Positions 1 to 64,000 of a DNA stretch of 64,000 nucleotides are shown one piece after another. How positions within the stretch are numbered: position 1 is the stretch's first letter; every line of letters begins with the position of its first letter. This DNA is from an uncultured delta proteobacterium (GTDB taxonomy: Bacteria > Desulfobacterota > Syntrophia > Syntrophales > Fen-1087): positions 78,858 to 142,857 of the forward strand of contig CAVPWE010000007.1 of assembly GCA_963709485.1 (NCBI GenBank), in the 5' to 3' direction. The notes below the pieces were generated by a model. That model did not search any database. It saw nothing but the letters and a program-made list of their open reading frames with translations, and had not been told where the DNA came from. Position numbers and translations under genes: made by a program.

Positions 1-219
1 ATCAATCACCGCTTCGGTCTCACTGCGAAAGACGACAATCTGACGCCGCGGATGCTGGAACCGGCCAGGGACGGAGAGCCGGAGGGGATCGAGATGAATT
101 TCGAGGGGATGAAATCGCGATTCTACGAGCTGGCGGGGTTCGATCCGGTCAAGGGCATCCCGACAAAGGAAAAACTCGAGGAATACGGCATGGGGGAGGA
201 GGCCGGGAAGGCATGGTAA
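1..219 (+). CDS. 3' end of an aldehyde:ferredoxin oxidoreductase (AOR) family gene (5' part outside window)
   Basis: Frame 1 is open from base 1 to TAA at 217-219. It is absent from the ORF track because it has no start in the window. The translation INHRFGLTAKDDNLTPRMLEP...RFYELAGFDPVKGIPTKEKLEEYGM fits the conserved AOR C-terminus as I remember it. Confidence 0.55.
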   Translation: MNHRFGLTAKDDNLTPRMLEPARDGEPEGIEMNFEGMKSRFYELAGFDPVKGIPTKEKLEEYGMGEEAGKAW

Positions 220-281
220 AGGCTAAAAAAGTACTATTGTTCCGAAAGACAGGGCAACCATTCGTTTACATGGAGGAAAGA

Positions 282-1163
282 ATGAAAACAAAACGACGGC
301 GCGTCATTGAAAGCATGGTCACATGGTTTATATGTGTTTCGCTGATGCTCGCAACCGGGGCGGTCGAATCCGGCGCTGCGGAACCGGTCCTGGGTGGTTC
401 GAGTACCGTTGCGACCGGGGCAGCCGGCGGTGCTGCGGCAGAGGGAGCCAGTAATCAGCTCGAGAGATGCGCTGAATCGCTTGGCACCGTGGCCGTCGTG
501 GAAGACCAGGGCGCGGCATGGTATGGGTATCTGTATTCGCATTATAAACTTGGTTCAACGGTGCCCGTATTGCGCATGATGATTCAGCAGTCGAACTGCT
601 TCGTCGTTGTTGAGCGCGGTCGTGCCATGGGCAACGTGATGCAGGAGCGGGCCCTGGAGAGGAGCGGCGAGATGCGCCAGGGTAGCGGCTTCGGCAAGGG
701 GCAGATGGTTGCTGCTGATTATACCGTGAGCCCATCGATCACGTTTAGCCAGAAAGATACCAGTGGTGTTGGCGGCGCCCTGGGAGGGCTGATGGGATCG
801 ACCGGCAGAAGGGTGTTTGGCGCCATCGCCGGCGGCTTGAAATCCAACGAAGCATCGACAACGCTCATACTGGTTGATAACCGCTCAAGCGTACAGCTGG
901 CCGCCGCTGAAGGAAGCGCTCAGAACTGGGACTTTAATATTGCAGGGGGTCTGCTCGGCAGCGTTGCAGGCGGGGGAGCAGGTGGTTACACCAACACGCC
1001 GGAGGGAAAAATCCTTACAGCAGCTTTCATGGATTCATACAACAAGCTCGTCCGTGCAGTACGCAATTACAGGGCGCAAACTGTCCAGGGTGGACTTGGC
1101 ACAGGGGGACGCCTCGGAGTACAGGGGGGACAGACCCCGGCATCCCAGGGTGTCGGCCGGTAG
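282..1163 (+). CDS. CsgG/HfaB-like secreted lipoprotein with a Gly-rich C-terminal half
   Basis: The ORF track gives 213..1163. I prefer the ATG at 282, which has GGAGGAAAG just upstream and is followed by a basic then hydrophobic signal-like N-terminus. The core LGTVAVVED...FVVVERGRAMGNVMQERALERSGEM...AADYTVSPSITF resembles the CsgG family. Confidence 0.5.
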   Translation: MKTKRRRVIESMVTWFICVSLMLATGAVESGAAEPVLGGSSTVATGAAGGAAAEGASNQLERCAESLGTVAVVEDQGAAWYGYLYSHYKLGSTVPVLRMMIQQSNCFVVVERGRAMGNVMQERALERSGEMRQGSGFGKGQMVAADYTVSPSITFSQKDTSGVGGALGGLMGSTGRRVFGAIAGGLKSNEASTTLILVDNRSSVQLAAAEGSAQNWDFNIAGGLLGSVAGGGAGGYTNTPEGKILTAAFMDSYNKLVRAVRNYRAQTVQGGLGTGGRLGVQGGQTPASQGVGR

Positions 1164-1280
1164 ACCTTCCCTTGATTTTTCAGTCGAAAATCAGCGCTGC
1201 CGCCATGGCCTTAACAGCCAACCCGCGGCAGCGCTTGACTTGAAGGTGACTCGGAGAGGCAACTTCCGGAAATACTTGAC

Positions 1281-1607
1281 TTAGTATCTTCCGCCGCCCG
1301 GACGGCCGCCTCTGAATCCGCCGCCACCCGGACGACCGCCTCTGAATCCGCCACTTTCTTTTTTGGGCTTGGCCTCATTGACTTCGATGGTATTGCCGTC
1401 GAGCACACCCTTATTGAACATGCTGATGGCCTTTTCTGCACCATCTTCAGTTTCCATCTCAATAAAACCAAACCCCTTGGACTGTTGCGTGAACTTGTCT
1501 CTGATGATGGTGACAGAGATGACTTTTCCGGCCTCGGAAAAATTGGACCGCAAATGATCTTCGCTTACTTTTTCTGTGAGATTTCCCACATATAGTTTTT
1601 TATTCAT
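1281..1607 (-). CDS. RRM-domain RNA-binding protein with C-terminal RGG box
   Basis: The 108-aa product has an RNP2-like LYVGNL and an RNP1-like KGFGFIEM motif. The tail is GGFRGGRPGGG repeated twice. Confidence 0.85.
   Translation of the reverse strand: MNKKLYVGNLTEKVSEDHLRSNFSEAGKVISVTIIRDKFTQQSKGFGFIEMETEDGAEKAISMFNKGVLDGNTIEVNEAKPKKESGGFRGGRPGGGGFRGGRPGGGRY
1291..1350. repeat. Tandem 30-nt duplication encoding the RGG tail
   Basis: CCGCCGCCCGGACGGCCGCCTCTGAATCCG (1291-1320) is followed directly by CCGCCACCCGGACGACCGCCTCTGAATCCG (1321-1350). The two units differ at 2 positions. Confidence 0.9.
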
Positions 1608-1635
1608 TTTAATAGCCTTTCCTTGGAAAAAGATT

Positions 1636-1836
1636 TTACACTCCCTTTACATTCACTGCCGACGGACCTTTGGGTCCTTTTTCGATGTCGAAGCTTACAC
1701 GCTGTCCCTCACGCAGGGTTTTAAACCCACTATCCTGAATGGCGCTGAAATGAACAAACAAATCTTTCCCCTCTTCTGTTTCTATGAATCCAAACCCCTT
1801 TTTCTCGTTAAACCATTTTACTGTTCCTTCCGCCAT
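1636..1836 (-). CDS. cspA: Cold-shock protein, CspA family
   Basis: The 66-aa product [18 protein letters not shown]...DLFVHFSAI is a canonical cold-shock domain with both RNP motifs. Confidence 0.95.
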
Positions 1837-1982
1837 CGTTAATCCTCCTTTATATTGGTTTTACCTGTGGAACCATTTGCAGTATCGCGATGCGCATGTC
1901 CACATATTGTAGAATATGACCGGCTTCTCCGTACATCCCCGGGTACTGCTTGCCAGATGTGCGCAAGCGAAAAACTTTGCGA

Positions 1983-3323
1983 TCAACGCACGCTTTGATG
2001 CCGGTCAGACTTCATTCGGGGAGACCCGATGATAAACGGGCACTGGGACAAATCCTTCCGCCCTTTTCGCGCTCCCGATGCCGAAACCGGCGAGGAGGCA
2101 TGGGCATGGCGTGCCGGGGTTTTTATCGAAGCGCCGGCCGTTAGGGGCTGCCTTCTGACATGCCGGCTGCGGCCGCATCCCTCACCGCCTTCGGGAGCGG
2201 GTATCCCGTAGTCGAAACCCGCCAATGTCCGCCTTTCCAGCGTTTCACCCAGAACATTTTCGATGCTCTGTACAAAAGCCCGGTCCGGCTGCGTCACAAA
2301 GGTGAATGCCTCCCCGGTTCTTTCAGCCCTGCCGGTCCGTCCGATCCGGTGCGTGTAGGCATCGATGGTGTCCGGTATGTCGTAATTGATCACATGCGAT
2401 ACCCTGGAAACATCAATGCCGCGCGCGGCAATGTCCGTGGCGACGAGAACCCGGTATTTTCCGCTTCTGAATCCGCTGATCGCCTCCTGCCGCTTGTTCT
2501 GGGAAAGGTCCCCCTGCAGCGATGTCACGAGATACCCTGATTTTTTCACCTGTTTCGCCAGGCGGGTTGTGCGGGCCTTGGTGCGCGCAAAGACCAGAAC
2601 TGAAGCTACCTCCGTGCGATCCAGAATCTTCAATAAAAGAGATGTCTTGAGGTGTGGATCAACGGGATAGATCGCATGGGAGACCGTGGACGCGGGTGCT
2701 GCGTTGCCGATCTGAACGGTTACGGGCTTTCGCAGGACGCTTTCTGCCAGGTCCCGAACATCATCCGGCATGGTCGCCGAGAAGAGAAGGGTCTGCCGCT
2801 TGACAGGCAGGCGGCTCAGGATTTTCCTGATATCCGGCAGAAAGCCCATGTCGAACATACGGTCTGCCTCGTCCAGGACAAGCACTTCAATGCGGGTCAG
2901 ATCGATTACACCCTGATTCATGAGATCGATCAGGCGTCCGGGACAGGCAACAACCATTTCAACCCCGCCGCGGAGACTGCTGATCTGGGTGTTCTGGTTC
3001 ACACCGCCATAGATCGTGGCGCTGTTCAGTTTTGTGTTCCGGCCTAACTGGCCAATGGCCTCATGCGTCTGCTCCGCCAGTTCCCTCGTGGGTGCGATGA
3101 TCAGCGCTCGTATGCATTTCCGCGGTCCTGTCATGAGGCGATGCAATATCGGCAGCACAAATGCCGCCGTCTTGCCGGTTCCGGTCTGGGCAAGCCCCAT
3201 AACGTCACGGCCGTCCATGATCGGCGGTATCGACTGTAACTGGATCGGTGTCGGTTCCCTGTAGCCCTGCATCTCTATGCCGGTTGTAATTTTGGGATGT
3301 AAATTGAATGATTCAAAGTTCAA
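1983..3323 (-). CDS. rhlE: DEAD-box ATP-dependent RNA helicase (RhlE-like)
   Basis: The motifs occur in canonical order: TPIQ (Q-region), AQTGTGKT, DEAD, SAT, HRIGRTGR. The C-terminal tail is basic. Confidence 0.9.
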   Translation of the reverse strand: MNFESFNLHPKITTGIEMQGYREPTPIQLQSIPPIMDGRDVMGLAQTGTGKTAAFVLPILHRLMTGPRKCIRALIIAPTRELAEQTHEAIGQLGRNTKLNSATIYGGVNQNTQISSLRGGVEMVVACPGRLIDLMNQGVIDLTRIEVLVLDEADRMFDMGFLPDIRKILSRLPVKRQTLLFSATMPDDVRDLAESVLRKPVTVQIGNAAPASTVSHAIYPVDPHLKTSLLLKILDRTEVASVLVFARTKARTTRLAKQVKKSGYLVTSLQGDLSQNKRQEAISGFRSGKYRVLVATDIAARGIDVSRVSHVINYDIPDTIDAYTHRIGRTGRAERTGEAFTFVTQPDRAFVQSIENVLGETLERRTLAGFDYGIPAPEGGEGCGRSRHVRRQPLTAGASIKTPARHAHASSPVSASGARKGRKDLSQCPFIIGSPRMKSDRHQSVR

Positions 3324-3469
3324 TGTTTGTTCTCTTTCCTTTTATGTGTATGTTTAATCATCGTTTGACAGCATTGTTCCTGTTCGCCGTTCCGTTTTCT
3401 TTCGTGGTTATTAATCCGGTTTCATCATCGTCCTTTCTGTGTTCAGTCTCTGATGCGGCATTCCAGGAT

Positions 3470-3509
3470 ATAAAAAAGCCCGTGGGATCTAATAAAAAAT
3501 CCCATGGGC
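3470..3509 (-). terminator. Rho-independent terminator (minus strand)
   Basis: An 11-bp stem forms between GCCCGTGGGAT (3478-3488) and ATCCCATGGGC (3499-3509), with one G-U pair. Read on the minus strand it is followed by TTTTTTA (3471-3477). Confidence 0.5.
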
Positions 3510-3752
3510 CTGTGCAAGTTAGGTGGATTTTAAATTAAACTGCCGCGATCGTGGTTACCACTTACAGGATCGTGAGGAGGATGTCAATGTATTTTTCAAG
3601 TGCGGTATCTGCATCACCTTTTGTACACCCGCAGGGTTCTCGAAATGCTTCGATCATTGACTGCAAGGAAGGGAGAAAAAAAGCAAAAGTTATCGGTTTG
3701 GACATGTTTAAGGATTTGCCGATGCCCTATGGTTGCTCCCACCAGAACAAAC

Positions 3753-4361
3753 CTATCTGTTGTCGCTGCTCAAATGATTCCGGTCATTGAACAAATCGAT
3801 GAAAGCGGATCCATTCTGAAATCTGACGATGGTCTTGGAAGCTGTGTCAACGTGGACGGATCTGAATTCTGATAAATTTATGTCTTTAATTTTGCAGAGA
3901 ATGGAGGCGATGGTAAAACTGTGTGAAACCACCAAGGCCTTATCATGTTTATAGACGATGTTTTCAATTGCTTTCCATGCACGGGCTTGCAGTTCAGCAA
4001 ATGATTCGCCGTTGGGCATCCTGACCGATGCAGGATCGGAGATCCATTTCCTGAGGAAGTCTTTCTCACGGCTCATCAACTCTTGAAAAGAAAGACCTTC
4101 AAAATCCCCTTGGTTCATTTCCATCAGACTGGATTCCAGGTAGATGGGGGCATGGTGATATTGATTGACGATCTGGGCCGTTTTGCGGGCTCTGATCAGG
4201 GGACTGGAATAGATCGATCGGATATCATGATTTTTAAGGGACAGGGCAAGCTGCCGGGCCTGTTTCAGGCCCACATCGTTCAAGTCTATATCACTGAAAC
4301 CCTGAACCCGGCGTTCCTTATTCCAGACGGTTTCACCGTGCCTGATCAGAAACAGTTCCAT
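3753..4361 (-). CDS. Histidine phosphatase (phosphoglycerate mutase superfamily) protein
   Basis: The ORF track gives 3753..4454. I chose the internal ATG at 4361 because MELFLIRHGETVWNKERRVQG places the catalytic RHGE motif at the usual N-terminal position. Confidence 0.8.
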   Translation of the reverse strand: MELFLIRHGETVWNKERRVQGFSDIDLNDVGLKQARQLALSLKNHDIRSIYSSPLIRARKTAQIVNQYHHAPIYLESSLMEMNQGDFEGLSFQELMSREKDFLRKWISDPASVRMPNGESFAELQARAWKAIENIVYKHDKALVVSHSFTIASILCKIKDINLSEFRSVHVDTASKTIVRFQNGSAFIDLFNDRNHLSSDNR

Positions 4362-4608
4362 AACTTCTTCGTGAACAATTATTATTGCCCGGAAAATCCA
4401 GGATGGCGGCATTGAAAATACCGGACTGTTCCACATTAACAAAATGGGCGGCATCCGGGATTATCTTCAATGTCGACGATGCGATGCGTTCTTTATAATC
4501 AATAGCATAATCTCGAGGAAACAGCATCAATGATTGCGGCTTGAAGAAATACTTCATCCGACAATGGAATTTTTGCAAAAGCCGTTGACACGGCGTTGGT
4601 TTCCTCAT
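4333..4608 (-). pseudogene. C-terminal fragment of an alpha/beta-hydrolase-like gene
   Basis: This is part of ORF 4333..4668. Only LMLFPRDYAIDYKERIASSTLKIIPDAAHFVNVEQSGIFNAAILDF resembles the last ~45 aa of alpha/beta hydrolases (the conserved His region). No nucleophile-elbow part lies upstream, and the ORF runs into the next gene. Confidence 0.3.
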
Positions 4609-4660
4609 ATGGCTCCCTTCAGAAAAGCAATAAAACATTTTCGGTAGCGGGAGCTTTGCC

Positions 4661-5860
4661 TTGTTCAATCACGATCGGGGGGAGATCGATTCCTCCCATA
4701 AAAAAATTGCGGTTCTGCTCTTTTGTCTGGCGCTGATAAGTTTTCTGGTGTTTCACGCGCACGGAGCCGATCCGGGAATATGCGCTGAAGACAAAGGGCG
4801 GATTTCGGACCACTTCGACGGGAACCTGTTTTTCAATCCGGGAATCGGCATGCCTCCGCCTTTGCCTGCGGGCGGGGAGACGAAACGCGGCATCTCCGGC
4901 TGGATTTGGCGTTGGATGTTTGGGAACGATTGGCCAGCATGGCCGCAAATAATAAATGGCAAGCGGGGAGAACCACCGGCTGCCCGTGTTCCGAAAGATT
5001 CACTCTCGGTAACATCCATCGGACATGCAACGTTTCTCATTCAAATGGACGGGCTCAATATCCTGATCGATCCCATCTGGTCGGACCGCTGCAGTCCGGT
5101 TTCATGGGCTGGTCCGAAGCGCCATCAGGACCCCGGCATCCGTATTGAAGATCTGCCGCCCATCGATGCGGTCCTGGTGTCCCACAATCATTATGATCAT
5201 TTGGACCTCCCCACGCTGAAGCGTCTCGAAAGGAAGGGTGTCCAGCGCTCCATAACAACGCTCGGCAACCGTGATCTTATTCGTGGGGCAGGCATTTCCA
5301 CCGTGGATGAGCTGGACTGGTGGCAGTCGGTCCGCCTCTCGGAGGAGGTCACGGTGACAGTGGTTCCTGCGCAGCACTTTTCGGCCCGGACGCCATGGGA
5401 CAGGAATAAAACCCTATGGGGAGGGTTTGTCATCGCCGGGCCGTCGGGGATCGTTTTCTATTCCGGAGACACGGGATATGGCCCCCACTTCCGGGAGATT
5501 TCTCAGCGATTCTCGCCGATCCGTGTTGCCATCCTTCCAATCTCGCCTTTCCGGCCGCGAAAATCCAACGAGCCGTCTCACGGGCATTACCCCGTAGTCC
5601 ACATGCGACCGTCCGAGGCCGTCCAGGCGCACCTGGATCTGCGCGCCAGTTTCAGTGTCGCTGCACACTTTCAGGTGTTTCAATTGGGAGCTGACGGATT
5701 TGACGATGCCCCGAACGAACTGAGATCGACATTGCTGGAACGCGATCTGAAGCCGGATGTATTCATTGCACCGCCGCCGGGTCATTCCATCAGGCTCGCT
5801 GCGCATTCCGGCAATGCACACGGCTTGGTGAGCCTCCCGAGGGCAGGCATGCACCGATGA
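4661..5860 (+). CDS. MBL-fold metallo-hydrolase (NAPE-PLD-like)
   Basis: The 399-aa ORF has a TTG start and an HxHxDH motif (SHNHYDHLD). The block HATFLIQMDGLNILIDPIW is typical of this fold, and the N-terminus is hydrophobic. Confidence 0.75.
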   Translation: MFNHDRGEIDSSHKKIAVLLFCLALISFLVFHAHGADPGICAEDKGRISDHFDGNLFFNPGIGMPPPLPAGGETKRGISGWIWRWMFGNDWPAWPQIINGKRGEPPAARVPKDSLSVTSIGHATFLIQMDGLNILIDPIWSDRCSPVSWAGPKRHQDPGIRIEDLPPIDAVLVSHNHYDHLDLPTLKRLERKGVQRSITTLGNRDLIRGAGISTVDELDWWQSVRLSEEVTVTVVPAQHFSARTPWDRNKTLWGGFVIAGPSGIVFYSGDTGYGPHFREISQRFSPIRVAILPISPFRPRKSNEPSHGHYPVVHMRPSEAVQAHLDLRASFSVAAHFQVFQLGADGFDDAPNELRSTLLERDLKPDVFIAPPPGHSIRLAAHSGNAHGLVSLPRAGMHR

Positions 5861-6243
5861 AGGTTGATATGAGAAAAAAGCATCTATGGTTCATGGTTCT
5901 CTTTTTTCTTATGTGCGGGTGTGCATATGCTCATGATTCCGGCGAGGCAGCAAAAATCCGATATCTGATCGGATCTGTGGAAACTTTGCAGGGCGTTACA
6001 TTCCTCAGAAATGGGATTGAGTATGATGGCAAGCAAGCGGCAGACCACTTGCGCCTCAAGCTCAAGATGGCAGGGGACCGGGTAAATACGGCAGAAGACT
6101 TCATCAGATTTTGTGCCTCGAAATCGTCCATTTCAGGCGAAGCGTACCGAATGCGGTTCCCGGATGGGACAACCTTGGATGCAGAGGCGTTCTTCCGCAA
6201 AAGGCTGAAGGCACTCGCCGCTGACCCGTTATTCCGACCATGA
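5857..6243 (+). CDS. DUF5329-like secreted protein
   Basis: The 128-aa product has a signal peptide with a Cys-containing lipobox-like LMCGC. EAAKIRYLIGSVETLQGVTFLRNGIEYDGKQAADHLRLKL resembles DUF5329 as I remember it. The ATGA overlap with the previous gene suggests co-translation. Confidence 0.5.
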   Translation: MKVDMRKKHLWFMVLFFLMCGCAYAHDSGEAAKIRYLIGSVETLQGVTFLRNGIEYDGKQAADHLRLKLKMAGDRVNTAEDFIRFCASKSSISGEAYRMRFPDGTTLDAEAFFRKRLKALAADPLFRP

Positions 6244-6301
6244 TGTTGACCCACAGTTAAAAAAAAGGTCTACCTTAAATCGGCTAACCCATTGATTTCA
6301 T

Positions 6302-6346
6302 TGGTGGTCCGTGTGAGGATTGAACTCACGACCAACGGATTAAGAG
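6302..6346 (-). repeat. Partial tRNA-Lys copy 1 (3' half; distal att junction of island A)
   Basis: TGGTGGTCCGTGTGAGGATTGAACTCACGACCAACGGATTAAGAG matches 33073-33117 of the intact tRNA at all but 2 positions and has the same orientation. Confidence 0.85.
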
Positions 6347-6676
6347 CCGAAAACTGAAAACAGGCGATTTCCCATCAAAATTAATCGCTTAAGTATCAAC
6401 AGGTTGCGAAGGTCAACTTGTATTACATTGGTTTTTCTTGGCTTTTTTTCGGTTCTGGCGGTTACAATTTGGTTACACTGTTTTCTTGACTCGAACTCGT
6501 CTTTTTCTCCCCAACACAGCCCCGGTCCAGCCGGGAATACCCGCTCGGCTCACAGGCACTGGAATGAGGATGTGCGGAAGGAGTTGGAGGGGCGAGCTGT
6601 TAAAGCGCAACGGCCATCATTTCCTGGTCAGGGAATAGATGCAGTTTTCGGATGTATCTGCCACCCTTGTGAGGCA

Positions 6677-6883
6677 TTGTCGGAATCCTTTACAGGTATG
6701 ACTTGCCGTAACTATTTCTATTTATTATACAATCATCAATAATCACGAATCTTCCCCCGTTTCAATTGTCGGAATATTTTACAAACCGTAAAACACTGTA
6801 AATCATTTATCTGTCTATAATTATTATATATTCCCCAGAATAGATCTGTTGTCCTGCCAATTTAACCGTCGGAATTCTTTACA
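6677..6883 (+). promoter_or_regulatory. Three copies of a 17-nt dyad-ended motif (candidate enhancer/UAS sites)
   Basis: The copies are TGTCGGAATCCTTTACA (6678-6694), TGTCGGAATATTTTACA (6767-6783) and CGTCGGAATTCTTTACA (6867-6883). All share one orientation and have the form TGT-N11-ACA. They lie ~65-270 bp upstream of the -24/-12 element. Confidence 0.4.
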
Positions 6884-6945
6884 ATTTCAATGAATTCCTG
6901 GGCTATGATTCCATAATCATGAATGATATCAATCTTGTAATTGTA

Positions 6946-6961
6946 TGGTATAAGAATTGCT
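6946..6961 (+). promoter_or_regulatory. Sigma-54-type -24/-12 promoter of the PEP-CTERM cassette
   Basis: TGGTATAAGAATTGCT has GG (6947-6948) and GC (6959-6960) separated by exactly 10 nt, as in the TGGCAC-N5-TTGC consensus. It sits ~47 nt upstream of the ATG at 7008, which has an AAAGAGGAG RBS. Confidence 0.5.
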
Positions 6962-7007
6962 ACATGTAAGTTCAGTCTCATGAAAAAAATTCAAAGAGGA
7001 GATAATT

Positions 7008-7982
7008 ATGAAAAGATTGCTTTCGGTATTGGTTACGTTATCCATCCTGTTGGGCCTGGCAGGCATGGCGACCGCGGGTCACATTTATCCGTATGGACTC
7101 AATGCAATATCAGAAGCTGGTGTTATGGCTGGTGTAAGTTATGGTGGGGGAGGCTTCCCGATTGGCAGTAACTGGTATGGTTATAGCAAAGGGAACAATG
7201 ATGACCTTTCCTTTTCCTATCCTCCTGCAAATCCATACAGTATTTACAACCAGAATCAGTTAAACTCGAATGCTAACTTTGTGAACGTAGGTTACGTCGA
7301 CCTCGTAGTTACGGTTTTTAACACGTATACCGCATGGAATGATAATATGCAGGCTTGGCAAAATACTCTCACATCTGTTGCCGGGACTGCGAATTTAACC
7401 ACCGCAGAGTATTTTTTTAATTACAATTACGGTTACTGGGGAGACCCTACATATAATTGGCAATATTGGAATGATCTGAGATCCCACAAGAATCAAACAG
7501 GACAAACATGGGACACATTTACGTATGAACTGGGATTCGGAACAGGGACTAACTTCTTCAAAAATCCGGTCAATGACGGGCTTGACTTTGACACACCATC
7601 AATGAACCCATACCCATATTCAACACAATTGTCCAGTTTCAATCATCAGGATGATACCCTTACGTTTTACAACGGTACCGTACCCAATAACGGACTGCTT
7701 TATACTTTCTTTGCCTTGGATATTCCAAACTCTGATAGCATACCACAAGCCTATAGGTTCACCAACAGGGCTGTAACCCTCGATATTCAGTCTTACGATG
7801 CTACTGGTCAAACTATTACAACCCCTACACAGTTCTTAGTTGATGGTTACGATTTCACGCTCCGCTATTATCCAACAGCCGCTAATGGTAATACGAATCC
7901 CGTCCCCGAACCCGCCACCATACTTCTTCTTGGTCTGGGTCTGATGGGACTTGCAGGAGCGAGGAGAAAGTTAAAGAAGTAG
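7008..7982 (+). CDS. PEP-CTERM sorting-domain protein (paralog 1)
   Basis: The 324-aa product has a signal peptide and an N/Y/W/T-rich body. The C-terminus VPEPATILLLGLGLMGLAGARRKLKK gives the PEP motif, a TM helix and a basic tail. Confidence 0.9.
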   Translation: MKRLLSVLVTLSILLGLAGMATAGHIYPYGLNAISEAGVMAGVSYGGGGFPIGSNWYGYSKGNNDDLSFSYPPANPYSIYNQNQLNSNANFVNVGYVDLVVTVFNTYTAWNDNMQAWQNTLTSVAGTANLTTAEYFFNYNYGYWGDPTYNWQYWNDLRSHKNQTGQTWDTFTYELGFGTGTNFFKNPVNDGLDFDTPSMNPYPYSTQLSSFNHQDDTLTFYNGTVPNNGLLYTFFALDIPNSDSIPQAYRFTNRAVTLDIQSYDATGQTITTPTQFLVDGYDFTLRYYPTAANGNTNPVPEPATILLLGLGLMGLAGARRKLKK

Positions 7983-8089
7983 GTTGGTTCAAAATTTCAA
8001 AAGAAAGAAAATTCTTATCAATTTAATTGAGAAGAGATTCAAGAAGCAAAAGAATCAATTGATTTCAACTCAATCTAAAGGAGTAAGCG

Positions 8090-8866
8090 ATGAAAACTTT
8101 GAGAAAGATGTTGACTCCCCTCGTGGCCATCTTACTGTTTTTTTCGGTTTGTCCTCTTCCTGCATTTTCAGATGTTATCTATCAGGAGGACTTTGAAGGA
8201 TCACCAGCGCTGACGAACTGGAGCATTACTTCTTCGATTCACCCAGCCCTATCTTCATATGGTCTGCAAGTCACTCAAGACCTTACCGGGAATCGCCTCC
8301 TGGGCTCCAGTGCCGCACCCAATGCAGCCGGGCTCTTCAACTACGCCGAAAAAGTGCAACTTGCTTTGGATGCTCAGGCGGGTTCCTATTCAATCTGGTT
8401 TGACCTATACGCTATTTACACATGGGATGGGGACGGCTCTGGTTGCTGCGGCCCGGATCCCTTCGATTTTTCAATTAATGGCATTAATCGCCTGAGTGTC
8501 ACTCCTAATATGATTGCTACAGGGGTTTACGAAAACTTATCCGGCATTAATCCTCTCTTTCAATATACTTATAATGGCACTGAACTCCCGGGGCAGCAAG
8601 GAAATGTGATTGATGTATGGGCGGCCATTTATACCTTCAAAATCGATTTCGCTCATTCAGGTGGACAATTGTTATTTGAATTCTGGGGGCATCCGGATCA
8701 ATCACGCCAACAGAATTATGATTCCGGTTATCCTGATGAACCCTGGGCCTTGGACAATATCAAGGTAAGCAAGGTGAACACACCCCCTGTCCCCGAACCG
8801 GCCACCATGCTACTTCTTGGACTGGGTCTGATGGGGCTGGCAGGGGTGAGGAGGAAGAGGTTTTAA
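8090..8866 (+). CDS. PEP-CTERM sorting-domain protein (paralog 2)
   Basis: The 258-aa product has a signal peptide and the C-terminus VPEPATMLLLGLGLMGLAGVRRKRF. Confidence 0.9.
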   Translation: MKTLRKMLTPLVAILLFFSVCPLPAFSDVIYQEDFEGSPALTNWSITSSIHPALSSYGLQVTQDLTGNRLLGSSAAPNAAGLFNYAEKVQLALDAQAGSYSIWFDLYAIYTWDGDGSGCCGPDPFDFSINGINRLSVTPNMIATGVYENLSGINPLFQYTYNGTELPGQQGNVIDVWAAIYTFKIDFAHSGGQLLFEFWGHPDQSRQQNYDSGYPDEPWALDNIKVSKVNTPPVPEPATMLLLGLGLMGLAGVRRKRF

Positions 8867-8898
8867 AAGTCTTGAAACCTGATGTTAGGGAGGATTTG

Positions 8899-9489
8899 AT
8901 GATGAAAAAATATTTAATGTTTCTATTCGTCATAGCCTTCATCTTCCTCGGAACGGCGATGGAGGTGAAAGCATTCCCAAGCCTTATCAACGTTGACAGT
9001 TCAAGCAATAACTATGCAGGCAATGATTCGCCACCCGCACTGGCATCCGGGATAGGACCATATGGTTATATGGACGGAATTTCCTTCTATTTCCCCGCAG
9101 GCATTTACAGTTTTTCGGTATACGATGGCGCCTGGAATGCGTGGGGTGATAATGTGGTCAATGATACCAATGGTGATGGCATATTGGACCAAGGTTGGAT
9201 GTGGTCAATGTTTATCTATAATGAAAACACGGGTGCAAAATATCAGTTGGGAGATTGGACCGTTAAATTCAATTCTCCTGCTAACGCATTGAATGCCTTT
9301 AGTGGTAACATTGTAACCGTAAATCAGCCTTTGGCTGGGAATATCTGGTTTTTTATTGAAGATGGATACACCAGCGATAATTTTGGCTCTGTTACTGCAC
9401 TTGCCAAAGCCGTCCCCGAACCTGCCACCATGCTGCTTCTTGGCCTGGGTCTGATGGGACTGGTGGGAATTAGAAGAAAGATGAAATGA
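8899..9489 (+). CDS. PEP-CTERM sorting-domain protein (paralog 3)
   Basis: The ORF track gives 8872..9489. I chose the ATG at 8899 because it follows a GGGAGG RBS (MMKKYLMFLFV... signal peptide). The C-terminus is VPEPATMLLLGLGLMGLVGIRRKMK. Confidence 0.9.
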   Translation: MMKKYLMFLFVIAFIFLGTAMEVKAFPSLINVDSSSNNYAGNDSPPALASGIGPYGYMDGISFYFPAGIYSFSVYDGAWNAWGDNVVNDTNGDGILDQGWMWSMFIYNENTGAKYQLGDWTVKFNSPANALNAFSGNIVTVNQPLAGNIWFFIEDGYTSDNFGSVTALAKAVPEPATMLLLGLGLMGLVGIRRKMK

Positions 9490-9543
9490 TGCACTTCTTC
9501 AAGATTCACAAGTTACTGAAAATGGATTAAGGAGGGGAAGGCC

Positions 9544-10164
9544 ATGAAAAGAGCATTGATTGCAACATTACTGATTTTTTTGTTGTTTCCCGTTTCCGTC
9601 CTTGCCCATCCCGTGAACGCATCTTTAAGCGGTGAATATAGTATCAATGTTCAAACTGTTAATATTGGTGTGGATGCATGGAAGTTTATTTATACGATAA
9701 CGAACAATTCGGAAGGGAGCGGAATCTATACCGGTTTGGATGCTTTCTTTGTAATGGTGCCTCTGACAGCAACCATATCAAACATTCAAGCTCCTGATCC
9801 GTATATTGATGTTCCTTATGCATACTGGGCAACTTATAATGACACCTATCCTCCGATAGATACTTCAACCTATCAATGGCTGAAATTTTGGGGAGCAGAC
9901 CCATCATCGGTTTACCCTGTCGGCACATCGGCCGTATTCAGTTTCGATGCCGCTAATGTGCAAATTGGAACCAATCAAGGCTATGTTGTCACTTATTTCT
10001 ACGATGACGCTCAGAGTTCCACAAACCCCAACGATTGGTATCATGCCTACTACTCTCAAATCACAGGGCCAGTCCCCGGCCCCGTCCCCGAACCCACCAC
10101 GATGCTTCTTCTTGGCCTCGGGTTGATGGGATTGGCAGGGGTGAGGAAGAGGTTTGAGCGTTAA
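9544..10164 (+). CDS. PEP-CTERM sorting-domain protein (paralog 4)
   Basis: The 206-aa product has a signal peptide and the C-terminus VPEPTTMLLLGLGLMGLAGVRKRFER. Confidence 0.9.
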   Translation: MKRALIATLLIFLLFPVSVLAHPVNASLSGEYSINVQTVNIGVDAWKFIYTITNNSEGSGIYTGLDAFFVMVPLTATISNIQAPDPYIDVPYAYWATYNDTYPPIDTSTYQWLKFWGADPSSVYPVGTSAVFSFDAANVQIGTNQGYVVTYFYDDAQSSTNPNDWYHAYYSQITGPVPGPVPEPTTMLLLGLGLMGLAGVRKRFER

Positions 10165-10467
10165 TCTGATTCAACAGAATTCAACGGCAATTTAAGGAGA
10201 CGACCATGAGAAGCATATTTCTAAAATGTGCGTTGTTCTTCTTGGGGTTGTTGACAGCATTTGTTCCTCTGAATCCCGCAGGGGCTGCACCTATATCCAT
10301 CGACATAACTGCCACAATAAGTTCGATTAGTGATTCGTATGGATTCTTGACTGGGCACATTGGTGTCGGTGACATCATCCACGGAACATATATCTACGAG
10401 ACAACCACAGCGGATACAAATGCCTTGTCCGAGGTCGGAGACTATCGGCATACGACTGCACCGTTCG

Positions 10468-12374
10468 CCGGGGTTCGACAGTCGTAGGCATTTTTTAGCC
10501 CTTTTGCTGGCGTAAGTGGTTGAAAATACGTGGTGGGACTTCCGGAAAACGGGAAAACGTGTAGGCATGCGAATATGATAATTGTACTTGACATGATTGG
10601 TAGTATGTGTTATATGAGTAGGCATGTATATAAGAACAATCTCCCGAAAGAACAAAGGCGGAACCACCACGACCTATGTCCAGTTGGCCCACAATGTTCG
10701 TGATCCCCAGACCGGGCAGCCACGGGCGGATGTCCTTTACAGTTTCGGGCGTGCCGATACCCTGGATGTTGATGCGATCAGGCGACTGACCAAAAGCCTT
10801 TCCCGCTTTCTTTCTCCTGAAGAGGCTTTGCAGATTCAGGGAGCTGCAGAGGGTGACACGCCGCTTCGATTTGTCAGGAGTTACCCCATGGGCGGCGCCT
10901 ATCTCCTGCGTGCCCTGTGGGAACAGCTGGGAATACCCAATGCTCTTTCTCAATGTATGAAAGATCGGTCGTTTACGTCGCCGGTGGAATGGGCGTCCTT
11001 TGCCATGGCGGCGAATCGCGCCTTGGCCCCTGACTCCAAGCGGGGAGTCGAGGAGTGGGTCAGAGACGATGTGGCACTGAGGAATCCAGAACCTATCGAG
11101 CTTCAGCATCTGTACCGGGCGATGGATGTTCTTCTGGAGTATCGGGAGATCATTCACAAAGAGGTCTTCTTTGCCGTGGCGGATCTTTTGAACCTGGAAG
11201 TGGATCTGATCTTCTTTGACACCACCAGCACCTACTTCGAGATGGATGAAGAGGATGAAGTCGGACTGCGGCAGTACGGTCACTCCAAGGATCACCGGTC
11301 GGATCTTCCGCAGATCGTCATTGGTCTGGCGGTGACGAAAGAGGGTATCCCGGTGAAGTGCTGGACCATGCCGGGGAATACGTCGGATATGAAGACGGTG
11401 GAGACGGTCAAAAATGATCTTCTCGGATGGAAGCTGGGTCGCTGCATCTGGGTCATGGACCGGGGAATGAACTCGGAAGATAACCGCCTGATCCTTCAGA
11501 AGGCCGGCGGTCATTATATTATCGGAGAGAAGCTCCGGGACAACCAGGAGGTCCACAGGGAGGTTCTGGCCAAGCGGGGCAGGTTTACCGCCATCCGGGA
11601 AAATCTGGAAATCAAGGAAGTTATTGTCGGCGATGGGGAGCGCCGCCGCCGGTTTATCCTGGTTCACAATCCCGAAGAGGCCAAAAAGGACAAAGCCACC
11701 CGTGAGAAGACGCTCAAAAAGATTGAGGAAGCGCTTAAGTCCATCAAGGAACAAAAGGGGCAATGTCACAAGAAAAACGTATGCGCCCTGCTGTCTCACC
11801 GAACGATGGGGAGATTCCTGAGGCAGCTGAAAACCGGCGCGATCAAGATCGACAAGGGCAAGATCAAAGAAGAGGCCCATCTGGACGGGAAGTATATCAT
11901 CTCCACCAGTGACGACACGCTGACACCGGAGGACATCGCCTTGGGTTACAAACAGCTGATGGAAGTTGAACGGGCCTTTCGGACCCTGAAGACGACCCTG
12001 GATCTGAGACCTGTCTATCATCGGAAGGATGAACGGATTCAAGCACACGTGTTTCTCTGCTTCCTCGCTCTCCTTTTGGTGAGGATTGCCGAGAGGAAAA
12101 CCAACATGACCTGGGACAGCATTAGAACCCAAATGGACCGTCTTCATCTTGGAGAATTTTTTTCAAAAGAAGGACGGGTTTTACAGACCACCGAACCGAC
12201 CCCTGAACAGTTGAACATATTGAAACAACTAAAAATATCACCGCCGCAACGGATAAGACACATCCAAATGACCCCCTGAATCTGTAGGCACACGCCTAAA
12301 AATCGAGCATGACTTATGTTTTCAATTTTACTTAACAATTTCAATCGCGCTTACCTAACGCTGTCGAAGGGGGG
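10468..12374 (+). mobile_element. IS1634-family (IS4-like) insertion sequence
   Basis: The ends are imperfect inverted repeats: TTCGACAGTCGTAGGCA on the left and TACCTAACGCTGTCGAA on the right. A 5-bp direct repeat GTTCG flanks the element (10463-10467 and 12375-12379). There is a single transposase gene. Confidence 0.75.
10624..12279 (+). CDS. IS1634-family DDE transposase
   Basis: The 551-aa product has the N-terminus MYIRTISRKNKGGTTTTYVQLAHNVRDPQTGQPRADVLYSFGRAD, typical of IS1634 transposases as I remember them. The antisense 550-aa ORF is a shadow. Confidence 0.85.
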   Translation: MYIRTISRKNKGGTTTTYVQLAHNVRDPQTGQPRADVLYSFGRADTLDVDAIRRLTKSLSRFLSPEEALQIQGAAEGDTPLRFVRSYPMGGAYLLRALWEQLGIPNALSQCMKDRSFTSPVEWASFAMAANRALAPDSKRGVEEWVRDDVALRNPEPIELQHLYRAMDVLLEYREIIHKEVFFAVADLLNLEVDLIFFDTTSTYFEMDEEDEVGLRQYGHSKDHRSDLPQIVIGLAVTKEGIPVKCWTMPGNTSDMKTVETVKNDLLGWKLGRCIWVMDRGMNSEDNRLILQKAGGHYIIGEKLRDNQEVHREVLAKRGRFTAIRENLEIKEVIVGDGERRRRFILVHNPEEAKKDKATREKTLKKIEEALKSIKEQKGQCHKKNVCALLSHRTMGRFLRQLKTGAIKIDKGKIKEEAHLDGKYIISTSDDTLTPEDIALGYKQLMEVERAFRTLKTTLDLRPVYHRKDERIQAHVFLCFLALLLVRIAERKTNMTWDSIRTQMDRLHLGEFFSKEGRVLQTTEPTPEQLNILKQLKISPPQRIRHIQMTP

Positions 12375-13438
12375 GTTCGGCATAACCCTGGAGGTAAACG
12401 GATTTTTATTTCGCACCGACCCGGGTGATGTCGATTTCCTGGTAGAGATTTGTAATGACCATAATGATAACCACGACGCTTACCTGCTGCGAAGTTATAA
12501 TAATCTTTTTGACATCTCGGTTCCTTTGGGTGATCCAAGCTTTACATGGTCCCGTGACAACCACATTCATTGGCAACTTTATGATAGCAGCCATACCGCT
12601 TTAGCGAGCACAGCGGGCACAGCGCTGCCAACAATGCCTCCGGTTCTGTCTGATTGGCCATCGCCTTACCGCCTGGACATCAGTAGTCAACAAATCTTCG
12701 GAGACACTCAAAGTTTTTACATCTTGGCCGATGTCAATTCGGTTGTCCTTTCCCCCACATCAGTTCCAGAACCTACCACGATGTTACTGCTCGGTCTTGG
12801 TCTGGTGGGACTTGCAGGAGTCAGGAGGAAGATTCAAAAATAAACTCGGTCACACAGTCGGGTTATGAACACCGCGGTTCTTACTTCGTGAAGGGTGAGG
12901 CAGAGTCAGAAATGGCCCTGCTTTTTTTTGTGTTAAGAACAAATAGATTTGTCCGGTTTTGTAACACATGAGTTGTCCGCTTTTTCTGTTCTTTGCCGGG
13001 GGGCTTTTGAGAACAGGAGGTGAGCGGCGGATATAGGTGGTCTGGGTTCTTAGGACAGGAGACAGGGGTTTATAAGTGGGAAAGCGCTCCTGGTTGATGG
13101 TCATGCCGCCTTTCCGGGCTTTACTTCCATGAGTTTCCCGTGCCTGTGTCTTCCGCTACGCTCCAGTTAGATGGAAACAGGCATCGTCATTTACAGAGGC
13201 GCAGCGCGATCGGCAACATGGTCAGGGCGGGCATACCCGAGCATGTTGCAATGAAGATATCCGGCCACAAGACAAGGAGTGTGTTCGACCGCTATTGTTT
13301 CCGGTCGTGATAAATTGAGCCAAAAATGGTCGTTTAAAAGTGAGCCACTTTGGGGGTGGATATGGTGAGAGAAAAGGGTATGGTGCCTTTTTTATCTCAG
13401 CGTGAGCGAGGTGGCGTATTGAAAAAAAGGAGACCGTT

Positions 13439-14695
13439 TTGGACATACTGGTGTTGGAGCGGAAGGGTTTGAGCCAGCGACAGATCGCCGGGAGGCTGGG
13501 GATCAGCCGCAACACGGTGAAGAAGTACATCGAGAATCAGGGCTACCCGGAGCGAGATCGGAGGGAGCGAAACCGGAAGAGCCTGCTGGATCCATTTCAG
13601 GGCAACATCGCTGCGTGGCTTGAAGAGGACATGGGGTACAAGGCGACATGGATATATGATCATCTTCGTCCCATGGGTTTTGCCGGGAGCTATGAGATCG
13701 TCAAAAGAGCGGTGCACGCGATCAAGGAGGAACGTCAGCGGATCGCCTACATGCGATTTGAGACGGAGCCGGGCTGCCAGTCCCAGGTGGATTTTGGCGA
13801 GTTTCAGTTTGATCGGGCCGACGGCACGGTTGAGAAGATTTATCTCTTTTCGATGATCCTGGGTTTTTCGCGGAGTCTCTACGGTGAGTTCGTCGATCGG
13901 TGCGATTTGCCGACCTTTCTGGCTTGTCATATTCATGCCTTCGACCATTTCGGCGGCGTGACCGAAGAGATCCTCTACGACCGGATGCGGAACGTTTTCA
14001 TCAGAAAGTTAGCCGGCAAGGACCAGTTCAACGACAGCCTGACGGGATTTGCCTTGCATTACGGTTTCAAGCCTCAGGTGGCTCCGCCTTATGCCGCCTG
14101 GGTGAAGGGGAAGGTGGAGCGGCCCTATCACTTCATCCGGGAGGGGTTCTGGCGGGGGTACGGATTCAGTTGCCTGGAGACGGCCAACAGGGACCTTCTC
14201 CAATGGCTTCAGCGCAAAGAGCAGCGGGTTCATGGGACAACCCATGAAGTGGTGTCGGAGCGATTCGAGCGCGAGCGGCCTCATTTACAGGCGCTGCCGC
14301 CGCAGGCATTCGACACCTCCTGGCGGGTCTACCGCAAGGTGAACAAAGACTGCACTGTCCGTTTTGAAGGCAACAGCTATGTGGTGCCTCATACCCTGGT
14401 GGGGAAGGATCTTGTCCTGCGGGTCAAGGACCGATCCATGCGGATCTTTTCGGATGATCATCTGATTGTGACCTACGAAATCCCTGAGGGTAAAGGACAT
14501 CTGGTGCAGGACAAGCGATTTTACGAGGCGCTGAAAAAGGATCGCGAGATGAACCGGCGCAAGTACGGCCAGGGCAGACGCGGCAAGGGTCGCGCCAAAT
14601 GCACGATCAGCCCGATCAAGCCGCTCTATGACATGGATGTTGAGATCCGTCCGCTCCATATTTATGACGGCATGATCGGGGAGGTGCGGATATGA
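13439..14695 (+). CDS. istA: IS21-family transposase IstA
   Basis: The 418-aa ORF starts at TTG after an AGGAG RBS. It has an N-terminal HTH (GLSQRQIAGRLGISRNTVKKYI) followed by a DDE integrase core. Confidence 0.9.
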   Translation: MDILVLERKGLSQRQIAGRLGISRNTVKKYIENQGYPERDRRERNRKSLLDPFQGNIAAWLEEDMGYKATWIYDHLRPMGFAGSYEIVKRAVHAIKEERQRIAYMRFETEPGCQSQVDFGEFQFDRADGTVEKIYLFSMILGFSRSLYGEFVDRCDLPTFLACHIHAFDHFGGVTEEILYDRMRNVFIRKLAGKDQFNDSLTGFALHYGFKPQVAPPYAAWVKGKVERPYHFIREGFWRGYGFSCLETANRDLLQWLQRKEQRVHGTTHEVVSERFERERPHLQALPPQAFDTSWRVYRKVNKDCTVRFEGNSYVVPHTLVGKDLVLRVKDRSMRIFSDDHLIVTYEIPEGKGHLVQDKRFYEALKKDREMNRRKYGQGRRGKGRAKCTISPIKPLYDMDVEIRPLHIYDGMIGEVRI

Positions 14696-15462
14696 GCGAT
14701 GCCCTGGTCCTGGATCGCATCCAGAGCAGCCTGACAAGGCTGAGGCTTCCGCGCATGGGTGAGATCCTGGAAAGTGTGATGCAGTCGGCACAGGAAGGAA
14801 GCAAGAGCTATCTGTCCTTTCTCGACGCACTTCTGGAAGAAGAGGTTGGCTGTCGGGAACAGCGCCGGATTGAAACATCCCTGAAGATATCGGGGCTTCC
14901 CTTCATCAAGAGCATCGACGAGTTCGATTTTTCCTTTCATCCCAAGCTGGATCGCCAGAAGGTGATGTCCCTTTTTGATCTGACCTTTATCCGGCAGAAG
15001 GGCAATGTGGTCTTTCTGGGACCCCCCGGTGTCGGCAAGACCCACCTGGCTGTATCTCTTGCGGTGAAAGCCTGTCAGGCCGGCTTGAGCATCTACTTTA
15101 CCACCATGGAGGATCTGATCGGAAAGTTGAAAAAAGACCATGGCGCCGAGCGGAAAGGCAGAGGCCGGGGCTACAACAAATCGGCGCTGGTGATCGTGGA
15201 TGAGGTTGGCTATACGCCGATCGACAGAGAGGAATGCAATCTCTTCTTCCGATTCATTGCCAATCGGTATGAGAAGGCCAGCACCATCATCACCTCCAAC
15301 AAGGCCTTCTCCGACTGGACGGAACTGTTTCATGATCCGGTCATTGTCACGGCCTTTCTGGATCGCCTGCTGCACCACAGTGTGGTCATCAACATGCGGG
15401 GCAACAGCTACAGGCTCCGTGGAAAGGTCGGAAAAGAGGGGGTGGAAATGAGCCGGTCATAA
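14692..15462 (+). CDS. istB: IS21-family helper ATPase IstB
   Basis: The 256-aa product has a Walker A motif (GPPGVGKTHLA) and a Walker B motif (LVIVDEVGY). Its start overlaps the istA stop. Confidence 0.9.
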   Translation: MSDALVLDRIQSSLTRLRLPRMGEILESVMQSAQEGSKSYLSFLDALLEEEVGCREQRRIETSLKISGLPFIKSIDEFDFSFHPKLDRQKVMSLFDLTFIRQKGNVVFLGPPGVGKTHLAVSLAVKACQAGLSIYFTTMEDLIGKLKKDHGAERKGRGRGYNKSALVIVDEVGYTPIDREECNLFFRFIANRYEKASTIITSNKAFSDWTELFHDPVIVTAFLDRLLHHSVVINMRGNSYRLRGKVGKEGVEMSRS

Positions 15463-15665
15463 GGTCAGGGTGGCTCAGTTTTCACGACCGAAAATGGCTC
15501 ACTTTGAAAAGACCGTTGACAGCTATAACATCGTGTCGCAGGATGACCTGAAGGAGGCGGCCTTAAAGCGGGAGAAATTCAGCAGAAAACAGGCGGGACA
15601 GTTACAATTTGCCCAAAAATGAGGCAAAGGGGCCGAGATTGCGGCTCGTAACCCCTTGATTTCAT

Positions 15666-15711
15666 TGGTGGGCCGTGTGAGGATTGAACTCACGACCAAC
15701 GGATTAAAAGT
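15666..15711 (-). repeat. Partial tRNA-Lys copy 2 (junction between islands A and B)
   Basis: TGGTGGGCCGTGTGAGGATTGAACTCACGACCAACGGATTAAAAGT is identical to 33073-33118. Confidence 0.9.
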
Positions 15712-15865
15712 TATTTCATTATGGATTAGGCCACCTTAAGCCTTGTGTCCTCTCATGTGTTTTTACGGGGGAAAAACCCTTTTAGGCACATTCCAATTAT
15801 CCGCTTGTGTTTTCCTGTATGCGCTTGCATACTTCACAGGCACTTCACAGTAAAAGGCAACGGCA

Positions 15866-16453
15866 ATGGCAAAGGACTGGAAACTGGATAGAGAGCATGT
15901 TGATTTGTGGGCTGAGTGGTTCAAGACACATGTGCCGGTTTGCCATGTTCAAGAATTATGGAAAATCGGGCAGAGTCCTGAGGAACTAAAAAGATTTGCG
16001 GATAAATTCTATGCGGATTTCGAAGGCGTTTTTAGACGCGAAAACAAAACGAAGGAAGATGTCAAAAGTGCGCTTTACCGGTCTTTGGAAAAACTGACAA
16101 TATATCCTTTTACAAAGCGAAGAAAATATCTCTTGGAAGATACCTTAAAAGAGTATTATCTCATAATCCAGACATTTTACGGCGAGCTGTATAAGCACGA
16201 AGCAGAACCATTTGAAACGGTGATAAATGAGGATGACGAAGAAGAAGGGGAACTTACTGACAATCCAAAAATTCCCATCAAGAAGCCTGACGAAGTCGAA
16301 AACGAAATTATTGAGCGCATGGAACCTGATTTAGAGAAATTGAGAGAGCAAGGCAAAAGCACAAGAGAGATTGCGGCAGTATTGAAGGGACAAAAGGGGA
16401 TGTCAAAAAGCACGATTCACAGGCGATTGAAAAAGGAGACAACGAAAAACTAA
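15866..16453 (+). CDS. Hypothetical protein with acidic linker and C-terminal HTH
   Basis: The 195-aa product has a C-terminus GKSTREIAAVLKGQKGMSKSTIHRRLKKE that looks like a resolvase/sigma-r4-type HTH. I do not recognise a family for the N-terminal part. Confidence 0.45.
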   Translation: MAKDWKLDREHVDLWAEWFKTHVPVCHVQELWKIGQSPEELKRFADKFYADFEGVFRRENKTKEDVKSALYRSLEKLTIYPFTKRRKYLLEDTLKEYYLIIQTFYGELYKHEAEPFETVINEDDEEEGELTDNPKIPIKKPDEVENEIIERMEPDLEKLREQGKSTREIAAVLKGQKGMSKSTIHRRLKKETTKN

Positions 16454-16495
16454 AGTCAATGCAAGGTATGATTTCATCAGTTTGAGGTGGCAATC

Positions 16496-17014
16496 ATGAA
16501 AGAATTACTTTCGCCATTTTTCCGTGTCGCGTGCATCGTGATCTTTCTTCACCTGATCATGGCATGTGACTCAATGCAAAAAATGTATGAAGAACGAAAT
16601 GATTCTGATCTTGCAAAGGCTAAATATTTGGGGTCGGAAGAAATCCCACAGGTTGGTGCAAAGTGCGTTTTGACCACATCTTGGCGTGAGGGCCGCCTGT
16701 ATTATATTTTCAGAGCCAGCCCCCTACTGAATCCCAAAGAGTCATTGGAAAACAAACCCCAAGAATTTATAGACAAGGTTATGGCATCAAAGCGTTTTAT
16801 AAGTTCTCTTCAACTTAGGTATGGATACCCCACCTTTACTGTTAAATTGAAAGACCAAGGTGGCTTTGAGATTGTATCCATCGTAATGGCACAACCAACA
16901 CAAATAGTCGATAACGATAATACAGCAACAGGGATAGATCAGAGATCAAGTGTCGAATGCTCCAGAAAGAAGTATCGAGATATTTCAAGTTGGGAAGTTC
17001 AATGGCGGTATTAA
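16496..17014 (+). CDS. Hypothetical lipoprotein-like protein
   Basis: The ORF track gives 16487..17014. I chose the ATG at 16496, which follows a GAGGTGG RBS. The hydrophobic N-terminus ends LIMAC, which is lipobox-like. No family recognised. Confidence 0.4.
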   Translation: MKELLSPFFRVACIVIFLHLIMACDSMQKMYEERNDSDLAKAKYLGSEEIPQVGAKCVLTTSWREGRLYYIFRASPLLNPKESLENKPQEFIDKVMASKRFISSLQLRYGYPTFTVKLKDQGGFEIVSIVMAQPTQIVDNDNTATGIDQRSSVECSRKKYRDISSWEVQWRY

Positions 17015-17168
17015 TGCGCATTAACAGGGGCAGGTAAGTCGAAGCTATTCGTTTACGGAGAAATTGAGCGGTCAGCGGTAATTCCTTTCGATGAAATCAA
17101 AATTGTGCATCAGTCGGATAAACAAAGAGAAGCATTAATATAACATATATATCAAATACTTACTCCAG

Positions 17169-17199
17169 AAAGCCGGTAATTATTCACCGGCTTTTTTAT
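17169..17199 (+). terminator. Rho-independent terminator after the island B cargo pair
   Basis: The stem pairs AGCCGGT (17171-17177) with ACCGGCT (17186-17192) and is followed by TTTTTTATTTTTTT. Confidence 0.6.
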
Positions 17200-17284
17200 T
17201 TTTTTGTTCATGCATGGGACGGTTTCCGCATTTTGCGCGCTATCATCAGATTAAGAGCAAAAAACAATTCTGGAGGCAAAGGAA

Positions 17285-17521
17285 ATGAGACAGTCAAGCG
17301 CAAATGTACCCATCTTGGACATCTATCTAACTTCATTTTTATCCCTTCACGGCATATCGCCACAATTCACAAAACAAGGTTCGCGGATCGTTTTCGAGTT
17401 TCCGGCAAGCAAGGAAGTCAACCAATTGACGCGGGCGTACAATGAAAACCCGTCCGTTCATGTCTTGGATTTTGTCCATCACCTGAGACGGATTCGCTCT
17501 CAAATGCTGTCGGCGCGCTAA
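17285..17521 (+). CDS. Small hypothetical protein (DUF5659-like)
   Basis: The 78-aa ORF follows a GGAGG RBS. The pattern LDIYLTSFLSLHGISPQFTKQGSRIVFEF resembles the DUF5659 family seen next to primases. This is recalled from memory and is weak. Confidence 0.4.
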   Translation: MRQSSANVPILDIYLTSFLSLHGISPQFTKQGSRIVFEFPASKEVNQLTRAYNENPSVHVLDFVHHLRRIRSQMLSAR

Positions 17522-17542
17522 CGGGACAGGAAGGAAACGGAA

Positions 17543-18061
17543 ATGGAAAAACCTGACATTCTTGAAACCGTGAGGCGTGAAGGCTTTGACCCGATACAGA
17601 AAGGCCGTGCCTTCTGGATGTGCTGTGCCTTCCACAATGAACGGACACCCTCTCAAAAACTTGATCCGGTGCGGCAGATGTTCTTCTGTTTCGGATGCGG
17701 CGCGCATGGGGATGCAATCACATTCATTCAGAGGCTTCACAACCTGTCATTCAAAGACGCGCTCCGCTATCTACGAATCGACAGAAACCACAAAGCCAAA
17801 ATCAAACCGGAAGTGCAAACGAAGCGTGATTTAGTCAACGGTTTCCGTCAATGGGAGCGGGATTATTATCAAGAGCTTTGCGCCGCTTCCCATGACTTCC
17901 ACAACATCAAGAAGGGCTTCAAGACGATTGAAGACGTGGAATTTTTTCAAGAGGAATTCGATTTGATGCCGGTGATTGAATGGCACATGGACATCCTTGC
18001 AAACGGAAACGATGAAGACAAATACGGGCTTTACTGCCTTGTGAAAGGGAAAGATCAATGA
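17543..18061 (+). CDS. CHC2 zinc-finger primase-like protein
   Basis: The sequence CCAFHNERTPSQKLDPVRQMFFCFGCGAHGDAITF has the DnaG/P4-alpha type CHC2 zinc-finger pattern. No TOPRIM domain is seen in this 172-aa product. Confidence 0.65.
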   Translation: MEKPDILETVRREGFDPIQKGRAFWMCCAFHNERTPSQKLDPVRQMFFCFGCGAHGDAITFIQRLHNLSFKDALRYLRIDRNHKAKIKPEVQTKRDLVNGFRQWERDYYQELCAASHDFHNIKKGFKTIEDVEFFQEEFDLMPVIEWHMDILANGNDEDKYGLYCLVKGKDQ

Positions 18062-19341
18062 CGTTTGAACTGGCAGAAACACTATTTCGAGACACACACG
18101 AAAAAGAAGAAACCATCACCCTAAACGGCGATTCATCGTCATGGCCTGCCCCTATCGATGAAGCGGCCTATCAGGGGCTTGCCGGTGAAATCGTCAAGGC
18201 GATTGAACCGCACACGGAGGCCGATCCTGTTGCAATCCTGATTCAAACCTTGACGTTCTTCGGCAACATCATCGGGGACGGGCCGCATTTCAGAGTAGAG
18301 GCAGACCGTCACCCTTTACGGCTTTTTTCCGTGATTGTCGGGCAGTCCAGCAAGTCGCGCAAGGGAACATCGGAAGGAATTGTGAAACGGCTTTTTCACG
18401 ACATCGATGAAGAATGGGCGCGCGAGCGGATCAAGGGCGGGCTGTCAAGCGGCGAAGGGCTTGCTTACCATGTGCGCGATGCGGGGACAATTGGCAAATA
18501 TGAAGACTCCGGCGTAAGTGACAAGCGGCTTCTTGTGTGTGAAAGCGAGTTTGCAAGCGTCTTGAAAAGCGCAAGCCGTGACGGAAACATCCTGTCACCT
18601 GTGATTCGGCAGGCATGGGACACCGGCAATCTTCAGACGTTGACAAAGAACAATCCCGTCAAGGCAACCGGCGCGCACGTTTCCATAAGCGCGCACATCA
18701 CGGAAGACGAATTGAGACGATACCTGTCACAAACGGAAATGTTCAATGGCTTCGGAAATCGATTCATTTGGCTTTGCGTGAAGCGTTCAAAGGTTTTGCC
18801 GGAAGGCGGGATGATCCATCAAATGGACTTAAGCTCTCTGAGCGACAGAATTCGTGATGCTGTCCAATTTGCAAAGCGCGTTGATGAAATCACACGGGAT
18901 GAGGAATCGCGTGAAATCTGGAAAAGCATTTATGAAGAACTTTCGGAAGGGAAGCGGGGATTGATAGGGGCGATCCTTTCCAGAGCGGAAGCGCAAGTCA
19001 TGCGCCTTTCGTGCGTCTATGCTTTGATGGATCGTTCAAGGGTTGTGCGGGCTGAGCATCTTCACGCCGCTCTTGCCCTGTGGGATTACGCTGAAGCGTC
19101 CGTCAATTACATTTTTAGAGGCAAGACGGGGGATGAAGTGGCAGACCGGATTCATCAAGCATTGAGCGAGTCTGAAAATGGGTTGACACGGACAGATATC
19201 AATAATCTTTTCGGAGGACACAAAAGCACAGAGCGGATTGATGAAGCTCTGGAGCTTTTGAAAACATACAAGAAGATAAATATCCGCAAACAGGACACCG
19301 GAGGACGACCGACAGAGAGAATCTTTCGGGGTGCGGAATAA
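18058..19341 (+). CDS. DUF3987 (YfjI-like) protein, putative replication/helicase-loader partner of the primase
   Basis: The 427-aa ORF overlaps the primase ORF by ATGA. The N-terminus PAPIDEAAYQGLAGEIVKAIEPHTEADPVAILIQTLTFFGN is typical of DUF3987 proteins, which pair with CHC2 primases in integrative elements. Confidence 0.55.
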   Translation: MTFELAETLFRDTHEKEETITLNGDSSSWPAPIDEAAYQGLAGEIVKAIEPHTEADPVAILIQTLTFFGNIIGDGPHFRVEADRHPLRLFSVIVGQSSKSRKGTSEGIVKRLFHDIDEEWARERIKGGLSSGEGLAYHVRDAGTIGKYEDSGVSDKRLLVCESEFASVLKSASRDGNILSPVIRQAWDTGNLQTLTKNNPVKATGAHVSISAHITEDELRRYLSQTEMFNGFGNRFIWLCVKRSKVLPEGGMIHQMDLSSLSDRIRDAVQFAKRVDEITRDEESREIWKSIYEELSEGKRGLIGAILSRAEAQVMRLSCVYALMDRSRVVRAEHLHAALALWDYAEASVNYIFRGKTGDEVADRIHQALSESENGLTRTDINNLFGGHKSTERIDEALELLKTYKKINIRKQDTGGRPTERIFRGAE

Positions 19342-19419
19342 GCGGAGAAAGCGGAATAAGACTTACTGTTGATACTTTTTCCTCATAATCCGCTTTTTCC
19401 GCAAGGAAGGGATGAAATC

Positions 19420-19767
19420 ATGGGCTATCTGCAATTGGCTTTGAAGGCAGTCAAACCGACAATCACAGGGAACGAAAAAAGGGAGGAATCGAAAATCAGG
19501 CTTGTCAAGACCATGACGGAGGCGCGCCGTCAAAGCCTTGAAGATGCGATGACGGAAATCCTTGTAAGCGCACGAGACAGGATCACCGCAAGATACGCAG
19601 GGGGACAATACACGGCAACGCATGAAATCCGGCAGGCAGAAACCGCTATTGATACACTTTACCATGAAGTCATTGCCGGTGAAGCGGGAATTGATGACTT
19701 CGGCAAGGCCGTTAGGCAATGGGAAGGGCTTTGCTTAAGGTTTAGAGACTTAAGGAACGGAGGGTAA
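19420..19767 (+). CDS. Hypothetical protein
   Basis: The ORF track gives 19369..19767. I chose the ATG at 19420, which follows an AAGGAAGGG RBS. No family recognised. Confidence 0.35.
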   Translation: MGYLQLALKAVKPTITGNEKREESKIRLVKTMTEARRQSLEDAMTEILVSARDRITARYAGGQYTATHEIRQAETAIDTLYHEVIAGEAGIDDFGKAVRQWEGLCLRFRDLRNGG

Positions 19768-19773
19768 ACTAAC

Positions 19774-20373
19774 ATGCGAAAAGTGAACGATACCGAACTA
19801 ATCAAAATGATTGAATCCGGCATGACACAACGGCAGGCGGCAGAGCATTTCGGTGTTACGGAAGGGGCAATCTCTCAGCGGGTAAAGCGTCTCAAATCAC
19901 AAAGACCGCCTGAGAGCTTCGAAAGGCTGACGGACAAAGAGAAGGGCTTTGTCTTGGCAAAAGTCGAAGGCAAATCGAATCTGGAAGCCGTCAAGGCATC
20001 TTATGATTGCACATCGAATGAGAGCGCGAAGGCGTTGGGAACTAAACTCATGAAAGACCCTGACATTTCCGAGTGCATCCATGATCTGTTGCATCAAGAG
20101 GGAATCGGCAGGCGCAGACGGGTTCAGAGGCTTCGGGATTTGATTGAATCCGGCAACATGACGGATGTCGGCAGGGGTCTGGACATGGCCAACAAAATGA
20201 CCGGGTCGTATGCGCCGATTGAAGTGAAAACGGATGTCTCCATTCTGGTCGAGGAAATTTTGCGAGTAAGAGATGAAATGGAGCCGTGGAAAAGCCAGGG
20301 GGAAAAGTTTCTTGCTGACAAGGCATCACAGGAAAATGATTCTGTGATCGATATTCAACCGGAAGAAACTTAA
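19774..20373 (+). CDS. Terminase small-subunit-like protein with extra N-terminal HTH
   Basis: LTDKEKGFVLAKVEGKSNLEAVKASYDCTSNESAKALGTKLMKDPDISECI follows the Terminase_2 pattern (LT.ke..F...Y....N...A...AGY......A......LL.n..I). It is preceded by the HTH GMTQRQAAEHFGVTEGAISQRVKRL. Confidence 0.5.
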   Translation: MRKVNDTELIKMIESGMTQRQAAEHFGVTEGAISQRVKRLKSQRPPESFERLTDKEKGFVLAKVEGKSNLEAVKASYDCTSNESAKALGTKLMKDPDISECIHDLLHQEGIGRRRRVQRLRDLIESGNMTDVGRGLDMANKMTGSYAPIEVKTDVSILVEEILRVRDEMEPWKSQGEKFLADKASQENDSVIDIQPEET

Positions 20374-20503
20374 GTCTTTTCAAAGTCGGGGGGGGAATAT
20401 TGACCGCACATGACGATATTCGAGCATACCGGCATCCCCCCCTGTCGCCGGTGTACGGCAGGGACAAATAAGGGATTCCTTAAACTGAATTTGAAAGGAA
20501 GGA

Positions 20504-20854
20504 ATGACGAATCGAATGACAGATGACAGCGCGAATCAGTCCTTGATGATTCAAACGCTTATTCCTCAGCAGACCATCCAGACCATCATCGATATGACGG
20601 CAGAGAAAGTCTTTCGGATGGTCAGACCGCTTCTGTGCCCATCCTCAAACACAGACGAAATCTTTGACGTGAAAGGACTTGCCGCATATCTGAAAAGCAC
20701 GGAGGCATGGATAAGGGAACAGGCGCGCAACGGAAACATTCCCTGTTTCAAGAGCGGCAAGCAATGGAAATTCCGCAAGCGGCAGATCGACAAACTCTAT
20801 CAATCACGCGCTTTGCTTCCGGTTTCAACGGCGAGCATCAAAGCCAGAGGATAA
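20504..20854 (+). CDS. Excisionase-family (MerR-like) HTH DNA-binding protein
   Basis: FDVKGLAAYLKSTEAWIREQARNGNIPCFKSGKQWKFRKRQIDKL fits the excisionase/AlpA-type helix-turn-helix pattern. Confidence 0.5.
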   Translation: MTNRMTDDSANQSLMIQTLIPQQTIQTIIDMTAEKVFRMVRPLLCPSSNTDEIFDVKGLAAYLKSTEAWIREQARNGNIPCFKSGKQWKFRKRQIDKLYQSRALLPVSTASIKARG

Positions 20855-20953
20855 GCGGCAAACGGATATTGTGTCCGTTATATGCTGAGAATAATCTTGA
20901 ATAGTCAGTCACTTGCAAAATGCTGTGAATTAAATTGTGAACAAAAAAACTTC

Positions 20954-20982
20954 TTGACAAATGCTAACTGAGTTATTACACT
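20954..20982 (+). promoter_or_regulatory. Sigma-70-type promoter giving a probably leaderless XRE transcript
   Basis: TTGACA (20954-20959) is followed by a 17-nt spacer and then TACACT (20977-20982). Only 6 nt separate the -10 hexamer from the ATG at 20989, and there is no Shine-Dalgarno sequence. Confidence 0.4.
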
Positions 20983-20988
20983 AAAGCC

Positions 20989-21189
20989 ATGAAGAATTGG
21001 ACACCGGAAGAAATCAAGGCGCTCAGGAAACGGTTAGGCCTATCGCAAGCCATGTTCGGCAAGCGCATAGGGATCACACGGCAACATGTCTATTACCTTG
21101 AAAGGGGGGAGCGCACGGCAAGCAAAACTTTAATGTTGTTATTGGATTACATTGAAAACGACAAGGGAAAGGAGAGTCAAGATGATTGA
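20989..21189 (+). CDS. XRE-family HTH transcriptional regulator
   Basis: In the 66-aa product, IKALRKRLGLSQAMFGKRIGITRQHVYYLERGER is a canonical Cro/CI-type HTH. Confidence 0.8.
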   Translation: MKNWTPEEIKALRKRLGLSQAMFGKRIGITRQHVYYLERGERTASKTLMLLLDYIENDKGKESQDD

Positions 21190-21391
21190 ACATGGTTCAT
21201 TCTATCAGTTTATGAAATGGACTTTTTCATTAATACCAATTTTCATTGCAGGGCTTGTTTCTGAAAATTCGTTGGTGTGGATAGCGGCATATGGAGTGTT
21301 CATCGTTACTTTTGGTCTAATAGTTATTTCAGAACAATTAGAAAATTTGATTCACTTGGAGGTAAAAGAAAATGGCAAAGGGAATTTATAA
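21182..21391 (+). CDS. Small two-TM membrane protein
   Basis: This is the internal ATG of ORF 21152..21391 and follows an AAGGAGAG RBS. The product MIEHGSFYQFMKWTFSLIPIFIAGLV...WIAAYGVFIVTFGLIVI has two hydrophobic spans. The ORF overlaps the XRE stop and the integrase start. Confidence 0.4.
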   Translation: MIEHGSFYQFMKWTFSLIPIFIAGLVSENSLVWIAAYGVFIVTFGLIVISEQLENLIHLEVKENGKGNL

Positions 21392-22472
21392 GCGCGGGCA
21401 CGTCTTCTGGATTGCCTATGCCTCGCTTGATGGAAAGGTTGTCCGTGAATCATCGAAATCGGAAAGATTCAAGGATGCCGAGACCCTTCTAATCAAGCGG
21501 CGGCAGTCTGTCAGAGAAGGGAAGATGCCGGAGATAAAACGGATCGGCAACCATTCATTCAATGATCTTGTGAAAGATTATCTGAAATTTGCCGAAAGAC
21601 AACGCGCTTTCAAGCAGAAAGAGCTTGTCATAAATCAGCTTAAAGAACGATTCGGGCAGTTACCGTTAAGACGATTCGACACAAGGCTTATTGAGACTTA
21701 TCAAAATCAGAAGAGATTGCAGACTGGGAACAAACCGGCAACGATCAACCGTCATGTTGCAACCATCAAGCATATGTTCACAAAGGCCGTTGAGTGGGAC
21801 ATGGTAGAGGAAGACACCTTGAAACGGATCAGACGGGCAAAACTGCTTGAGGAAAACAATAGACGGCTTCGCTATCTGTCAACGGAAGAATGTCAAACCC
21901 TGATTGATGCCTGTGACAAGCATCTGAAACACTTGAAGCCGATTGTTGTCATGGCCTTGAACACCGGCATGAGGAAAGGAGAAATCCTGAATTTGAAATG
22001 GGATGACGTTGACATGAAGCACGGCTTCATACTTCTATCCCATACAAAGAACGGAGAACGGCGGGAAATCCCGATCAATCCGACTTTGAAGGCACACCTT
22101 GAAGAATTATTCAAAGGGACTGTAAAGAGACCCCGGAAAATCAATGTGCCCTTTGTCTTCTATGACTATACAACCGAGAAACCATATAAAAACGTTCATA
22201 ATTCGTTTGTGTCGGCTTGCAAGAAGGCGAATATACGGGATTTCAGATTTCACGATCTGAGGCATACCTTTTCAAGTCAGCTTGTCATGGCAGGAATCGA
22301 TATTACAACCGTCAAGGAATTGTTAGGTCACAAGACCCTAACCATGACCCTCAGATATGCCCATCTTGCACCCTCTCACAAAGTCAAGGCCGTTGATATT
22401 CTGGATCAGGCCTTGAGCACTTCGCGAACTTCACAATTACTTCACAAAAAAGAAGGGATTGCAAATGAATAA
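21372..22472 (+). CDS. int: Tyrosine-type site-specific integrase (island B)
   Basis: The 366-aa product has the N-terminus MAKGIYKRGHVFWIAY. The catalytic region contains HDLRHTF, LLGHKTLTMTLRYAHL and the catalytic Tyr. The stop lies 23 nt before tRNA-fragment copy 3. Confidence 0.9.
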   Translation: MAKGIYKRGHVFWIAYASLDGKVVRESSKSERFKDAETLLIKRRQSVREGKMPEIKRIGNHSFNDLVKDYLKFAERQRAFKQKELVINQLKERFGQLPLRRFDTRLIETYQNQKRLQTGNKPATINRHVATIKHMFTKAVEWDMVEEDTLKRIRRAKLLEENNRRLRYLSTEECQTLIDACDKHLKHLKPIVVMALNTGMRKGEILNLKWDDVDMKHGFILLSHTKNGERREIPINPTLKAHLEELFKGTVKRPRKINVPFVFYDYTTEKPYKNVHNSFVSACKKANIRDFRFHDLRHTFSSQLVMAGIDITTVKELLGHKTLTMTLRYAHLAPSHKVKAVDILDQALSTSRTSQLLHKKEGIANE

Positions 22473-22495
22473 CACTTGCAACCCCTTGATTTCGT

Positions 22496-22542
22496 TGGTG
22501 GGCCGTGTGAGGATTGAACTCACGACCAACGGATTAAAAGTC
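22496..22542 (-). repeat. Partial tRNA-Lys copy 3 (junction between islands B and C)
   Basis: TGGTGGGCCGTGTGAGGATTGAACTCACGACCAACGGATTAAAAGTC is identical to 33073-33119. Confidence 0.9.
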
Positions 22543-22627
22543 AGTCGTTTCAAGCTGTTATAATTCAGCTTTTTCTATTCATAGCGTGGACACGGCTTTG
22601 ATATTCAAAGCGAATATGTGGACACGA

Positions 22628-23719
22628 TCACTTCCCGCCGGTCAACTTCCCGAGGACATCCGCCGCCTGCTCCAGGTGCTTTCCCGCAACATGAGTGTAG
22701 AACTCGGTCGTCGTGATCGCCTTGTGGCCGAGAAACTTCTGGACGATCCGGGAGCTGATCCCGGAAGCCATCAGGTGCGTCGCACATGAATGTCGGAACA
22801 GATGAGGCGTCACGCGCTTCGTGATCCTCGCATCCTTACATATCCGCCGGAGGGCTGTTCGGATGTCGTAAACGGGCTTCCCTGATCGTCCAGAAAGAAA
22901 GATATAGTCCTCGGCTTGCGACGTTTGCCCAGGAGCGGCGATCTCCATGAGGGAGGACAGCAGGGCCGGGGTCAAAAGGAGCAGCTTGAAACTGCCGCCT
23001 TTTTGCTTGACGGTCAAAGTCCGGTTGTCGATGTCGATGTCCTGACGGCGGATGTTCCTGGCCTCGTTCATCCTCAAGCCGAGTCCGTATAAGCACAGGA
23101 TCAACGCCCGGTGCGTCGGGCCTGCCGCCTCAAGTATCCTGACAATCTCATCGGGTGACAGCACCATCGGGATCGGGCGGGACTCCGGGAGCTTGCTGAT
23201 CTTTAAGATCGGGACGGACATATTTTTCTCGGTCCGGCACCATTTCAAGAATCCTCTAAAATAATCCAGTTCCTTGTTTACGGTGCGGCCTGACGGGGCC
23301 TGTCGCGGGACTTTCTCCCGGGCCTTGACCTTGACCTTGTTTCGTGTCTGCTCGGCCTTGCGGAGCTTCTGGTACAGCGACAAATGCTCGTTTGTGAGTC
23401 CTTCGATCCGCTTGTCCCCGAGCAGCCGGGACAGGTGGGCGTCGTATGTCAGATCGACATCCTTCCATGTCCAGGGGCGCGATGGAGTTTGTACCACTGG
23501 AGATATTCGGGAAAGAGATCATCGACCAGGGCGGACCGATCAGGCGGTCTGTTGCCGAGCTTTGCGGCCCGGTGCATGGACTTTATGTCCCGCTCGTATT
23601 GCTCGGCCTCCGCACGGTCCGTGATCTCCGGGGGCAGGGGCAGCCGGACGCGGCGGCCATGGCGTCCACCGAGGCAATAGTCGATCACAGAGCGGATCTT
23701 TATGCCAGTTTACGGCCAT
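22628..23719 (-). pseudogene. int: Tyrosine integrase of island C, reading frame broken once or twice
   Basis: The catalytic part is ORF 22628..23497 (HLFRHSCATHL, LGHKAITTTEFYTHV). The N-terminal SAM-like part is ORF 23449..23688 (...DDLFPEYLQWYKLHRAP). The two frames join if one C is added to the C4 run at 23474-23477 (G4 on the plus strand). A possible upstream ATG at 23719 (MAVNWHKDPL) is in a third frame. Confidence 0.7.
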
Positions 23720-23735
23720 GATTGTGTTCCTGATT

Positions 23736-23770
23736 CAGATGGGCGGAACCGTTCCGCCCATCTGTTTTTG
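23736..23770 (+). terminator. Perfect 14-bp palindrome followed by T5 (terminator-like in plus orientation) just upstream of the island C integrase start
   Basis: CAGATGGGCGGAAC (23736-23749), a single C, then GTTCCGCCCATCTG (23751-23764), then TTTTT (23765-23769). Confidence 0.45.
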
Positions 23771-24628
23771 CCGCGTTCAAGTTTCCTGACTGCCCCCCCC
23801 ATGCAGAGGCCAAGCTGGGGGATATTGCCGAAGGCGATACCGAAGCCTAAATTAAGCAAGGCCATCAATGGTTCACTGCGGGCACTATCACCCTGCCCCC
23901 TGGCGTGTCCAAGCAGACATCCACCGGGCGCAGACCATCGGCAAATCCGACATCGTGTCATTTTTCATATAACATAAATTTATTGAAAAATATCTGACTT
24001 TCTTTTAATGCGCTTTATTAAGTAATCAACTCAATCAATAGAGGGGCTTGACTTGAAATCTGAATTTTAATCTTGACGTTGCAAAGGGGTTACAGATCGA
24101 GCGGGGCCGTTTCCGTGAATGGGTTGTCAACGAATACATCAAACCATCCGTCAAGGCGTCGGGGGCGGGAACGCGGGCCGTTTTCACACTGCAAGACGTT
24201 TATCTGATCGCCCTGTTCCTGCATCTGATCGAGTACGGATTCAACCGTGCATCCGCCGGGGCTTTTGTGAATGACTTCGCTGAAAAAATCAAATCGGAGA
24301 AGAAAAGGGGAGTTTACCCGGAAACCGTCTATATCGTTTTTCGCGATGGGGAAGTTGAACGCTTCGGGCCTGGACCGTGGAAGCTTGACGTTCAGTCGTT
24401 CACTATTGATTGGGCGTCTTTCAAACCCCAAATTCGCAGTGACGGGGAAAGAGTGTCAGTTTCCGGCGGGCAACATGGACGTGCAAGTGAAAAAGGATGA
24501 GGATTGGAAGTCTGGACACGTCGTGAACTTTGGGGCATTGCGGCGAGAGGTCGATGCGGCAATGGAGAAGATTTAATTTTTTTTGCCAGAGATATTAAGC
24601 AAGTTGCTTAATGCACAAGGGGGTTGAA

Positions 24629-24838
24629 ATGGAAAGGGCAATTTTGTGGCCGTTGAAAATAGCGATCACGGAAAAGTTTAAGAGTCAATTCCAGTTCGCG
24701 CAGCACATGGGCGAACATGAATCGACCGTCTCCCGGGTTGTCCGGGGGGCGCATGAGCTTGACCAGGAGGACCAACGAGCCTGGGCCGAAGCCCTGGGCG
24801 AGAATTACGAGGCGTTATTCTGTGAGCGCAAGCCCTAA
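24629..24838 (+). CDS. Small HTH regulatory protein (XRE-like)
   Basis: The ORF track gives 24611..24838. I chose the ATG at 24629, which follows an AAGGGGG RBS. SQFQFAQHMGEHESTVSRVVRGAHEL fits a Cro/CI-type HTH. Confidence 0.55.
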   Translation: MERAILWPLKIAITEKFKSQFQFAQHMGEHESTVSRVVRGAHELDQEDQRAWAEALGENYEALFCERKP

Positions 24839-25127
24839 CATCGAGTCCCGCCTGGCAAAGATCGAATCCCTGCTGGAGGAGCTTCTCGGCCTCATGGCCG
24901 GACAGCAGCCGCCGGGGAGGTACGAGTACGAGCGGGCCTTGAAAGAGGCCAGCAGGGGCAACAGGAAGCCGTTGTATGAATACATCGCGAAGGGAGGGCG
25001 ACCAGGTGGAATCAGCGATTGACAGATTTTTTCAGATTCTTGACCAAACTTCTACATGGGGAACTTTGGTCACCGGGGCCGTGGCGGTGATCTGGATCAT
25101 CATGCCGGTGGTGGTGCGGTGAATACC

Positions 25128-26069
25128 ATGTCCGCCAAATACGCCGAGGCCCTGGGCAACATCCCGCCGCCGGGGTGCGGCTGCCATCCGTTTCTGCTCT
25201 CCGTGTCGAATTACGGGGTCATGGCGGGCCTTTCGCCCGAGACCATATACTCGGACATCTCGGCGGCCATCCCTCCAGGGGAACGGCGCATCTCGGACCG
25301 GGAGATCGAGTCGGCCATCAAGAAGGCACTGCAGGACCACGGCAAGGGCGGAGGGTACATCCCCCGGAAGCCGGAGCCGGTCGTAAAGGACGGCCGAGCG
25401 GCGCGGGAACGGATCATCAACAAGGCGCGGATCACGGACGAAGCGGACCTGTGGGACGCATCCCCGATCCGCCTGTGGGATGAACCGGACCAGGACGCGG
25501 TCCTGTTCCTCAATGTGGTGTTCCTCCCCGACGACCAGGTCTGGATCGGGGAGCGTACCGATCCGGGCATCCTCGGCGTGAACATCAAGTCCGCCGCCGT
25601 ATGGATCGAACATTTCAAAGCGGGCGGGACATCCGGCCCGTTCATCATCATCAATCCCCTGTCCGGCAAGTGGGCAAACGTCAAGGGCGGCGATGGGATC
25701 ACCTTCCGGGGCGATAATAACGTGGCGGATTTCGCTCATTGCCTTGTTGAGTTTGACAACATCCCCCGAGAGGAGCAGCTGCGGTTTTGGGCCGCCGCAA
25801 ATCTTCCCATCGTCGCCTTGATTGATTCCGGCGGCAAGAGCATTCACGCCTGGATCGAGGTTCAGAAGCTGGCGGTCGTGAACACGCTTGCCGAGTGGCA
25901 GCAGCACATCAAGTGCCGCCTCTATGACGGGAACCTGGTCCCGATGGGCGTTGATCCGGCCTGCTCTAATCCATCCCGCCTGTCCAGGCTACCAGGACAT
26001 TTCAGACAAGAAAAAAATTCATATCAGAAAATCCTTTGGCTATCGCCGGAGGGGAGGACGATCCAATGA
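25128..26069 (+). CDS. Archaeo-eukaryotic-primase (prim-pol)-like replication protein
   Basis: This is the internal ATG of ORF 25056..26069. The acidic motif CLVEFDN and the motif SGGKSIHAWI fit AEP motifs I and II (DxD-like and sGxGxH). The ending SRLSRLPG is typical of plasmid/satellite primase domains. Confidence 0.5.
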   Translation: MSAKYAEALGNIPPPGCGCHPFLLSVSNYGVMAGLSPETIYSDISAAIPPGERRISDREIESAIKKALQDHGKGGGYIPRKPEPVVKDGRAARERIINKARITDEADLWDASPIRLWDEPDQDAVLFLNVVFLPDDQVWIGERTDPGILGVNIKSAAVWIEHFKAGGTSGPFIIINPLSGKWANVKGGDGITFRGDNNVADFAHCLVEFDNIPREEQLRFWAAANLPIVALIDSGGKSIHAWIEVQKLAVVNTLAEWQQHIKCRLYDGNLVPMGVDPACSNPSRLSRLPGHFRQEKNSYQKILWLSPEGRTIQ

Positions 26070-27136
26070 ACGGAATGGATGGGTTTGAGAATCAGGCACG
26101 GGCAGCGCAACTGCTGCCGCTTGTCAGCGCCGCCGCCTACCTGGAACATGAGCCGCCGGAGCCGGATCAGATTTTCACGGATACGCTTGATGCGGGCGAT
26201 AAAATGACCATCATCGCACCGTCAAAGCTCCGCAAGTCCTTTTTTACACAGCAAATGGCCCTGTCACTCGCAGCCGGTCGAGACTTTCTGAAATGGGAAG
26301 TCCCGAAGGCCCGCCGTGTCCTCTACTGCCAGTTTGAAATCAAGTCGAACCACAGCCACAGGCGAATCCGTAATCTTGCCAAGGCGATGAATCTCCATCC
26401 CGAGGACATCGGGGATCGCCTCATGGTTGTCAACGGGCGCGGCCTGGGCCTGATCGGACCGGACGGGGTGAAACGGATTCAAGAGGCGGCTGCGGCATTC
26501 AATCCCGAGGTGATTGTATTCGATCCCCTCTACAAGATCGCCGGGGGAGTTGAGAACGCTGCCGAGGATATGAAAACGATTCTCAACAGCTTTGATGTCC
26601 TGGCCGAGCAGACCGGAGCCGCGATCATCTATGTTCACCATGATCCAAAAGGATCGCCGGGGGAGCGTGACCTTCGGGATCGCGGATCAGGATCGAACGT
26701 CCTGGGCCGTGACTACGACGCGGCGGTCATGCTGACGCCTCACGCATCGGAAGACGAAGCCGCGGTAGTGGAGACCATCCTCCGCAACTATCGGCCACAG
26801 GAACCATTCACGGCCATCTGGGGCGAGGATGAGGGCGGCGGATACTGTTTCCGCATCGACTATGACATCACGCCGGAAAAGAAGACAGCGAAGAACAAAA
26901 CGCCGAAACTGCCGATGCCTGCATATGCACCGACAGCCGCCCAAATCCTGGGCGACGGTGAAATGGACATCGGGCCGTTTAAAACTGCCTTCAAAGAAGC
27001 AACGGGGCTATCCGATGGGCGTATACGTGACTTCATGCAATGGGCAGAATCAGGTGGAAATCCGTTCATGAAATCGGACGAAAACAGAGGCCGAGGGCAT
27101 TACCGAAAATGGGTTTGGCTGAACAAAAAGAAATAG
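26066..27136 (+). CDS. RepA/AAA_25-like (RecA-fold) ATPase, putative replicative helicase
   Basis: The start shares an ATGA overlap with the prim-pol gene. Walker-B-like VIVFDPLYK and the blocks IIYVHHDPKG and RGSGSNVLGRDYDAAVML follow the RepA-helicase pattern. The P-loop is atypical (APSKLRKS). Confidence 0.6.
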   Translation: MNGMDGFENQARAAQLLPLVSAAAYLEHEPPEPDQIFTDTLDAGDKMTIIAPSKLRKSFFTQQMALSLAAGRDFLKWEVPKARRVLYCQFEIKSNHSHRRIRNLAKAMNLHPEDIGDRLMVVNGRGLGLIGPDGVKRIQEAAAAFNPEVIVFDPLYKIAGGVENAAEDMKTILNSFDVLAEQTGAAIIYVHHDPKGSPGERDLRDRGSGSNVLGRDYDAAVMLTPHASEDEAAVVETILRNYRPQEPFTAIWGEDEGGGYCFRIDYDITPEKKTAKNKTPKLPMPAYAPTAAQILGDGEMDIGPFKTAFKEATGLSDGRIRDFMQWAESGGNPFMKSDENRGRGHYRKWVWLNKKK

Positions 27137-27290
27137 GCTTGTTAGGCTTGTTAGGCTTGTCAATAAATAGGACGCAAAGCCTAACGGCCCTATTATAGGC
27201 TTTGGCTTGTCACCTATATTATAGGTGACGTGCCAAAGCCTAAAGGCCACTGCACGACCAAAATTATTAAATAGGCTTGTCACTCTTATT
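27134..27290. repeat. Iteron block with a perfect palindrome: candidate replication origin of island C
   Basis: TAGGCTTGT occurs three times in perfect tandem (27134-27160), with further copies at ~27197-27209 (TAGGCTTTGGCTTGT) and 27272-27280. Inverted copies CAAAGCCTAA lie at ~27175-27184 and ~27233-27242. The palindrome GTCACCTATAT/TATAGGTGAC lies at 27209-27229. Confidence 0.55.
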
Positions 27291-27546
27291 TGAGGGGACA
27301 AAATGAAAAGGCGAAAATACCGAGGTCGGCCATTTTGGGACGATAACCCGATAACCAGGAAACCGATCTCCATGCAGCAGAAGATCGACCGGGTGCTGGA
27401 ATGCCTGGGGCCTGGGGCCATCATTCCAGGGAAAGTTACTCATGTTTCGGTACAGCACGACGCGGATGTCCAGCTCTAAAAACTCATAACCTGGCCGATT
27501 GTACCTGTGACTTCGATGTCGGGGTAAAGAAGCCGGACGCCTGACC

Positions 27547-27843
27547 ATGCAAATGCCATTCGGAAAATATTGTGGCGCGGACCTGGGGGACATCCCGGAC
27601 AGTTACCTTGAATGGCTGTTCGGCCTGGAGGACTTGCGGGAGCCGCTGCGGTCGGCCGTGATCCTGGAGCGGGCAGCACGTCGGCGGGACTTCTACGACG
27701 AACCTTCGGCAAATATGCCGGATGTCCAGGACAGGGTGCGGTCGGTATATCGGGAGCTGTCTATCAAGTACCATCCCGATACAGGCGGCAGCCATCTGGC
27801 GCAATGTGCGATCAACGAGTTCTATGAACGGGTAAAGCAATAG
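27547..27843 (+). CDS. DUF3820-like N-terminus fused to a J-domain-like segment (HPD motif)
   Basis: MQMPFGKYCGADLGDIPDSYLEWLF resembles DUF3820. VRSVYRELSIKYHPDTGGSHLAQCAINEFYERV resembles J-domain helix II, the HPD motif and helix III. Confidence 0.5.
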   Translation: MQMPFGKYCGADLGDIPDSYLEWLFGLEDLREPLRSAVILERAARRRDFYDEPSANMPDVQDRVRSVYRELSIKYHPDTGGSHLAQCAINEFYERVKQ

Positions 27844-27852
27844 GGGGTGGTC

Positions 27853-28149
27853 ATGGAATCCGAATTGAAGTTTATGGATTGGACGAAAGACACGGACAGA
27901 ATGAAGGAATGGAAAAGCACCAAAAGCTGCGGAACGGTTAAGTATATCAAAAGGCACGATAGCATTGTCATCGATCCGAAGGGACATGAATACTATATTG
28001 AAATGGACAGGCTTAAGACGGCCGAACAGGCTTTCTGCTGGATATGCCATCTCCATCAAAAGATATGGTTCACGCCTCAAATGCTGTCCGATCTTGTTTA
28101 TGTCATAACCAGGACAACGACGATAAACGAATACTGCGACAAGGATTGA
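27853..28149 (+). CDS. Hypothetical protein
   Basis: The ORF track gives 27847..28149. I chose the ATG at 27853, which follows GGGGGTGG. The region is locally AT-richer. No family recognised. Confidence 0.35.
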   Translation: MESELKFMDWTKDTDRMKEWKSTKSCGTVKYIKRHDSIVIDPKGHEYYIEMDRLKTAEQAFCWICHLHQKIWFTPQMLSDLVYVITRTTTINEYCDKD

Positions 28150-28161
28150 CGGAGGGACATC

Positions 28162-28422
28162 ATGGACAATCAAGCGTTTGAATTGAGGCGGTTAGGTTTG
28201 CGGCAGATGATGGGGCAGGAGCAGTTCATTGAGCTTTACGATCAGGAGCTGTCCTCCCTGCTGGAGGAAGTCAAGGCCGATCCTGATGAGGACCGAAGGC
28301 GGGCGCAGACCGAGCGACTAAAGACAGATGGCAAGCATCAGATCGCATACTTGATGTCGCTATACATGGCCGGATTGCAACGTGGCGAGGATAAGGAAGA
28401 GGTCGAGCAATGCCAAAGCTGA
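28162..28422 (+). CDS. Hypothetical helical protein
   Basis: The 86-aa ORF follows a GGAGGG RBS. The sequence is charged and looks coiled-coil-like. No family recognised. Confidence 0.35.
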   Translation: MDNQAFELRRLGLRQMMGQEQFIELYDQELSSLLEEVKADPDEDRRRAQTERLKTDGKHQIAYLMSLYMAGLQRGEDKEEVEQCQS

Positions 28423-28565
28423 AACGATGTCGGGTCAAAGGCTGTCAGCGTCCAGTGTTTTATCAAGGATATTGTAGGGCCTGCCTCAATCGCTTTGCTT
28501 GGGGGACAGCCGATTCGTTACTGGCCGCCGGCAGACATGGAGACGGCGACAGTGCAGCCGGATGA
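28410..28565 (+). CDS. Small 4-Cys zinc-ribbon-like protein
   Basis: This 51-aa ORF is below the ORF-track cutoff and overlaps the previous stop. The product begins MPKLKRCRVKGCQRPVFYQGYCRACLNRF. The C-x4-C ... C-x2-C pattern resembles short zinc modules common in phage HNH-type proteins. Confidence 0.3.
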   Translation: MPKLKRCRVKGCQRPVFYQGYCRACLNRFAWGTADSLLAAGRHGDGDSAAG

Positions 28566-28734
28566 GACAAGGAAAGAGGCAAGAGGATATGACCTACACA
28601 TACACCTGGAAGAACACCAGCAAGAGGGCGCAGTTGTGTGGCCGTGAATGTGAAGCGATCGCATTCTTCGTTAAGATGCGTTCCGCCTGGGTCCGGTTCG
28701 AGAACGGCCAGGAGGAATGTGTTAGACGCGCACA

Positions 28735-28998
28735 TTGAGAAGGAAAGATCGACAGCAGCAGCGGGCGGCGGCCAAGATGCTGGGGGTGAGCAAGTCAACC
28801 GTATTAAGAGATGCTGGTCCAAATGGACCAAAAACCACAGTCGCGCATGAAGAAAATCAGGCAGTTAGCGAGGGCGTTGGTCCAAATGGACCAAAGCCCT
28901 CTCCGCTCCTGGCGGCCATCGAGAAGACGGGGGAGACGGAAGTGATAACGATGGCTTACCGGGGCTATGATAGCCTTGTAGACGGCGCGGGAAATTAA
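28735..28998 (+). CDS. Small HTH protein containing two copies of an 18-nt palindromic repeat
   Basis: The 87-aa product has the HTH-like segment AAKMLGVSKSTVLRD. The peptide GPNGPK is repeated because of the DNA repeat at 28815-28832 and 28878-28895. Confidence 0.3.
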   Translation: MRRKDRQQQRAAAKMLGVSKSTVLRDAGPNGPKTTVAHEENQAVSEGVGPNGPKPSPLLAAIEKTGETEVITMAYRGYDSLVDGAGN

Positions 28999-29069
28999 CC
29001 ATTCGCGGTCGATCGCATTCAAATTATTAATGTTTTGCTTTGAAAAATATCGCCTAAATGGTGTGTTAA

Positions 29070-29523
29070 GTGTTTGAAAACCATAGAAAACAGGCAGAAG
29101 AAGCTGCGGATGTGCTGCGGCGGGATTACGACATAAGCGATTCTGCCGGTCTTTTGCTGCTGAAGAGCTTCACTTCAATCTACGCCTACGGAGTTGGCTT
29201 GTCAATCTTGAATGAGTAAATATGGGTTGTTGGTCAAGGATCGATTCGGACAACCAAAAGACCATCCGCTTTTGAAGATCCCCTTCGGAGACGCAAGGGC
29301 GCAGAAGCTTATGGTCCTGAAGGCGCTCGGCCTCGACTTCGCCGAGCAGAACAGCAGCGGTCCCGGCAGGCCGCCCGAGGGGGTACTGGATGAGATCGAC
29401 ACGGCGAGGCGGGAAACTGCCTGCAAAGCTGGACGGGTTCACGGAATTGCACCTTCTAACCGGCTGCTGTTTCTGTGGCTGCAAAGCCTGTTATGGTCCC
29501 GCCGGGATCGCGAGGCACAGTGA
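29070..29523 (+). pseudogene. Phage terminase small-subunit (P27-like) remnant, frameshifted
   Basis: ...RRDYDISDSAGLLLLKSFTSIYAYGVGLSILNE* ends at a stop at 29217-29219 and continues in another frame as KYGLLVKDRFGQPKDHPLLKIPFGDARAQKLMVLKALGLDF. Together these fit the P27 terS pattern (dG l v.DRFGQ.k.hPll ... LgL). Confidence 0.4.
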
Positions 29524-29979
29524 GAAGGAAGCCTACGCCATGAACGAAAACGCAAGGGAGCTTTGGCGCAGGCACAGAAACGCCCTGCTGCTAATCTGGC
29601 GTGATGCTGACGCCCTGCCGACTGGCGGCGGGTTCTCGGCAAAAGGACAGGCAGGCTGCAGTCAGTGACTTTCCCTGCTATTCGGAGGTTGTGTTTGACG
29701 GCATAAAATGGCCAAGAAAGGATGGCAAGTGGCCGCCTGTGGTCAAGCATATTTGGGGGCATATTGACGATCAGTTGAAACGATGAACATACCGCCACGG
29801 GACGAGGCACAGGTAAGAGGATGCCGCGTTGTAAAGCACATCCCGCCAGGTTGGTGAGAGTCGCGACCTCATCCGCATGGCCAGGCCGCCGCTGGGCTTC
29901 TTCCCGGATCTGCCGATGGAAAATCACAGATCCGGGAAACCATATGCAGCACAAAACTAAAAATAAGAGGTGATTGAAA

Positions 29980-31235
29980 ATGACCAAGAGACGAAGAAAA
30001 TATGAAAAAGTACCCGATAGGTCCACGCGATCCACGCGAATGCGAAACGTGAACGGCGGGCGCTTACCGATCAAGAGAAGCAGCTCATCCGGGAATTTCA
30101 AGAGCTTCAGAATGAGGAGTTCCGCGATCTTCCCGCAAACCGGCCTTTGACACTCCAGGGGCCGAGCGGCAGCGGCAGCCGGTCCCGTGAGGGGTCCGTT
30201 CAAAAACCTGGGCGAGCAGATCGGGCTGGTTGTCAGAGCGGGAACACCTGGCGGAGAAATCGATCCCAGACTGCATGAGATTCGCGCTGCGTCGGGGCTT
30301 GGGGAGACGGTACCTCTGAGGCCGGATTCCTGGTTCAGAGAAGTTTTTCAAATGATCTCCTCCAGCAGCTTTACCAGACCGGCGTCCTGCTCCCGCGCTG
30401 CCGCCGCATTCAGATCGGCCCGAACAGCAACGGGATCAAGATGAACATGATCGATGAGACCTCCAGGGTCAGCACCCGCAGCGGCGGAATCGTCGGATCT
30501 GGAAGGACGAGGCCAGCGAGCTTACGGCCAGCAAGCCGAAGTTCAGACAAATCGGGTTGAATCTGAAGAAGCTGACGGGCATCTGTTATCTGACGGATGA
30601 ATTAATTGCGGACACGGTTGCGCTGGAGAGCGTGGTTTCACAGGCATTCGTGTCCGAGTTCGGATTTTTGGTCGATGACGCCATTTGCAATGGAACCGGG
30701 GCAGGGCAGCCACTTGGACTGTTGAATGCCGGTTGTTTGGTATCAGTTGCAAAGGAGACCGGGCAGAAAGCGGCGAGTGTGGTTTATGAGAACATCACAA
30801 AAATGTGGTCGCGTCTTTTGCCGCAATCCGAAGCAACCGCGGCATGGTACATCAATCGGAATATCCTGCCGCAGCTTTACGCCATGAGCCTCTCCGTCGG
30901 AACAGGTGGTGTTCCGGTTTTCATGCCCGCAAACGGCCTGTCGGGGCTTCCCTTCAATACGCTGCTCGGAAAGCCGGTCATCCCGATCGAGCAGGCGGCA
31001 ACGCTCGGCACGGTTGGCGACATCATCTGGCCGACCTAAATTCCTATATTGTGGCGGAAAAGGGGAGAATCGAGCAGGCGGGACCAGTTTGCATGTAAGA
31101 CTTTTTGTTCGATGAGGCCATTCTGCGGTGGACATATCGTCTTGATGGCCAACCAATGCTCACGCATCCGCGCTGACGCCCCACAAAGGCAGCGATGCGC
31201 TTTCGCCCTTTGTGGTCCTGGCAACGCGGGCCTGA
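29980..31235 (+). pseudogene. HK97-fold phage major capsid protein gene, broken at five or more places
   Basis: The longest intact piece is ORF 30557..31039 (LTGICYLTDELI...GTGAGQPLGLLNAG...PVFMPANGLSGLPFNTLLGKPVIPIEQAATLGTVGDII). The N-terminal coiled coil, the FKNLGEQIGLVVRAGTPGGEIDPRLHEIRAASGLGETVP block and the C-terminus LADLNSYIVAEKG...SPFVVLATRA lie in other frames. Confidence 0.7.
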
Positions 31236-32228
31236 CATTTAACACGGTCGCGGGGCTTGACGGTCCGGGCCTTTAGATCATGCTCTCTCGCGGGGGCATG
31301 AACTGCAGGTGCGGGATCCTGTCGGGTTCGCCCGGTAAGTCCCGATGGGGACAAGCCGGAGAGTGTCCTCATTTCAGAAACAACCTCCGGCGGACCGGAG
31401 CGGGGGTCTCCACTCCCGTGATCCTGGCAGCCTGGTGGCCACCACCACCAGGTGATCGAGAGGGACGCGGTCGCCTCCGTGCCTGCGCTCCTCTTTTTAC
31501 TCTCCTCTCCAGGCGGCCATGCACGATCACGACGATGTTGAACGAGTCCCTTAACGCGACGGCATCATTCGCCTGTGGAACGCGGTCACCTTGAATGCGA
31601 TTGAACGATTCGGTGTATCGGAGTCGATCACCGGCGGCACAGGCGGCGATGGAGCTTCTACTTTAATGAGTGAAACATCTTTTTAGCAGCGGTATGCGAG
31701 TTCTCTCACACCAGAAAGGGCCAGGGAACTGATCCGCGGGCCGCATGACGGCTTGCCAGGATCGACGAGGTTCAACGATCTGTGACCGGCAGGGGTGACG
31801 GGATGGGGTAATTTTCTAATTGAGCACAAAAGCCGAAGGGGGTCAGGCTATGACCACCACAGTGGTAGTCAGTGACCAACGTTTTGTTAGTCGGGGGGGG
31901 AGATGATCGTTTATCATCATATGGGTGTGGACGCAACAAGGCACACGAAGATCAAGGCCGTCGTCTCCTTCGATCACAGAAACGTGCCGCCGCGCGCAAC
32001 CGGCCATCGTTCGACAGGACGGTGGGGCCATCGGCCTGCGGTCCTGGACTGCCCTGAGATTACGCGCAAGGTGGAGAAGGCGGCGCCGGGGGAGTTGGCG
32101 GCCGTGCCGGAAGCTGGGGTTCATGTAGTGCGGTGATGGAGCACGTTCAAGGGTGGCGAATATGACAGCCGGGAGGAAGTGGGAATCTAATTCCGCAAAT
32201 TGCAAAATAGATTCCCAGGCCGAGGCCG

Positions 32229-32547
32229 TTGCTGGACATCGAGGCGCGGATCGGGGAGCTGCTGCCGAGTCCAGAGAGGAGGCAAGCCGAAAATCGGGGC
32301 ACAATCGCCCGAATAGGGAAGACCTACTCCCAAGGAAGAAAAAGTGCCAAGGGGTGTACCCGAAGGGATCACCCGAAAGAAGGCCCATCAAGCCCGGACG
32401 ATCAAGGCGCATCCGGACATCGTGGCCCGCGACTTCCTGCAGAAGGAAATGGCAAAGAATTTAAGACTTCTGGCAAAATTGCCAGAGGTCTTTTTCGCCA
32501 ACGAGCATGCTTTCGATACTGCGAAGGGCATCGGGCATCGGTCGTGA
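32229..32547 (+). pseudogene. Decayed phage-type gene (frameshifted), family not identified
   Basis: LLDIEARIGELLPS... (ORF 32229) and ...PRGVPEGITRKKAHQARTIKAHPDIVARDFLQKE (ORF 32344) are consecutive pieces of one protein pattern but lie in two frames. Confidence 0.25.
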
Positions 32548-33044
32548 AGTGATTCTCAAGCGAGTTTCTCTTAGGAGGTTCATGGAAGGAATGGAGAGGC
32601 TTTCTTTTCTAAATTTATAAGAAGGGTGGAAGACGTGTCTAAATTTATACACGACTTTTTGCAGAAGGAGATGGCCGAAAAGGTGGAATGAGTTATCTGA
32701 TGAATCTATCAGAAAACTCTTTCGAGAGGGATGAGAGGTCGCTGATAAAATCTATGTTCGAGCGATCTATTCAAGGATGGCCATGCTTTTAACACATGCA
32801 AAGCACAGGGCGTTGGTTGATGACCTTGGAAACCGTTCCGGGTTGCCCGCGACTTTCTGCGGCGGCGGATGGCGGGGGATTGGAGAGAGTGTCTAACTTT
32901 ATACACTGAGCTATTCTGATGAGGATGTGCTATGGCTTTAGGTCTGCCAAAGGGCCAGGGCATCGGATGGCAGACCATCCTCAGAGTTTCTCGGCGGTTC
33001 ATGGAAAGTTGGTCAAGTGTGGACAAACGTGGACACAGTAAAGA

Positions 33045-33067
33045 GGGCCTCCCCTTCGGGAAGCCCC
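33045..33067 (-). terminator. Hairpin immediately downstream of tRNA-Lys, supplied by the end of island C
   Basis: On the minus strand, GGGGCTTCCC GAAG GGGAGGCCC starts 6 nt after the CCA end and is followed by TCTTTAC. The stem has 9 bp with one mismatch. Confidence 0.4.
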
Positions 33068-33072
33068 GTAAT

Positions 33073-33147
33073 TGGTGGGCCGTGTGAGGATTGAACTCAC
33101 GACCAACGGATTAAAAGTCCGCTGCTCTACCTCTGAGCTAACGGCCC
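33073..33147 (-). tRNA. tRNA-Lys (anticodon UUU)
   Basis: The reverse complement GGGCCGTTAGCTCAGAGGTAGAGCAGCGGACTTTTAATCCGTTGGTCGTGAGTTCAATCCTCACACGGCCCACCA folds by hand into a cloverleaf. It has a 7-bp acceptor stem, D arm GCTC/GAGC, anticodon loop CTTTTAA, T arm GTGAG/CTCAC with loop TTCAATC, and an encoded CCA. Confidence 0.9.
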
Positions 33148-33174
33148 GGAAATGCCCTGTTCGAAAGGCCTGCC

Positions 33175-33203
33175 CTCATAAAACAAGTCCCTCCGCTTGT
33201 CAA
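33175..33203 (-). promoter_or_regulatory. Sigma-70-type promoter of tRNA-Lys
   Basis: On the minus strand, TTGACA (33203-33198) is followed by a 17-nt spacer and TATGAG (33180-33175). The promoter sits ~28 nt upstream of the tRNA 5' end. Confidence 0.4.
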
Positions 33204-33214
33204 GAAGAAAGCAG

Positions 33215-34516
33215 TCAGTCACTGAAGGGACTTTTCAGTACGATGGTGTTTTCCCTTCCCGCTCCCACCGAAACGAGTGTGAGCGGAACTCCGGCCAGCG
33301 TTTCGAGCCTTTCCACGTAGCGCCTCGCATTTTTCGGGAGATCGCCGATCTGCTTGGCATGACGGATATCTTCTGTCCATCCGTCCAGTTCCTGATAAAC
33401 GGGCCGGCATTCGGACAGCACGCGGAGATTCGAGGGAACGGACTCGGTAAAGTCTTCGCCGGACGGGCTTTTATAACCGACACAGATTTTCAATTTTTCA
33501 ATCCCGGTCAGGACGTCCAGCTTCGTCATGGCAATGCCCGTGATGCCGGAAACGCGGATGGACTGTTTGACCAGGACCATGTCCAGCCAGCCGCAGCGCC
33601 GCTTCCGGCCCGTAGTGGCTCCGAATTCCTGGCCGACTGTCTGAATGTGCTCGCCGATCTCGCCGGTCAGTTCCGTGACAAAAGGGCCCTGTCCCACCCG
33701 CGTCGTATAGGCCTTGCAGATCCCGACCACCGCGCCGATCGCAAGCGGTCCGATGCCGGTCCCGCAACTGGCGTTGCCGGCGACGGTGTTGGAAGAGGTC
33801 ACATAGGGGAATGTGCCGTGGTCGACATCCAGGTGGCAGCCCTGGGCTCCTTCGAAAAGGACCTTCTTGCCCTTCCGCATTTCCCTTTCAATCACCAGCG
33901 AGGTATTTGTCACATAGGATTTGAGCTTCTCGGCGTAAGCGCGGTATTCATCGTAAATCTGCTGCTCGTCCAGGGGGGCTTCCCCGAAGAGTTTTGTGAG
34001 GTAGAAGTTTTTCTCCTCCAGATTGGACTTCAATTTTTCGCGAAAGACCTCGTCGTCCAGGAGATCACAGAACCGGATGCCGATGCGGGCCACCTTGTCC
34101 TCGTACGCGGGACCGATTCCCCGGCCGGTTGTGCCGATCTTTTTCCCGGTCTTGCGGGCTTCCCGCGCGATGTCCAGCCTGCGGTGATAAGGCATGATCA
34201 GGTGGGCAATCTCGCTCGCCAGAAGTTTCGTGTTGGCGGGAAAGAGCGAACGGTCATGCAGATCGTCGATCTCCTGTGCCATCACCGCCGGGTCGACGAC
34301 GACGCCGTTGCCGATGATGCAGATTTTATGGTCATGCAGGATGCCGGAGGGAATCACATGAAGAATCGTCTGCACCCCTTTGACGACGAGGGTGTGCCCC
34401 GCATTGTTTCCCCCCTGAAAACGGGCGATCACATCCGCGTCTTCCGCGTACAGATCGACAACCTTACCCTTTCCTTCATCACCCCACTGGGATCCGATTA
34501 CCACGACATTTGCCAT
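33215..34516 (-). CDS. purA: Adenylosuccinate synthetase
   Basis: The 433-aa product has MANVVVIGSQWGDEGKGKVVD (GDEGKGK P-loop), GTTGRGIGPAYEDK and canonical length. Confidence 0.95.
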   Translation of the reverse strand: MANVVVIGSQWGDEGKGKVVDLYAEDADVIARFQGGNNAGHTLVVKGVQTILHVIPSGILHDHKICIIGNGVVVDPAVMAQEIDDLHDRSLFPANTKLLASEIAHLIMPYHRRLDIAREARKTGKKIGTTGRGIGPAYEDKVARIGIRFCDLLDDEVFREKLKSNLEEKNFYLTKLFGEAPLDEQQIYDEYRAYAEKLKSYVTNTSLVIEREMRKGKKVLFEGAQGCHLDVDHGTFPYVTSSNTVAGNASCGTGIGPLAIGAVVGICKAYTTRVGQGPFVTELTGEIGEHIQTVGQEFGATTGRKRRCGWLDMVLVKQSIRVSGITGIAMTKLDVLTGIEKLKICVGYKSPSGEDFTESVPSNLRVLSECRPVYQELDGWTEDIRHAKQIGDLPKNARRYVERLETLAGVPLTLVSVGAGRENTIVLKSPFSD

Positions 34517-34551
34517 GATCCGCCCTCCCTTTTCTTCATTGAAGAAAGTCG

Positions 34552-36135
34552 CTACATTTCCAGCTGAATGACGGAAATGACATGAGGCAGCTTGCGAAGC
34601 TTGTCCAGGGCCGCTTCGGGCACGACGCTGTCCGTGCTCAGGACCACGAGAGCCTGGTTGTCGATCTGGTCGCGGCTCAGGTGGAGCCTGGCGATGTTGA
34701 CGTTGTTCTGTCCCAGTGTTGACCCGATGTTGCCGATGACCCCGGGACGATCATAGTTCGAAAGGACCAGCATGTAACCTTCGGGAACCACTTCCAGCGT
34801 GAATTTATCGATCTGGACGATGCGGGGATCCCGGCGTCCGAAGAGCGCGCCCGCAGCATAGAACGTCCCTTTCGACGTTTTGAGGGTCAGCGCGATCATG
34901 CTGGTGTAGTCCCCGACCTCGCTGCTTTTCGATTCGACGACCTTGATGCCCCGTTCCTTGGCCACCACCGGGGCGTTGATGTAGTTGATCGTGTCCTTCA
35001 GGACCGGCGTCAACAGCCCCTTCAGAAGGGAAATGGTCAGGGGGGCGACGTTATAGTTGAGAATCTTGCCGCTGTATTCGATCAGGACCTCCTGGATGCC
35101 GCCCGTGACCACCTGGGCCTGGAATTTTCCGAGCTTTTCCGACAGGTCCAGGTAGGGCTGGATCACCTGCAGCAGTTCGGAGCTGACCGAGGGGAAGTTC
35201 ACGGCATTGCGGATTTCTCCCTTGATCAGGTAATCGGAGATCTGCTCGGCAATGGCGATGGCGACGTTGATCTGCGCCTCGTCGGTGGAGGCGCCCAGGT
35301 GCGGCGTGCAGATGACATTCGGCAGAGCGATCAGATCCTTGTTTTTCGTGGGTTCCTCTTCAAAGACGTCCAGCGCGGCCCCGGCCACCTTGCCGGCAAC
35401 GAGGGCTTCGTAAAGGTCTTTTTCGTTGACGATCCCGCCGCGGGCGCAGTTGATGATGAAGACGCCCTGTTTCATTTTTGCGAAGGCGTCCTTGTTGAGG
35501 ATGCCCCTGGTTTCCTTGGTCATGGGCGTGTGCACGGAGATGAAGTCGGAGTTTTTCAGCAGGTCATCCAGGCTGACCAGGCCGATCCCGATCTTCTGTG
35601 CCGCCTCCGGGGAAATGAAGGGGTCATAGGCGATCACGTTCATCTTCAGGCCCTGCGCCCGGTCGGCGACGATGGAACCCACGCGGCCGATTCCGATGAT
35701 GCCGAGGGTCTTGTTGAAGATCTCGTTGCCCATGAATTTGTTCTTTTCCCATTTGCCCGACTTCATGGAGGCCGTTGCCTGCGGGATTTTCCGGGACAGG
35801 GAGAGCATCATGGAGATGGCGTGCTCGCCCGTGGTGATCGTGTTGCCGCCGGGGGTGTTCATGACGACGATCCCCCGCTTGCTCGCGGCGATGATGTCCA
35901 CGTTGTCCAGGCCGGCGCCGGCCCGTCCGATGATCTTCAGGTTTTCGGCGCTGTCGATGATCGCCTGCGTCACCTTGGTGGCACTCCGGATCACCAGGCC
36001 GTCATACTCCTTGATGACGCCTTTCAGTTCGTCCGGGGTGAGGTTCGTCATGACGTCCACCTCGATCCCCGGCGTGTTCTTCAATACTTTGATCCCCTCG
36101 GCGGAAAGGGAATCGCTGATCAGTACCTTTTTCAT
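34552..36135 (-). CDS. serA: D-3-phosphoglycerate dehydrogenase (long form with ASB and ACT domains)
   Basis: The 527-aa product has the NAD-binding motif GIIGIGRVGS and the catalytic region of a 2-hydroxyacid dehydrogenase. The C-terminal part is ACT-like (VLSNYDRPGVIGNIGSTLG). Confidence 0.92.
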   Translation of the reverse strand: MKKVLISDSLSAEGIKVLKNTPGIEVDVMTNLTPDELKGVIKEYDGLVIRSATKVTQAIIDSAENLKIIGRAGAGLDNVDIIAASKRGIVVMNTPGGNTITTGEHAISMMLSLSRKIPQATASMKSGKWEKNKFMGNEIFNKTLGIIGIGRVGSIVADRAQGLKMNVIAYDPFISPEAAQKIGIGLVSLDDLLKNSDFISVHTPMTKETRGILNKDAFAKMKQGVFIINCARGGIVNEKDLYEALVAGKVAGAALDVFEEEPTKNKDLIALPNVICTPHLGASTDEAQINVAIAIAEQISDYLIKGEIRNAVNFPSVSSELLQVIQPYLDLSEKLGKFQAQVVTGGIQEVLIEYSGKILNYNVAPLTISLLKGLLTPVLKDTINYINAPVVAKERGIKVVESKSSEVGDYTSMIALTLKTSKGTFYAAGALFGRRDPRIVQIDKFTLEVVPEGYMLVLSNYDRPGVIGNIGSTLGQNNVNIARLHLSRDQIDNQALVVLSTDSVVPEAALDKLRKLPHVISVIQLEM

Positions 36136-36164
36136 GCAATGGATCTCCTTCTTAAATTTTCTCT

Positions 36165-37292
36165 TTACAATGCGGCTGCTTTCTGGCGGTAGGCCTTTTC
36201 AAGCTCGGTGAGGGCGGCCTCGATGTCTGCCGGCTCAATGGTGGGGCCGCACCAGAAACGGAACCCCGGAGGGGCATCCTTGTAGGAATTGATGTCGTGG
36301 GCGGTGTTGTTCTTGTCCAGGACGCCCGCGACGGATTTCAGGAATTTGGCCCGGTCTTCCTTGGGCATGTCTTTCACTTTTTCGCTGGTGACGGTCAGGC
36401 AGACGGAAGTGTTCGAACGGATATCCCCGGATTGGGCCAGAAAATCGACCCAGTCCGTTTTTTCCACCCAGTCCTCGATGATTTTCAGGTTGGCCCGGCT
36501 TCGTTTGAACAGTCCCGCCAGGCCGATTTCACCGGCCCATTGAAGCGCATCGAGGTAGTCCTCCACGCAGAGCATGGAAGGGGTGTTGATGGTGTCCCCC
36601 TCAAAGATGGCGCGGTTGACGGTGCCGCCCTTTTTCATGCGGAAGATCTTGGGCAGCGGCCAGGGCGGGTCGTAGGATTCAAGCCGGGCGATGGCCCTCG
36701 GGCTCAGGACCAGCATTCCGTGGGCCGCTTCGCCGCCCAGGCATTTCTGCCACGAGAAGGTGAGCACATCCACTTTCGTCCAGTCGATCGGCATGGCAAA
36801 GGCCGCACTGGTCGCGTCGCACAGCGACAGGCCGGCCCGGTCGGCGGGGATCCAGTCCCAGTCCGGGATTTTCACGCCGCTCGTGGTGCCGTTGGCCACG
36901 AATACGACGTCACTTTTCCAGTCCACCGCTTTCAGGTCGGGAATTTTTCCGTAACCGGCCTTCAGGACAACCGGGTTCAATTTGAGCTGTTTTGTCACAT
37001 CCGTCGCCCATCCGTCGGAGAAACTCTCCCAGACCAGGACGGTGACCGGCCTTGCCCCCAGAAAGGTCCACATGGCCGCTTCAAAAGCGCCGGTGTCCGA
37101 TCCGGGGAAGATGCCGGTTAGGAAGTCTTCGGGAATCTCGAGGATTCTTTTTGTTTCCGCGATGGCCCGGGCGAGCTTTTCTTTGCCCAGCGCCGAGCGG
37201 TGAGACCGTCCGACGGCAGCATCCTTGAGGGCATCGAGGCGCCACCGGGGCCTCTTGCTGCAGGGGCCGGAACTGAAATTCGGGTTGTGCAT
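36165..37292 (-). CDS. serC: Phosphoserine aminotransferase (class V aminotransferase type)
   Basis: The ORF track gives 36165..37319. I chose the ATG at 37292, which follows AAGGAAA. The N-terminus [11 protein letters not shown] is typical of SerC, and the gene lies next to serA. Confidence 0.8.
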
Positions 37293-37430
37293 GGGGTTTT
37301 CCTTTCCTGCTTTTTTCAAACCTTACTTTTATAACAACATTGAAATGTTTATACAAGACATTTTCTCGTTTCATATTGACGGCCTGTCAAAATAATCATA
37401 TGTAGATTTGAAGATCGTGCCGCACGGAGC

Positions 37431-38794
37431 GTGACGTTGAAAAAGATAAAAACACAGTTTTTCTGCCAGAACTGCGGTCATCAGTCCTCGAAGTGGCTGG
37501 GCAAGTGCCCCTCCTGCCAGCAGTGGCATCAGTTTGTTGAAGAAGAAATCCGCTCCGGCGATCCCGCTTTGCGGCCCGGGCTTCAACTGAGCGAACCGCC
37601 GCAGTCCATCGATGCCATCGCGGCGGATGAGAAGGACCGCATGACGACGGGCATTGCCGAACTGGACCGGGTTCTTGGGGGCGGCATTGTAGGGGGGTCG
37701 GCCGTCCTGGTGGGCGGGGATCCGGGCATCGGAAAGTCAACCCTGCTCCTGCAGATGCTTCACAGGCTCGCGGAGAAGGGATCGAAAGTCCTCTATATTT
37801 CGGGGGAGGAATCGGCAAAGCAGATCAAGCTCCGGGGTCGAAGGATCGGCGCCGCTTCACCCAACCTGTTGATCCTTGTGGAGATTGACCTCGAAAATAT
37901 GGTCCGGCACATTGAGAGCCTCGCACCGCAGGCCGTTGTCATCGATTCCATCCAGACCGTCTATTCAGCCGCCCTTTCCTCCGCTCCGGGCAGTGTCGGC
38001 CAGGTGCGGGAGGCGTCGGAGCGGCTGATTCTCCTGTCCAAAAAGACGGGCATTCCCGTTTTCCTGGTGGGGCACGTCACCAAGGACGGGTCCATCGCCG
38101 GTCCGAAGGTTCTGGAGCACATGGTGGATACGGTCCTTTACTTCGAGGGGGATTCGGGGCATGCCTACCGGATCATCCGCGGGATGAAAAACCGCTTTGG
38201 CCCCACCAATGAGATCGGCGTCTTTGAGATGCGGGACGACGGGCTTCAGGTGGTTTCGAATCCGTCCGCTTTTTTCTGTCGGAAAGGCCGAAGGGGGCTC
38301 CCGGTTCGGTGGTTGTCCCGAGCATGGAGGGCACGCGGCCCATTCTCGTTGAGATTCAATCGCTGGCCAGCCCCACCAATTTCGGGATGCCGAGGCGGAC
38401 GGCCATCGGCGTCGATCACAACCGGGTTTCCCTGCTTGTGGCCGTGCTGGACAAGATCTGCGGCCTGCATCTCAGCAATCACGATATTTTCATCAATGTC
38501 GCCGGCGGGATCCGGGTGGACGAGCCGGCCATCGACCTGGGAATCGTGTCCGCCATGGCGTCCAGTTTTCTCGATCGGCCCATCGATGCGAAAACCGTCG
38601 TTTTTGGAGAAGTGGGGCTCACCGGCGAGGTCCGGGGCATCTCTCAGATGGACATCCGGGTCAGGGAGGCAGCCCGCATGGGCTTCACCCGCTGCATTCT
38701 GCCCATGACCCGTGCCCGGGATGTCGCGGCCGGATCCGGGGTGGACCTTCTGAAGATCGGAAGTTTGAGAGAACTTCTGGAGAATCTTTTTTAG
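37431..38794 (+). CDS. radA: DNA repair protein RadA, interrupted by a single-base frame break at the T6 run 38270-38275
   Basis: ORF 37431..38708 carries the zinc ribbon (CQNCGHQSSKWLGKCPSC), Walker A (GGDPGIGKST) and KNRFG motifs up to ...SNPSAFF. ORF 38309..38794 carries the Lon-like C-terminal domain. Adding one T restores ...SAFFLSERPKGAPGSVVVPSMEG. Confidence 0.9.
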
Positions 38795-38846
38795 GGCCTG
38801 AGGACCGGTGCGTCCGTCGGGCTTGCATGAAATTGATTTGACGTAA

Positions 38847-39983
38847 ATGAGGGGATGGACGGTCATGACCGAAGTTGTCGGGATATTCGAATGGTTCGCC
38901 ATTCTGGTCATTTCTCTGATATTCGCTGGAACGATGAAGCTTTCCGGACCTGGGCGTGCCGTTGTCCGGACGCTCCTGACCACCGTCTTTTTCCTGCTCT
39001 CTGCGCTGCCGGTCTTCGCCGCACCGCAGGCCTTCACGCAGGAGTATCATCATGAAGCCGGCGTGATGGACAGCGAGGGATCGTCCCGGGCGATTGCCCT
39101 GGAGCAGGTCAAGCGGCTGCTGCTCGAGGAACTGGGGGCCTGCCTGGAGAGGGAGACCGCAGTGAAGGATTATCAGATGGGTGCCGAGCAGGTCGCCTCG
39201 CTCGCTGCAGGCATCGTCAGGATGACGATTGTAGAAGAAAAATGGGAAAACCGGACCTACCGGGTCAGAGCGAAAATGGCCGCCGACCCGGACGATGTTG
39301 CCGCCGCGATCGACGGCTTGAGAAAGAACCGCCGTGTGGTTGAGGAACTGGCGCAGTCAAGACAGGAAACTGCAGAGGCATTGGAAGAAATTGATTTCCT
39401 TCGCGGCGAAACGGCTGATGATGCCGCCGATCCGGTCGAGAGGAAACACTTTGATCATGCGATTCGTCAGCTTCTTGCCGCAGACTGGATCGAGAGGGGA
39501 TATGCCGGCGCATTGGCGGGTCAGCACCAGGAGGCTGCCCGGGCCTTTGAACAGGCTATCCTGCTGAAGCCGGAGGATGCAAAAGCGCACGGCAACCGGG
39601 GCATTTCCCACCTCCTGATGGGCAATTATCCGCAGGCGGTTCAGGATCTGGACAGGGCTGTGGCCCTGAACCCGAAAAATGCAGAATATGCGGATTACCG
39701 GAAAATCGCCGGTAAACTGCAGCACGGTGCAGGTAGCCTGACGCTTGCGGAAAAGGCCCTTCTGGAAACACCGGCCAACCTCCGCAGGCAGCATACGGAA
39801 ACCGGAGGGGATGGACGGAAGCTGTCCCTTAAAAACGGTGACCGTCCGGCCGGAGAGAAGCGCATAGCGGAGCGGCCCAGGAAGAAGCGGCAGCAGGAGC
39901 CGCTGAAAGACAGAAAGAAGGCCGAGAAAAAAAAGAAGAAAGCCGGCGTGCATGCATCGGCGAGGACGACGAACGGGGGTTGA
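38847..39983 (+). CDS. TPR-repeat protein with signal/TM N-terminus and Lys-rich tail
   Basis: The 378-aa ORF contains TPR units around AARAFEQAILLKPEDAKAHGNRGISHLLMGNYPQAVQDLDRAVALNPKNAEY. The start is uncertain: ATG at 38865 or 38934 is also possible. Confidence 0.6.
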   Translation: MRGWTVMTEVVGIFEWFAILVISLIFAGTMKLSGPGRAVVRTLLTTVFFLLSALPVFAAPQAFTQEYHHEAGVMDSEGSSRAIALEQVKRLLLEELGACLERETAVKDYQMGAEQVASLAAGIVRMTIVEEKWENRTYRVRAKMAADPDDVAAAIDGLRKNRRVVEELAQSRQETAEALEEIDFLRGETADDAADPVERKHFDHAIRQLLAADWIERGYAGALAGQHQEAARAFEQAILLKPEDAKAHGNRGISHLLMGNYPQAVQDLDRAVALNPKNAEYADYRKIAGKLQHGAGSLTLAEKALLETPANLRRQHTETGGDGRKLSLKNGDRPAGEKRIAERPRKKRQQEPLKDRKKAEKKKKKAGVHASARTTNGG

Positions 39984-40049
39984 TACAGGAACGAAGGGAT
40001 GGGGGAGGCGCAGAAACCGGGTAGCCGCAAATATCGGGCGGTCAGCGGG

Positions 40050-40778
40050 ATGAACTCCGATGAGCACATCCGCACGGTCCGGGAAATCTTTGCGACGATT
40101 ACGGACCGGTACGATTTCCTGAATCATTTCCTTAGTCTTCGACAGGACGTGGCCTGGCGGCGGGCCGCCGTCCGGCGCATGCGCTTCCAGCGGTCGCGGC
40201 GTCTGCTCGATGTCGCAACCGGGACGGGCGATCTTGCCATCGAGGCCATCCGGCAGCACCCGGAAATCGAGGTGACGGGGCTTGATATCGTTCCGGAGAT
40301 GATGGCGATCGGTCGTCGCAAGATTGAAAAGAGTCAGCTCTCCGGACGGATCCGGTTCATGCAGGGAGACGCCCTGCACCTGCCGTTTTCAGACGGATCC
40401 TTCGATGTTTCGGTGATTGCCTTCGGAATCAGGAATATTCCGGACCGCATCCGGGCGCTGCAGGAGATGATGCGCGTCGTCGCACCCGGAGGCCAGGTCA
40501 TTGTCCTGGAAATGCATTTCCCGCGGAACCGCCTGTTCCAGCGGCTCTACGATCTCTACCTGAACCGCATCCTGCCCCTCATGGCCGGCGCCTTTTCCAG
40601 AAATCCGGAAGCCTATCGCTATCTCGCCGATTCGATCATGCACTTCCCCTCGCCGGGCGAGTTTGCGGTCATGATGGGGGAAGCCGGGCTGAAGGCGGTG
40701 GCACGCGCTCCGCTGACCCTGGGCATCACCTACCTCTATCTGGGGACGAAACCGGACGGGAATTGTCCCGGGCAGTAA
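40050..40778 (+). CDS. ubiE: Demethylmenaquinone/ubiquinone C-methyltransferase
   Basis: This is the internal ATG of ORF 39999..40778. IFATITDRYDFLNHFLSLRQDVAWRR matches the UbiE/MenG N-terminal signature. The SAM-binding motif is LLDVATGTGD. Confidence 0.8.
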   Translation: MNSDEHIRTVREIFATITDRYDFLNHFLSLRQDVAWRRAAVRRMRFQRSRRLLDVATGTGDLAIEAIRQHPEIEVTGLDIVPEMMAIGRRKIEKSQLSGRIRFMQGDALHLPFSDGSFDVSVIAFGIRNIPDRIRALQEMMRVVAPGGQVIVLEMHFPRNRLFQRLYDLYLNRILPLMAGAFSRNPEAYRYLADSIMHFPSPGEFAVMMGEAGLKAVARAPLTLGITYLYLGTKPDGNCPGQ

Positions 40779-40943
40779 TGTTTCGTTCTGTTTTCGGAGT
40801 GTTAGAAATATGAGAAGTTTTTTGGACTAATTCTATTGCATTTTTTGGAATAATTCGTTAGAGGACACGCGAATATTTTTCAGCCATGCCCGGTTGCGAA
40901 ACAATCTCAGTTGCCGGGACTGTTGACAGGGAGGCCCCGCACG

Positions 40944-41564
40944 ATGCGATTTATCCCCAGGGAAGAAAAGTTCTATGACCTCTTTGAAGAGCTGGCGGAC
41001 AAGATCGAAGAGGGAGGGAAGCTTTTTCTGGACATGCTCCTCAATTACGATACCTTCGAGATGAGACTGACCAAGCTCAAGGAAATCGAGCATGAGGCCG
41101 ACATCATCACCCACCGCACCTACGAGAAGATGCACACCACCTTCCTGACCCCCATCGATCGCGAAGACATTTACGCTTTGGTGAACAAGATGGACAGCAT
41201 CCTGGATATGACGGAGGCCTCCGCCATCCGGATGTCCCTGTACAAAATCAAGTTTCCGAAGGATGAGCTGATTCAGCAGGCCAGGATTTTAAACGAGGCT
41301 ACGGCCAAGGTGAAAATAATCGTCAGCGGTCTGCGGGACATGAAAAACGCCAAAACGATCCTGGAAAACTGCGTGGAGATCAACACCCTTGAAAACACGG
41401 GCGATCAGATTCTGCGCGCGACGATGGCCAAACTGTTCGAGCACGAAAAGGACCCCTTCGAACTGATCAAATGGAAGGAAATTTTCGAGCGGTTCGAGGA
41501 AGCCATGGATGTCTGTGAGGATGTTTCCAACATTGTAGAAGGCATCGTCCTGAAAAATGGTTGA
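40944..41564 (+). CDS. DUF47-family (PhoU-like) phosphate-transport accessory protein
   Basis: This is the internal ATG of ORF 40911..41564. MRFIPREEKFYDLFEELADKI... is the typical DUF47 N-terminus. The gene overlaps the PiT gene start. Confidence 0.8.
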   Translation: MRFIPREEKFYDLFEELADKIEEGGKLFLDMLLNYDTFEMRLTKLKEIEHEADIITHRTYEKMHTTFLTPIDREDIYALVNKMDSILDMTEASAIRMSLYKIKFPKDELIQQARILNEATAKVKIIVSGLRDMKNAKTILENCVEINTLENTGDQILRATMAKLFEHEKDPFELIKWKEIFERFEEAMDVCEDVSNIVEGIVLKNG

Positions 41565-42555
41565 TTCTTTCGCGTTTGTCGTCTTCCTGGTCGCGGTGGC
41601 CCTGGTTTTCGACTACATCAACGGGTTTCACGATTCAGCCAACTCAATATCCACAATCGTCTCCACCCGTGTCCTGTCTCCCCGGCAGGCGGTTCTCTGG
41701 GCCGCTTTCTTCAATTTTGCAGCAGTTTTTTTCGTTGGCGTCCATGTCGCGAAGACGGTCGGCACAGGCATCATTCATCCCGATGCCGTAGATAATTTTC
41801 TGATCCTGGCCACGCTGGGCGGTGCGATCATCTGGAATCTCATCACCTGGTGGCTGGGCCTGCCCAGCAGTTCGTCCCATGCCCTGATCGGAGGATTGAT
41901 CGGCGCCGGCATCATGAAAGGGGGGACAAAGGTTCTGGTCTGGGGGGGGATCACCAAGACGACCCTGTTTATCATCCTGTCGCCGACAATCGGAATGCTC
42001 CTCGGCCTGGCGCTGATGATCCTGGTGCTGAATCTGAGCCGCCATTCCAATGTCGCCAGGTCTCAAAGGGTTTTCAAGAAGATGCAACTCCTTTCCGCCG
42101 CCGTTTACAGCCTGGGTCACGGCATGAACGATGCCCAGAAAACCATGGGAATCATTGCCATGGTCCTTTACAGCAGGGGACTTCTCGGAAATACCTTTCA
42201 TATCCCTTTGTGGGTCGTGATCAGCTGCTATACGATGATTGCGCTGGGAACCATGGCCGGCGGGTGGCGCATCGTCAAGACCATGGGGACCAAGATCACG
42301 AAGCTGCAGCCCATGGGAGGATTCTGCGCGGAAACGGCGGCGGCGATTGCGATCATCGGGGCTTCCCTGGGGGGCATCCCGGTCAGCACGACCCACACCA
42401 TCACGGGCGCCATCGTCGGCGTGGGCGCGACGAAGCGGTGGACCGCCGTGCGCTGGGGCGTGGCGGGCACCATCATCTGGGCCTGGATTCTCACCATTCC
42501 CATGTCCGCGCTGATGTCTGCCGTCATTTATGCGGCCCTGGGGATCATTTCCTGA
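41557..42555 (+). CDS. Inorganic phosphate transporter, PiT family
   Basis: The 332-aa product has multiple TM spans. The paired signatures GFHDSANSI and GMNDAQKTMGII are typical of PiT/PHO4 transporters. Confidence 0.9.
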   Translation: MVDSFAFVVFLVAVALVFDYINGFHDSANSISTIVSTRVLSPRQAVLWAAFFNFAAVFFVGVHVAKTVGTGIIHPDAVDNFLILATLGGAIIWNLITWWLGLPSSSSHALIGGLIGAGIMKGGTKVLVWGGITKTTLFIILSPTIGMLLGLALMILVLNLSRHSNVARSQRVFKKMQLLSAAVYSLGHGMNDAQKTMGIIAMVLYSRGLLGNTFHIPLWVVISCYTMIALGTMAGGWRIVKTMGTKITKLQPMGGFCAETAAAIAIIGASLGGIPVSTTHTITGAIVGVGATKRWTAVRWGVAGTIIWAWILTIPMSALMSAVIYAALGIIS

Positions 42556-42578
42556 TTCTTTGCAAGGGAGGGTAATCA

Positions 42579-43193
42579 GTGCTGAACAAAATCAAATGGC
42601 TCGGTCACTCGAGCGTCAGGATCGATGCGGAAAAGATCATCTACATCGATCCCTGGAAGATCAAGGGCGGCCCGAAAGCCGACCTGATCCTGATCAGCCA
42701 CAGCCACGGGGACCACCTGTCTCCGGACGATGTCGAAAAAATTCAAAAGGAGGAAACGGTCATTGTCGCGGCGGCGGATGCAGCGGCACTGCTGAGCGGG
42801 GACGTGCGGGCACTGAAGCCCGGCGATCAGGTGACCGTTCCGGGGGTGACCGTTCGGGCCGTTCCGGCCTATAATATCAACAAGTCCTTTCATCCGAAGG
42901 CCAATAACTGGATCGGTTTCCTCGTCACGGTCGGGAGTAAAACCATCTATTACGGCGGCGATACCGACCTTATTCCTGAAATGAAGGACATCGTGGCGGA
43001 TATCCTGATCCTGCCGGTCGGAGGCACTTACACGATGACCGCGAAGGAGGCGGCGGAAGCCGCGAACCTGATCCGGCCGGAAGCCGCCATCCCGATCCAT
43101 TACGGCGATATTGTCGGCACGTCGGCCGATGCCATGCAATTCAAGAAACTCTGCAAGGCGCCGGTGGAAATCAAGACAGCCGTCACCGGTTAG
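42579..43193 (+). CDS. MBL-fold metallo-hydrolase
   Basis: The 204-aa product has WLGHSSVRID...ISHSHGDHLSPDD (HxHxDH motif). Confidence 0.8.
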   Translation: MLNKIKWLGHSSVRIDAEKIIYIDPWKIKGGPKADLILISHSHGDHLSPDDVEKIQKEETVIVAAADAAALLSGDVRALKPGDQVTVPGVTVRAVPAYNINKSFHPKANNWIGFLVTVGSKTIYYGGDTDLIPEMKDIVADILILPVGGTYTMTAKEAAEAANLIRPEAAIPIHYGDIVGTSADAMQFKKLCKAPVEIKTAVTG

Positions 43194-43449
43194 GTAATTG
43201 CATTCCCGGGTTGTGTGTCTGCGTCTGCGGCGAACCAAATATTTTTCGCCTTGCCGAATTCAGGTGAAAAGCTTTCTGCAGATCGTTATCCCGCGTGTCC
43301 GTTACTGATGCAGCCATTATTCCTCAGCAGTGGCGCCGCCGTTTCTGGGCCTGTTCCGGTCCTCACCCATGTCAGTAAAGGAATGTTCTTGACAAGATAT
43401 GTTTGGTATGCAAAATATATGCATGCAAAGCACACGAAAGGGCACGACG

Positions 43450-43971
43450 ATGGTACAAGATGACCGTTTGATTTTTCTCCTTTTTTCGGCCCAGCAGAAG
43501 CTGAAAGTCTACTTGAACGGCGTCCTTTCGGCCACCGGTGTCAGGATTACGGTCGCCCAGGCGGGGATCCTGTTCCTGCTGAAGCAGAAGGACGGCCGCA
43601 GCATGACGGAACTGAGCCAGATTCTCGGGATCGACAACTCGACCATGACGGGGCTCACGGACCGCCTGGAGAAGGCCGGCTTTCTTGAGCGGCATGCCAG
43701 TCCCAATGACCGTCGCGCCTCGCACATTCACATCACGCCGCAGGGTCTCAAGGAAGCGGAAGGCGCAAAGCGTGTGATCCGGCAGGTCAACGATGAGATC
43801 AAGAGTGGTTTTTCCGGCGAAGACGTGGAGGCCTTCAAGCGGGTCCTCAACGGCTTCTTTCCCAAATTCAACCGAAACGGCAGCGCGAAGGGCCAGGCGA
43901 CGCCATCGGTTTCCCCACCGGCTGCGGAAAGCAGCGGAGGGGAACGCGGTGCCGGCAGGGAGGGAAACTGA
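43450..43971 (+). CDS. MarR-family transcriptional regulator
   Basis: This is the internal ATG of ORF 43399..43971. The winged-HTH region is RSMTELSQILGIDNSTMTGLTDRLEKAGFLERHASPNDRRASHIHITPQG. Confidence 0.8.
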   Translation: MVQDDRLIFLLFSAQQKLKVYLNGVLSATGVRITVAQAGILFLLKQKDGRSMTELSQILGIDNSTMTGLTDRLEKAGFLERHASPNDRRASHIHITPQGLKEAEGAKRVIRQVNDEIKSGFSGEDVEAFKRVLNGFFPKFNRNGSAKGQATPSVSPPAAESSGGERGAGREGN

Positions 43972-43973
43972 AT

Positions 43974-45106
43974 ATGGCGACACTTCTCGATTCGCGACTG
44001 ACAGCGCTGCAGGACAGCGTCGCCCGTTTTGCGGAAGCGGAGGCGGTTTCCCGTTTGCAGGGGAGCGATGTTTTCCCCTGGACCTCTGGCGGAAGATGGG
44101 CGAGGCGAAACTCCTGGGTCTTGGACTTCCCGACGCTTACGGCGGGTCCGATGGCGGCTGGCTTTCCATCCAGGCGGCCACCGAGGCCTTTGTCCGCCGG
44201 AGTCAAAATATGGGAATGGCCCTTTCCTGGCTGATTCACCTCATTGTCGCCCGTTTTGCCCTGCTGGGTTTCGGCACCAGCCGGCAGATCGAACAATGGC
44301 TGCCGAGGCTGGCCGCAGGGGAAACGACCCTGTCCCTGGCGATTTCCGAGCCCCGCACCGGGGCCCATCCCAGATATCTGAAGACAATGGCCACCCGCCG
44401 GGACGATGACTGGGTCCTGACCGGTGAAAAATCCTTTCTCACCAACGGACCGCTGGCCGGCCTCTTTATCGTGCTCGCCGTCACGGCGACCGACGGTGAG
44501 AAGAAACAACTGACCGCCTTTATGGTTCCCCGGAAGACTCCCGGACTTTCCCTGACCGATCCGATCCGCCTCGATTTTCTCAAACCTTCTCCCCATTGCG
44601 GAATCCGGCTCGACAATTGCGCCGTTCCTTCCGATCAGATCCTGGGCGATCCGGGTTCCGCCTTCGAAAAAATATCGAAGCCTTTTCGGGAACTGGAGGA
44701 TGTCCTGCTCATGGGGCCCGTCGCGGGCGGCATGGCGGCCCAGTTGTCAATTCTGGCAGCACTGCTTGAACGGCAGGACATCCGGACAACGGACGCGTTG
44801 ACAGCGGCAGCGGGAGAATTGCAGGCCCGGCTCGACGCGCTGAGAATCCAGGCCTATGAAGCGGCCGCCATGCTCGACAGCGGCCGCAGCCATCCCGAAT
44901 TCCAGTCGCTCCTGCTCTCGTTCCGGTTTCAGGCCCGGCATTTTCAGTCCGTTCTGGCGGGGCTTCTCGAGCAGGCGGGGATGGGGGCCGATCCGGCGCT
45001 GGCGGCGCTGACGAAGGATCTGCTCATGACCGTCGGCGTGGCGGAAAACGTCGCGCTCATCAAACAGCGAAAAATCGGGGAAGCGATTCTCCTTCGGAAA
45101 GGATGA
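43974..45106 (+). CDS. Acyl-CoA dehydrogenase family protein, N-terminus in a different frame (break at C4 run 44075-44078)
   Basis: ORF 43974..44234 gives MATLLDSRLTALQDSVARFAEAEAVSRLQGSDVFP. ORF 43793..45106 continues as LDLWRKMGEAKLLGLGLPDAYGG... through an ACAD-like body. Adding one C joins them into a typical ACAD N-terminus. Confidence 0.75.
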
Positions 45107-46062
45107 CAGCCATGCAGACCCATCACGACGAAAAATTCTCCTCCCCCGAAAAAATCCGCCGGGGATTTCAGGAGCAGGGGTTCATCGCCAGCCGCCAGAT
45201 CGTGACCACCACCTATCTGGCCTATCACCTGGGCAAGCCGCTGCTCGTGGAGGGGCCGGCGGGCGTCGGAAAAACGGAGCTGGCCAAGACCACCGCGGCG
45301 TTTCTCGATCTGCCCCTGATCCGGCTCCAGTGCTACGAGGGGCTGGACGAATCGAAGGCGCTCTACGAATGGAAGTACGGAAAGCAGCTGCTCTACACGC
45401 AGCTCCTCAAGGACAAGCTGGACAGCATCATCGACCGGAAGAACGGTTTCGCCGAGTCGATCAACAAGCTGCACCGCTATGACGACATCTTCTTCTCCCG
45501 CCACTTTCTGGAACCCCGGCCGCTTCTGAAGGCCCTGCAGCAGGAGGGGGGCGCCGTTCTCCTGGTGGATGAGATCGACAAGTCCGACGATGAATTCGAG
45601 GCCTTTCTGCTGGAGATCCTCTCCGACTTTCAGGTATCCATTCCCGAAATCGGCACCGTCCAGGCCGTTACGAAACCCGTTGTCTTCCTCACCAGCAACA
45701 ACACCCGGGAGCTCAGCGAGGCCCTCAAACGGCGCTGCCTGCATCTCTTCATTCCCTTCCCGGAAGCGGCCCTGGAAAGAAATATCGTCCGCATCCGGGT
45801 GCCCGGCATTTCGGAAACGCTCGGCCATCAGCTGGTCTCCTTCGTTCAGGCGGTGAGGCAACTGGACATCCGGAAGGTCCCCTCCATCAGCGAGACCATC
45901 GACTGGGCGCGGGTCCTGCTGATCCTCCATGCGGAGGCGCTGAACCACGATCTGGTGCGGGACACCCTGAACATCTTTCTCAAGTTTGAAGAGGATATTG
46001 CCGTGGTCCGGGAGCGGCTGCCGCAGCTCACAACCAGCGCCGTCCGGTCGTGGGGAGGCTGA
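45103..46062 (+). CDS. MoxR/CoxD-like AAA+ ATPase
   Basis: The 319-aa product has Walker A (GPAGVGKTELA) and Walker B (LLVDEIDK) motifs and matches the AAA_5-type pattern. Confidence 0.85.
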   Translation: MTAMQTHHDEKFSSPEKIRRGFQEQGFIASRQIVTTTYLAYHLGKPLLVEGPAGVGKTELAKTTAAFLDLPLIRLQCYEGLDESKALYEWKYGKQLLYTQLLKDKLDSIIDRKNGFAESINKLHRYDDIFFSRHFLEPRPLLKALQQEGGAVLLVDEIDKSDDEFEAFLLEILSDFQVSIPEIGTVQAVTKPVVFLTSNNTRELSEALKRRCLHLFIPFPEAALERNIVRIRVPGISETLGHQLVSFVQAVRQLDIRKVPSISETIDWARVLLILHAEALNHDLVRDTLNIFLKFEEDIAVVRERLPQLTTSAVRSWGG

Positions 46063-47411
46063 GCGTGGACAGGATTCTGAGCGATTTCATCGTCTCGCTC
46101 CGCCATGCCGGCGTCCGCATATCCGTATCGGAGACCCTGGACGCCCTGCACGCCGTGCGTCTCGTCGGTTACGGAGAACGGGACGTCCTGCGGGACTCCC
46201 TCCTGGCCGCACTCCCCAAATCGGCGCGTGAGAAGGAGATTTTTATCCGGTGCTTCGATCATTTCTTTTCCTGCGATTACTTTGCCGATGCCGATTCCAT
46301 TGCGGAACCGGCAATATCGCCCGTCAGGCCGGCAACGGATTCTCCGCTCCGCCAGGCGCTCCTCTCCGGGGATCAGGCGGCACTTGTGATGGCCATGCGG
46401 GAAGCGGCCAGGGACGCCGGACTTCCGGACATCCAATTCTTTACGCAACGGAGCATGTTCACCCTGCGGATCCTGGACCGGATGGGCCTGCCCGCGCTGG
46501 ATGCCCAGCTCCAGGCCATGCAGGCCTCCGGAGCCCCCGGATCGGCGCAGCAGGCCGCAGCCCTGGAAAAGGCAAGGACCTTTCTGGTGGACAATGTCCG
46601 GCAGTATGTGGAGCAGCAGTTAACCCTGAACACCCCCACGGCGACGGAGAACCTGCTGACGTCCTACCTGCGCCACGCCAAGCTGTCCATGCTGGAGCAG
46701 CAGCACTTTCAAGACATGCAGGTCATCATCCAGCGCATGGTCAAGCGGCTGAACGATCTTCATTCGCGAAGGCGCAAGGCTTCCCGGCGGGGACAGCTGG
46801 ACTTCAAGAAAACGCTGCGCAAGAACATCACCTATCAGGGATTCCTCTTCGATCCGAAATGGAAGAAGCGGAAGATCGAGCGGCCCGACCTGGTGGTCAT
46901 CTGCGACATCAGCCGGTCGGTCATGAGGACGGTCCGGTTTCTGCTGCTATTTCTCTACGGGCTGAACAAGGCCATCATCCGCATCAGGACGTTTATCTTC
47001 TGCTCAAATCTCATTGAAATTACCTCCATTTTTGATGAATTTCCCGTTGAGGTAGCCGTGGAAAAAATCCGCCTCGGGGCAGACCTGCCGATCCTCATGG
47101 GCCGGACCGATTACGACCAGTCTTTCCGGGATTTCAAGGCGAATCATCTGGACAGTGTCACGCGGCGCACCACCGTCATCATTCTTGGGGATGCCCGCAA
47201 CAATTATGCGGAAGCCCAGACCGGCATTCTCAAGGCCCTGTACGAGCGAAGCAAGCGGCTGATCTGGCTGAATCCGGAGACGCCTACATTCTGGGGGACA
47301 GGGGATTCGGAAATGAAGAAATACGCCCCGTTCTGCAGCGTGGTCAGGGAGTGCAACACCCTGCACCACCTGGAAGGGGTCGTCACCTCGCTTGTCCACC
47401 ACCGCCATTGA
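46050..47411 (+). CDS. VWA-domain protein (CoxE-like), partner of the MoxR ATPase
   Basis: The 453-aa ORF overlaps the MoxR stop. The MIDAS-like start of the VWA fold is VVICDISRSV. The C-terminus ...VIILGDARNNY...LIWLNPE fits CoxE-like VWA proteins. Confidence 0.75.
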   Translation: MGRLSVDRILSDFIVSLRHAGVRISVSETLDALHAVRLVGYGERDVLRDSLLAALPKSAREKEIFIRCFDHFFSCDYFADADSIAEPAISPVRPATDSPLRQALLSGDQAALVMAMREAARDAGLPDIQFFTQRSMFTLRILDRMGLPALDAQLQAMQASGAPGSAQQAAALEKARTFLVDNVRQYVEQQLTLNTPTATENLLTSYLRHAKLSMLEQQHFQDMQVIIQRMVKRLNDLHSRRRKASRRGQLDFKKTLRKNITYQGFLFDPKWKKRKIERPDLVVICDISRSVMRTVRFLLLFLYGLNKAIIRIRTFIFCSNLIEITSIFDEFPVEVAVEKIRLGADLPILMGRTDYDQSFRDFKANHLDSVTRRTTVIILGDARNNYAEAQTGILKALYERSKRLIWLNPETPTFWGTGDSEMKKYAPFCSVVRECNTLHHLEGVVTSLVHHRH

Positions 47412-47424
47412 AAGGGGGAGCATC

Positions 47425-47631
47425 ATGGACCGACGGCAATCACGCGAAGACGGGAGCGGAAAGGGTCGGGACAAGGTTTGCGGGAACTGCCTCTACCACC
47501 ACCGGGAACCGAACGAATCTCGGGAGCGCTGCTTCCGCTTCGCCCGCTTCGTGGACCACGCGCTCAATGAGGATTCCCGGGACTGCGACTACTGGACGCC
47601 GCTGTCCGATCATCCGCAGGCATCCGCCTGA
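47425..47631 (+). CDS. Small Cys-containing hypothetical protein
   Basis: This is the internal ATG of ORF 47392..47631 and follows a GGGGGAG RBS. The 68-aa product contains CGNC...C...C. No family recognised. Confidence 0.35.
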   Translation: MDRRQSREDGSGKGRDKVCGNCLYHHREPNESRERCFRFARFVDHALNEDSRDCDYWTPLSDHPQASA

Positions 47632-47755
47632 AAAAATTCCTTTCAAAAACTTGACACCGGGGAATTGATGTTTATTTTATTGCGGAATCCGTCAAGGAAA
47701 CCCGGTGTCGTCTTTTAAAAATCGAAAATATAATCTTGAAAGGAGAGGTTAAGGC

Positions 47756-48046
47756 ATGAAAATCAGACCGTTACAGGACAGAGTGATTGTAAAGCGCGTG
47801 GAGGAGGAGGAAAAGACCAAGGGGGGCATCATCATTCCCGATACCGCCAAGGAAAAGCCCATGGAGGGCCTCGTGATCGCCGTCGGTAAGGGCAAGACCA
47901 CGGAAGAAGGCAATCTGGTAAAACCGGACGTGAAAGCCGGAGACCGCATCCTTTTCAGCAAATACGCCGGCACGGAAGTCAAGATTGACGGTGTTGAGCA
48001 CCTCATCATGAGAGAAGAAGACATTCTGGGTGTCATCGAAAAATAA
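47756..48046 (+). CDS. groES: Co-chaperonin GroES
   Basis: The 96-aa product [35 protein letters not shown]... is canonical. Confidence 0.97.
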
Positions 48047-48080
48047 GCGATCGATCATATCATTAAGGAGGATAAAATAG

Positions 48081-49724
<1,644 letters not shown>

Positions 49725-49759
49725 GGTCACCCCGGAAGCGCACCAACCCGTGAAAATGA

Positions 49760-49794
49760 GCCCTCTGCCGATCTTCGGCGGGGGGCTTTTTTTA
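49760..49794 (+). terminator. Rho-independent terminator after groEL
   Basis: A 12-bp stem pairs GCCCTCTGCCGA with TCGGCGGGGGGC (two G-U pairs) and is followed by TTTTTTTATTT. Confidence 0.7.
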
Positions 49795-49904
49795 TTTGAA
49801 TGTGGCCCCCATCTGTGTTAGCCTGTCAAAATTCTTGAACAAATGTTCAAGGGTTCGTCAATCATCCGTTTTTTGCAGGATCATCAACTCTTAAGGAGCG
49901 TCCC

Positions 49905-52706
49905 ATGGACTACAAAGACAGTCTGAACCTTCCGAAAACCGACTTCCCCATGAAGGCCAGCCTCTCCAGAAAGGAGCCGGAAATGCTGAAAATGTGGGAG
50001 GAGATGGACATTTATAGAAAGATCAGGGATGTTTCGAAGGGCCGGGAGATCTATATCCTTCATGACGGCCCCCCCTACGCCAACGGAAACATTCACCTGG
50101 GGACAGCGCTCAACAAGATCATCAAGGACATGGTGATCAAGACCAAGAACATGACCGGTTTCGACAGCATTTACGTGCCCGGCTGGGACTGCCACGGCCT
50201 TCCCATCGAGCATCAGGTGGACAAGGAGCTGGGCGAGAAGAAAAATGATCTGTCCCAGGCGGACAAGCGCCGTTTCTGCCGGAAATACGCGGAAAAATAC
50301 GTGGACATTCAGAGAGAGCAGTTCAAGCGCCTCGGTGTCTTTGGGGAATGGTCCCACCCCTATCTGACGATGACCTACGACTACGAGGCGATCACCGTGG
50401 AGGAGTTCGGGAAGCTCTTCCTGAACGGCAGCGTCTACAAAGGCAAGAAACCCGTTTACTGGTGCGCCACCTGTAAAACCGCCCTGGCCGAGGCGGAAGT
50501 GGAATATGCGGACCACCATACGCCGTCCATTTACGTGAAGTTTCCCATGATTTCAGATATTGCGATCGTCCGCCCCAAACTGGCCGGGAGAAAGGTCAGC
50601 GTCATGATCTGGACGACGACCCCCTGGACGATTCCGGCCAACCTTGCCATTGCCTTCCACAAGGAGTTCATCTATGCGGCCGTTTCTGTCGAAGGGGAGG
50701 TCCTGATCCTCGCCAAGGACCTGCTCGACTACTGCCTCGACGCGTTCGGGTACCAGGGCAAACCCTATGAGATCGTGGACGAGTTTCCCGGCGAGGTGAT
50801 GGAGGGGCTCAAATGCCGGCACCCCCTCATCGACCGGGAGAGCGTGCTCATCCTGGCGCCATTCGTCACCCTGGAGGCCGGCACCGGCTGCGTTCACATC
50901 GCTCCGGGGCACGGTCAGGAGGACTACGAGATCGGAATGCAGTACGGCCTGGACAACTACGCACCCGTGGACGAAGACGGCAACTTCACGCCCGACGTGG
51001 CGGATTTTGCCGGTCAGTTCGTCTTCGACGCCAATGACGCCGTGAACCGGAAGTTGAAGGAGATCGGGGCGCTGATGGGCCTTGTGGACATCGAGCATTC
51101 CTACCCCCACTGCTGGCGATGCAAGCAGCCGATCATCTTCCGCTCGACGGAGCAGTGGTTCATCTCCATGGAAAGGAACGACCTCAGAAAGAACGCCCTC
51201 AAAGCCATCAACGAAGTCCAGTGGATTCCCGCGTGGGGACGGGACCGGATCTACGGCATGGTGGAAAACCGTCCGGACTGGTGCATATCCCGCCAGCGCC
51301 TGTGGGGCGTCCCGATCACCATCTTCTACTGCGCCCACTGCGGCCGGGAACTGCTGACCCGGCCCATGCTGGATCATGTCGTGGCGCTGATCCGGGAGCA
51401 TGGCGCCGATGTCTGGTTCGAGCGGGAGGCCGGGGAATTGATGCCGGCCGGGACCGTCTGCCCTCACTGCCGGAACGGCACCTTCAAGAAGGAGACAAAC
51501 ATCCTGGACGTCTGGTTTGATTCCGGGGTCAGCCATGCCGCCGTACTCGAGACCGGCAAATGGCCCGATCACCGGTCGCCTTCGGACATGTACCTGGAGG
51601 GCAGCGACCAGCACCGGGGCTGGTTCCACTCGTCCCTTCTGGAATCGGTGGGCACGCGGAACCGGGCGCCTTACCGGAGCGTCCTCACCCACGGATTCGT
51701 GGTGGACGGCGAAGGGAAGAAGATGTCCAAATCGGTGGGAAACGTCATCGATTCGCAGGAGATCATCGACCAGTACGGGGCGGAGATTCTGCGGCTCTGG
51801 GTGGCGGCCGAGGACTACACGATGGACATCCGGATTTCCGGCGAGATTCTGAAGCGGCTCGTTGAGGCCTACCGCCGCATCCGCAACACCAGCCGCTACA
51901 TTCTGGGGAACCTCTACGATTTCGACTGCCGGAAGGACGCCGTTCCGCTGGAGGGCATGGAGGAGATTGACCGATGGGCCCTGCACCGGCTTCAGGAAGT
52001 GATCCGGCGGGTCCGGGATGCCTATGACCGGTATCAGTTCCACATGGTGTACTACACCCTCTACAACTTCTGCACCGTGGACCTGAGCGCCCTCTATCTG
52101 GATGTGCTCAAGGACCGGCTCTATACGGCCAAAGCAGCCTCGCCGGCGCGGCGGTCCGGCCAGACGGCCATGTTCCGCATTCTCGAGGCGATGACCCGCC
52201 TGCTGGCCCCCATGCTGACCTTCACGGCGGAAGAGATCTGGGCGGCGCTGCCGCCTTTCCCGGGGAAGGCGGCGAGCGTTCATTTGGCCTGTTTCCCGGA
52301 AGTCGACGAGGCCTGCCTCAACGCGGCCCTCGGCGAGCGATGGAAAACCCTGATTGGCGTAAAGGGGGAGATTTCCAAGGCGATCGAGATCGCGCGGAAG
52401 AACAAGGTGGTGGGGCATCCCCTCGATGCCGCCGTCGCCGTGCATCCGCCGGAAAAGCTCAGGCCTTTCCTGGAGGCGCATGCGGAGGATCTCAGGTCGC
52501 TGCTCATTGTTTCGCAGGTGGCGTTCGTGGAGCGGAAGGATTTTATCGTCGAACCCTTCACCAGCACGGAGTTCGAGGGCCTGACCATCGGCGTGTCCAG
52601 GGCTTCCGGACGGAAGTGCAACCGGTGCTGGATCTATAGCGAAAGCGTCGGCGTCAACCCGAAACACCCCGCGGTCTGCGAAAGGTGCATGAAAAGCCTT
52701 GAATAG
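49905..52706 (+). CDS. ileS: Isoleucyl-tRNA synthetase
   Basis: The 933-aa product has a HIGH-type motif (PPYANGNIHLGTAL), KMSKS (GKKMSKSVGN) and a C-terminal zinc-binding CNRC...CERC. Confidence 0.97.
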   Translation: MDYKDSLNLPKTDFPMKASLSRKEPEMLKMWEEMDIYRKIRDVSKGREIYILHDGPPYANGNIHLGTALNKIIKDMVIKTKNMTGFDSIYVPGWDCHGLPIEHQVDKELGEKKNDLSQADKRRFCRKYAEKYVDIQREQFKRLGVFGEWSHPYLTMTYDYEAITVEEFGKLFLNGSVYKGKKPVYWCATCKTALAEAEVEYADHHTPSIYVKFPMISDIAIVRPKLAGRKVSVMIWTTTPWTIPANLAIAFHKEFIYAAVSVEGEVLILAKDLLDYCLDAFGYQGKPYEIVDEFPGEVMEGLKCRHPLIDRESVLILAPFVTLEAGTGCVHIAPGHGQEDYEIGMQYGLDNYAPVDEDGNFTPDVADFAGQFVFDANDAVNRKLKEIGALMGLVDIEHSYPHCWRCKQPIIFRSTEQWFISMERNDLRKNALKAINEVQWIPAWGRDRIYGMVENRPDWCISRQRLWGVPITIFYCAHCGRELLTRPMLDHVVALIREHGADVWFEREAGELMPAGTVCPHCRNGTFKKETNILDVWFDSGVSHAAVLETGKWPDHRSPSDMYLEGSDQHRGWFHSSLLESVGTRNRAPYRSVLTHGFVVDGEGKKMSKSVGNVIDSQEIIDQYGAEILRLWVAAEDYTMDIRISGEILKRLVEAYRRIRNTSRYILGNLYDFDCRKDAVPLEGMEEIDRWALHRLQEVIRRVRDAYDRYQFHMVYYTLYNFCTVDLSALYLDVLKDRLYTAKAASPARRSGQTAMFRILEAMTRLLAPMLTFTAEEIWAALPPFPGKAASVHLACFPEVDEACLNAALGERWKTLIGVKGEISKAIEIARKNKVVGHPLDAAVAVHPPEKLRPFLEAHAEDLRSLLIVSQVAFVERKDFIVEPFTSTEFEGLTIGVSRASGRKCNRCWIYSESVGVNPKHPAVCERCMKSLE

Positions 52707-53205
52707 GAAAAAATACACTCCCTTCGGTGTGACCGCCGCCCTGGTCCTCCTGTTCGATCAGGCGACCAAAGTCTATATCGATGCGTCGATGCCGCTCCAC
52801 GATTCCATTGCCGTCATTCCGGGCTTCTTCAGCATCACCCATGTCCGCAATCCCGGGGCGGCCTTCGGTTTCCTGGCCGGCGCCTCGCCGCTGTTCCGAA
52901 ATATTTTCTTTGTCGGCGTGACCGTGGCGGCAATTCTCCTGATCCTCCATTATCTCCGCACAAGCAAGGCCCAAGATCGGCTCCTGGCCTTTTCCCTCTC
53001 GCTCATCCTGGCCGGCGCGGTCGGCAATCTCATCGACCGGATCCGCTTCGGGGAAGTGATCGACTTTCTCGATGTCTATGTCGGCTCCCACCACTGGCCC
53101 GCTTTCAATGTGGCGGACTCGGCCATTTCCGTGGGCGCCGTCATCCTGTTTATCGAACTGCTCCGGAGCGACAAGGAGAGGAACAGCGACCCCAAGGGCT
53201 CATAG
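52699..53205 (+). CDS. lspA: Lipoprotein signal peptidase (signal peptidase II)
   Basis: The 168-aa ORF has a TTG start overlapping the ileS stop and follows the conserved ileS-lspA order. It contains the motifs NPGAAFG and FNVADSAISVG. Confidence 0.9.
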   Translation: MNRKKYTPFGVTAALVLLFDQATKVYIDASMPLHDSIAVIPGFFSITHVRNPGAAFGFLAGASPLFRNIFFVGVTVAAILLILHYLRTSKAQDRLLAFSLSLILAGAVGNLIDRIRFGEVIDFLDVYVGSHHWPAFNVADSAISVGAVILFIELLRSDKERNSDPKGS

Positions 53206-53207
53206 CC

Positions 53208-54578
53208 ATGAATATCCGGGATCGGATTCGGGCGTTTCTGGCCAGGCAGCTTACACCGGCGAGGACCTTCATTTTCAGCTTTGCCCTGCTGATCCTCATC
53301 GGCGCCGTTCTGCTCTGGCTGCCCTTTGCCGCCGGGAGGGGGTCCATCCGCTTTGTTGATGCGCTCTTTTCCTCGGCATCCGCCGTCTGTGTGACGGGGC
53401 TGGCCGTGGTGGACATCGGCAAAGATCTCTCCTTTGGCGGCCAGATCGTCACCCTTTTTCTGATGCAGATCGGCGGTCTGGGCATCATCACCTTCTCCGT
53501 CGTCTTTTTCGGCCTGATGGGGCGGGGCATTTCCTTCAAAGGCCGCGAGATCGTTCAGTCCACTTTTCTGCACACCCCCCGCAGAGATTTTATTCTCATT
53601 GCCAAATGGGTTCTTCTCTCGACCTTCATTATTGAGGGTGCCGGTGCGCTGCTGCTGTTTTTCCGCTTTCTGCAGGATTTCCCTCCGGAGTTGGCCCTGT
53701 ATCAGGCCCTTTATCATGCCGTCTCCGCCTTCAACAACTGCGGCTACTCCCTGTTCAGCGACAGCCTGGTCGCCTATCAGTCCGACGCGGTGGTCAATCT
53801 GACCGTGTCGCTGCTGATCGTTCTGGGCGGGATCGGCTTCATCGTCGTGTATGAGGTGGTCAACCGTCTGCGCGGCATGAAGCAGAAGCTTTCCATTCAT
53901 ACCCGCATTGTGCTGATAATGACGGCGCTTCTGATTGTCGCCGGCGCTGTCCTGTTTTACTTCTTCGAGAGGAACCACATGCTGAACGGGATGTCCGCCG
54001 GGACCCAGGCGCTCGTGTGCGTTTTTCAGTCGATCACTCCCAGGACGGCGGGATTCAACACCGTGGATATCGGACAGCTGACCAATGCAACGATTCTTGT
54101 CATGATGATCCTCATGTTTATCGGCGCTTCCCCGGGATCGACGGCGGGCGGCATCAAGACCACCAGTTTTGCCCTGCTGCTGCTCATGATCTGGAACCGC
54201 TTCCGGGGCAGCGAGGATGTGAACGTTTACAACCGGACCATGCCGAAGGAGATCCTGACGCGGACCATCGCCATCATCTTCGCCTCGGCTTTTTCCATCT
54301 GCCTGATTACCTCCTTGATCCTTTTTCTGGGTACGGTAGAAAATCTGAATCCGGCCCAAAGCCGTCATTTTTTTGTGGAATACCTTTTCGAAACCATTTC
54401 CGCTTTCGGGACGGTGGGGCTCTCGATGGGCATCACCGCAAAGATGAATGATTTGCAGAAACTGGCCATCATCCTGATGATGTTCGCCGGCCGCGTGGGG
54501 CCCCTGACGCTTGCCTTCTCCTGGCATTCTTCGAAGCGCGGGATCACCTATGCGGAAGAATCGGTGATGGTGGGGTAG
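53208..54578 (+). CDS. trkH: TrkH/KtrB-family potassium uptake membrane subunit
   Basis: The 456-aa polytopic product has repeated selectivity-filter-like segments (QIGGLGIITF, NNCGYSLF, RTAGFNTV, GTVGLSMG). Confidence 0.9.
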   Translation: MNIRDRIRAFLARQLTPARTFIFSFALLILIGAVLLWLPFAAGRGSIRFVDALFSSASAVCVTGLAVVDIGKDLSFGGQIVTLFLMQIGGLGIITFSVVFFGLMGRGISFKGREIVQSTFLHTPRRDFILIAKWVLLSTFIIEGAGALLLFFRFLQDFPPELALYQALYHAVSAFNNCGYSLFSDSLVAYQSDAVVNLTVSLLIVLGGIGFIVVYEVVNRLRGMKQKLSIHTRIVLIMTALLIVAGAVLFYFFERNHMLNGMSAGTQALVCVFQSITPRTAGFNTVDIGQLTNATILVMMILMFIGASPGSTAGGIKTTSFALLLLMIWNRFRGSEDVNVYNRTMPKEILTRTIAIIFASAFSICLITSLILFLGTVENLNPAQSRHFFVEYLFETISAFGTVGLSMGITAKMNDLQKLAIILMMFAGRVGPLTLAFSWHSSKRGITYAEESVMVG

Positions 54579-54648
54579 GTATTGCGCCGGATTACGAACG
54601 TGATTTTCATTACCCGAACGGGGACGGAATAATCAAGGAGCGGGAGCG

Positions 54649-55296
54649 ATGAAACGAGTGATTGTGATCGGAATGGGCATCTTCGGGTTGAATATTGTCA
54701 GGGAGCTTTATGCCGGCGGCTTCGAAGTGATCGCCGTCGACAAAAACAAGGACGCCGTTCAGATTGTCCGGGATTGCTCGACGAAGGCCATTGTCGCCGA
54801 CGGGACGGACAAGGAGATCATGGAACTGATCGGCATCCAGGAGGATGACGTCGTTATCATTTCCTTCGGCGAGGATCTGGCAGCCAGCACGCTGATCACC
54901 CTTCACCTGAAACAGATGAAGGTGAAGACCATCATCGTCAAGGCTCCCAACGAGGAGCACAAGCTGATCCTCGAAAAGGTCGGGGCGACGGACGTCGTTA
55001 TTCCGGAGAAGGAAATTGCCGCCAAGATCGTCAAGAGCCTGGTCTCTCCCAATGTCCTGGATTATCTCCCCCTGTCCGAGGACTATATGATTTTTGAAAT
55101 GGCGCCGCCGACCAGCTTCCTGGGCAAGACCATTGCTGACCTGCAGCTGAGAAACAAGTATCACATCGAGGTCATCGCCGTTCGGGACGTCCTGTCCGAC
55201 CGGGTTCACATGGTTCCCCAGGCCAGTTTCGTGATCAAGGATGGAGAGGTCCTCGTCGTCATCGGCAAGGAGAAGGACATCCGGAAAATCGAATAG
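54649..55296 (+). CDS. trkA: TrkA/KtrA-type potassium uptake regulatory subunit (RCK domain)
   Basis: The 215-aa product has the Rossmann motif VIVIGMGIFGLNIV (TrkA-N) followed by a TrkA-C-like end. The short length suggests the KtrA type. Confidence 0.85.
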   Translation: MKRVIVIGMGIFGLNIVRELYAGGFEVIAVDKNKDAVQIVRDCSTKAIVADGTDKEIMELIGIQEDDVVIISFGEDLAASTLITLHLKQMKVKTIIVKAPNEEHKLILEKVGATDVVIPEKEIAAKIVKSLVSPNVLDYLPLSEDYMIFEMAPPTSFLGKTIADLQLRNKYHIEVIAVRDVLSDRVHMVPQASFVIKDGEVLVVIGKEKDIRKIE

Positions 55297-55306
55297 GACC
55301 GATTGT

Positions 55307-56821
55307 TCAAGCGTAAACTTTTTTGACCTCAGCCCGGTCAATGGCGCCTCCGGCCTTTTTGGGAAGGCTCGCGACGAAGACCACGTGCCTCGGTTTCTTG
55401 TAGCGGGCGATCCTCGCAGCCACGAAGCGGGTCAATTCTTCGGCACGGACGGCATGCCCTTTTTTAAGGACACAGACGGCCTTGACGGCTTCCCCCCACT
55501 CCGGGTCGGGGACGCCGATGACGCAGACATCTTCGATGGAGCCGTGGCTGAGAATGACCTTCTCCACCTCCGCCGGGTATACATTTTCACCGCCGGTCTT
55601 GATCAGTTCCTTTTCCGGCTTCCTTCCGGCATACCATAGGAACCCCTCTGCGTCCCTGCGGCCCAGATCGCCCGTGTGGTGCCAGCCGTTGCGTCGGGTG
55701 TAATCCGTGTCTTCGGCCAGGTTCCAGTAGCCCTGGAAAACGGCGGGAGAGCGGACGCAGATCTCACCCGTCGCCCCCGGCGGGACCTCCCGGTCCAGAT
55801 CGTCGAAAAGGGCCACGCGCGTCAGGAGTGCCGGAAGTCCGATACTGCCTTGCCGCTCTGCGTGGTCACCTCCGGAAACCGGCATTGCCTCCGTCTGTCC
55901 ATAGATGCTGTAAAATGATGCCTGCGGGTTCTGCTTCAGAAAACCTTCGATGGTTTCGGGGCGGTCCATGCCGGCGACAATTCTCAAGCTCGCCGTGTCG
56001 CAGGACTCTTTTCCCTGAACGTCCAGGATCGACGCCAGCATCGGGGGAAAGGCAACAAAAAAAGTGCCCCGCTCCCTTTCGATAAGCTTCAGAACGGTCG
56101 AGGGATCGAAGCGGTCCACGATCACGGTTTTTCCGCCCTGGTGCAGGGTCGCAAAGGTCATGGAAAGACCGCCGATGTGGAACAGGGGCAGGATGCAGAT
56201 GTGCGCATCCCGGCTGCCGAGTTTCAGCAGATTCGCGATCTGCAAGCCGGCGGCCACCAGGTTGTTCTGACTGAGGATCGATCCCCTCGGCTTGCCGCCG
56301 GTGGCTGCCGTATGGATGATCAGAAAGGGGGAATGGCCGGACGCGGCGCCAACCTCTTCGCATCCGCCATCACAGCGCAGCGATTCGAAGGGAAGAAATT
56401 CACCTTCCCGGTCGTGCGTCCCGAACACGAAGTGTTTCGTTACGGAGTGCACCATCTTCGCGGCTTGACTGGCCGCATCCGTATTTTCTCTGCTGCTGAA
56501 CAGGAGCTTCGGCGTCGTGTCCTGCAGGATATATGCAACCTCCTCTCCGCCCAGACGCCAGTTTACGGGGACCACGATGGCGCCGAGTTTCGCCGCCGCT
56601 CCGAGGAGGACCAGAAAGTCGTCTCCGCTGCCCGCGGCGACGGCAATCCGGTCGCCCGTCGTCAGCCCTTCATGGGTAAGGCCGGCGGCATACTGGTCGC
56701 AGAGTTTCCGATAGGAAGCGAAGGTTGTCCGCCTCTCGCCGCAGACGATCGCGTCCCTGTCCGGGTACAGTGAGGCGTTGCCGGCAATCATGTCGTAAAT
56801 GGTAAAATCGCTGCAGTTCAT
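55307..56821 (-). CDS. AMP-forming acyl-CoA synthetase / fatty-acid-CoA ligase family
   Basis: The ORF track gives 55307..56917. I chose the ATG at 56821, which follows a GGAGA RBS (MNCSDFTIYDMI...). The AMP-binding signature is IIHTAATGGKPRG, followed later by GWHHTGDLG and GGENVYPAEVE. Confidence 0.85.
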   Translation of the reverse strand: MNCSDFTIYDMIAGNASLYPDRDAIVCGERRTTFASYRKLCDQYAAGLTHEGLTTGDRIAVAAGSGDDFLVLLGAAAKLGAIVVPVNWRLGGEEVAYILQDTTPKLLFSSRENTDAASQAAKMVHSVTKHFVFGTHDREGEFLPFESLRCDGGCEEVGAASGHSPFLIIHTAATGGKPRGSILSQNNLVAAGLQIANLLKLGSRDAHICILPLFHIGGLSMTFATLHQGGKTVIVDRFDPSTVLKLIERERGTFFVAFPPMLASILDVQGKESCDTASLRIVAGMDRPETIEGFLKQNPQASFYSIYGQTEAMPVSGGDHAERQGSIGLPALLTRVALFDDLDREVPPGATGEICVRSPAVFQGYWNLAEDTDYTRRNGWHHTGDLGRRDAEGFLWYAGRKPEKELIKTGGENVYPAEVEKVILSHGSIEDVCVIGVPDPEWGEAVKAVCVLKKGHAVRAEELTRFVAARIARYKKPRHVVFVASLPKKAGGAIDRAEVKKVYA

Positions 56822-56894
56822 GGGTGTCTCCATCGGGTTTCGTTGCGGCCGGCGCAGGCCCCTCGCCGCCGGGCCGGGATGGCTGCCGCGGCGT

Positions 56895-58988
56895 TCAGGA
56901 CAGGATGATCGTAGCATCCACCGCGACGGCCCCCGCCGGACCGACCATCAGCGGGTTGATGTCGATTTCCCGAATCCGGGGACAGGCCAGGCCGATGTCT
57001 CCCAGTGCCGCGAGCATTCGGGCAATCTCATCCCGGTCCACCGGAGGGCTGCCCCTGAAACCGTTCAGCAGCTTCTGCCCCCGAAGGCGGCCAATCAGCG
57101 CCAGCGCCTCTTCATGGCCCAAGGGGGCCATGGCGAAAGCCGCATCATCGAAAACCTCGGCCATGACGCCTCCCAGACCGATCATGACGCACGGGCCGAA
57201 CTGGGGATCCCGCAACAGTCCCAGGATCAGTTCGACGTGGCCCTGCACCTGTTTCTGGATCAGCACCCGCCCCTTGCCGTTCATTTTTGTCATCAGCGTT
57301 TTGAAGGTCCTGGCTGCCGCCGCCTTGTTCGCAATACCCAGATGCACCAGTCCCAGCTCCGTTTTGTGAATGCCGCCGGCATGGATTCCCTTCTGCACCA
57401 CTGGAAATCCGATCCGCGCCGCCGCCTTGACGCACGCCCCCTGACCGGCCGTGATCTCTTCTTCAACGGTCGGTATGCCGCATATCTTCAGGATCTGCTT
57501 TGATGCATATTCGTCCAGCGGGCCTGAGATCCCTTCGAGGTGTTGCTGCAATGCGGAAGCCGTTGTGGATGTCCCATCCGGATTTCGAATGGAGAGCTCC
57601 GGCGCAGGCTGTTTTTTCCGGTGCATGACGGCAGCGAGGCATTCCACGGCCCGGTAGAGTTCCTGGAACATCGGGATGCCCTGTTCACGGGCGGCGATCT
57701 GGGTTTGCAGGGCTTCCTCCCGGCGGCCCAGAAGCCAGACGAAAACCGGTTTGCCGGCGGCCCGCGACTGTTTGGCAATGTCCGCGAGGTTCACCTTGAT
57801 CCGGAAATTTCCGACAAAGATATGCAGAAGGACGGCATTGACACCGGGGTCGTCCAGAACCGCCCGCAGCGCCTCACTGTAGATGTTCACGTCGGTGGCG
57901 GCATGTTTTTCCATGGCCGGCCAGAGGTCGACGGGGTTCGCGACCGGCATCCAGTCCGGGAAGAGGCCCTGAAGATTTTTTTTCGTTGCATCGGAAAGCT
58001 CAGCCGCCGTGAGGTCCATCTGCTCGAGAAAGTCGGACGAGACGATCCCGGCCCCGCCGCTGAAGGTCAGGATCGCGATGCGGTCTTTTGCCTCCGCCGA
58101 TTTTTCGGGGCAGATTGCAAGTGAACGGCAGAGGTCCATCATCTGCTTGAAGTCGCAGGCTTCAACGACACCGGCCTGGGCCAGGACATCGGCGATGATG
58201 CGCTGGTTCCCCGCCAGGCTGGCGGTATGGCTCATGGCCGCCTGCGCGCCTTTCTCGCTCTTGCCGCCTTTCAGGACGACAATGGGCTTCGGGCTTTTCC
58301 GGCACAAATCGATCAGGCGCCGGCCTTCCGGGATCGATTCCAGATAGAGCCCGATCACGGCGGTATCGGGATCCGCCATCAGCCAGGGCAGGATATCGCA
58401 CTCGTTCACATCGATCTTGTTACCCACGGAGCAGACCTTGCTGATGCCCATGATGCCATTCGTCATGATGTCCACCAGAAAGCCGGCCGAGAGCATTCCG
58501 CTCTGAACGACCAGGGACACATTCCCCGGAACAAATCCCGACTGCAGGGCCCTGGGGTCGAGGAAGGAGAACGCATGGCCCCGCACGGCATCGACCAGCC
58601 CCATGCAGTTCGGTCCCCAGAGCCGGATGCCCGCCTTTTTCGCCATGTCGACGATGGCCTGCTGCAGGATCCGGCCTTCGGGACCGGTTTCGGCAAAGCC
58701 GCCCGATTCGATCATCACACCGGGAACGCCCTTGCGGATGCAGTCCTCGATCGCTTCCGGCACGGCTTTTGCGGGCACAAAGACGACGGCCAGATCCACC
58801 GGGTCCGGAATGGCGCTCACGGCCGGGAAGCAGGGAATCCCCTCGATTTCATCATAGCGGGGGTTGACCGGGCAGATCCGCCCTCTGTAGCCGGTGATCA
58901 GGTTTTTCAGGATCGAGAATCCCCCCTTGAAGGGGTTCGGGGTTGCCCCCACCACGGCAATCGCTTTCGGATTGAAGAAGAAGTCCAT
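56895..58988 (-). CDS. ADP-forming acyl-CoA synthetase (acetate-CoA ligase family; CoA-binding + ATP-grasp)
   Basis: The 697-aa product has an N-terminal CoA-binding region (FFNPKAIAVVGATPNPFKGG), an SCS-alpha-like middle with the phosphohistidine-loop-like AMSHTASLAG, and an ATP-grasp C-terminal part. Confidence 0.85.
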   Translation of the reverse strand: MDFFFNPKAIAVVGATPNPFKGGFSILKNLITGYRGRICPVNPRYDEIEGIPCFPAVSAIPDPVDLAVVFVPAKAVPEAIEDCIRKGVPGVMIESGGFAETGPEGRILQQAIVDMAKKAGIRLWGPNCMGLVDAVRGHAFSFLDPRALQSGFVPGNVSLVVQSGMLSAGFLVDIMTNGIMGISKVCSVGNKIDVNECDILPWLMADPDTAVIGLYLESIPEGRRLIDLCRKSPKPIVVLKGGKSEKGAQAAMSHTASLAGNQRIIADVLAQAGVVEACDFKQMMDLCRSLAICPEKSAEAKDRIAILTFSGGAGIVSSDFLEQMDLTAAELSDATKKNLQGLFPDWMPVANPVDLWPAMEKHAATDVNIYSEALRAVLDDPGVNAVLLHIFVGNFRIKVNLADIAKQSRAAGKPVFVWLLGRREEALQTQIAAREQGIPMFQELYRAVECLAAVMHRKKQPAPELSIRNPDGTSTTASALQQHLEGISGPLDEYASKQILKICGIPTVEEEITAGQGACVKAAARIGFPVVQKGIHAGGIHKTELGLVHLGIANKAAAARTFKTLMTKMNGKGRVLIQKQVQGHVELILGLLRDPQFGPCVMIGLGGVMAEVFDDAAFAMAPLGHEEALALIGRLRGQKLLNGFRGSPPVDRDEIARMLAALGDIGLACPRIREIDINPLMVGPAGAVAVDATIILS

Positions 58989-59055
58989 CGGCGCTCCTTT
59001 GGGATCGCGGGAAACCTAACACAGGGACAATTGCGAGATCAAGCCCCGATTGCCG

Positions 59056-60357
59056 TCATTTCATGAGTGAGGGCAGATAGGTCGCGATCTGCGGGAAAAG
59101 GATCAGCAGGACAGCCGTGACCAGCAGGGCCATCAGCAGATGCGTTGCGCCCCTGAAGATGACCTGAAGGGGGACGTCCCTCGCGACGCCGGCCACGACA
59201 TAGACGTTGATGCCGACCGGCGGCGTGATCACCCCCATGCCCGTGACCAAGACGATGATCACGCCGAACCAGATCGGGTCATAGCCCAGCGCGGTCACCA
59301 CGGGAAAGAATATGGGAATGGTGAGCATGATCATGGCCAGCGAGTCCATCAGGCAGCCGAGAACGAGGTAGACCAGGATAATCAGTCCGATGATGACGGG
59401 CGGCGGCAGGGAGAGCGAGGCGACCCATGCGCCGGCGTTGGCCGGAATGCCGGTCACGGCCAGGAAATGCCCGAAGACGGTGGCGCCGGCGACGATGACG
59501 AAGATCATGCAGGTGACCCGGGTGGTTTCATCCAGGGAGCGGATGAAGCCGCGCCAGGAGAGATTGCGTCCGACCAGCGCGATCAGCAGCGTTCCGAAAG
59601 CGCCGATGGCCGCCGCTTCCGTGGGTGTGAAAAAGCCCACGAACAGACCCCCCATGACCATGAAGAAGAGGATGAAGGTTTCGATGACGCCCGTAAGGGA
59701 CGCCAGTTTTTCCTTCCATGTCGCTTTCGGCGCCTTTTCACAGATCTCCGGCTGGAGCTTTGTCCAGATCAGGATCGTCAAGATAAAGAGCAGGGTCAGG
59801 AGGATGCCGGGCAGGACGCCCGCCATGAAGAGCTTGCCGACGGACTGCTCGGTCATGATGCCGTAGATGATGAAGATCGTGCTGGGCGGGATGAGGATGC
59901 CCAGGCCACCCCCGGCGGCGACGACGCCCGTGGCCAGCGCCGGGTCGTAGTTGTATTTCTTCATTTCCGGCAGCGCCACGGCGGCCATCGTCGCCGCCGT
60001 GGCGCTGGTGGAGCCGCAGATGGCGGAAAACCCGGCGCAGGCCCCGATGGTGGCGATGGCCAGGCCGCCGGGAAGGTGCCCCAGAAACTTGTGGGCCGTG
60101 TGGAAAAGCCGGCCGCTCATGCCGGAATGATGGGCCACCTGACCCATGAAGACGAACAGCGGGATGACGGTCAGGTTGTAGGAGCTGAACACCGAGAAAA
60201 AATCGCGGGCAATCAGGCTCAAGGAAGCATCCCAGGAGACAAGCAGGCCGAAGCCGGCGAAGCCCACAAGGGCCATGACGAAGCCCACCGGGATCTTGAG
60301 GAACATGAGTCCCACGAGGACGACGAAGCTCAAAAGGCCCAACACGGTCGGCGTCAC
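59056..60357 (-). CDS. dctM: TRAP transporter large permease
   Basis: The 433-aa polytopic product has DctM-family length and pattern. Its start overlaps the dctQ stop. Confidence 0.9.
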   Translation of the reverse strand: MTPTVLGLLSFVVLVGLMFLKIPVGFVMALVGFAGFGLLVSWDASLSLIARDFFSVFSSYNLTVIPLFVFMGQVAHHSGMSGRLFHTAHKFLGHLPGGLAIATIGACAGFSAICGSTSATAATMAAVALPEMKKYNYDPALATGVVAAGGGLGILIPPSTIFIIYGIMTEQSVGKLFMAGVLPGILLTLLFILTILIWTKLQPEICEKAPKATWKEKLASLTGVIETFILFFMVMGGLFVGFFTPTEAAAIGAFGTLLIALVGRNLSWRGFIRSLDETTRVTCMIFVIVAGATVFGHFLAVTGIPANAGAWVASLSLPPPVIIGLIILVYLVLGCLMDSLAMIMLTIPIFFPVVTALGYDPIWFGVIIVLVTGMGVITPPVGINVYVVAGVARDVPLQVIFRGATHLLMALLVTAVLLILFPQIATYLPSLMK

Positions 60358-60839
60358 GATGCCAGTCCCCTTTGGAAAGATTTGATGAAATCGACCAGCA
60401 GCACCAGCGCCAGCATACCGCAGCCGAAGGCAATGCCGTAGACGATCGGATAGAGGGGCATCTGGAGCGTCAGGGACACCTCGCCGCTCTGGCGAAGATC
60501 GGCGGCGTAAACCGTGCTCTGCCAGGCAATCATACCGAAGAGCGCTGCGCCGGTCAGATTGCCCGCGCTGTCAACCAGGCGCTGCGCCCGCGGCGGAAGC
60601 TTTTCATAAAGCATTTCCACCGCGACATGGCCGCGCTGCAGCGAGGTGTAGGCCATGGCGAAAGCGATGATAACGGCGCCCAGCAATCCCACCATCTCAT
60701 AGGTGCCCGGGATGGGTGTGCCCAGTATCCTCAGGACCACATCGGCGCAGGACAGCAGCATCATAACGATGATGGCCGCACAGGCGACATAATTGAACCA
60801 GCTGCTCGCTGCCGCAATGACCCGTTCTATGCGCTGCAT
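60354..60839 (-). CDS. dctQ: TRAP transporter small permease
   Basis: The 161-aa product has four hydrophobic spans and sits between dctP and dctM. Confidence 0.8.
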   Translation of the reverse strand: MQRIERVIAAASSWFNYVACAAIIVMMLLSCADVVLRILGTPIPGTYEMVGLLGAVIIAFAMAYTSLQRGHVAVEMLYEKLPPRAQRLVDSAGNLTGAALFGMIAWQSTVYAADLRQSGEVSLTLQMPLYPIVYGIAFGCGMLALVLLVDFIKSFQRGLAS

Positions 60840-60867
60840 GTATCCGTGCTTCTCCGGAGGGACTGCT

Positions 60868-61902
60868 TCACTTATACATTTTCCCGTATTTTCCGATCAG
60901 ACTTTCCGCTTCTTTCACCGCCTGCTGTCCGGGCAGACCCTTGGCGTTTGCCGTCTTGGCGTATTCGCTGATGATCGGGCTGACGGCCTTTTTCCAGCGG
61001 CTGTTTTCATCTTTGGAGAGGGGGATGATCTTGTTTCCCAGGCTGAGCGAATACTGGCGGCCTTCCTGGTCCACTTGGTCCCAGGCCTTTCCGTGCACGT
61101 CGATCCACCGGCCGCTGACCTCCTCGAAGATGTTCTGAATGTCTTTGGGAAGTGCGTTCCATTTCTTCAGGTTCATGACCACGAACATGGCCGTCGTATA
61201 GCCGATTCCGGATGTGTCGGTCGTGTTCTTGATCACTTCGGCCTGTTTCCAGCCTTTCAGGACTTCGATGGGCCCGAAGGTGCCTTCCACGACGCCTTTC
61301 TGCAGGGCCTCGTAGGTTCCGCCCTGCGGCATGGCGACAGGGACGGCGCCCAGCGTTTCCACGACCTTCGCACTGAGACCGGTGGAACGGATCTTCATGC
61401 CCTTCAAATCCTGCAGGGAGCGAACCGGCTTGATCGTGTGGAGAAGTCCGGGCCCGTGGGCATGAATGTAGAGGACCTTCACCCCGTCCAATTCTTTTGG
61501 CTTGAATTTTTTATAGAAATCGTTGGCAACGCGGGTTGCCGTGCGGCCGTTTGGATAACCCAGCGGGAGATCCAGGACCTCCATAACCGGAAATCGACCC
61601 CGGGTATAGGCGAAGCAGGACATGCCGAGATCGGAGATTCCCTTCAGCACGCCATCATATGTCTGATCGGCCTGCGTCAGGGTTCCACCCGAGAAAACGT
61701 TGATTTTGATCCGTCCGCCCGTTGTCTTTTCGATTTCCTCGGCCCAGGCGACAGCGGCCTTGCTCTGTCCGTGGGTGGGCGGGAAAAATACGCTGTAGGT
61801 CAGATTGGTCGCCGCGGCCGCAGCGTTCGTCGCACCTGCGACGATGCAACCGGCCATGACGATCACAGCCGCCAGCATTGCATACAACAAGTTTCTTTTC
61901 AT
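60868..61902 (-). CDS. dctP: TRAP transporter substrate-binding protein (DctP family)
   Basis: The 344-aa product has a signal peptide with a Cys (VMAGC) and a DctP-like body. It is the first gene of the minus-strand operon. Confidence 0.85.
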
Positions 61903-62290
61903 GTCTCCCTCCTTTAAAAGTTTATTGCAGTGCCGTCAGTGATATGCTTCACGAAACCGGCCTGTCCGTCTCGCCGAAGAAATGAGACAGGCAGGAATAA
62001 ACGGTATTACTTTTCCGGAAAATGTTTATAAAGAATGATTGACCACATCAAGCATGGCTCCGGCCAAAAAACAACTTTTCAAGACGATAGAAAAATGGGA
62101 CGAAAAGGGTATCATCGGAGTGGCCTGCTTACCCGTTCGAGAAACGGGCAGCAGGCATCAATACATATAGGTATGAATGCGGCGAGAGACGAATTTAACG
62201 CAATGCATGATTGACCGTTTCATTAGGATGCCTTCAAGCGTTCGTCTTTACTATTTTATTTAAGAAAACCTGTCAAGTGAATTTTGATCG

Positions 62291-62590
62291 TTAACCCTGC
62301 GGACGGGTTGATTCCTTCACCCGGTCCAGCTCGTCCCTGTACTGCTCGGCTTGAGCCCTGATCATCTCGATTTCTTCCCGGGCTTTTTCCAGCTTTTCAT
62401 CCTGCCTCTGACGTTCTTCCCGCATCTTGTCCTGGATATCGTCAAAGCCTACATAGATCGCCAGAATGCCGCCTAAAAGGAGAGCAAGCGGCAGGCCGCC
62501 CTTAAGAATAATAAAGAAGTCTTTCCACCAGGCCAGTAAACCGACAAGGCCGAGGACTGCGGATACTGCACCGGCAATGAGCAACGACAT
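62291..62590 (-). CDS. Small membrane protein with charged coiled-coil tail
   Basis: The 99-aa product has two hydrophobic spans followed by DKMREERQRQDEKLEKAREEIEMIRAQAEQYRDELDRV. No family recognised. Confidence 0.5.
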   Translation of the reverse strand: MSLLIAGAVSAVLGLVGLLAWWKDFFIILKGGLPLALLLGGILAIYVGFDDIQDKMREERQRQDEKLEKAREEIEMIRAQAEQYRDELDRVKESTRPQG

Positions 62591-62862
62591 AATCAGGCCT
62601 CCTTGACGATTAAGGATCGATTCATTCGCATGAAGCGCAGGGAAATATGTTGAGATTATTATGCTTTCATGCTTTTCTTAAATAGTACCACAAAAGAATA
62701 AGGGGGGCAAGATCAAATGAGGAGAGGGATGCTTAAATGATGGTTCTCGATATGTCCATGAAATACAAATAAAGCTTGATAAAAATAAATTCTTAAATTA
62801 GCATACGCCGCTGAACGGTTTTAACCGGTAAAACATAACGTAATAAAAAAGGAATTCATGAG

Positions 62863-63240
62863 ATGGCAGAACCTGATTTCGACAAGGGGAAGGGTCTCGT
62901 GCCCGCCATTGTCCAGGATTACCAGACCGGTGAAGTGCTGATGCTGGCATACATGAACCGTGATTCCTGGCTCAAGACGCTGGAGACGGGGAGGGCAGCG
63001 TTCTGGAGCCGGTCGCGGAACGCCTTGTGGATCAAGGGTGAAACATCAGGCCATGCTCAGATCGTTCGAGAGATCCTGATCGATTGCGATGCGGATGCCA
63101 TTCTCGTCAAAGTGGAGCAGTTGGGCGGGGCAGCCTGTCATACCGGATACAGATCCTGCTTTTACCGAAGGCTGGATCGCGGCACGGTCGAAGTCGTGGG
63201 TCAGAAATTATTCAATCCGGAGGATGTTTACAAAAAATGA
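62863..63240 (+). CDS. hisI: Phosphoribosyl-AMP cyclohydrolase
   Basis: The 125-aa product matches in LVPAIVQD...[17 protein letters not shown]...[26 protein letters not shown]. Confidence 0.9.
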
Positions 63241-64000
63241 AGACGTTGAAGCTGGGCATTCCGAAGGGGAGCCTGGAAGCGAATACCGTCGAGCTTTTCA
63301 AGAAAGCCGGCTGGCGGATTACCTATGACAGCAGGAGCTACTTTCCGGACATCGACGATGACGAGCTTGTCTGCAGCCTGGTCAGGGCCCAGGAGATGTC
63401 CAGGTACGTCGAGGAGGGGAACATCGACCTCGGCTTGACGGGGAAAGACTGGATCATCGAGAACGATTCGAAAGTCGTCACTGTGCAGGATCTGGTCTAT
63501 TCCAAATCCTCGGCAAGGCCGGCCAGGTGGGTCCTCGTGGTCAGACAGGATTCCCCGATCCATGCCATCGAGGATATGGAAGGCAAACGCATCTCCACGG
63601 AACTGGTCAATTTTACGAAGAGGTATTTCCGTGAACGAAACATCAATGTAACGGTTGAGTTTTCATGGGGCGCAACGGAAGCCAAGGTCGTTGAAGGCCT
63701 TGTGGACGCCGTTGTGGAAGTGACCGAAACCGGATCGACCATCAGGGCGAACAAGTTGAGAATCGTTCATGAACTCATGACGACGAACACCCAATTGATT
63801 GCCAATCAGGCCGCTTGGGAGGATCCCTGGAAAAGGCAGAAGATTGAACAGATCCGAACACTTCTGAATGGTTCGCTTCAGGCTCTGGGGAAGGTCGGTT
63901 TGAAGCTGAACGTGTCCAGGGAAAATCTGGGGCGCGTCGTTCTCCTGCTGCCCTCCCTGAAAGCGCCGACGATATCCAGCCTGTACTCGGAGGAATGGTT
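63237..64000 (+). CDS. hisG: ATP phosphoribosyltransferase (long form), 3' end outside window
   Basis: This ORF is not in the ORF track because no stop falls inside the window. The ATG at 63237 overlaps the hisI stop (ATGA). The product begins [26 protein letters not shown]... and stays open to base 64000. Confidence 0.85.

Follow-up and report, generated by a model that had tools for sequence, protein, structure and literature searches.

In the 64-kb stretch of DNA analysed here (the window), parts of one tRNA gene recur at several places, which raises the question of how the DNA between them came to lie there. The first-pass annotation read the region as serial integration, three elements deep, into one tRNA gene, and the repeats, an empty site in related strains and the independence of the elements all agree with this. 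An uncultured, Syntrophales-like bacterium very probably carries three unrelated integrative elements in tandem at its tRNA-Lys(UUU) gene, and nothing was found that contradicts this model. The features are listed in Table 1.

Table 1. Features of the tRNA-Lys(UUU) locus, in order of position in the window.
Feature	Position	Strand	Remarks
DUF5329 gene	5857-6243	+	chromosomal left flank; Pfam DUF5329, E 5.5e-25
Outermost displaced tRNA 3′ fragment	6302-6348	-	44/47; mismatches at positions 7, 43, 46
Island A, 9.3 kb	6349-15665	+	decayed integrative island, PEP-CTERM cargo; bounded by tRNA fragments
Four intact PEP-CTERM genes	7008-7982, 8090-8866, 8872-9489, 9544-10164	+	Pfam PEP-CTERM E 7e-8 to 8e-9; NCBIfam PEP-CTERM models
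Fifth PEP-CTERM gene, IS-interrupted	10206-12843	+	signal-peptide half 10206-10473; PEP-CTERM half 12369-12843
IS1634-family insertion sequence	10474-12368	+	transposase 10624-12279; NCBIfam transpos_IS1634 E 8e-127
Island A integrase remnant, first piece	13176-13295	+	~270 upstream codons missing
IS21-family element in integrase remnant	13296-15521	+	istA 13439-14695, istB 14692-15462; terminal inverted repeats
Island A integrase remnant, second piece	15527-15622	+	last 31 codons (NIVSQDDLKEAALKREKFSRKQAGQLQFAQK) and stop
Displaced tRNA 3′ fragment	15666-15712	-	46/47; mismatch is last base; island A/island B junction
Island B, 6.8 kb	15713-22495	+	small integrative element, apparently intact; every gene on + strand
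HTH protein	15866-16453	+	Pfam and PHROGs
Protein of unknown kind	16487-17014	+	
DUF5659	17285-17521	+	Pfam and PHROGs
CHC2 zinc-finger primase	17543-18061	+	Pfam and PHROGs
Primase/helicase part, 427 aa	18058-19341	+	homolog in 188-kb contig annotated DUF3987
Protein of unknown kind	19369-19767	+	
HTH protein, N-terminus resembling small terminase	19774-20373	+	Pfam and PHROGs
HTH_17 excisionase-like protein	20504-20854	+	matches PHROG excisionase families
XRE HTH	20989-21189	+	Pfam and PHROGs
Protein of unknown kind	21152-21391	+	
IntB, intact tyrosine integrase, 366 aa	21372-22472	+	Pfam Phage_integrase 4e-35 and Int_N
Displaced tRNA 3′ fragment	22496-22542	-	47/47 identical; island B/island C junction
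Island C, 10.5 kb	22543-33072	+	phage-derived integrative element, decaying; bounded by fragment and tRNA
IntC, frameshifted tyrosine integrase	22628-23726	-	catalytic and core-binding ORF 22628-23497, 289 aa, Pfam Phage_integrase 9e-32
Primase-helicase gene, split	25056-27136	+	overlapping ORFs 25056-26069 and 26036-27136; AAA_25 E 1.5e-30
HK97-type major capsid protein pseudogene	30126-31244	+	at least 4 frame changes, without N-terminus; Pfam Phage_capsid E 2e-25
Hairpin and U-tract, terminator-like trailer from island C	33044-33067	-	directly after restored tRNA; RNA fold -20.7 kcal/mol
Intact tRNA-Lys(UUU), anticodon TTT	33073-33147	-	integration target; ARAGORN; Rfam RF00005 tRNA, 74 bits
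purA	33215-34516	-	chromosomal right flank; Pfam Adenylsucc_synt, E 8e-181

The tRNA-Lys gene and its displaced 3′ fragments
ARAGORN and Rfam place the tRNA-Lys gene exactly where the first-pass annotation had it, and it is the only tRNA gene in the window. Its 3′ 47 nt (33073-33119), extending through the anticodon loop, form the shared att core. Read on the plus strand from the tRNA 3′ end, this word (TGGTGGGCC...AAAAGTC) has 4 matches, all co-oriented. Apart from the gene itself these are the three displaced fragments, every one on the 3′ side of the tRNA. All three align to the 3′ part of the tRNA at the places first reported, where 45-47 nt had been given; the 47-nt search yields slightly longer spans. 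A blastn-short search of the window with the whole tRNA as query revealed no additional tRNA-Lys fragments. In front of the outermost fragment lie the DUF5329 gene and the native chromosomal trailer of the tRNA, and the same degenerate copy adjoins DUF5329 in contig L007. The independent contig L130 has the same junction between the 15666 fragment and island B.

Flanking DNA, the empty site and strain states
The left flank carries genes for a CsgG-like protein, an RRM protein, a DEAD-box helicase, a histidine phosphatase, a metallo-beta-lactamase-fold protein and DUF5329, and the right flank carries purA and genes for a serA-like PGDH and a RadA-like ATPase, content that agrees with the earlier description of housekeeping DNA outside the outermost copies. 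In metagenome contigs from strains that are ~99% identical, the site is empty, with the arrangement purA, tRNA-Lys, DUF5329 and exactly 26.8 kb absent. One of these contigs (L002) has a single intact tRNA-Lys between purA and DUF5329, and shares 99.4% identity with the window over 34664-33073 and 98.5% over 6349-5254, the two segments overlapping in the repeat only. A second (L008) aligns to both flanks with the same arrangement. Because the site is empty in near-identical strains, the 27 kb is not conserved core synteny, and the search for an empty site in related genomes that had been proposed has a positive answer in both contigs. A further contig (L001), which matches the purA side at 99.6% identity, has the 3′ end of an A-type integrase, without the IS21 interruption, directly beside the intact tRNA. 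The site is thus polymorphic in the population, occurring in empty, A-type-proximal and occupied states.

Chance matches, or a local duplication of tRNA sequence in which site-specific recombination had no part, would be a purely formal explanation of the repeats. The 47-nt word had 0 matches in 100 dinucleotide shuffles, the copies are all co-oriented 3′ fragments lying 3′ of the gene, with a recombinase for each, and a fixed structural feature is excluded by the empty site. On the shuffles and the empty-site strains this source of the repeats was rejected, and its probability is negligible.

The polymorphism of the site would also be expected if the assembler had joined strains with one element each through the shared 47-nt repeat, producing a spurious tandem. 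The internal junctions (A end/B start, B end/C start and C end/tRNA) are seen in this assembly only, and each of the independent short contigs (L003, L007 and L130) breaks inside the repeat. However, ordinary reads exceed the repeat in length, as do the large k-mers of related assemblies (k141 in record names), so each junction must rest on spanning reads, and the source contig is 680 kb long. The layout of a fragment between two integrases is also present in independent assemblies of another organism. In addition, the outermost fragment has diverged (3 mismatches) and island A contains two IS, as expected of an old distal element and not of a co-equal variant. A chimera of this kind is very unlikely.

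Independence and composition of the three intervals
No DNA similarity was detected among intervals A, B and C. Each contains a tyrosine-recombinase gene or remnant, as the first-pass annotation had stated, the gene being intact in B, frameshifted in C and an IS-split stub in A. IntB and IntC are ~23% identical and the C-terminus of the A-type integrase is different again, and the three integrases are, as judged from these comparisons, unrelated. Each element also has private repeated words, which occur at both of its own ends and nowhere else in the 64 kb, and are candidate arm-type integrase binding sites. Island A has two 11-mers, GAAAACAGGCG (6356, 15585) and GTTACAATTTG (6461, 15601). The island B word ACTTCACA occurs only at 15831, 15842, 22428 and 22439, and the island C word GTGGACAC only at 22586, 22618 and 33029, with GTGGACAA at 33019. 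The GC content is 48.9% in A (45.2% without its two IS elements), 45.9% in B and 55.3% in C, versus 52.9% in the left and 58.2% in the right flank; the observation that A and B are AT-richer than the flanks therefore stands.

A single composite element moving as a unit, in which the internal tRNA fragments are relics and not boundaries, is very unlikely. In its favour, recombination between any pair of the direct repeats is conceivable because they are identical, and composite islands at tRNA genes are known (PMC8978831). Nevertheless, every interval has a recombinase of its own, two of these three enzymes being dead, as well as private words at its ends. In addition, B-like elements are found alone elsewhere, and in L001 an A-type element adjoins the tRNA without B or C.

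Island A
Both insertion sequences of island A interrupt genes. The IS1634-family element, bounded by 15-nt terminal inverted repeats (10474-10488 and 12354-12368), lies inside the fifth PEP-CTERM gene. The IS21-family element (NCBIfam transpos_IS21 E 4e-86; Pfam IstB_IS21 E 6e-80) has generated a 5-bp target duplication, GCTAT, at 13291-13295 and 15522-15526, and separates the two pieces of the integrase, of which only the last ~70 codons are kept. The second piece is 96% identical to L001, which has an uninterrupted version. The remnant covers positions 126-168 of the 172 of Pfam Phage_integrase (E 1e-3), and its score falls below the gathering score because the piece is very short. With an integrase reduced to ~70 codons and split by IS21, and one cargo gene also split by the IS1634-family element, island A is apparently immobilised.

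Island B
The stop codon of IntB is 23 nt before the 22496 fragment. IntB has 3398 homologs at E<1e-60. Among the IntB-related metagenome loci that continue past the integrase stop, most have an opposite-strand tRNA gene (Cys, Lys, Ala or Val) shortly after it, and a relative with 81% identity adjoins tRNA-Phe; the clade evidently targets tRNA genes. The gene order of island B recurs in L131, L132 and a 188-kb contig. A relative of IntB with 84% identity heads a B-like element of the same gene order, which is followed by a tRNA-Lys(UUU) 3′ fragment from a different host sequence and, beyond that fragment, by a convergent second integrase and prophage genes. Of the three elements, only island B, which looks functional, is predicted to excise by itself; its excision would involve the 15666 and 22496 copies together with IntB and the HTH_17 excisionase-like protein.

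The protein resembling a small terminase matches PHROG 641 and PHROG 51 (E ~1e-8) over residues 37-109, the HTH domain, only, and its match to Pfam Terminase_2 (E 0.0098) is below the cut-off. An AlphaFold model (pLDDT 84) has a best PDB match no better than E 0.16, and the phage protein 2ao9 appears only at rank 43 in the structure search. The AlpA Pfam model PF05930 has no match in island B, and Pfam and PHROG searches found no head-related or capsid-morphogenesis genes there.

Island C
The N-terminal ~80 codons of IntC lie in another frame, from 23498 to about 23726, so IntC is a frameshifted gene, and once reconstructed, the protein aligns colinearly to both IntB and L027 through the point of the frameshift. 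IntC is located at the end of island C far from the tRNA, and is convergent with IntB across the 22496 copy. The two halves of the primase-helicase correspond to successive parts of one PHROG 2597 profile (195-313 and 346-552 of 747). The capsid pseudogene was read by tblastn with a Clostridium phage capsid protein and by tblastx against single-frame homologs, e.g. L050, L056 and L058. Island C yielded no portal, ClpP protease, terminase or connector in tblastn searches, in tblastx comparisons with intact head modules or in a Pfam scan of the three plus-strand frames. As the integrase, primase-helicase and capsid genes are frameshifted and the portal, protease and terminase are gone, island C is evidently decaying. 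The decay pattern of the array fits an order with the newest element next to the tRNA poorly: the tRNA-proximal island C is heavily decayed, and island B, further out, is intact.

Integration model and order of arrival
Each round would have involved tyrosine-recombinase integration at one att site in tRNA-Lys(UUU). The attP of each element would carry the tRNA sequence that runs from the anticodon loop to the 3′ CCA end, and those of A and B also about 14-16 nt of native trailer. The crossover probably falls in the anticodon loop, since it is there that the match to the tRNA stops. At the end of each element the tRNA or its fragment is succeeded by a terminator-like hairpin (z = -6.3 for that of B), and every element would bring its own. 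With the tRNA 3′ part and a hairpin supplied in this way, integration would rebuild a working tRNA and push the old 3′ part outwards as a fragment, and three rounds would leave three fragments and one intact gene.

The presence of an A-type integrase end immediately next to the tRNA in a near-identical strain suggests that island A was the first to arrive. With IntC frameshifted and the A integrase reduced to a short IS-split stub, only the recombinase of B is intact, and neither A nor C is likely to be excised separately by its own enzyme.

For the later arrivals, it is possible, though we consider it rather unlikely, that B came last and integrated into the internal tRNA fragment at an A/C junction, the displaced fragment acting as a still-working secondary att site. 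B is fully intact, while C, the youngest in the simple model, has at least 6 disabling frameshifts. Moreover, the attP side of B matches the native trailer CCCCTTGATTTC, which is kept at the internal A-end junction, and the tRNA rebuilt by C has a different trailer after it. However, the 5′ strand of the anticodon stem, next to the presumed crossover, is missing from the fragment, and in intact relatives IntB-type genes adjoin whole tRNA genes. Alternatively, selection could have preserved an older B intact, or C could have been defective on arrival. Either order leads to the same final arrangement, so the sequence is equally compatible with B last and with C last.

Significance of the locus
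As a tandem array of three integrative elements, the locus presents four stages of a hotspot in a natural population, namely empty, once occupied, stacked three deep, and partly eroded by IS and frameshifts. Its main value is as a well-documented example, and knowledge of how islands integrate is unchanged by it. It supplies precise predicted att sites and candidate arm sites, together with an integrase, IntB, that is apparently active, and in a syntrophic-anaerobe lineage without genetic tools IntB and the 47-bp target could serve for site-specific insertion.

B-type elements, with the module order primase/helicase, two-HTH protein, excisionase-like protein, XRE regulator and integrase, were found in Syntrophales, Thermodesulfobacteriota and Nitrospirota-type anaerobes. 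At this locus and again in the 188-kb contig, one is in tandem with a phage-derived element at a tRNA-Lys att site. On a speculative and improbable reading, B-type elements would be an undescribed ~7 kb tRNA-targeting satellite-like family, and, given the recurrent tandems, such a satellite might park next to a helper prophage via the shared attB. It might even integrate into the displaced tRNA fragment of its helper.

Comparison with known systems
The core components of PICI and other phage satellites have been defined for SatelliteFinder (de Sousa et al. 2023, PMC10085698). Island B resembles a PICI in its small size and in having an integrase (IntB), a primase-replicase module (the CHC2 primase and the 427-aa primase/helicase part), and, for the regulation module (an alpA, merR or stl homolog), the AlpA-like HTH_17 regulator/excisionase and the XRE-type HTH, as well as a protein with an N-terminus resembling a small-terminase DNA-binding domain. 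It differs in lacking a capsid-morphogenesis gene, and assignment of that protein as the small terminase subunit is not supported by the fold comparison. Island C is reminiscent of a capsid-forming PICI (cfPICI), with an integrase divergent from the replication module plus a capsid gene. However, the cfPICI set comprises capsid, portal, protease, head-tail connectors and small terminase and excludes tail and lysis genes, whereas the island C capsid gene is a pseudogene and no portal, protease, connector or terminase was found. No helper phage is known for these islands, and PICI were described from Proteobacteria and Firmicutes, to neither of which their hosts belong.

Site-specific accretion is known from phage-ICE tandems and from tandem integration of SGI1 (PMC13651849, PMC2297512). 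There, as here, several elements occupy one attB head to tail with att repeats between them. The elements described there are related or cooperating and their co-transfer was demonstrated, whereas the three elements here are unrelated and two are inactive.

The closest comparison is with the tandem genomic-island arrays at tRNA and tmRNA genes catalogued in Islander (Hudson, Lau & Williams 2015, PMC4383910), which lists 125 tandems of at least 2 islands, and only 4 of at least 3, among 3919 islands in 2168 genomes. The intact tDNA with co-oriented 3′ fragments on its 3′ side, one tyrosine integrase gene per interval, the anticodon-centred attP (Islander class 'A') and island sizes within the usual range are shared with those arrays, and the region is absent, with attB uninterrupted, in relatives (L002 and L008). 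The integrase of each member is here a gene or remnant; island A, with its ~70-codon stub, is borderline for an automatic caller and might go unscored under the strict Islander rule of an integrase ORF per member. The present array differs in being three deep and in its host, an uncultured Syntrophales-like lineage. Triple arrays are uncommon and already catalogued, and the locus is a clean but textbook tRNA integration hotspot with two decaying elements and one intact-looking element.

The tRNA-Lys target and its partial copies

ARAGORN found a single tRNA in the window, a tRNA-Lys(UUU), and the Rfam search found no RNA families besides tRNA. A 47-nt word from this gene, running from the CCA end via the T arm to the anticodon loop, has four matches on the + strand, one within the gene and three as separate fragments (see table), and in all three fragments identity to the tRNA ends just beyond the anticodon loop. 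The word has no match in any of 100 dinucleotide shuffles. Pattern matches, these shuffles and blastn-short show that the repeat coordinates and mismatch counts of the first-pass annotation were right. With the whole tRNA as query, blastn-short at relaxed settings detected no further tRNA fragments in the window; a fourth, hidden element was therefore rejected, and on this evidence the two halves of island C are not separable into two elements.

Patches of 47-49% GC occur in the left chromosomal flank (window 1000-5000), where no mobile-element genes were detected.

Features of the tRNA-Lys locus and its flanks (window coordinates)
Feature	Position	Strand	Remarks
RRM-domain protein gene	1281-1607	-	low-GC patch around gene
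Histidine-phosphatase gene	3753-4454	-	low-GC patch around gene
DUF5329 gene	5857-6243	+	left flank
tRNA 3' fragment	6302-6348		3 mismatches
Island A	6349-15665		five PEP-CTERM protein genes
Island A end word GAAAACAGGCG	6356 and 15585
Island A end word GTTACAATTTG	6461 and 15601
IS1634-family element	10474-12368		transposase E 8e-127; 15-nt inverted repeats
IS21 element, istA/istB	13296-15521		inside integrase stub; 5-bp duplication GCTAT
tRNA 3' fragment	15666-15712		1 mismatch, last base
Island B	15713-22495		all genes +; apparently intact
Island B start, ATTTCATTATGG...			borders 47-nt core
Island B end, ...CAACCCCTTGATTTCGT			borders 47-nt core
Island B end word ACTTCACA	15831, 15842, 22428, 22439		twice per end
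IntB (island B integrase)	21372-22472	+
tRNA 3' fragment	22496-22542		0 mismatches
Island C	22543-33072		integrase minus strand, at end far from tRNA
Island C end word GTGGACAC	22586, 22618, 33029
Island C end word GTGGACAA	33019
IntC (island C integrase)	22628-23726	-
tRNA-Lys(UUU)	33073-33147	-	ARAGORN; Rfam 74 bits
tRNA 3' copy within gene	starts 33073		word read on + strand
purA	33215-34516	-	right flank

Empty and partly occupied sites

Short metagenome contigs of near-identical strains were recovered through exact matches to PurA and to the DUF5329 protein. One of these, L002 (2.6 kb), carries purA, one intact tRNA-Lys, the DUF5329 gene and a metallo-beta-lactamase-fold gene. It is 99.4% identical to 34664-33073 and 98.5% identical to 6349-5254, and the two matches overlap in the repeat only. 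A further contig, L008, presents the empty site from the other side. The shuffle control together with the empty site excludes chance repeats as the origin of the pattern. Contig L001, 99.6% identical to the window on the purA side, has an integrase 3' end directly past the intact tRNA and free of IS21, which is 96-100% identical to both pieces of the island A integrase stub. L001 seems to represent an earlier stage, when the tRNA-adjacent element was of the A type. In contig L007, the degenerate outer tRNA fragment adjoins the DUF5329 gene. The empty sites and the states seen in L001 and L007 show that the 26.8 kb is accessory DNA inserted exactly between repeat copies, at a tRNA-Lys site that is polymorphic in the population.

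That polymorphism, and the fact that every independent short contig breaks in the repeat, could also be accommodated by an assembly chimera in which strain variants were threaded together via the repeat. However, the 47-nt repeat is shorter than the read length and than the k = 141 of related assemblies, the outer fragment and island A show age-related decay, and a matching layout recurs in other assemblies, leaving a chimera very improbable.

A DUF5329 scan of reference genomes placed the host among Syntrophaceae/Syntrophales MAGs. The protein scan of genome contigs returned only four loci in these MAGs (63-79% identity over the best segment). The tRNA synteny is absent from them, and since none of the four has a tRNA-Lys nearby they are uninformative on the integration site.

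Independence of the three elements

No DNA is common to intervals A, B and C, and PEP-CTERM tails repeat inside A only. IntB and IntC are about 23% identical, and the C-terminus of the A-type integrase differs from both; by sequence comparison the three recombinases are unrelated. Within the whole 64 kb, short words are private to each interval's own two ends. From this position and exclusivity we infer three different attP regions, with the words as their candidate arm-type sites for integrase binding. Because recombinases and end words are private to each interval, and A-type and B-type elements occur separately, one composite element is excluded. The locus does consist of three elements, as the first-pass annotation had correctly interpreted it, and its proposal of serial integration is borne out by the repeats, the empty site and the private recombinases and end words.

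The native tRNA trailer, CCCCTTGATTTC, is also copied, with 14-16 nt repeated beyond the tRNA 3' end at the ends of A, B and the L001 element (window 6285-6301, 15649-15665 and 22480-22495; also L001, L002 and L008), so that the identity block of these elements with attB is ~63 bp. The island C end has no copy of the native trailer. Either attP site history or selection on tRNA 3' processing might underlie the trailer copying. Each element end carries a hairpin and U-tract right after the tRNA or fragment, the strongest being that of island B (-25 kcal/mol, z = -6.3).

Island A

Without its IS elements, island A has a GC content of 45%. The fifth PEP-CTERM gene is interrupted by the IS1634-family element, with the signal peptide encoded in one half and the PEP-CTERM part in the other. 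G-runs on both sides make the exact target duplication ambiguous; only one of 2 or 5 nt would restore the reading frame. The integrase is reduced to its last ~70 codons, in which the HxxR and GH...Y motifs are still present (Pfam Phage_integrase match over positions 126-168 of 172, E 1e-3), and removal of IS21 gives ...FDRYNIVSQ..., exactly the L001 version. Island A would be unable to move by itself.

Island B and the IntB family

The genes of island B predict, in order, an HTH protein, two small unknowns (one DUF5659), a CHC2 zinc-finger primase, a 427-aa primase/helicase part, an unknown, a 199-aa two-HTH protein (B07), an HTH_17 excisionase-like protein, an XRE regulator, a small unknown and IntB. 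Similarity of B07 to small terminases is confined to the HTH domain, and in a fold search its AlphaFold model (pLDDT 84) matched no PDB structure significantly. Island B may be a phage satellite: of the five core components of PICIs (PMC10085698) it has three, namely integrase, regulator and primase-replicase. It has no capsid-morphogenesis gene. A 55%-identical homolog of the two-HTH protein ends a different element of ~6.5 kb, found in >20 contigs (L042-L047, which carry protein P0008, among them), in which it follows a 421-aa integrase, a D5_N/DUF5906 helicase and a DnaG-type primase. The two-HTH protein apparently recurs as a module in small primase-helicase elements.

The IntB clade is very large (3398 proteins at E<1e-60); in IMG/VR, neither IntB nor IntC has close relatives (best 28-33%). 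Among 18 metagenome loci surveyed for 60-78% identical relatives of IntB, most that extend beyond the integrase have a tRNA (Cys, Lys, Ala or Val) on the opposite strand ~25-90 nt past the stop, and several keep the module of two-HTH protein, excisionase-like protein, XRE regulator and integrase. An 84% relative heads a B-like element in a 188-kb contig, with its genes in matching order. Next comes a tRNA-Lys(UUU) 3' fragment with another host's T-arm sequence, and after it a second, convergent integrase accompanied by prophage genes that include RecT and an S24 repressor. These loci show that island B belongs to a real, recurrent element family and that the window's tandem layout occurs elsewhere.

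An 81% relative (contig L133, ENA ERZ27239157, 1789-2985) adjoins tRNA-Phe(GAA) beside housekeeping genes, and an 84% relative lies at tRNA-Lys(UUU) in L131/L132, which suggests that closely related IntB-type integrases switch tRNA targets. Another eroded tRNA hotspot is seen in L038/L039, where a tRNA-Cys/Gly/Val cluster adjoins an internally frameshifted IntB-like gene; in L038, a second integrase has also left remnants across the cluster from it. In L028 (4089-7205) the IntB relative stops 2 kb, not ~30 nt, before tRNA-Ala, and another element may have inserted between them, as in the window.

Island C

IntC converges on IntB across the 22496 fragment, and exact-protein look-ups of the two gave no match, even though the protein collection contains IntB; no independent contig spanning the B/C junction was found. 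The 289-aa IntC ORF includes the core-binding and catalytic domains, with the N-terminal ~80 codons in another frame; once reconstructed, the protein aligns colinearly over the junction with both IntB and an intact relative, so the gene is frameshifted. Two overlapping ORFs, which match successive parts of one PHROG profile, make up the split primase-helicase, and the HK97-type capsid gene has at least 4 frame changes relative to single-frame homologs and a missing N-terminus. No terminase, portal, protease or connector gene is left in island C, whereas intact relatives have the full module. Island C is a decaying phage-derived element. A capsid-forming satellite was rejected, a capsid pseudogene being all that is present. 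Two 53% relatives of the helicase in IMG/VR have no context in common, and PADLOC found no defence genes among the ten unknown ORFs of islands B and C.

A 47-nt near-perfect palindrome (27196-27242; DNA fold -23.9 kcal/mol, z = -7.5) 60 nt past the end of the primase-helicase gene could be a terminator or the replication origin of island C. A perfect 13-bp stem followed by TTTTT (23736-23770) directly precedes the frameshifted IntC start, in the gap that separates this gene from the divergent genes of island C, and may be a terminator/insulator or an operator. A small ORF (27547-27843) has a QSregVF_b (DUF3820-type) motif (E 6e-7) and a weak J-domain HPD motif (E 2e-3).

Order of arrival

To judge from L001, the first arrival was an A-type element. 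Every newcomer is usually assumed to use the intact tRNA, which would make island C the youngest. However, the decay of island C is much greater than that of island B. Possibly selection keeps B intact, or C was already defective on arrival, or B came last via the internal fragment junction, which retains a native-like trailer matched by B's attP. All three would yield the same final arrangement, and the sequence therefore cannot decide the order.

Comparison with known tandem arrays

Islands A, B and C are themselves new, though of known kinds. The locus is useful as a worked example, unsurprising to a specialist, and might supply an intractable group with an integrase/att pair. It bears the signature used by the Islander database, and its fragments correspond to the anticodon-centred att class defined there (PMC4383910). 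Islander holds 125 tandem arrays of at least two islands, four of them with at least three, among 3919 islands in 2168 genomes (PMC4383910). The phenomenon is known, and a triple array is uncommon, not new.

Follow-up and report, generated by a model that had tools for sequence, protein, structure and literature searches.

Island B, a 6.8-kb segment (positions 15712-22495) of the 64-kb stretch of DNA analysed here (the window), is an intact integrative element that was acquired horizontally and entered the 3' end of a tRNA-Lys gene through tyrosine-integrase recombination. We consider its identity as a PICI/PICMI-like phage satellite to be about evenly balanced between true and false. The word satellite is used here as something inferred from the genes present.

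Island B is an intact element at a tRNA-Lys gene

The first-pass annotation described a compact, intact element with all genes on one strand, and this description is confirmed by the flanking repeats and by eleven unbroken ORFs, all on the plus strand (Table 1). Alignments with homologues of the island B proteins span their full length. The two 67-nt direct repeats that flank the element are 96% identical, and the right-hand 46-47 nt of the repeat corresponds to the 3' end of tRNA-Lys(ttt). The 21 nt to the left of the attL core are part of the right arm of island A. Since two additional copies of the repeat occur in the window, at 6281 and 33052, three islands stand in tandem at tRNA-Lys, and island C now separates island B from the target gene. 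Island C itself resembles a decayed element and contains a truncated capsid gene. The G+C content of island B is 40-51%, whereas the housekeeping DNA that lies right of the tRNA has 57-62%. Additionally, a minus-strand hairpin followed by a T-run is found at attR (22487-22443) and could be a candidate terminator of the tRNA transcript.

Table 1. Features of island B and its attachment sites (window coordinates).
Feature	Position	Strand	Evidence or remark
attL	15645..15711		46-nt tRNA-Lys 3' core at 15666-15711
195-aa protein, C-terminal HTH	15866..16453	+	Weak HTH_32/HTH_38 matches (Pfam)
175-aa putative lipoprotein	16487..17014	+	Hydrophobic N-terminus plus Cys
Terminator-like hairpin, 11 bp stem, then T-run	17167..17206	+	Downstream of cargo gene
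DUF5659 protein, 78 aa	17285..17521	+	Pfam 27.5 bits (cut-off 23.6)
DnaG-type CHC2 zinc-ribbon protein, 172 aa	17543..18061	+	PF01807 75.8 bits, residues 18-84
DUF3987-family P-loop protein, 427 aa	18058..19341	+	Via homologues
115-aa conserved protein	19420..19767	+	Alignment of 12 homologues
TerS-like protein, 199 aa	19774..20373	+	PHROG, hhalign, Foldseek/BFVD
HTH_17 (excisionase/AlpA-type) protein	20504..20854	+	Pfam 29.8 bits; PHROG excisionase families; NCBIfam 'excise' domain
Promoter-like site TTGACA-17-TACACT	20954..20982	+	Consensus match alone; directly upstream of XRE gene
XRE-family HTH regulator, 66 aa	20989..21189	+	Pfam HTH_3 44 bits
79-aa ORF, two hydrophobic segments	21152..21391	+	Overlaps XRE 3' end and int start
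Tyrosine integrase, 366 aa	21372..22472	+	Phage_integrase 121.5 bits (Pfam); PHROG_1 2.8e-69
attR	22475..22541		Element-borne arm 22475-22495; tRNA-Lys core 22496-22541
tRNA-Lys(ttt), attachment target	33073..33147	-	

Gene content

The first two genes had been read as cargo, followed by a terminator. The terminator is present as a hairpin and T-run, and the cargo assignment holds for the second gene. Its 175-aa product is a putative lipoprotein, as judged from the hydrophobic N-terminus and Cys, with no match in Pfam, PHROG, NCBIfam or PADLOC and no homologue in any related locus, and the gene looks like the sole clear cargo (passenger) of island B. In contrast, the 195-aa gene is kept in the sister elements L008 (55% identity) and L016 (32%) and is thus probably a backbone or regulatory gene.

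The annotated DUF5659 gene opens the replication block, and it is conserved in that place with 65-90% identity in L006, L008, L009 and L017. The next two genes share the annotated ATGA overlap (18058-18061). The first of these, previously called CHC2 primase-like, encodes a zinc ribbon alone, covered end to end by PHROG 11992 and lacking the catalytic part of a primase; searches of island B detected neither a TOPRIM nor an AEP catalytic domain in any gene, and priming is therefore probably host-dependent. The second encodes a 427-aa protein that has no Pfam match itself, and its DUF3987 assignment is a putative one made only through a 73% identical homologue, P0040, which reaches DUF3987 at 48 bits. 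PF13148 is present in most of its close homologues and in most of the at least 7925 homologues found, many of which are fused to PrimPol, PriCT or zinc-ribbon domains. The protein is presumed to be a replicative helicase; 5'-3' helicase activity has been demonstrated for a DUF3987 protein (PMC11724360).

Within this subfamily, the 115-aa gene is always directly upstream of the terS-like gene. Its product is predicted to fold as a three-helix bundle (AF2 pLDDT 77), and no relative was found in PDB or PHROG. The excisionase-type HTH, XRE regulator and terminal integrase assignments all proved sound, the integrase gene ending directly before the tRNA-derived repeat. Judged by its matches, the HTH_17 protein is presumed to be the recombination directionality factor. 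Since the 79-aa ORF is conserved in just two relatives, L016 and L054 (50% identity), it is uncertain whether it is a real gene.

In agreement with the annotated lack of virion genes, capsid, portal, TerL, tail and lysis genes were unmatched in the ten ORFs scanned against Pfam and PHROGs (all except the 79-aa ORF), and the island B ORFs showed no match to a relaxase or any other conjugation domain.

The TerS-like protein is remotely related to phage TerS

At the N-terminus of the TerS-like protein, residues 1-45 form an extra HTH; this is followed by a Terminase_2-type DNA-binding HTH with the first core helix (49-137) and by a long helix in the C-terminal part. Failure of the terS-like call in profile searches had been named in advance as the contrary outcome; instead, PHROG terS families 641 and 51 matched the protein at 3e-8 and 9e-8. 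An hhalign comparison with ten phage TerS adjoining TerL gave a probability of 96.6% (E 5e-10) over 86 columns, which span the HTH and first core helix of SPP1 G1P. Foldseek matched the DNA-binding domain of SF6 G1P (residues 1-57, TM 0.82), and 24 of the 50 top matches in a BFVD fold search were named terminase small subunit. The Terminase_2 score of the island B protein is 17 bits, under the Pfam cut-off of 26.1, while 17 of 33 members of the TerS-like family match this profile. Thus, a remote relationship to genuine phage TerS survives both profile and fold tests.

When compared to Terminase_2 TerS (SPP1/SF6 G1P; PF03592), the DNA-binding HTH and first oligomerisation-core helix align. The TerS-like protein differs in its additional HTH, its sub-threshold Pfam score, a central hairpin modelled as shortened, no predicted C-terminal beta-barrel segment, and a gene that never adjoins a TerL. 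Because the homology comprises an HTH and one helix at a sub-cut-off score, with an extra HTH and the usual C-terminal part missing, the protein could instead act as a regulator or bind an origin.

A serious rival to the satellite reading builds on the same features. Here island B would be a non-satellite replicative integrative element, similar to an integrated plasmid-like replicon or to a tycheposon with cargo, that excises and replicates as a satellite would. Its double-HTH protein would be a transcription regulator or origin-binding initiator sharing merely an ancestral HTH with TerS, and instead of dedicated hijacking, spread would occur via vesicles, transformation or generalised transduction of an incidental kind. 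We regard this as a real possibility, although the less probable side of the question. The functionally named BFVD matches (24 TerS against 2 generic HTH proteins) and the hhalign match, which continues beyond the HTH and takes in the core helix of TerS, speak against it, while it gains from the confinement of homology to residues 49-137 and the score below the Pfam cut-off, from whole-protein PDB sequence and fold searches, which returned generic HTH regulators, and from the failure to find a relative of the family among IMG/VR viral contigs or in 50,697 phage genomes.

Related islands and a circular sister element

Relatives of the TerS-like protein occupy 88 distinct loci in Syntrophales, other "Deltaproteobacteria", Thermodesulfovibrionales/Nitrospirota and other hosts. 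Among the 27 loci whose downstream flank reaches 2.5 kb or more, an integrase was found nearby in 21, and the gap was never big enough for TerL. Homologues residing always inside complete prophages was the second contrary outcome named in advance, and this was not observed. Twelve distinct relatives were delimited, 6.4-11.6 kb in size and located at about ten different tRNA genes; those screened carry cargo and replication genes, and neither a virion gene nor a conjugation domain, such as a relaxase or coupling protein, was found among them. Across the family, the genes are arranged as DUF5659, zinc ribbon, helicase (a swappable module), small protein, TerS-like, HTH_17, XRE and Int.

No other marker of the family is as conserved as the TerS-like gene, which is retained while replication modules change. 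An initiator should co-vary with its replicon, so this retention is odd for the initiator proposed in the non-satellite alternative. Conversely, that alternative is favoured by the diverse non-phage cargo of family members (a PDZ/CsgG-like protein, TPR-adhesin, trypsin-TPR and MerR-HicB). It is also favoured by the tycheposons, most of which are devoid of packaging genes, while cargo was reported to be absent from the PICI-like ones (bioRxiv 10.1101/2020.12.28.424599).

An integrative mobilisable element, transferred by conjugation through an oriT with machinery supplied by a conjugative element in the same host, is improbable. Small size, the presence of int, xis and replication genes and the lack of virion genes would suit such an element, and some have an oriT alone, invisible to the tools used; against this, conjugation functions were detected neither in island B nor in the relatives screened, and the TerS homologue is left unexplained.

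The sister element L008 is a circularly permuted 6.5-kb contig in which int is split across the contig ends. It contains the predicted attP, an arm-core-arm junction matching the joined ends of island B, and eleven metagenome contigs end at the att core. The sister element thus occurs as a circular or concatemeric form, although a chromosomal tandem duplication could also produce the L008 contig. This circular form, together with the intact state of every island B ORF and the recurrence of the compact architecture with precise att repeats across several phyla and dozens of genomes, argues against a decayed prophage remnant that has lost its structural genes. That reading, to which the decayed appearance of adjacent island C and the phage-family relatives of island B genes had lent some support, is disfavoured and very improbable.

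Comparison with known satellites

The first-pass annotation suggested a P4-like or PICI-like satellite. Equivalents of P4 psu, sid, delta and alpha were not found, which leaves the P4-like assignment unsupported. The PICI-like assignment is supported by gene content: of the five core components published for PICIs, island B has four (PMC10085698), the gene set fitting that definition minus a capsid-morphogenesis gene. Additionally, it holds int, alpA and DUF3987, the trio that the PICMI model requires (PMC10803314).

If island B is a satellite, the XRE protein would keep the element quiescent until induction, upon which Int and the HTH_17 protein would excise it. The zinc-ribbon protein and DUF3987 helicase would replicate the circle, probably with priming by the host. 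The TerS-like protein would then bind a pac site on the element and recruit the large terminase of a helper phage, so that element DNA would be packaged by headful into helper capsids with the lipoprotein gene riding along as cargo. By analogy, this is how SaPI1 and SaPIbov1 act, their own TerS redirecting the helper TerL to satellite DNA. Against this reading, no helper phage was identified, including within the window, and no capsid-remodelling or packaging-interference gene was recognisable in island B.

Like PICIs, including SaPIs (PMC10085698), island B combines an integrase, AlpA/Xis-type and XRE regulation, a replication module and a small-terminase homologue with accessory cargo; its size is near the PICI median of 9.5 kb (PMC10085698), and tail, holin, portal and connector genes were undetected. 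However, the search for sequence similarity between island B and known PICIs found none, and capsid-morphogenesis, Ppi and Rpp genes were unrecognised. The TerS-like protein, with its extra HTH and shortened core, has no phage counterpart. Two further observations weigh against the satellite reading: all island B genes are co-directional with int last, whereas int diverges from the rest in canonical PICIs, and the TerS-like family lacks phage relatives in the collections searched, whereas SaPI TerS and VEIME TerS (PMC9618062) resemble those of co-occurring phages.

PICMIs of Vibrionaceae (PMC10803314) are likewise very small with few genes and share the trio of integrase, AlpA-type HTH (PF12728 is among the model's profiles) and DUF3987 'primase'. 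The small ORF overlapping the int start of island B recalls their iolg. PICMIs differ in inserting beside fis rather than at a tRNA, in being restricted to Vibrionaceae with virulent phages as helpers, and in lacking terS; headful packaging of their concatemers is presumed, with no gene that would redirect packaging (PMC10803314).

PICI-like tycheposons of Prochlorococcus and marine VEIMEs also have a tRNA-targeting tyrosine recombinase, xis and swapped primase/helicase modules, and line up in tandem at a single tRNA, where they make up a genomic island (bioRxiv 10.1101/2020.12.28.424599; PMC9618062). In some members, the sole packaging function is terS or a capsid gene (same sources), similar to island B (terS-like) and island C (capsid fragment) side by side. 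Unlike the island B family, PICI-like tycheposons are reported to lack extra cargo throughout (bioRxiv 10.1101/2020.12.28.424599).

More than 99.9% of PICIs detected are in chromosomes of Proteobacteria or Firmicutes (PMC10085698), whereas the hosts of the island B family are anaerobes of the Syntrophales/Thermodesulfobacteriota/Nitrospirota type. Island B and its relatives probably represent a previously undescribed family of elements of anaerobic bacteria, whose satellite nature we infer.

Three tandem islands at a tRNA-Lys gene

The sole tRNA gene of the window is tRNA-Lys(ttt), and its 3′ end (46–47 nt) is present four times as direct repeats. These four repeats delimit three tandem islands, A, B and C, of which island B, a 6.8-kb element, is the subject of this study. 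Ordinary host genes (CsgG-like, DEAD helicase, phosphatase, MBL and DUF5329) lie to the left of the first repeat, while the region to the right of tRNA-Lys contains the housekeeping genes purA, serA, radA-like, GroEL and IleRS. The G+C content of island B is 40–51%, compared to 57–62% in this housekeeping DNA. As described in the first-pass annotation, all of the ORFs of island B (11 in total) are on the plus strand and none is broken; its flanking 67-nt repeats are 96% identical to each other. Homologues of these ORFs found elsewhere align over their full length.

Positions of features in the window (nt; strand in brackets where given)
Feature	Position	Remarks
Direct repeats of tRNA-Lys 3′ end	6281–6347; 15645–15711; 22475–22541; 33052–33118	second and third copies flank island B
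Island A	6348–15644	PEP-CTERM proteins and IS4-type transposase; integrase split by IS21
IS4-type transposase, island A	10624–12279	
IS21 (istA/istB), island A	13439–15462	integrase fragments either side: 13140–13310, 15470–15622
Island B	15712–22495	
DUF3987-type gene, island B	18058–19341 (+)	427 aa
115-aa protein gene, island B	19420–19767 (+)	
terS-like gene, island B	19774–20373 (+)	199 aa
15-nt direct repeat, island B	19808–19822; 20141–20155	within terS-like gene
79-aa ORF, island B	21152–21391	
Hairpin with T-run	22443–22487 (−)	15 bp
Island C	22542–33051	between island B and tRNA-Lys; own integrase 22628–23497 (−); HTH_3 gene
Primase-like gene, island C	25056–26069	
AAA_25 helicase, island C	26036–27136	
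HK97-type major capsid protein fragment, island C	30557–31039	160 aa; Pfam Phage_capsid 81 bits, profile positions 71–215 of 280
tRNA-Lys(ttt)	33073–33147 (−)	
Arm motif, sites compared	6255–6303; 15645–15668; 22475–22498	also 125–165 of L008
37-nt match, islands B and C	17475–17511; 28052–28088	

Island A encodes five PEP-CTERM-tailed proteins with a common 94-nt repeat encoding the sorting signal, and neither a replication gene nor a terS-like gene was seen in it. Island C has the appearance of a capsid-bearing element in decay, which could be cfPICI-like or the remnant of a prophage, and it directly adjoins the terS-bearing island B.

In islands A and B, the integrase stop is followed by the motif AACCC(N)TTGATTT(N2)TGG, and the same holds for relatives that target Phe, Cys and Arg tRNAs. 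This arm motif also precedes the leftmost repeat copy, only ~38 nt past a host gene, where it probably represents what is left of a fourth element that has been deleted. Additionally, a hairpin on the strand of the tRNA spans the integrase stop and the right arm of island B, and it would be the predicted terminator of the reconstituted tRNA gene when the element directly adjoins the tRNA. Lastly, islands B and C contain a 37-nt match (26 of 37 positions identical, with a 13-nt exact block) between two sites 10,577 nt apart, precisely the distance that separates the att repeats; none as good was found in 365,820 tests at other offsets. The ORFs at the two sites encode dissimilar proteins, and islands B and C are otherwise unrelated at this offset. 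The match may be chance.

Gene content of island B

Profile searches upheld the first-pass calls of a tyrosine integrase (PF00589, 121.5 bits; PHROG_1, 2.8e-69), an XRE regulator (HTH_3, 44 bits), an excisionase-type HTH protein (HTH_17, PF12728, 29.8 bits, with PHROG excisionase families matching as well) and a DUF5659 protein (27.5 bits against the Pfam cut-off of 23.6). The terminator and the ATGA overlap that it described were also found, the former as a hairpin with a T-run after the second gene and the latter joining the zinc-ribbon gene to that of the 427-aa protein. A promoter-like site precedes the XRE gene.

The two putative replication proteins had been annotated as a CHC2 zinc-finger primase-like protein and a DUF3987 protein. 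For the first of these (172 aa), the DnaG-type CHC2 zinc ribbon is clear (75.8 bits), but the protein lacks a catalytic primase domain, and such a domain was not detected in the rest of island B either. The 427-aa protein has no Pfam match of its own, and its assignment instead comes through relatives. P0040, a homologue with 73% identity, scores 48 bits on DUF3987. The protein has at least 7925 homologues; PF13148 (DUF3987) is present in most close homologues, where it is often joined to PrimPol, PriCT or zinc-ribbon domains. One DUF3987 protein was shown experimentally to act as a 5′–3′ helicase in partnership with a PrimPol (PMC11724360). A search of island B for iterons or obvious origin repeats found none.

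The proposed two-gene cargo is reduced to one gene by our comparison, as the first gene (195 aa, with a C-terminal HTH) is kept in sister elements while the 175-aa putative lipoprotein is the only gene unique to island B. The 115-aa protein encoded directly upstream of the terS-like gene was predicted by a single-sequence AF2 model to be a three-helix bundle, for which Foldseek returned no match. A word-index homologue search with this protein returned the query alone, and a profile of 12 locus-derived homologues matched nothing in PDB or PHROGs. The 79-aa ORF has two hydrophobic segments and overlaps both the 3′ end of the XRE gene and, by 20 nt, the start of the integrase gene. It is kept in only two relatives, L016 and L054 (50% identical).

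In agreement with the first-pass annotation, the ten ORFs scanned with Pfam and PHROG gave no match to capsid, portal, large-terminase or tail genes, nor to lysis genes. Pfam, PHROG and NCBIfam, which together covered all 11 ORFs, detected no tail, holin, portal or head-tail connector/adaptor gene, and PADLOC identified no defence system in island B. No conjugation domains were found either, and movement of island B by conjugative mobilisation is therefore unlikely.

Kinship of the TerS-like protein

The TerS-like protein had been described as a Terminase_2-like small subunit with an extra N-terminal HTH. It matches PHROG terS families 641 and 51 (2.8e-8 and 8.5e-8, respectively) over residues 37–109, while its score against Terminase_2 (PF03592) is 17.0 bits, below the Pfam gathering threshold of 26.1. 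We collected 37 close homologues and aligned 33 of them (alignment A2); Terminase_2 is matched by 17 of the 33 at E ≤ 0.01, the strongest of them at 9.4e-6. A2 was also compared by hhalign with a reference alignment of ten annotated phage TerS (SPP1 and nine diverse phages), nine of which are encoded directly upstream of TerL. The two alignments match with 96.6% probability (E 5.3e-10, 86 columns), pairing residues 49–137 with residues 5–96 of SPP1 G1P, a region comprising the HTH and the first helix of the oligomerisation core. The AlphaFold model (pLDDT 86) is helical, with lower confidence at residues 110–160, and fits the DNA-binding domain of SF6 G1P (4zc3) by Foldseek with a TM of 0.82 and an rmsd of 2.0 Å. 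In the viral structure library BFVD, 24 of the best 50 matches are named 'terminase small subunit' and only 2 of these 50 bear any other functional name. The terS-like call, whose failure in profile searches would have refuted the first-pass reading, is sustained by PHROG, hhalign and fold matches.

The extra N-terminal HTH occupies residues 1–45, the core is shorter than that of G1P, and a single long helix makes up the C-terminal third. Compared to Terminase_2 small terminases, the HTH homologous to the N-terminal HTH of SPP1/SF6 G1P is present, but only the first helix of the core aligns with phage TerS and no TerL adjoins any family member examined. A whole-model Foldseek search against PDB gave no significant global match, with only the small TerS DNA-binding domain fitting well, and a PDB sequence profile search with the family found generic HTH regulators only. 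Among phages, an IMG/VR scan with family patterns yielded 114 pattern matches and no confirmed relative, and in a tblastn search of 50,697 phage genomes the sole match was to the generic N-terminal HTH in a protein from an Arthrobacter phage. In public data, the family forms 144 clusters (50% identity) at E ≤ 1e-30.

As judged from these profiles and models, the kinship of the TerS-like protein to TerS is remote and partial, with the detected homology confined to the DNA-binding part. This confinement, together with the lack of a phage counterpart in the collections searched, leaves room for an alternative in which island B is a replicative island other than a satellite and the TerS-like protein is a regulator or origin-binding protein. 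We regard this alternative as a serious one, though less likely than not.

An exact 15-nt direct repeat in the terS-like gene, TGATTGAATCCGGCA, was considered as a candidate pac site. It is probably not one, as ten relatives do not conserve it and both copies encode the same 'IESG' motif.

Relatives of island B

Gene look-ups, GTDB genomes (24 loci) and metagenomes (80 loci) provided 88 distinct loci with a TerS-like gene in context. Named hosts are Syntrophales, Smithella, 'Deltaproteobacteria', Thermodesulfovibrionales, Nitrospirota, Syntrophorhabdales and one Atribacterota bin. The recurrent gene order is variable cargo, DUF5659, zinc ribbon, helicase, small protein, TerS-like, HTH_17, XRE, Int and tRNA. 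Within this order the replication module is swapped, being represented by DUF3987, AAA_25, a DUF3854-ATPase fusion or a primase/helicase fusion; a further variant has D5_N/DUF5906 and a zinc-ribbon-Toprim protein, with int at the opposite end. At loci with at least 2.5 kb of downstream sequence (n = 27), a same-strand integrase lies within 4 kb in 18 and an upstream integrase is found in three more. Because the gap between the terS-like gene and int contains only two small HTH genes, there is no room for TerL.

We were able to delimit 12 distinct relatives by a tRNA and its repeated 3′ part (30–69 nt), with sizes of 6.4, 7.1, 7.1, 7.8, 8.0, 8.5, 9.1, 9.3, 9.6, 10.4, 10.9 and 11.6 kb. Their targets are the tRNAs for Gln, Arg, Leu (three anticodons), Ala, Lys, Thr, Ser and SeC. 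Cargo of the larger relatives includes a PDZ/CsgG-like protein, MerR-HicB, a TPR-adhesin and trypsin-TPR. In the relatives screened, PHROG matches were to primase or helicase only. None of the homologues examined is embedded in a complete prophage; homologues always lying within such prophages would have refuted the first-pass reading. That island B is itself a decayed prophage is unlikely, as its architecture is intact and recurrent.

Signs of mobility and choice of target

The sister element L008 (Logan SRR12022132, 6,481 nt) is 93% identical to island B in Int, 88% in the zinc-ribbon protein, 66% in the DUF3987 protein and 62% in the TerS-like protein. L008 is circularly permuted, with int codons 1–324 at the contig end and the last 42 at its start, and the int frame reads through with an 8-nt terminal overlap (...HKTLSMTLRYAHL...). 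Past the int stop follow the right-end arm of island B, one tRNA-like core and then the left-end sequence of island B (L008 1–250 compared with 22475–22541 and 15666–15760 of the window). The predicted attP of island B is ...CACTTGCAACCCCTTGATTTCGTTGG, the 46-nt core and TATTTCATTATGGATTAGG.... As read from the contig, the L008 junction is exactly the attP expected from excision; its source may be a circle, a concatemer or a chromosomal tandem. Additionally, 11 metagenome contigs (L009, L010, L011, L042, L044, L053, L057, L060, L062, L073 and L084) end 60–175 nt past the int stop, at the att core, a pattern expected where carriers, non-carriers or excised forms coexist.

The attP core of L008 corresponds to the 3′ half of tRNA-Phe(GAA) and that of island B to tRNA-Lys, with 33 of 46 positions identical between cores served by integrases of 93% identity. 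In relatives whose integrases are 63–84% identical, the same conserved arm is followed by Lys, Cys and Arg cores. From these alignments, the choice of target tRNA seems to evolve more quickly than the integrase itself.

Comparison with known satellites

The first-pass annotation likened island B to P4-like or PICI-like packaging-hijacking satellites. P4-like elements carry the psu-delta-sid operon, epsilon, an alpha primase-helicase, alpA and int (PMC10085698, PMC8628076). Island B has int and an AlpA-type HTH only, with the other components unmatched in Pfam and PHROGs, and the P4-like assignment is excluded for lack of P4-specific genes.

In the SatelliteFinder definition, a PICI has five core components: an integrase, a regulator (alpA, merR or stl), a primase-replicase, a capsid-morphogenesis gene and a small terminase (PMC10085698). 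It may not contain tail, holin, portal or connector genes; many elements have only four of these components, and Type B PICIs have no capsid-morphogenesis gene (PMC10085698). Judged from Pfam/PHROG matches, island B broadly fits the functional pattern without a capsid-morphogenesis gene. Integrase and regulator (HTH_17 and XRE HTH_3) are present and the forbidden components are absent from all 11 ORFs. As a candidate primase-replicase there are the CHC2 zinc ribbon and DUF3987 helicase, with no catalytic primase domain detected, and the small terminase is represented by a remote homologue (PHROG ~1e-8, hhalign 96.6%, fold matches) below the Pfam cut-off. For capsid morphogenesis, there is no head/capsid match in the ten ORFs scanned, and the 115-aa protein is without detectable relative.

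Four markers are mandatory in the PICMI model: int, alpA (PF05930 or PF12728), prim (DUF3987 or DUF5906) and fis (PMC10803314). Similar to PICMIs, island B has co-localised int, alpA-type and prim (DUF3987 via P0040) genes, and its 79-aa ORF is reminiscent of iolg, the integrase-overlapping gene required for PICMI excision. In contrast, it is integrated at tRNA-Lys rather than fis, with no Fis-type gene adjoining, and it has a terS-like gene, which PICMIs lack. Closest in lifestyle are the PICI-like tycheposons and marine VEIMEs, which have tRNA targets, tandem arrays, swapped replication modules and terS or a capsid gene as the sole packaging function (bioRxiv 10.1101/2020.12.28.424599; PMC9618062). 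We found no sequence kinship of island B to described satellites and, in the literature searched, no report linking satellites to these host lineages.

Proposed lifestyle and implications

Island B is most likely an integrative, self-replicating island. The XRE protein would silence it, Int would excise it together with the HTH_17 protein, and the zinc-ribbon protein and DUF3987 helicase would replicate the circle, with priming probably by the host. The TerS-like protein would then bind the element and bring in the TerL of a helper phage, so that packaging would proceed by the headful in the manner of SaPI TerS. No helper phage was identified, none lying in the window. Integration is the only one of these steps shown for island B, and a candidate circular form comes only from a relative; regulation, replication and especially packaging we infer from gene content.

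A more far-reaching interpretation has three parts and is plausible but short of probable. Island B would belong to an undescribed, phylogenetically broad satellite family of anaerobic, largely uncultured hosts (Syntrophales, other former Deltaproteobacteria and Thermodesulfovibrionales/Nitrospirota). The hallmark of this family would be a double-HTH, shortened TerS-type protein without phage counterpart, and its members would freely swap replication modules while near-identical integrases are retargeted to other tRNAs by exchange of the att core.

Nearly all phage satellites with experimental support are from Proteobacteria, Firmicutes and a few marine groups. If island B is a satellite, satellite biology would extend to anaerobes of the syntrophic and sulfate-reducer type that live in digesters, sediments and aquifers, habitats in which, to our knowledge, phage-host-satellite interactions are essentially unknown. 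If it is not, these bacteria would hold an abundant family of small self-replicating cargo shuttles, a more ordinary result. The double-HTH TerS-like protein, with its 144 clusters, is a simple marker for finding such elements. Island B itself offers a compact natural system that combines int and xis with replication functions and just one putative packaging gene, as well as an example of closely related integrases acting on different tRNA att cores.

Follow-up and report, generated by a model that had tools for sequence, protein, structure and literature searches.

Island C of an uncultured delta proteobacterium raises the question of whether a broken integrase, a replication module and a lone capsid pseudogene beside a tRNA gene are the remains of a prophage or of a phage satellite. 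The initial annotation had favored a decaying satellite of the PICI type rather than a prophage. The whole 64-kb stretch analyzed (64,000 nt, hereafter the window) includes the island at 22543-33071 (10,577 bp), flanked by perfect 48-bp direct repeats of the tRNA-Lys 3′ end. The integration target is the intact tRNA-Lys(ttt) gene at 33073-33147. The left att repeat is common to island C and the neighboring island B. The features are as follows.

22495-22542: left att repeat, a displaced tRNA-Lys 3′-end copy, perfect 48-bp direct repeat of 33072-33119
22628-23722, minus strand: tyrosine integrase pseudogene (PF00589, E=9e-32)
23950-24090: AT-rich intergenic "switch" region, from which the integrase and the rightward genes diverge
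24057-24576, plus strand: open frame without a canonical start codon, from sequence reading
24594-24612: perfect palindrome ATTAAGCAA-G-TTGCTTAAT, immediately 5′ of the HTH gene
24611-24838, plus strand: small XRE-type HTH regulator (phrog_2328 transcriptional repressor, 3e-6)
25128-26069, plus strand: AEP-superfamily primase-polymerase, prim-pol (phrog_2597 "DNA primase", 8e-19)
26066-27136, plus strand: RepA-like AAA_25 ATPase (PF13481, 1.5e-30; phrog_2597 positions 346-552, 1.7e-42)
27131-27295: iteron block (putative ori), starting at the RepA stop codon
27303-27545, plus strand: small Cys-rich ORF, 80 aa when intact, with a frameshift at ~27467 in the window
27547-27843, plus strand: 98-aa protein with an N-terminal QSregVF_b/DUF3820-like segment and a short J-domain-like segment with YHPD
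27847-28149, 28162-28422, 28410-28565 (Cys-rich) and 28735-28998 (weak HTH), plus strand: four small intact ORFs
29085-29385, plus strand: small-terminase (terS; P27/Terminase_4 type) pseudogene, by similarity to the terS of relatives
~29973-31235, plus strand: HK97-fold major capsid protein (MCP) pseudogene, 427-aa type (PF05065, 1.7e-25, central piece)
31317-31395, plus strand: match to the Rfam Proteo-phage-1 RNA motif that stays below the gathering score (34.9 vs 42 bits, full-length model)
32340-32990, plus strand: three degenerate units of ~200-220 bp with a common 24-nt core, CGACTTCCTGCAGAAGGAAATGGC
33072-33119: right att repeat, inside the intact tRNA-Lys(ttt) (33073-33147, minus strand)

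Gene content and decay of island C

The order along the island is integrase, switch region, HTH gene, prim-pol, RepA ATPase, iterons, small ORFs, terS remnant and capsid pseudogene. This is the order given in the initial annotation, and it holds on profile, fold and coordinate evidence along the island. As also claimed there, no portal, large terminase (TerL), protease, tail or lysis genes were detected by Pfam and PHROG in the three forward frames of 28400-33072, by Pfam on long reverse-strand ORFs or by tblastn with phage probes. Disruptions affect the integrase, one small ORF, terS and the capsid gene, which bears out the description of the island as decaying; the reading frames of the regulator and replication genes remain open. 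With integrase, terS and capsid gene broken, island C has therefore neither self-excision by its own integrase nor packaging functions of its own.

The damage to the integrase, already suspected, consists of two frameshifts, at ~23700 and ~23473, relative to intact 362-aa homologs (P0256 and P0257, 91-92% identical). In tblastn these homologs align in two separate frames, with the N-terminal MAVNW in a third. The region proposed as an AT-rich switch has a GC content of 27-35% against ~55% around it, with the minimum (27%) at 23950-24049, and contains an 8-nt inverted repeat at 23960-23991. The frame at 24057-24576 probably changes near 24450 and is possibly a further pseudogene; it showed no Pfam or PADLOC match and no similarity to the 163-aa protein in the same position in relative L063. 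The palindrome that follows it is a candidate operator. The true start of the HTH gene is probably the ATG at 24629, after an AAGGGGG ribosome-binding site. Its product, predicted as a small HTH protein, is recognized by PHROG, whereas its match to Pfam HTH_3 (0.0033) is below threshold. Homologs occupy the same position in L002, L021, L063 and L128, and MerR_1 is found in the regulator position in L002 and L145.

The replication module is intact, and profile, solved-structure and fold evidence all indicate that 25128-27136 encodes replication proteins, an AEP prim-pol and a RepA/AAA_25 ATPase as had been supposed. The prim-pol has no Pfam or NCBIfam match and its family is without a Pfam model: there are at least 1259 homologs, and a Pfam domain occurs in 0 of 120 of those listed. 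Its AlphaFold (AF2) model (pLDDT 88.9) matched in Foldseek the AEP domain of S-2L PrimPol (6zp9, E=1.6e-4, probability 1.00) and the RepB′ primase (3h25, 1e-3, probability 1.00). The pairs E208/D210 and S238/H240, invariant in 30 homologs, would in our reading be the AEP acidic motif I and the SxH motif II. On this predicted fold and these motifs, the protein belongs to the AEP primase-polymerase superfamily. The prim-pol and ATPase genes overlap by 4 nt at the ATGA already pointed out, in the coordinates as well as in independent gene calls. The ATPase matches RepA in the PDB (1g8y, 1.3e-10) and is a putative replicative helicase/initiator.

The iteron block claimed to follow the ATPase stop codon is evident from AGGCTTGT, which occurs four times in 27135-27280, with as many matches in 0 of 100 shuffles of the window. 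Within the block, TAGGCTTGT is present three times at a 9-bp period, with more copies at 27204 and 27272 and inverted AAGCCTAA copies. The same iteron sequence is located at the RepA stop codon in L018, and other relatives have their own 9-bp-period repeats in that position.

Among the small ORFs, the first Cys-rich one owes its frameshift to a 1-nt indel against Logan contig L001, which is near-identical elsewhere, and its homolog in L027 aligns over two frames. The 98-aa protein, for which a J-domain had been claimed, does contain the YHPD sequence, but its DnaJ match (PF00226, 0.0021) is below the cut-off (18.5 vs 27.8 bits), and the match that passes is that to QSregVF_b (PF12843, 5.7e-7, residues 1-24). 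A homolog is found in the same position in L031. The four ORFs within 27847-28998 gave only sub-threshold profile matches.

In the terS pseudogene the N-terminal part is in another frame and an in-frame stop is present. Its identification as a small-terminase remnant stands through the relatives (29164-29373 shares 44% identity with the L026 terS, itself an above-cut-off match to Pfam Terminase_4 at 1.9e-5, and 41% with that of L031), but not through a direct profile match, which the remnant in the window did not give. The HK97-type capsid gene was correctly recognized and is now a pseudogene, with at least five frame changes and an in-frame stop. Its tblastn pieces, in alternating frames, are 58% identical to the MCP of L018 and 68-70% to phage MCPs. 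Of the upstream head gene, no more than the final 43 residues are present; they correspond to the N-terminal part of a fused 427-aa MCP as in L018.

The Proteo-phage-1 match lies ~80 nt past the capsid stop codon, and in L071 the motif scores above threshold (45.1 bits) downstream of the MCP. The first of the three repeat units encodes a 67-aa ORF, 39-40% identical to a small ORF beside TerL in L002. The 1.8 kb at 31235-33072 is without explanation and was counted against a satellite reading.

Relatives of island C

Twelve distinct relatives are bounded by tRNA-derived repeats and measure 7.4-11.1 kb (median 9.8 kb). Their repeats are 26-61 nt exact (45-64 nt when extended) and equal the tRNA 3′ end in the checked loci. 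As in the window, the tRNA of the relatives is on the minus strand, 5.5-8.5 kb downstream of the prim-pol. A full-length prophage among the relatives would have favored a prophage origin; none was found. From this size range it follows that island C is full length for its family and not a deletion derivative of a prophage. It is probably an inactivated copy, of complete length, from a family of small tRNA-integrating elements (~9-11 kb).

The backbone of the family comprises a tyrosine integrase and small HTH regulators together with a replication module, in which an AEP prim-pol is coupled in translation to a RepA-like ATPase and an iteron origin lies at the RepA stop. In a subset to which the ancestor of island C belonged, a P27-type terS and an HK97-fold capsid gene are present in addition, and in some members a ClpP prohead protease as well. 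Both terS and an undamaged capsid gene occur in five complete relatives (9.1-10.4 kb), one of which, L031, also encodes a ClpP protease (3e-31). The MCP is intact in L018, L026, L027, L031, L071 and L083, and those of L027 and L031 match PF05065 over the full length (1e-77). The order terS, small ORF, MCP is common to L026, L031 and L071, and the remnants in the window are consistent with it.

In the five complete capsid-bearing elements no ORF of at least 300 aa was found besides integrase, prim-pol, helicase and MCP. TerL was found in none of the capsid carriers, and no portal match in ~50 loci with at least 6 kb downstream. About 80% of the loci with the same backbone showed no capsid, terS or TerL with the probes used and carry other cargo, for instance AbiEii. 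The closest prim-pol (75% identical) sits in an element with a GpA-type TerL and YqaJ (L002). Only two prim-pol relatives were present in IMG/VR, one of them a TerL-type variant.

The hosts are mainly Syntrophales and other Desulfobacterota, and also Nitrospirota, Bacteroidota and the Verrucomicrobia/Lentisphaerae group. For these bacterial groups, no earlier publication on such elements was found.

Comparison with satellites and phages

PICIs are defined by five core components in the SatelliteFinder survey (PMC10085698). Island C has an integrase at one end (a pseudogene here, intact in relatives) and, divergent from it, a small HTH repressor-like protein (phrog_2328, 3e-6), with no match to AlpA, MerR or Stl in the window. 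These are followed by a primase-replicase module with an adjacent origin (AEP prim-pol, AAA_25 RepA, iterons), a small terminase subunit, identified in the window remnant through L026, and an HK97 MCP homolog in the capsid-morphogenesis position (a pseudogene here, intact in relatives). No tail, holin, portal or head-tail connector gene was detected with Pfam, PHROG and tblastn phage probes. Overall, island C follows the five-component PICI layout, with its regulator and capsid gene as candidate counterparts of the PICI ones, and not that of the cfPICIs, membership being that of an architectural class, by gene layout.

Similarly to island C, PICIs and SaPIs are ~10 kb long with a specific att site, an integrase divergent from the regulators, and a primase and replicase followed by an iteron origin, and have no tail, lysis, portal or TerL genes; the cos-type SaPIbov5 also has terS and a capsid-morphogenesis gene. 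There are also differences. SaPIs have Pri/Rep where island C has an uncharacterized AEP prim-pol and an AAA_25 RepA, the two being likened by layout. The PICI regulators are AlpA, MerR or Stl, whereas that of island C is a small XRE-type HTH protein. The Ccm of SaPIbov5 is a homolog of the helper's capsid protein (PMC8569155), whereas the island C family has a near-complete phage MCP (55-70% identical to phage MCPs) and, in one relative, its own ClpP. By analogy, the capsid gene of island C may have held the role of Ccm, and its product may redirect capsid size in a Ccm-like manner. Finally, >99.9% of the PICIs detected in the survey are from Proteobacteria or Firmicutes (PMC10085698), whereas the island C family is found in Syntrophales and other anaerobes.

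The cfPICIs (e.g., EcCIEDL933) resemble the island C family in a left arm of integrase, regulator and primase followed by a phage-derived head module, with terS, MCP and sometimes a protease and without tail or lysis genes. No ORF fit for a portal or TerL was found in island C or in the five complete capsid-bearing relatives. P4-like satellites resemble it in size (~10-11 kb, suited to a small capsid), tRNA integration and a fused or coupled primase-helicase. P4 itself (11.6 kb) is packaged in a T=4 head; it alters the helper's capsid by means of Sid, an external scaffold, rather than an MCP homolog. No Psu, Delta, Sid, Ash or alpha was found in any ORF or frame of island C with the generic Pfam and PHROG libraries.

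Capsids 55-70% identical to that of island C are encoded by metagenomic HK97-like phages (L009-L013) and by Clostridium phage CWou-2020b. Their terS is of the P27 family, as in island C, and the capsid gene is the only one in common. Unlike island C, they have a full head-tail gene set comprising TerL, portal, ClpP, connectors and tail genes. The nearest capsids (68-70% identical) lie in ordinary phage head modules of the order terS-terL-portal-ClpP-MCP-connectors. This suggests phages of the L009-L013 type as candidate helpers; no helper was identified within the 64-kb window.

A proposed satellite lifestyle and its alternatives

The reading of island C as a satellite layout (integrase, regulator, pri/rep, ori, packaging genes) is largely supported, as is the earlier preference for a PICI-like element over a prophage, given the matching layout and the relatives as discrete elements with intact capsid and terS. 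The architecture points to dependence on a helper. In such a cycle the element would be released from repression by a helper phage and cut out by its integrase, and the iterons would serve prim-pol and RepA as the origin for its amplification. TerS would then steer the helper's large terminase to the element DNA, and the element's capsid protein would join or replace that of the helper to give heads sized for ~10 kb, with portal, tails and lysis functions supplied by the helper. Packaging of these elements is thus a prediction from their genes, and this too, with the presence of only two prim-pol relatives in IMG/VR, was counted against the satellite reading.

Alternatively, these elements could be integrative self-replicating islands, plasmid-like or carrying defence or other cargo, in which terS and capsid are captured phage genes that decay because they never functioned in the element. 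Most backbone relatives do carry cargo (AbiEii, HicAB or IS elements) in place of packaging genes, and the prim-pol, RepA, integrase and right arm occur in mosaic combinations among relatives. Phage capsids are the closer match to the window capsid (68-70%, against 33-58% for other members of the family), and the module may therefore have been acquired separately or captured passively. However, at least five complete elements with bounding repeats, from different orders, have an intact full-length MCP and terS, placed each time between RepA and the tRNA, and L026, L031 and L071 share the terS-small ORF-MCP order, with which the window remnants are consistent. Random capture would neither keep the genes open nor always exclude portal and TerL, and we consider this explanation unlikely.

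Far less probable still is that island C is what remains of an ordinary full-size prophage after deletion of its portal, terminase, tail and lysis genes. The identity of its capsid gene to ordinary phage capsids and the TerL and YqaJ beside the closest prim-pol would fit such an origin, and the right arm is heavily degraded, so that deletions there are possible. Against this, both att repeats are intact, the size is that of the 12 intact-bounded relatives, and the small replicon layout recurs in relatives retrieved with the integrase (79% identical). Apart from the 43 head-gene residues, the profile scans and tblastn with phage probes recovered no protease, portal, TerL, connector, tail or lysis gene.

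That the frameshifts are sequencing or assembly errors in an island that is in fact intact is hardly credible: the contig is metagenome-assembled, one indel differs from the independent Logan contig and prim-pol genes are split in other MAG loci, so that such errors could contribute to the apparent decay, but purA (433 aa) and serA (527 aa) in the flanks and the island's prim-pol and RepA are uninterrupted, and the disruptions are clustered rather than uniform, with those of the capsid gene falling in 1.3 kb with diverged sequence between them and those of the integrase standing against closely related intact homologs.

Returning to the satellite reading, we tentatively propose, at somewhat short of even chances, that the prim-pol/RepA elements form an undescribed, widespread satellite family of anaerobes (Syntrophales, Desulfobacterales, Syntrophorhabdus, Nitrospirota and the Verrucomicrobia/Lentisphaerae group) with a new AEP replicon. 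Its hijacking modules would be interchangeable (terS and a full MCP with or without ClpP, terS and a GpA-type TerL, or neither) and never include a portal. The capsid-bearing type would stand between classical PICIs and cfPICIs, with its own shell and a borrowed portal, motor and tail.

The chief value of island C, a dead copy, is that it points to the family. For annotation, it indicates that a lone capsid pseudogene beside a tRNA need not be a decayed prophage. The intact elements L018, L026, L027, L031 and L083 are suited to testing capsid-size redirection. Phage satellites are so far known almost only from Proteobacteria and Firmicutes. If the proposal is true, syntrophic and sulfate-reducing anaerobes would host a satellite family of their own, with a replication module that has no Pfam model and, in its own capsid protein and terS without portal or TerL, a strategy between PICI and cfPICI.

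Boundaries of island C and the tRNA-Lys locus

Island C is bracketed by a perfect 48-bp direct repeat with a spacing of 10,577 bp. The right copy of the repeat is the 3′ part of tRNA-Lys(ttt), which is located on the minus strand and is the sole tRNA gene in the window. The features of the locus are the following:

6301-6348: copy of the tRNA-Lys 3′ end, 3 mismatches
7008-15462: island A, with two PEP-CTERM proteins, a DDE_Tnp_1 transposase and an IS21-type istA/istB pair
15665-15712: copy of the tRNA-Lys 3′ end, 1 mismatch
21372-22472, plus strand: intact integrase of island B, 366 aa (PF00589, 4e-35)
22495-22542: left repeat of island C, 0 mismatches
33072-33119: right repeat of island C, 0 mismatches
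33073-33147, minus strand: tRNA-Lys(ttt)

The extra, slightly diverged copies at 6301 and 15665 therefore indicate three tandem islands at this locus: A spans about 9.3 kb and B about 6.8 kb, and C comes last. With its four copies the tRNA-Lys locus is an integration hotspot with serial accretion. Islands A and B encode PEP-CTERM and HTH proteins, along with a DDE transposase, an IS21 istAB pair and a single intact integrase; their contents are unrelated to those of island C, and they were rejected as its paralogues. Among the ORFs scanned in island A, no integrase was recognised. The integrase of island B ends 22 bp before the att copy common to B and C and converges on the broken integrase of island C, with which it shares only about 24% identity. 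In principle, the island B enzyme could act in trans on the att sites of island C. No helper prophage and no second capsid, portal or TerL gene were found across the 64-kb window. The adenylosuccinate synthase cluster places the host in the Syntrophaceae.

Gene order and decay of island C

The initial annotation had read island C as a decaying element with the order integrase, regulator, prim-pol/RepA, iterons, small ORFs, terS remnant and capsid gene. This order is borne out by profiles, repeats and relatives. The features of the island are:

near 23473 and 23700: frameshifts in the integrase
23736-23764: hairpin with perfect 14-bp arms and a 1-nt loop, then a run of T on the plus strand
24057-24576, plus strand: open frame, 147 aa
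25128-26069: prim-pol, followed by the RepA-like ATPase
up to 27295: iterons, from the RepA stop codon
27303-27545: Cys-rich small ORF
29164-29373: putative terS remnant
about 29973-31235: capsid pseudogene
31317-31395, plus strand: match to Rfam Proteo-phage-1 (RF03044), just 3′ of the capsid gene
32340-32990: degenerate tandem array of three units, each about 200-220 bp, with a conserved 24-nt core at 32430, 32652 and 32850

The integrase matches PF00589 at 9e-32 and is broken into three frames in comparison with intact homologs from other metagenomes (362 aa, 91-92% identical). GC falls to 27% in the stretch that separates the integrase from the rightward genes, as expected for the AT-rich switch region that had been proposed, and a perfect 9+9 palindrome lies directly upstream of the small HTH gene. 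This gene matches PHROG repressor families, with a Pfam HTH_3 match below threshold. The hairpin, just outside the integrase start, could be either terminator-like or a protein-binding site. The 147-aa frame has no ATG, GTG or TTG before 24267, probably changes frame near 24450 and has no family match; it may be another pseudogene of the regulatory region. Its equation with a 163-aa protein of L063, a viral contig listed in IMG/VR, was dropped (BLASTP E=33).

The assignment of 25128-27136 to replication proteins held in profile and fold searches. The prim-pol has no match in Pfam or NCBIfam and matches PHROG 2597 ‘DNA primase’ at 8e-19; it has >1,200 homologs, and a Pfam domain is found in 0 of the 120 listed. 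Residues E208/D210 and S238/H240 are invariant, and we read them as the AEP motifs. The only strong PDB neighbours of its AlphaFold model (pLDDT 88.9) are the AEP domain of PrimPol from cyanophage S-2L and the RSF1010 primase RepB′. RepA overlaps the prim-pol by the expected ATGA; its matches are AAA_25 (1.5e-30) and, among solved structures, the RSF1010 RepA helicase (1e-10). The iteron block, also part of the earlier reading, begins at the RepA stop codon with TAGGCTTGT three times at 9-bp spacing and continues with direct and inverted copies; its match count in the window was reached by 0 of 100 shuffles. The same iterons (TAGGCTTGTCA / AAGCCTAA) occur at the RepA stop codon of the relative L018, while other relatives have their own 9-bp-period repeats in this position.

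The Cys-rich ORF is frameshifted with respect to both a near-identical independent contig and its homolog in L027. In the protein proposed to carry a J-domain, YHPD is present, but the DnaJ match is sub-threshold and only an N-terminal QSregVF_b segment passes the cut-off. The intact small ORFs gave no defence-system match in PADLOC. The terS remnant has no profile match of its own (Pfam at E up to 10, NCBIfam, PHROGs) and no tblastn match to two phage terS proteins. Its sequence shares 41-44% identity with the small-terminase genes of L026 and L031, the L026 protein passing Pfam Terminase_4, so that its putative identity comes only through relatives.

The central part of the capsid gene matches PF05065 at 1.7e-25, in agreement with the HK97 type, and alignment with intact homologs crosses at least five frame changes and an in-frame stop. 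Decay is evident in the integrase, the Cys-rich ORF, terS and the capsid gene. As stated initially, no portal, TerL, protease, tail or lysis genes were found in island C. The right-arm reverse-strand ORFs have no family matches and were treated as shadows of GC-rich DNA.

From the capsid gene to the tRNA there are 1.8 kb without assigned content. The first tandem unit encodes a 67-aa ORF, which is 39-40% identical to a small ORF beside the GpA TerL of L002/L003. The Proteo-phage-1 match scores 34.9 bits against a gathering score of 42, and a second one, in the relative L071 (5877-5965, plus strand), scores 45.1 bits, above threshold. Other family members gave no match to the motif, nor did L009-L013, the metagenomic HK97-like phages with the closest capsids; as only the window and L071 have it, it was rejected as a general family feature. 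It could represent either an RNA or a site in the DNA itself, for example cos/pac.

Relatives of the element and origin of its capsid gene

An alignment scan for the prim-pol, with one genome per species, provided 49 loci, mostly from Syntrophales, Desulfobacterales and Syntrophorhabdus, and otherwise from Nitrospirota, Bacteroidota and Verrucomicrobia/Lentisphaerae. The metagenome scan added 236 loci, 80 of which were kept. In IMG/VR the scan recovered just two relatives, which amounts to no virome support. As in the window, many loci have a minus-strand tRNA gene 5.5-8.5 kb downstream of the prim-pol. Twelve distinct elements are bracketed by an exact repeat of 26-61 nt, which is the tRNA 3′ end in the checked cases. 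Their sizes are 7.4-11.1 kb (median 9.8 kb), and therefore island C is full length for the family. These discrete repeat-bounded relatives speak against the reading of island C as a prophage stump left by deletion.

Between RepA and the tRNA, six relatives (L018, L026, L027, L031, L071 and L083) carry a major capsid gene that is intact. The proteins of L027 and L031 match PF05065 full length (about 1e-77). L031 additionally encodes a ClpP prohead protease; the contig edge of L036 falls at a ClpP gene. A P27-type terS is present in L026, L031, L071 and L083, and a different terS-like small protein in L018 and L027. In L026, L031 and L071 terS precedes the MCP and small ORFs separate the two, an order with which the window remnants are consistent. 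The five repeat-bounded capsid carriers (9.1-10.4 kb) have only int, prim-pol, helicase and MCP as ORFs of at least 300 aa, and the roughly 50 loci with at least 6 kb of downstream sequence yielded no portal homolog. Two capsid carriers have a split prim-pol, or one not in a single ORF (L026 9986-10924; L027 about 10001-10933); either decay is common in the family or MAG assemblies introduce frameshifts. The L018 cargo at 16152-17408, beyond the capsid gene, resembles, by eye only, a toxin with an HTH antitoxin and a SecB-like chaperone.

Other relatives with the same backbone carry a GpA-type TerL without capsid or portal (L002 9338-11191, L063 7203-9029, and L067), which in L063 stands beside a terS-like HTH protein. 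This is possibly a different hijacking strategy. The backbone is also mosaic. The RepA that accompanies the closest prim-pol (75% identical) shows only about 24-32% identity, and the closest integrase (79% identical) occurs with a DnaG-type primase and AAA_25.

The capsid proteins nearest to that of island C (68-70% identical) belong to ordinary phage head modules, with the order terS, TerL, portal, ClpP, 137-aa protein, homing endonuclease, MCP and connectors; the nearest deposited phage by capsid is Clostridium phage CWou-2020b (55%). No trace of flanking phage head genes is seen beside the island C capsid gene. The latter is of the fused 427-aa type, as in L018, and its N-terminal part simply accounts for a short match to the 137-aa protein of the phages. 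In the phages, the 137-aa protein appears as a separate counterpart of the capsid N-terminal domain. Between it and the 302-aa MCP there is an ORF of 232-235 aa (L009 2505-3203, L010 9287-9985, L011 377-1084), with a faint LAGLIDADG_3 match in L011. The TerL of L010 (2358-6185, 1275 aa) shows weak or faint intein and LAGLIDADG matches.

The majority of backbone relatives have neither packaging module and carry cargo such as AbiEii or HicAB. This distribution, together with the fact that the window capsid is close to those of phages, would fit a family of non-satellite integrative replicons in which the capsid/terS module is captured junk. However, intact modules recur in complete elements, and we regard this main alternative as unlikely.

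Island C as a probable satellite-like element

The layout comprises an integrase, a putative regulator divergent from it, a primase-replicase followed by the iteron origin, a terS remnant and a capsid gene. It resembles the five-component PICI definition of SatelliteFinder, PICI being here an architectural class; the small HTH protein and the capsid gene are candidates for the regulatory and the capsid-morphogenesis components. Beyond terS and the capsid-related gene, nothing else in the layout is phage-derived. Island C falls outside the cfPICI definition of SatelliteFinder, which requires TerL, portal and head-tail adaptors (PMC10085698). A precedent for a capsid homolog on a satellite is the Ccm of SaPIbov5, a homolog of the helper’s capsid protein (PMC8569155). 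In a literature search, no paper was found linking satellites to Syntrophales and the other bacterial groups of the family.

Given the observed architecture, family, sizes and pseudogenes, the reading of island C as a satellite-like and decaying element is largely supported. A size of 9-11 kb would suit a small capsid; the T=4 head of P4 takes up 11.6 kb. Judging by their architecture, elements of this type would depend on a helper; their terS would direct the packaging of element DNA, and their capsid protein may redirect capsid size.
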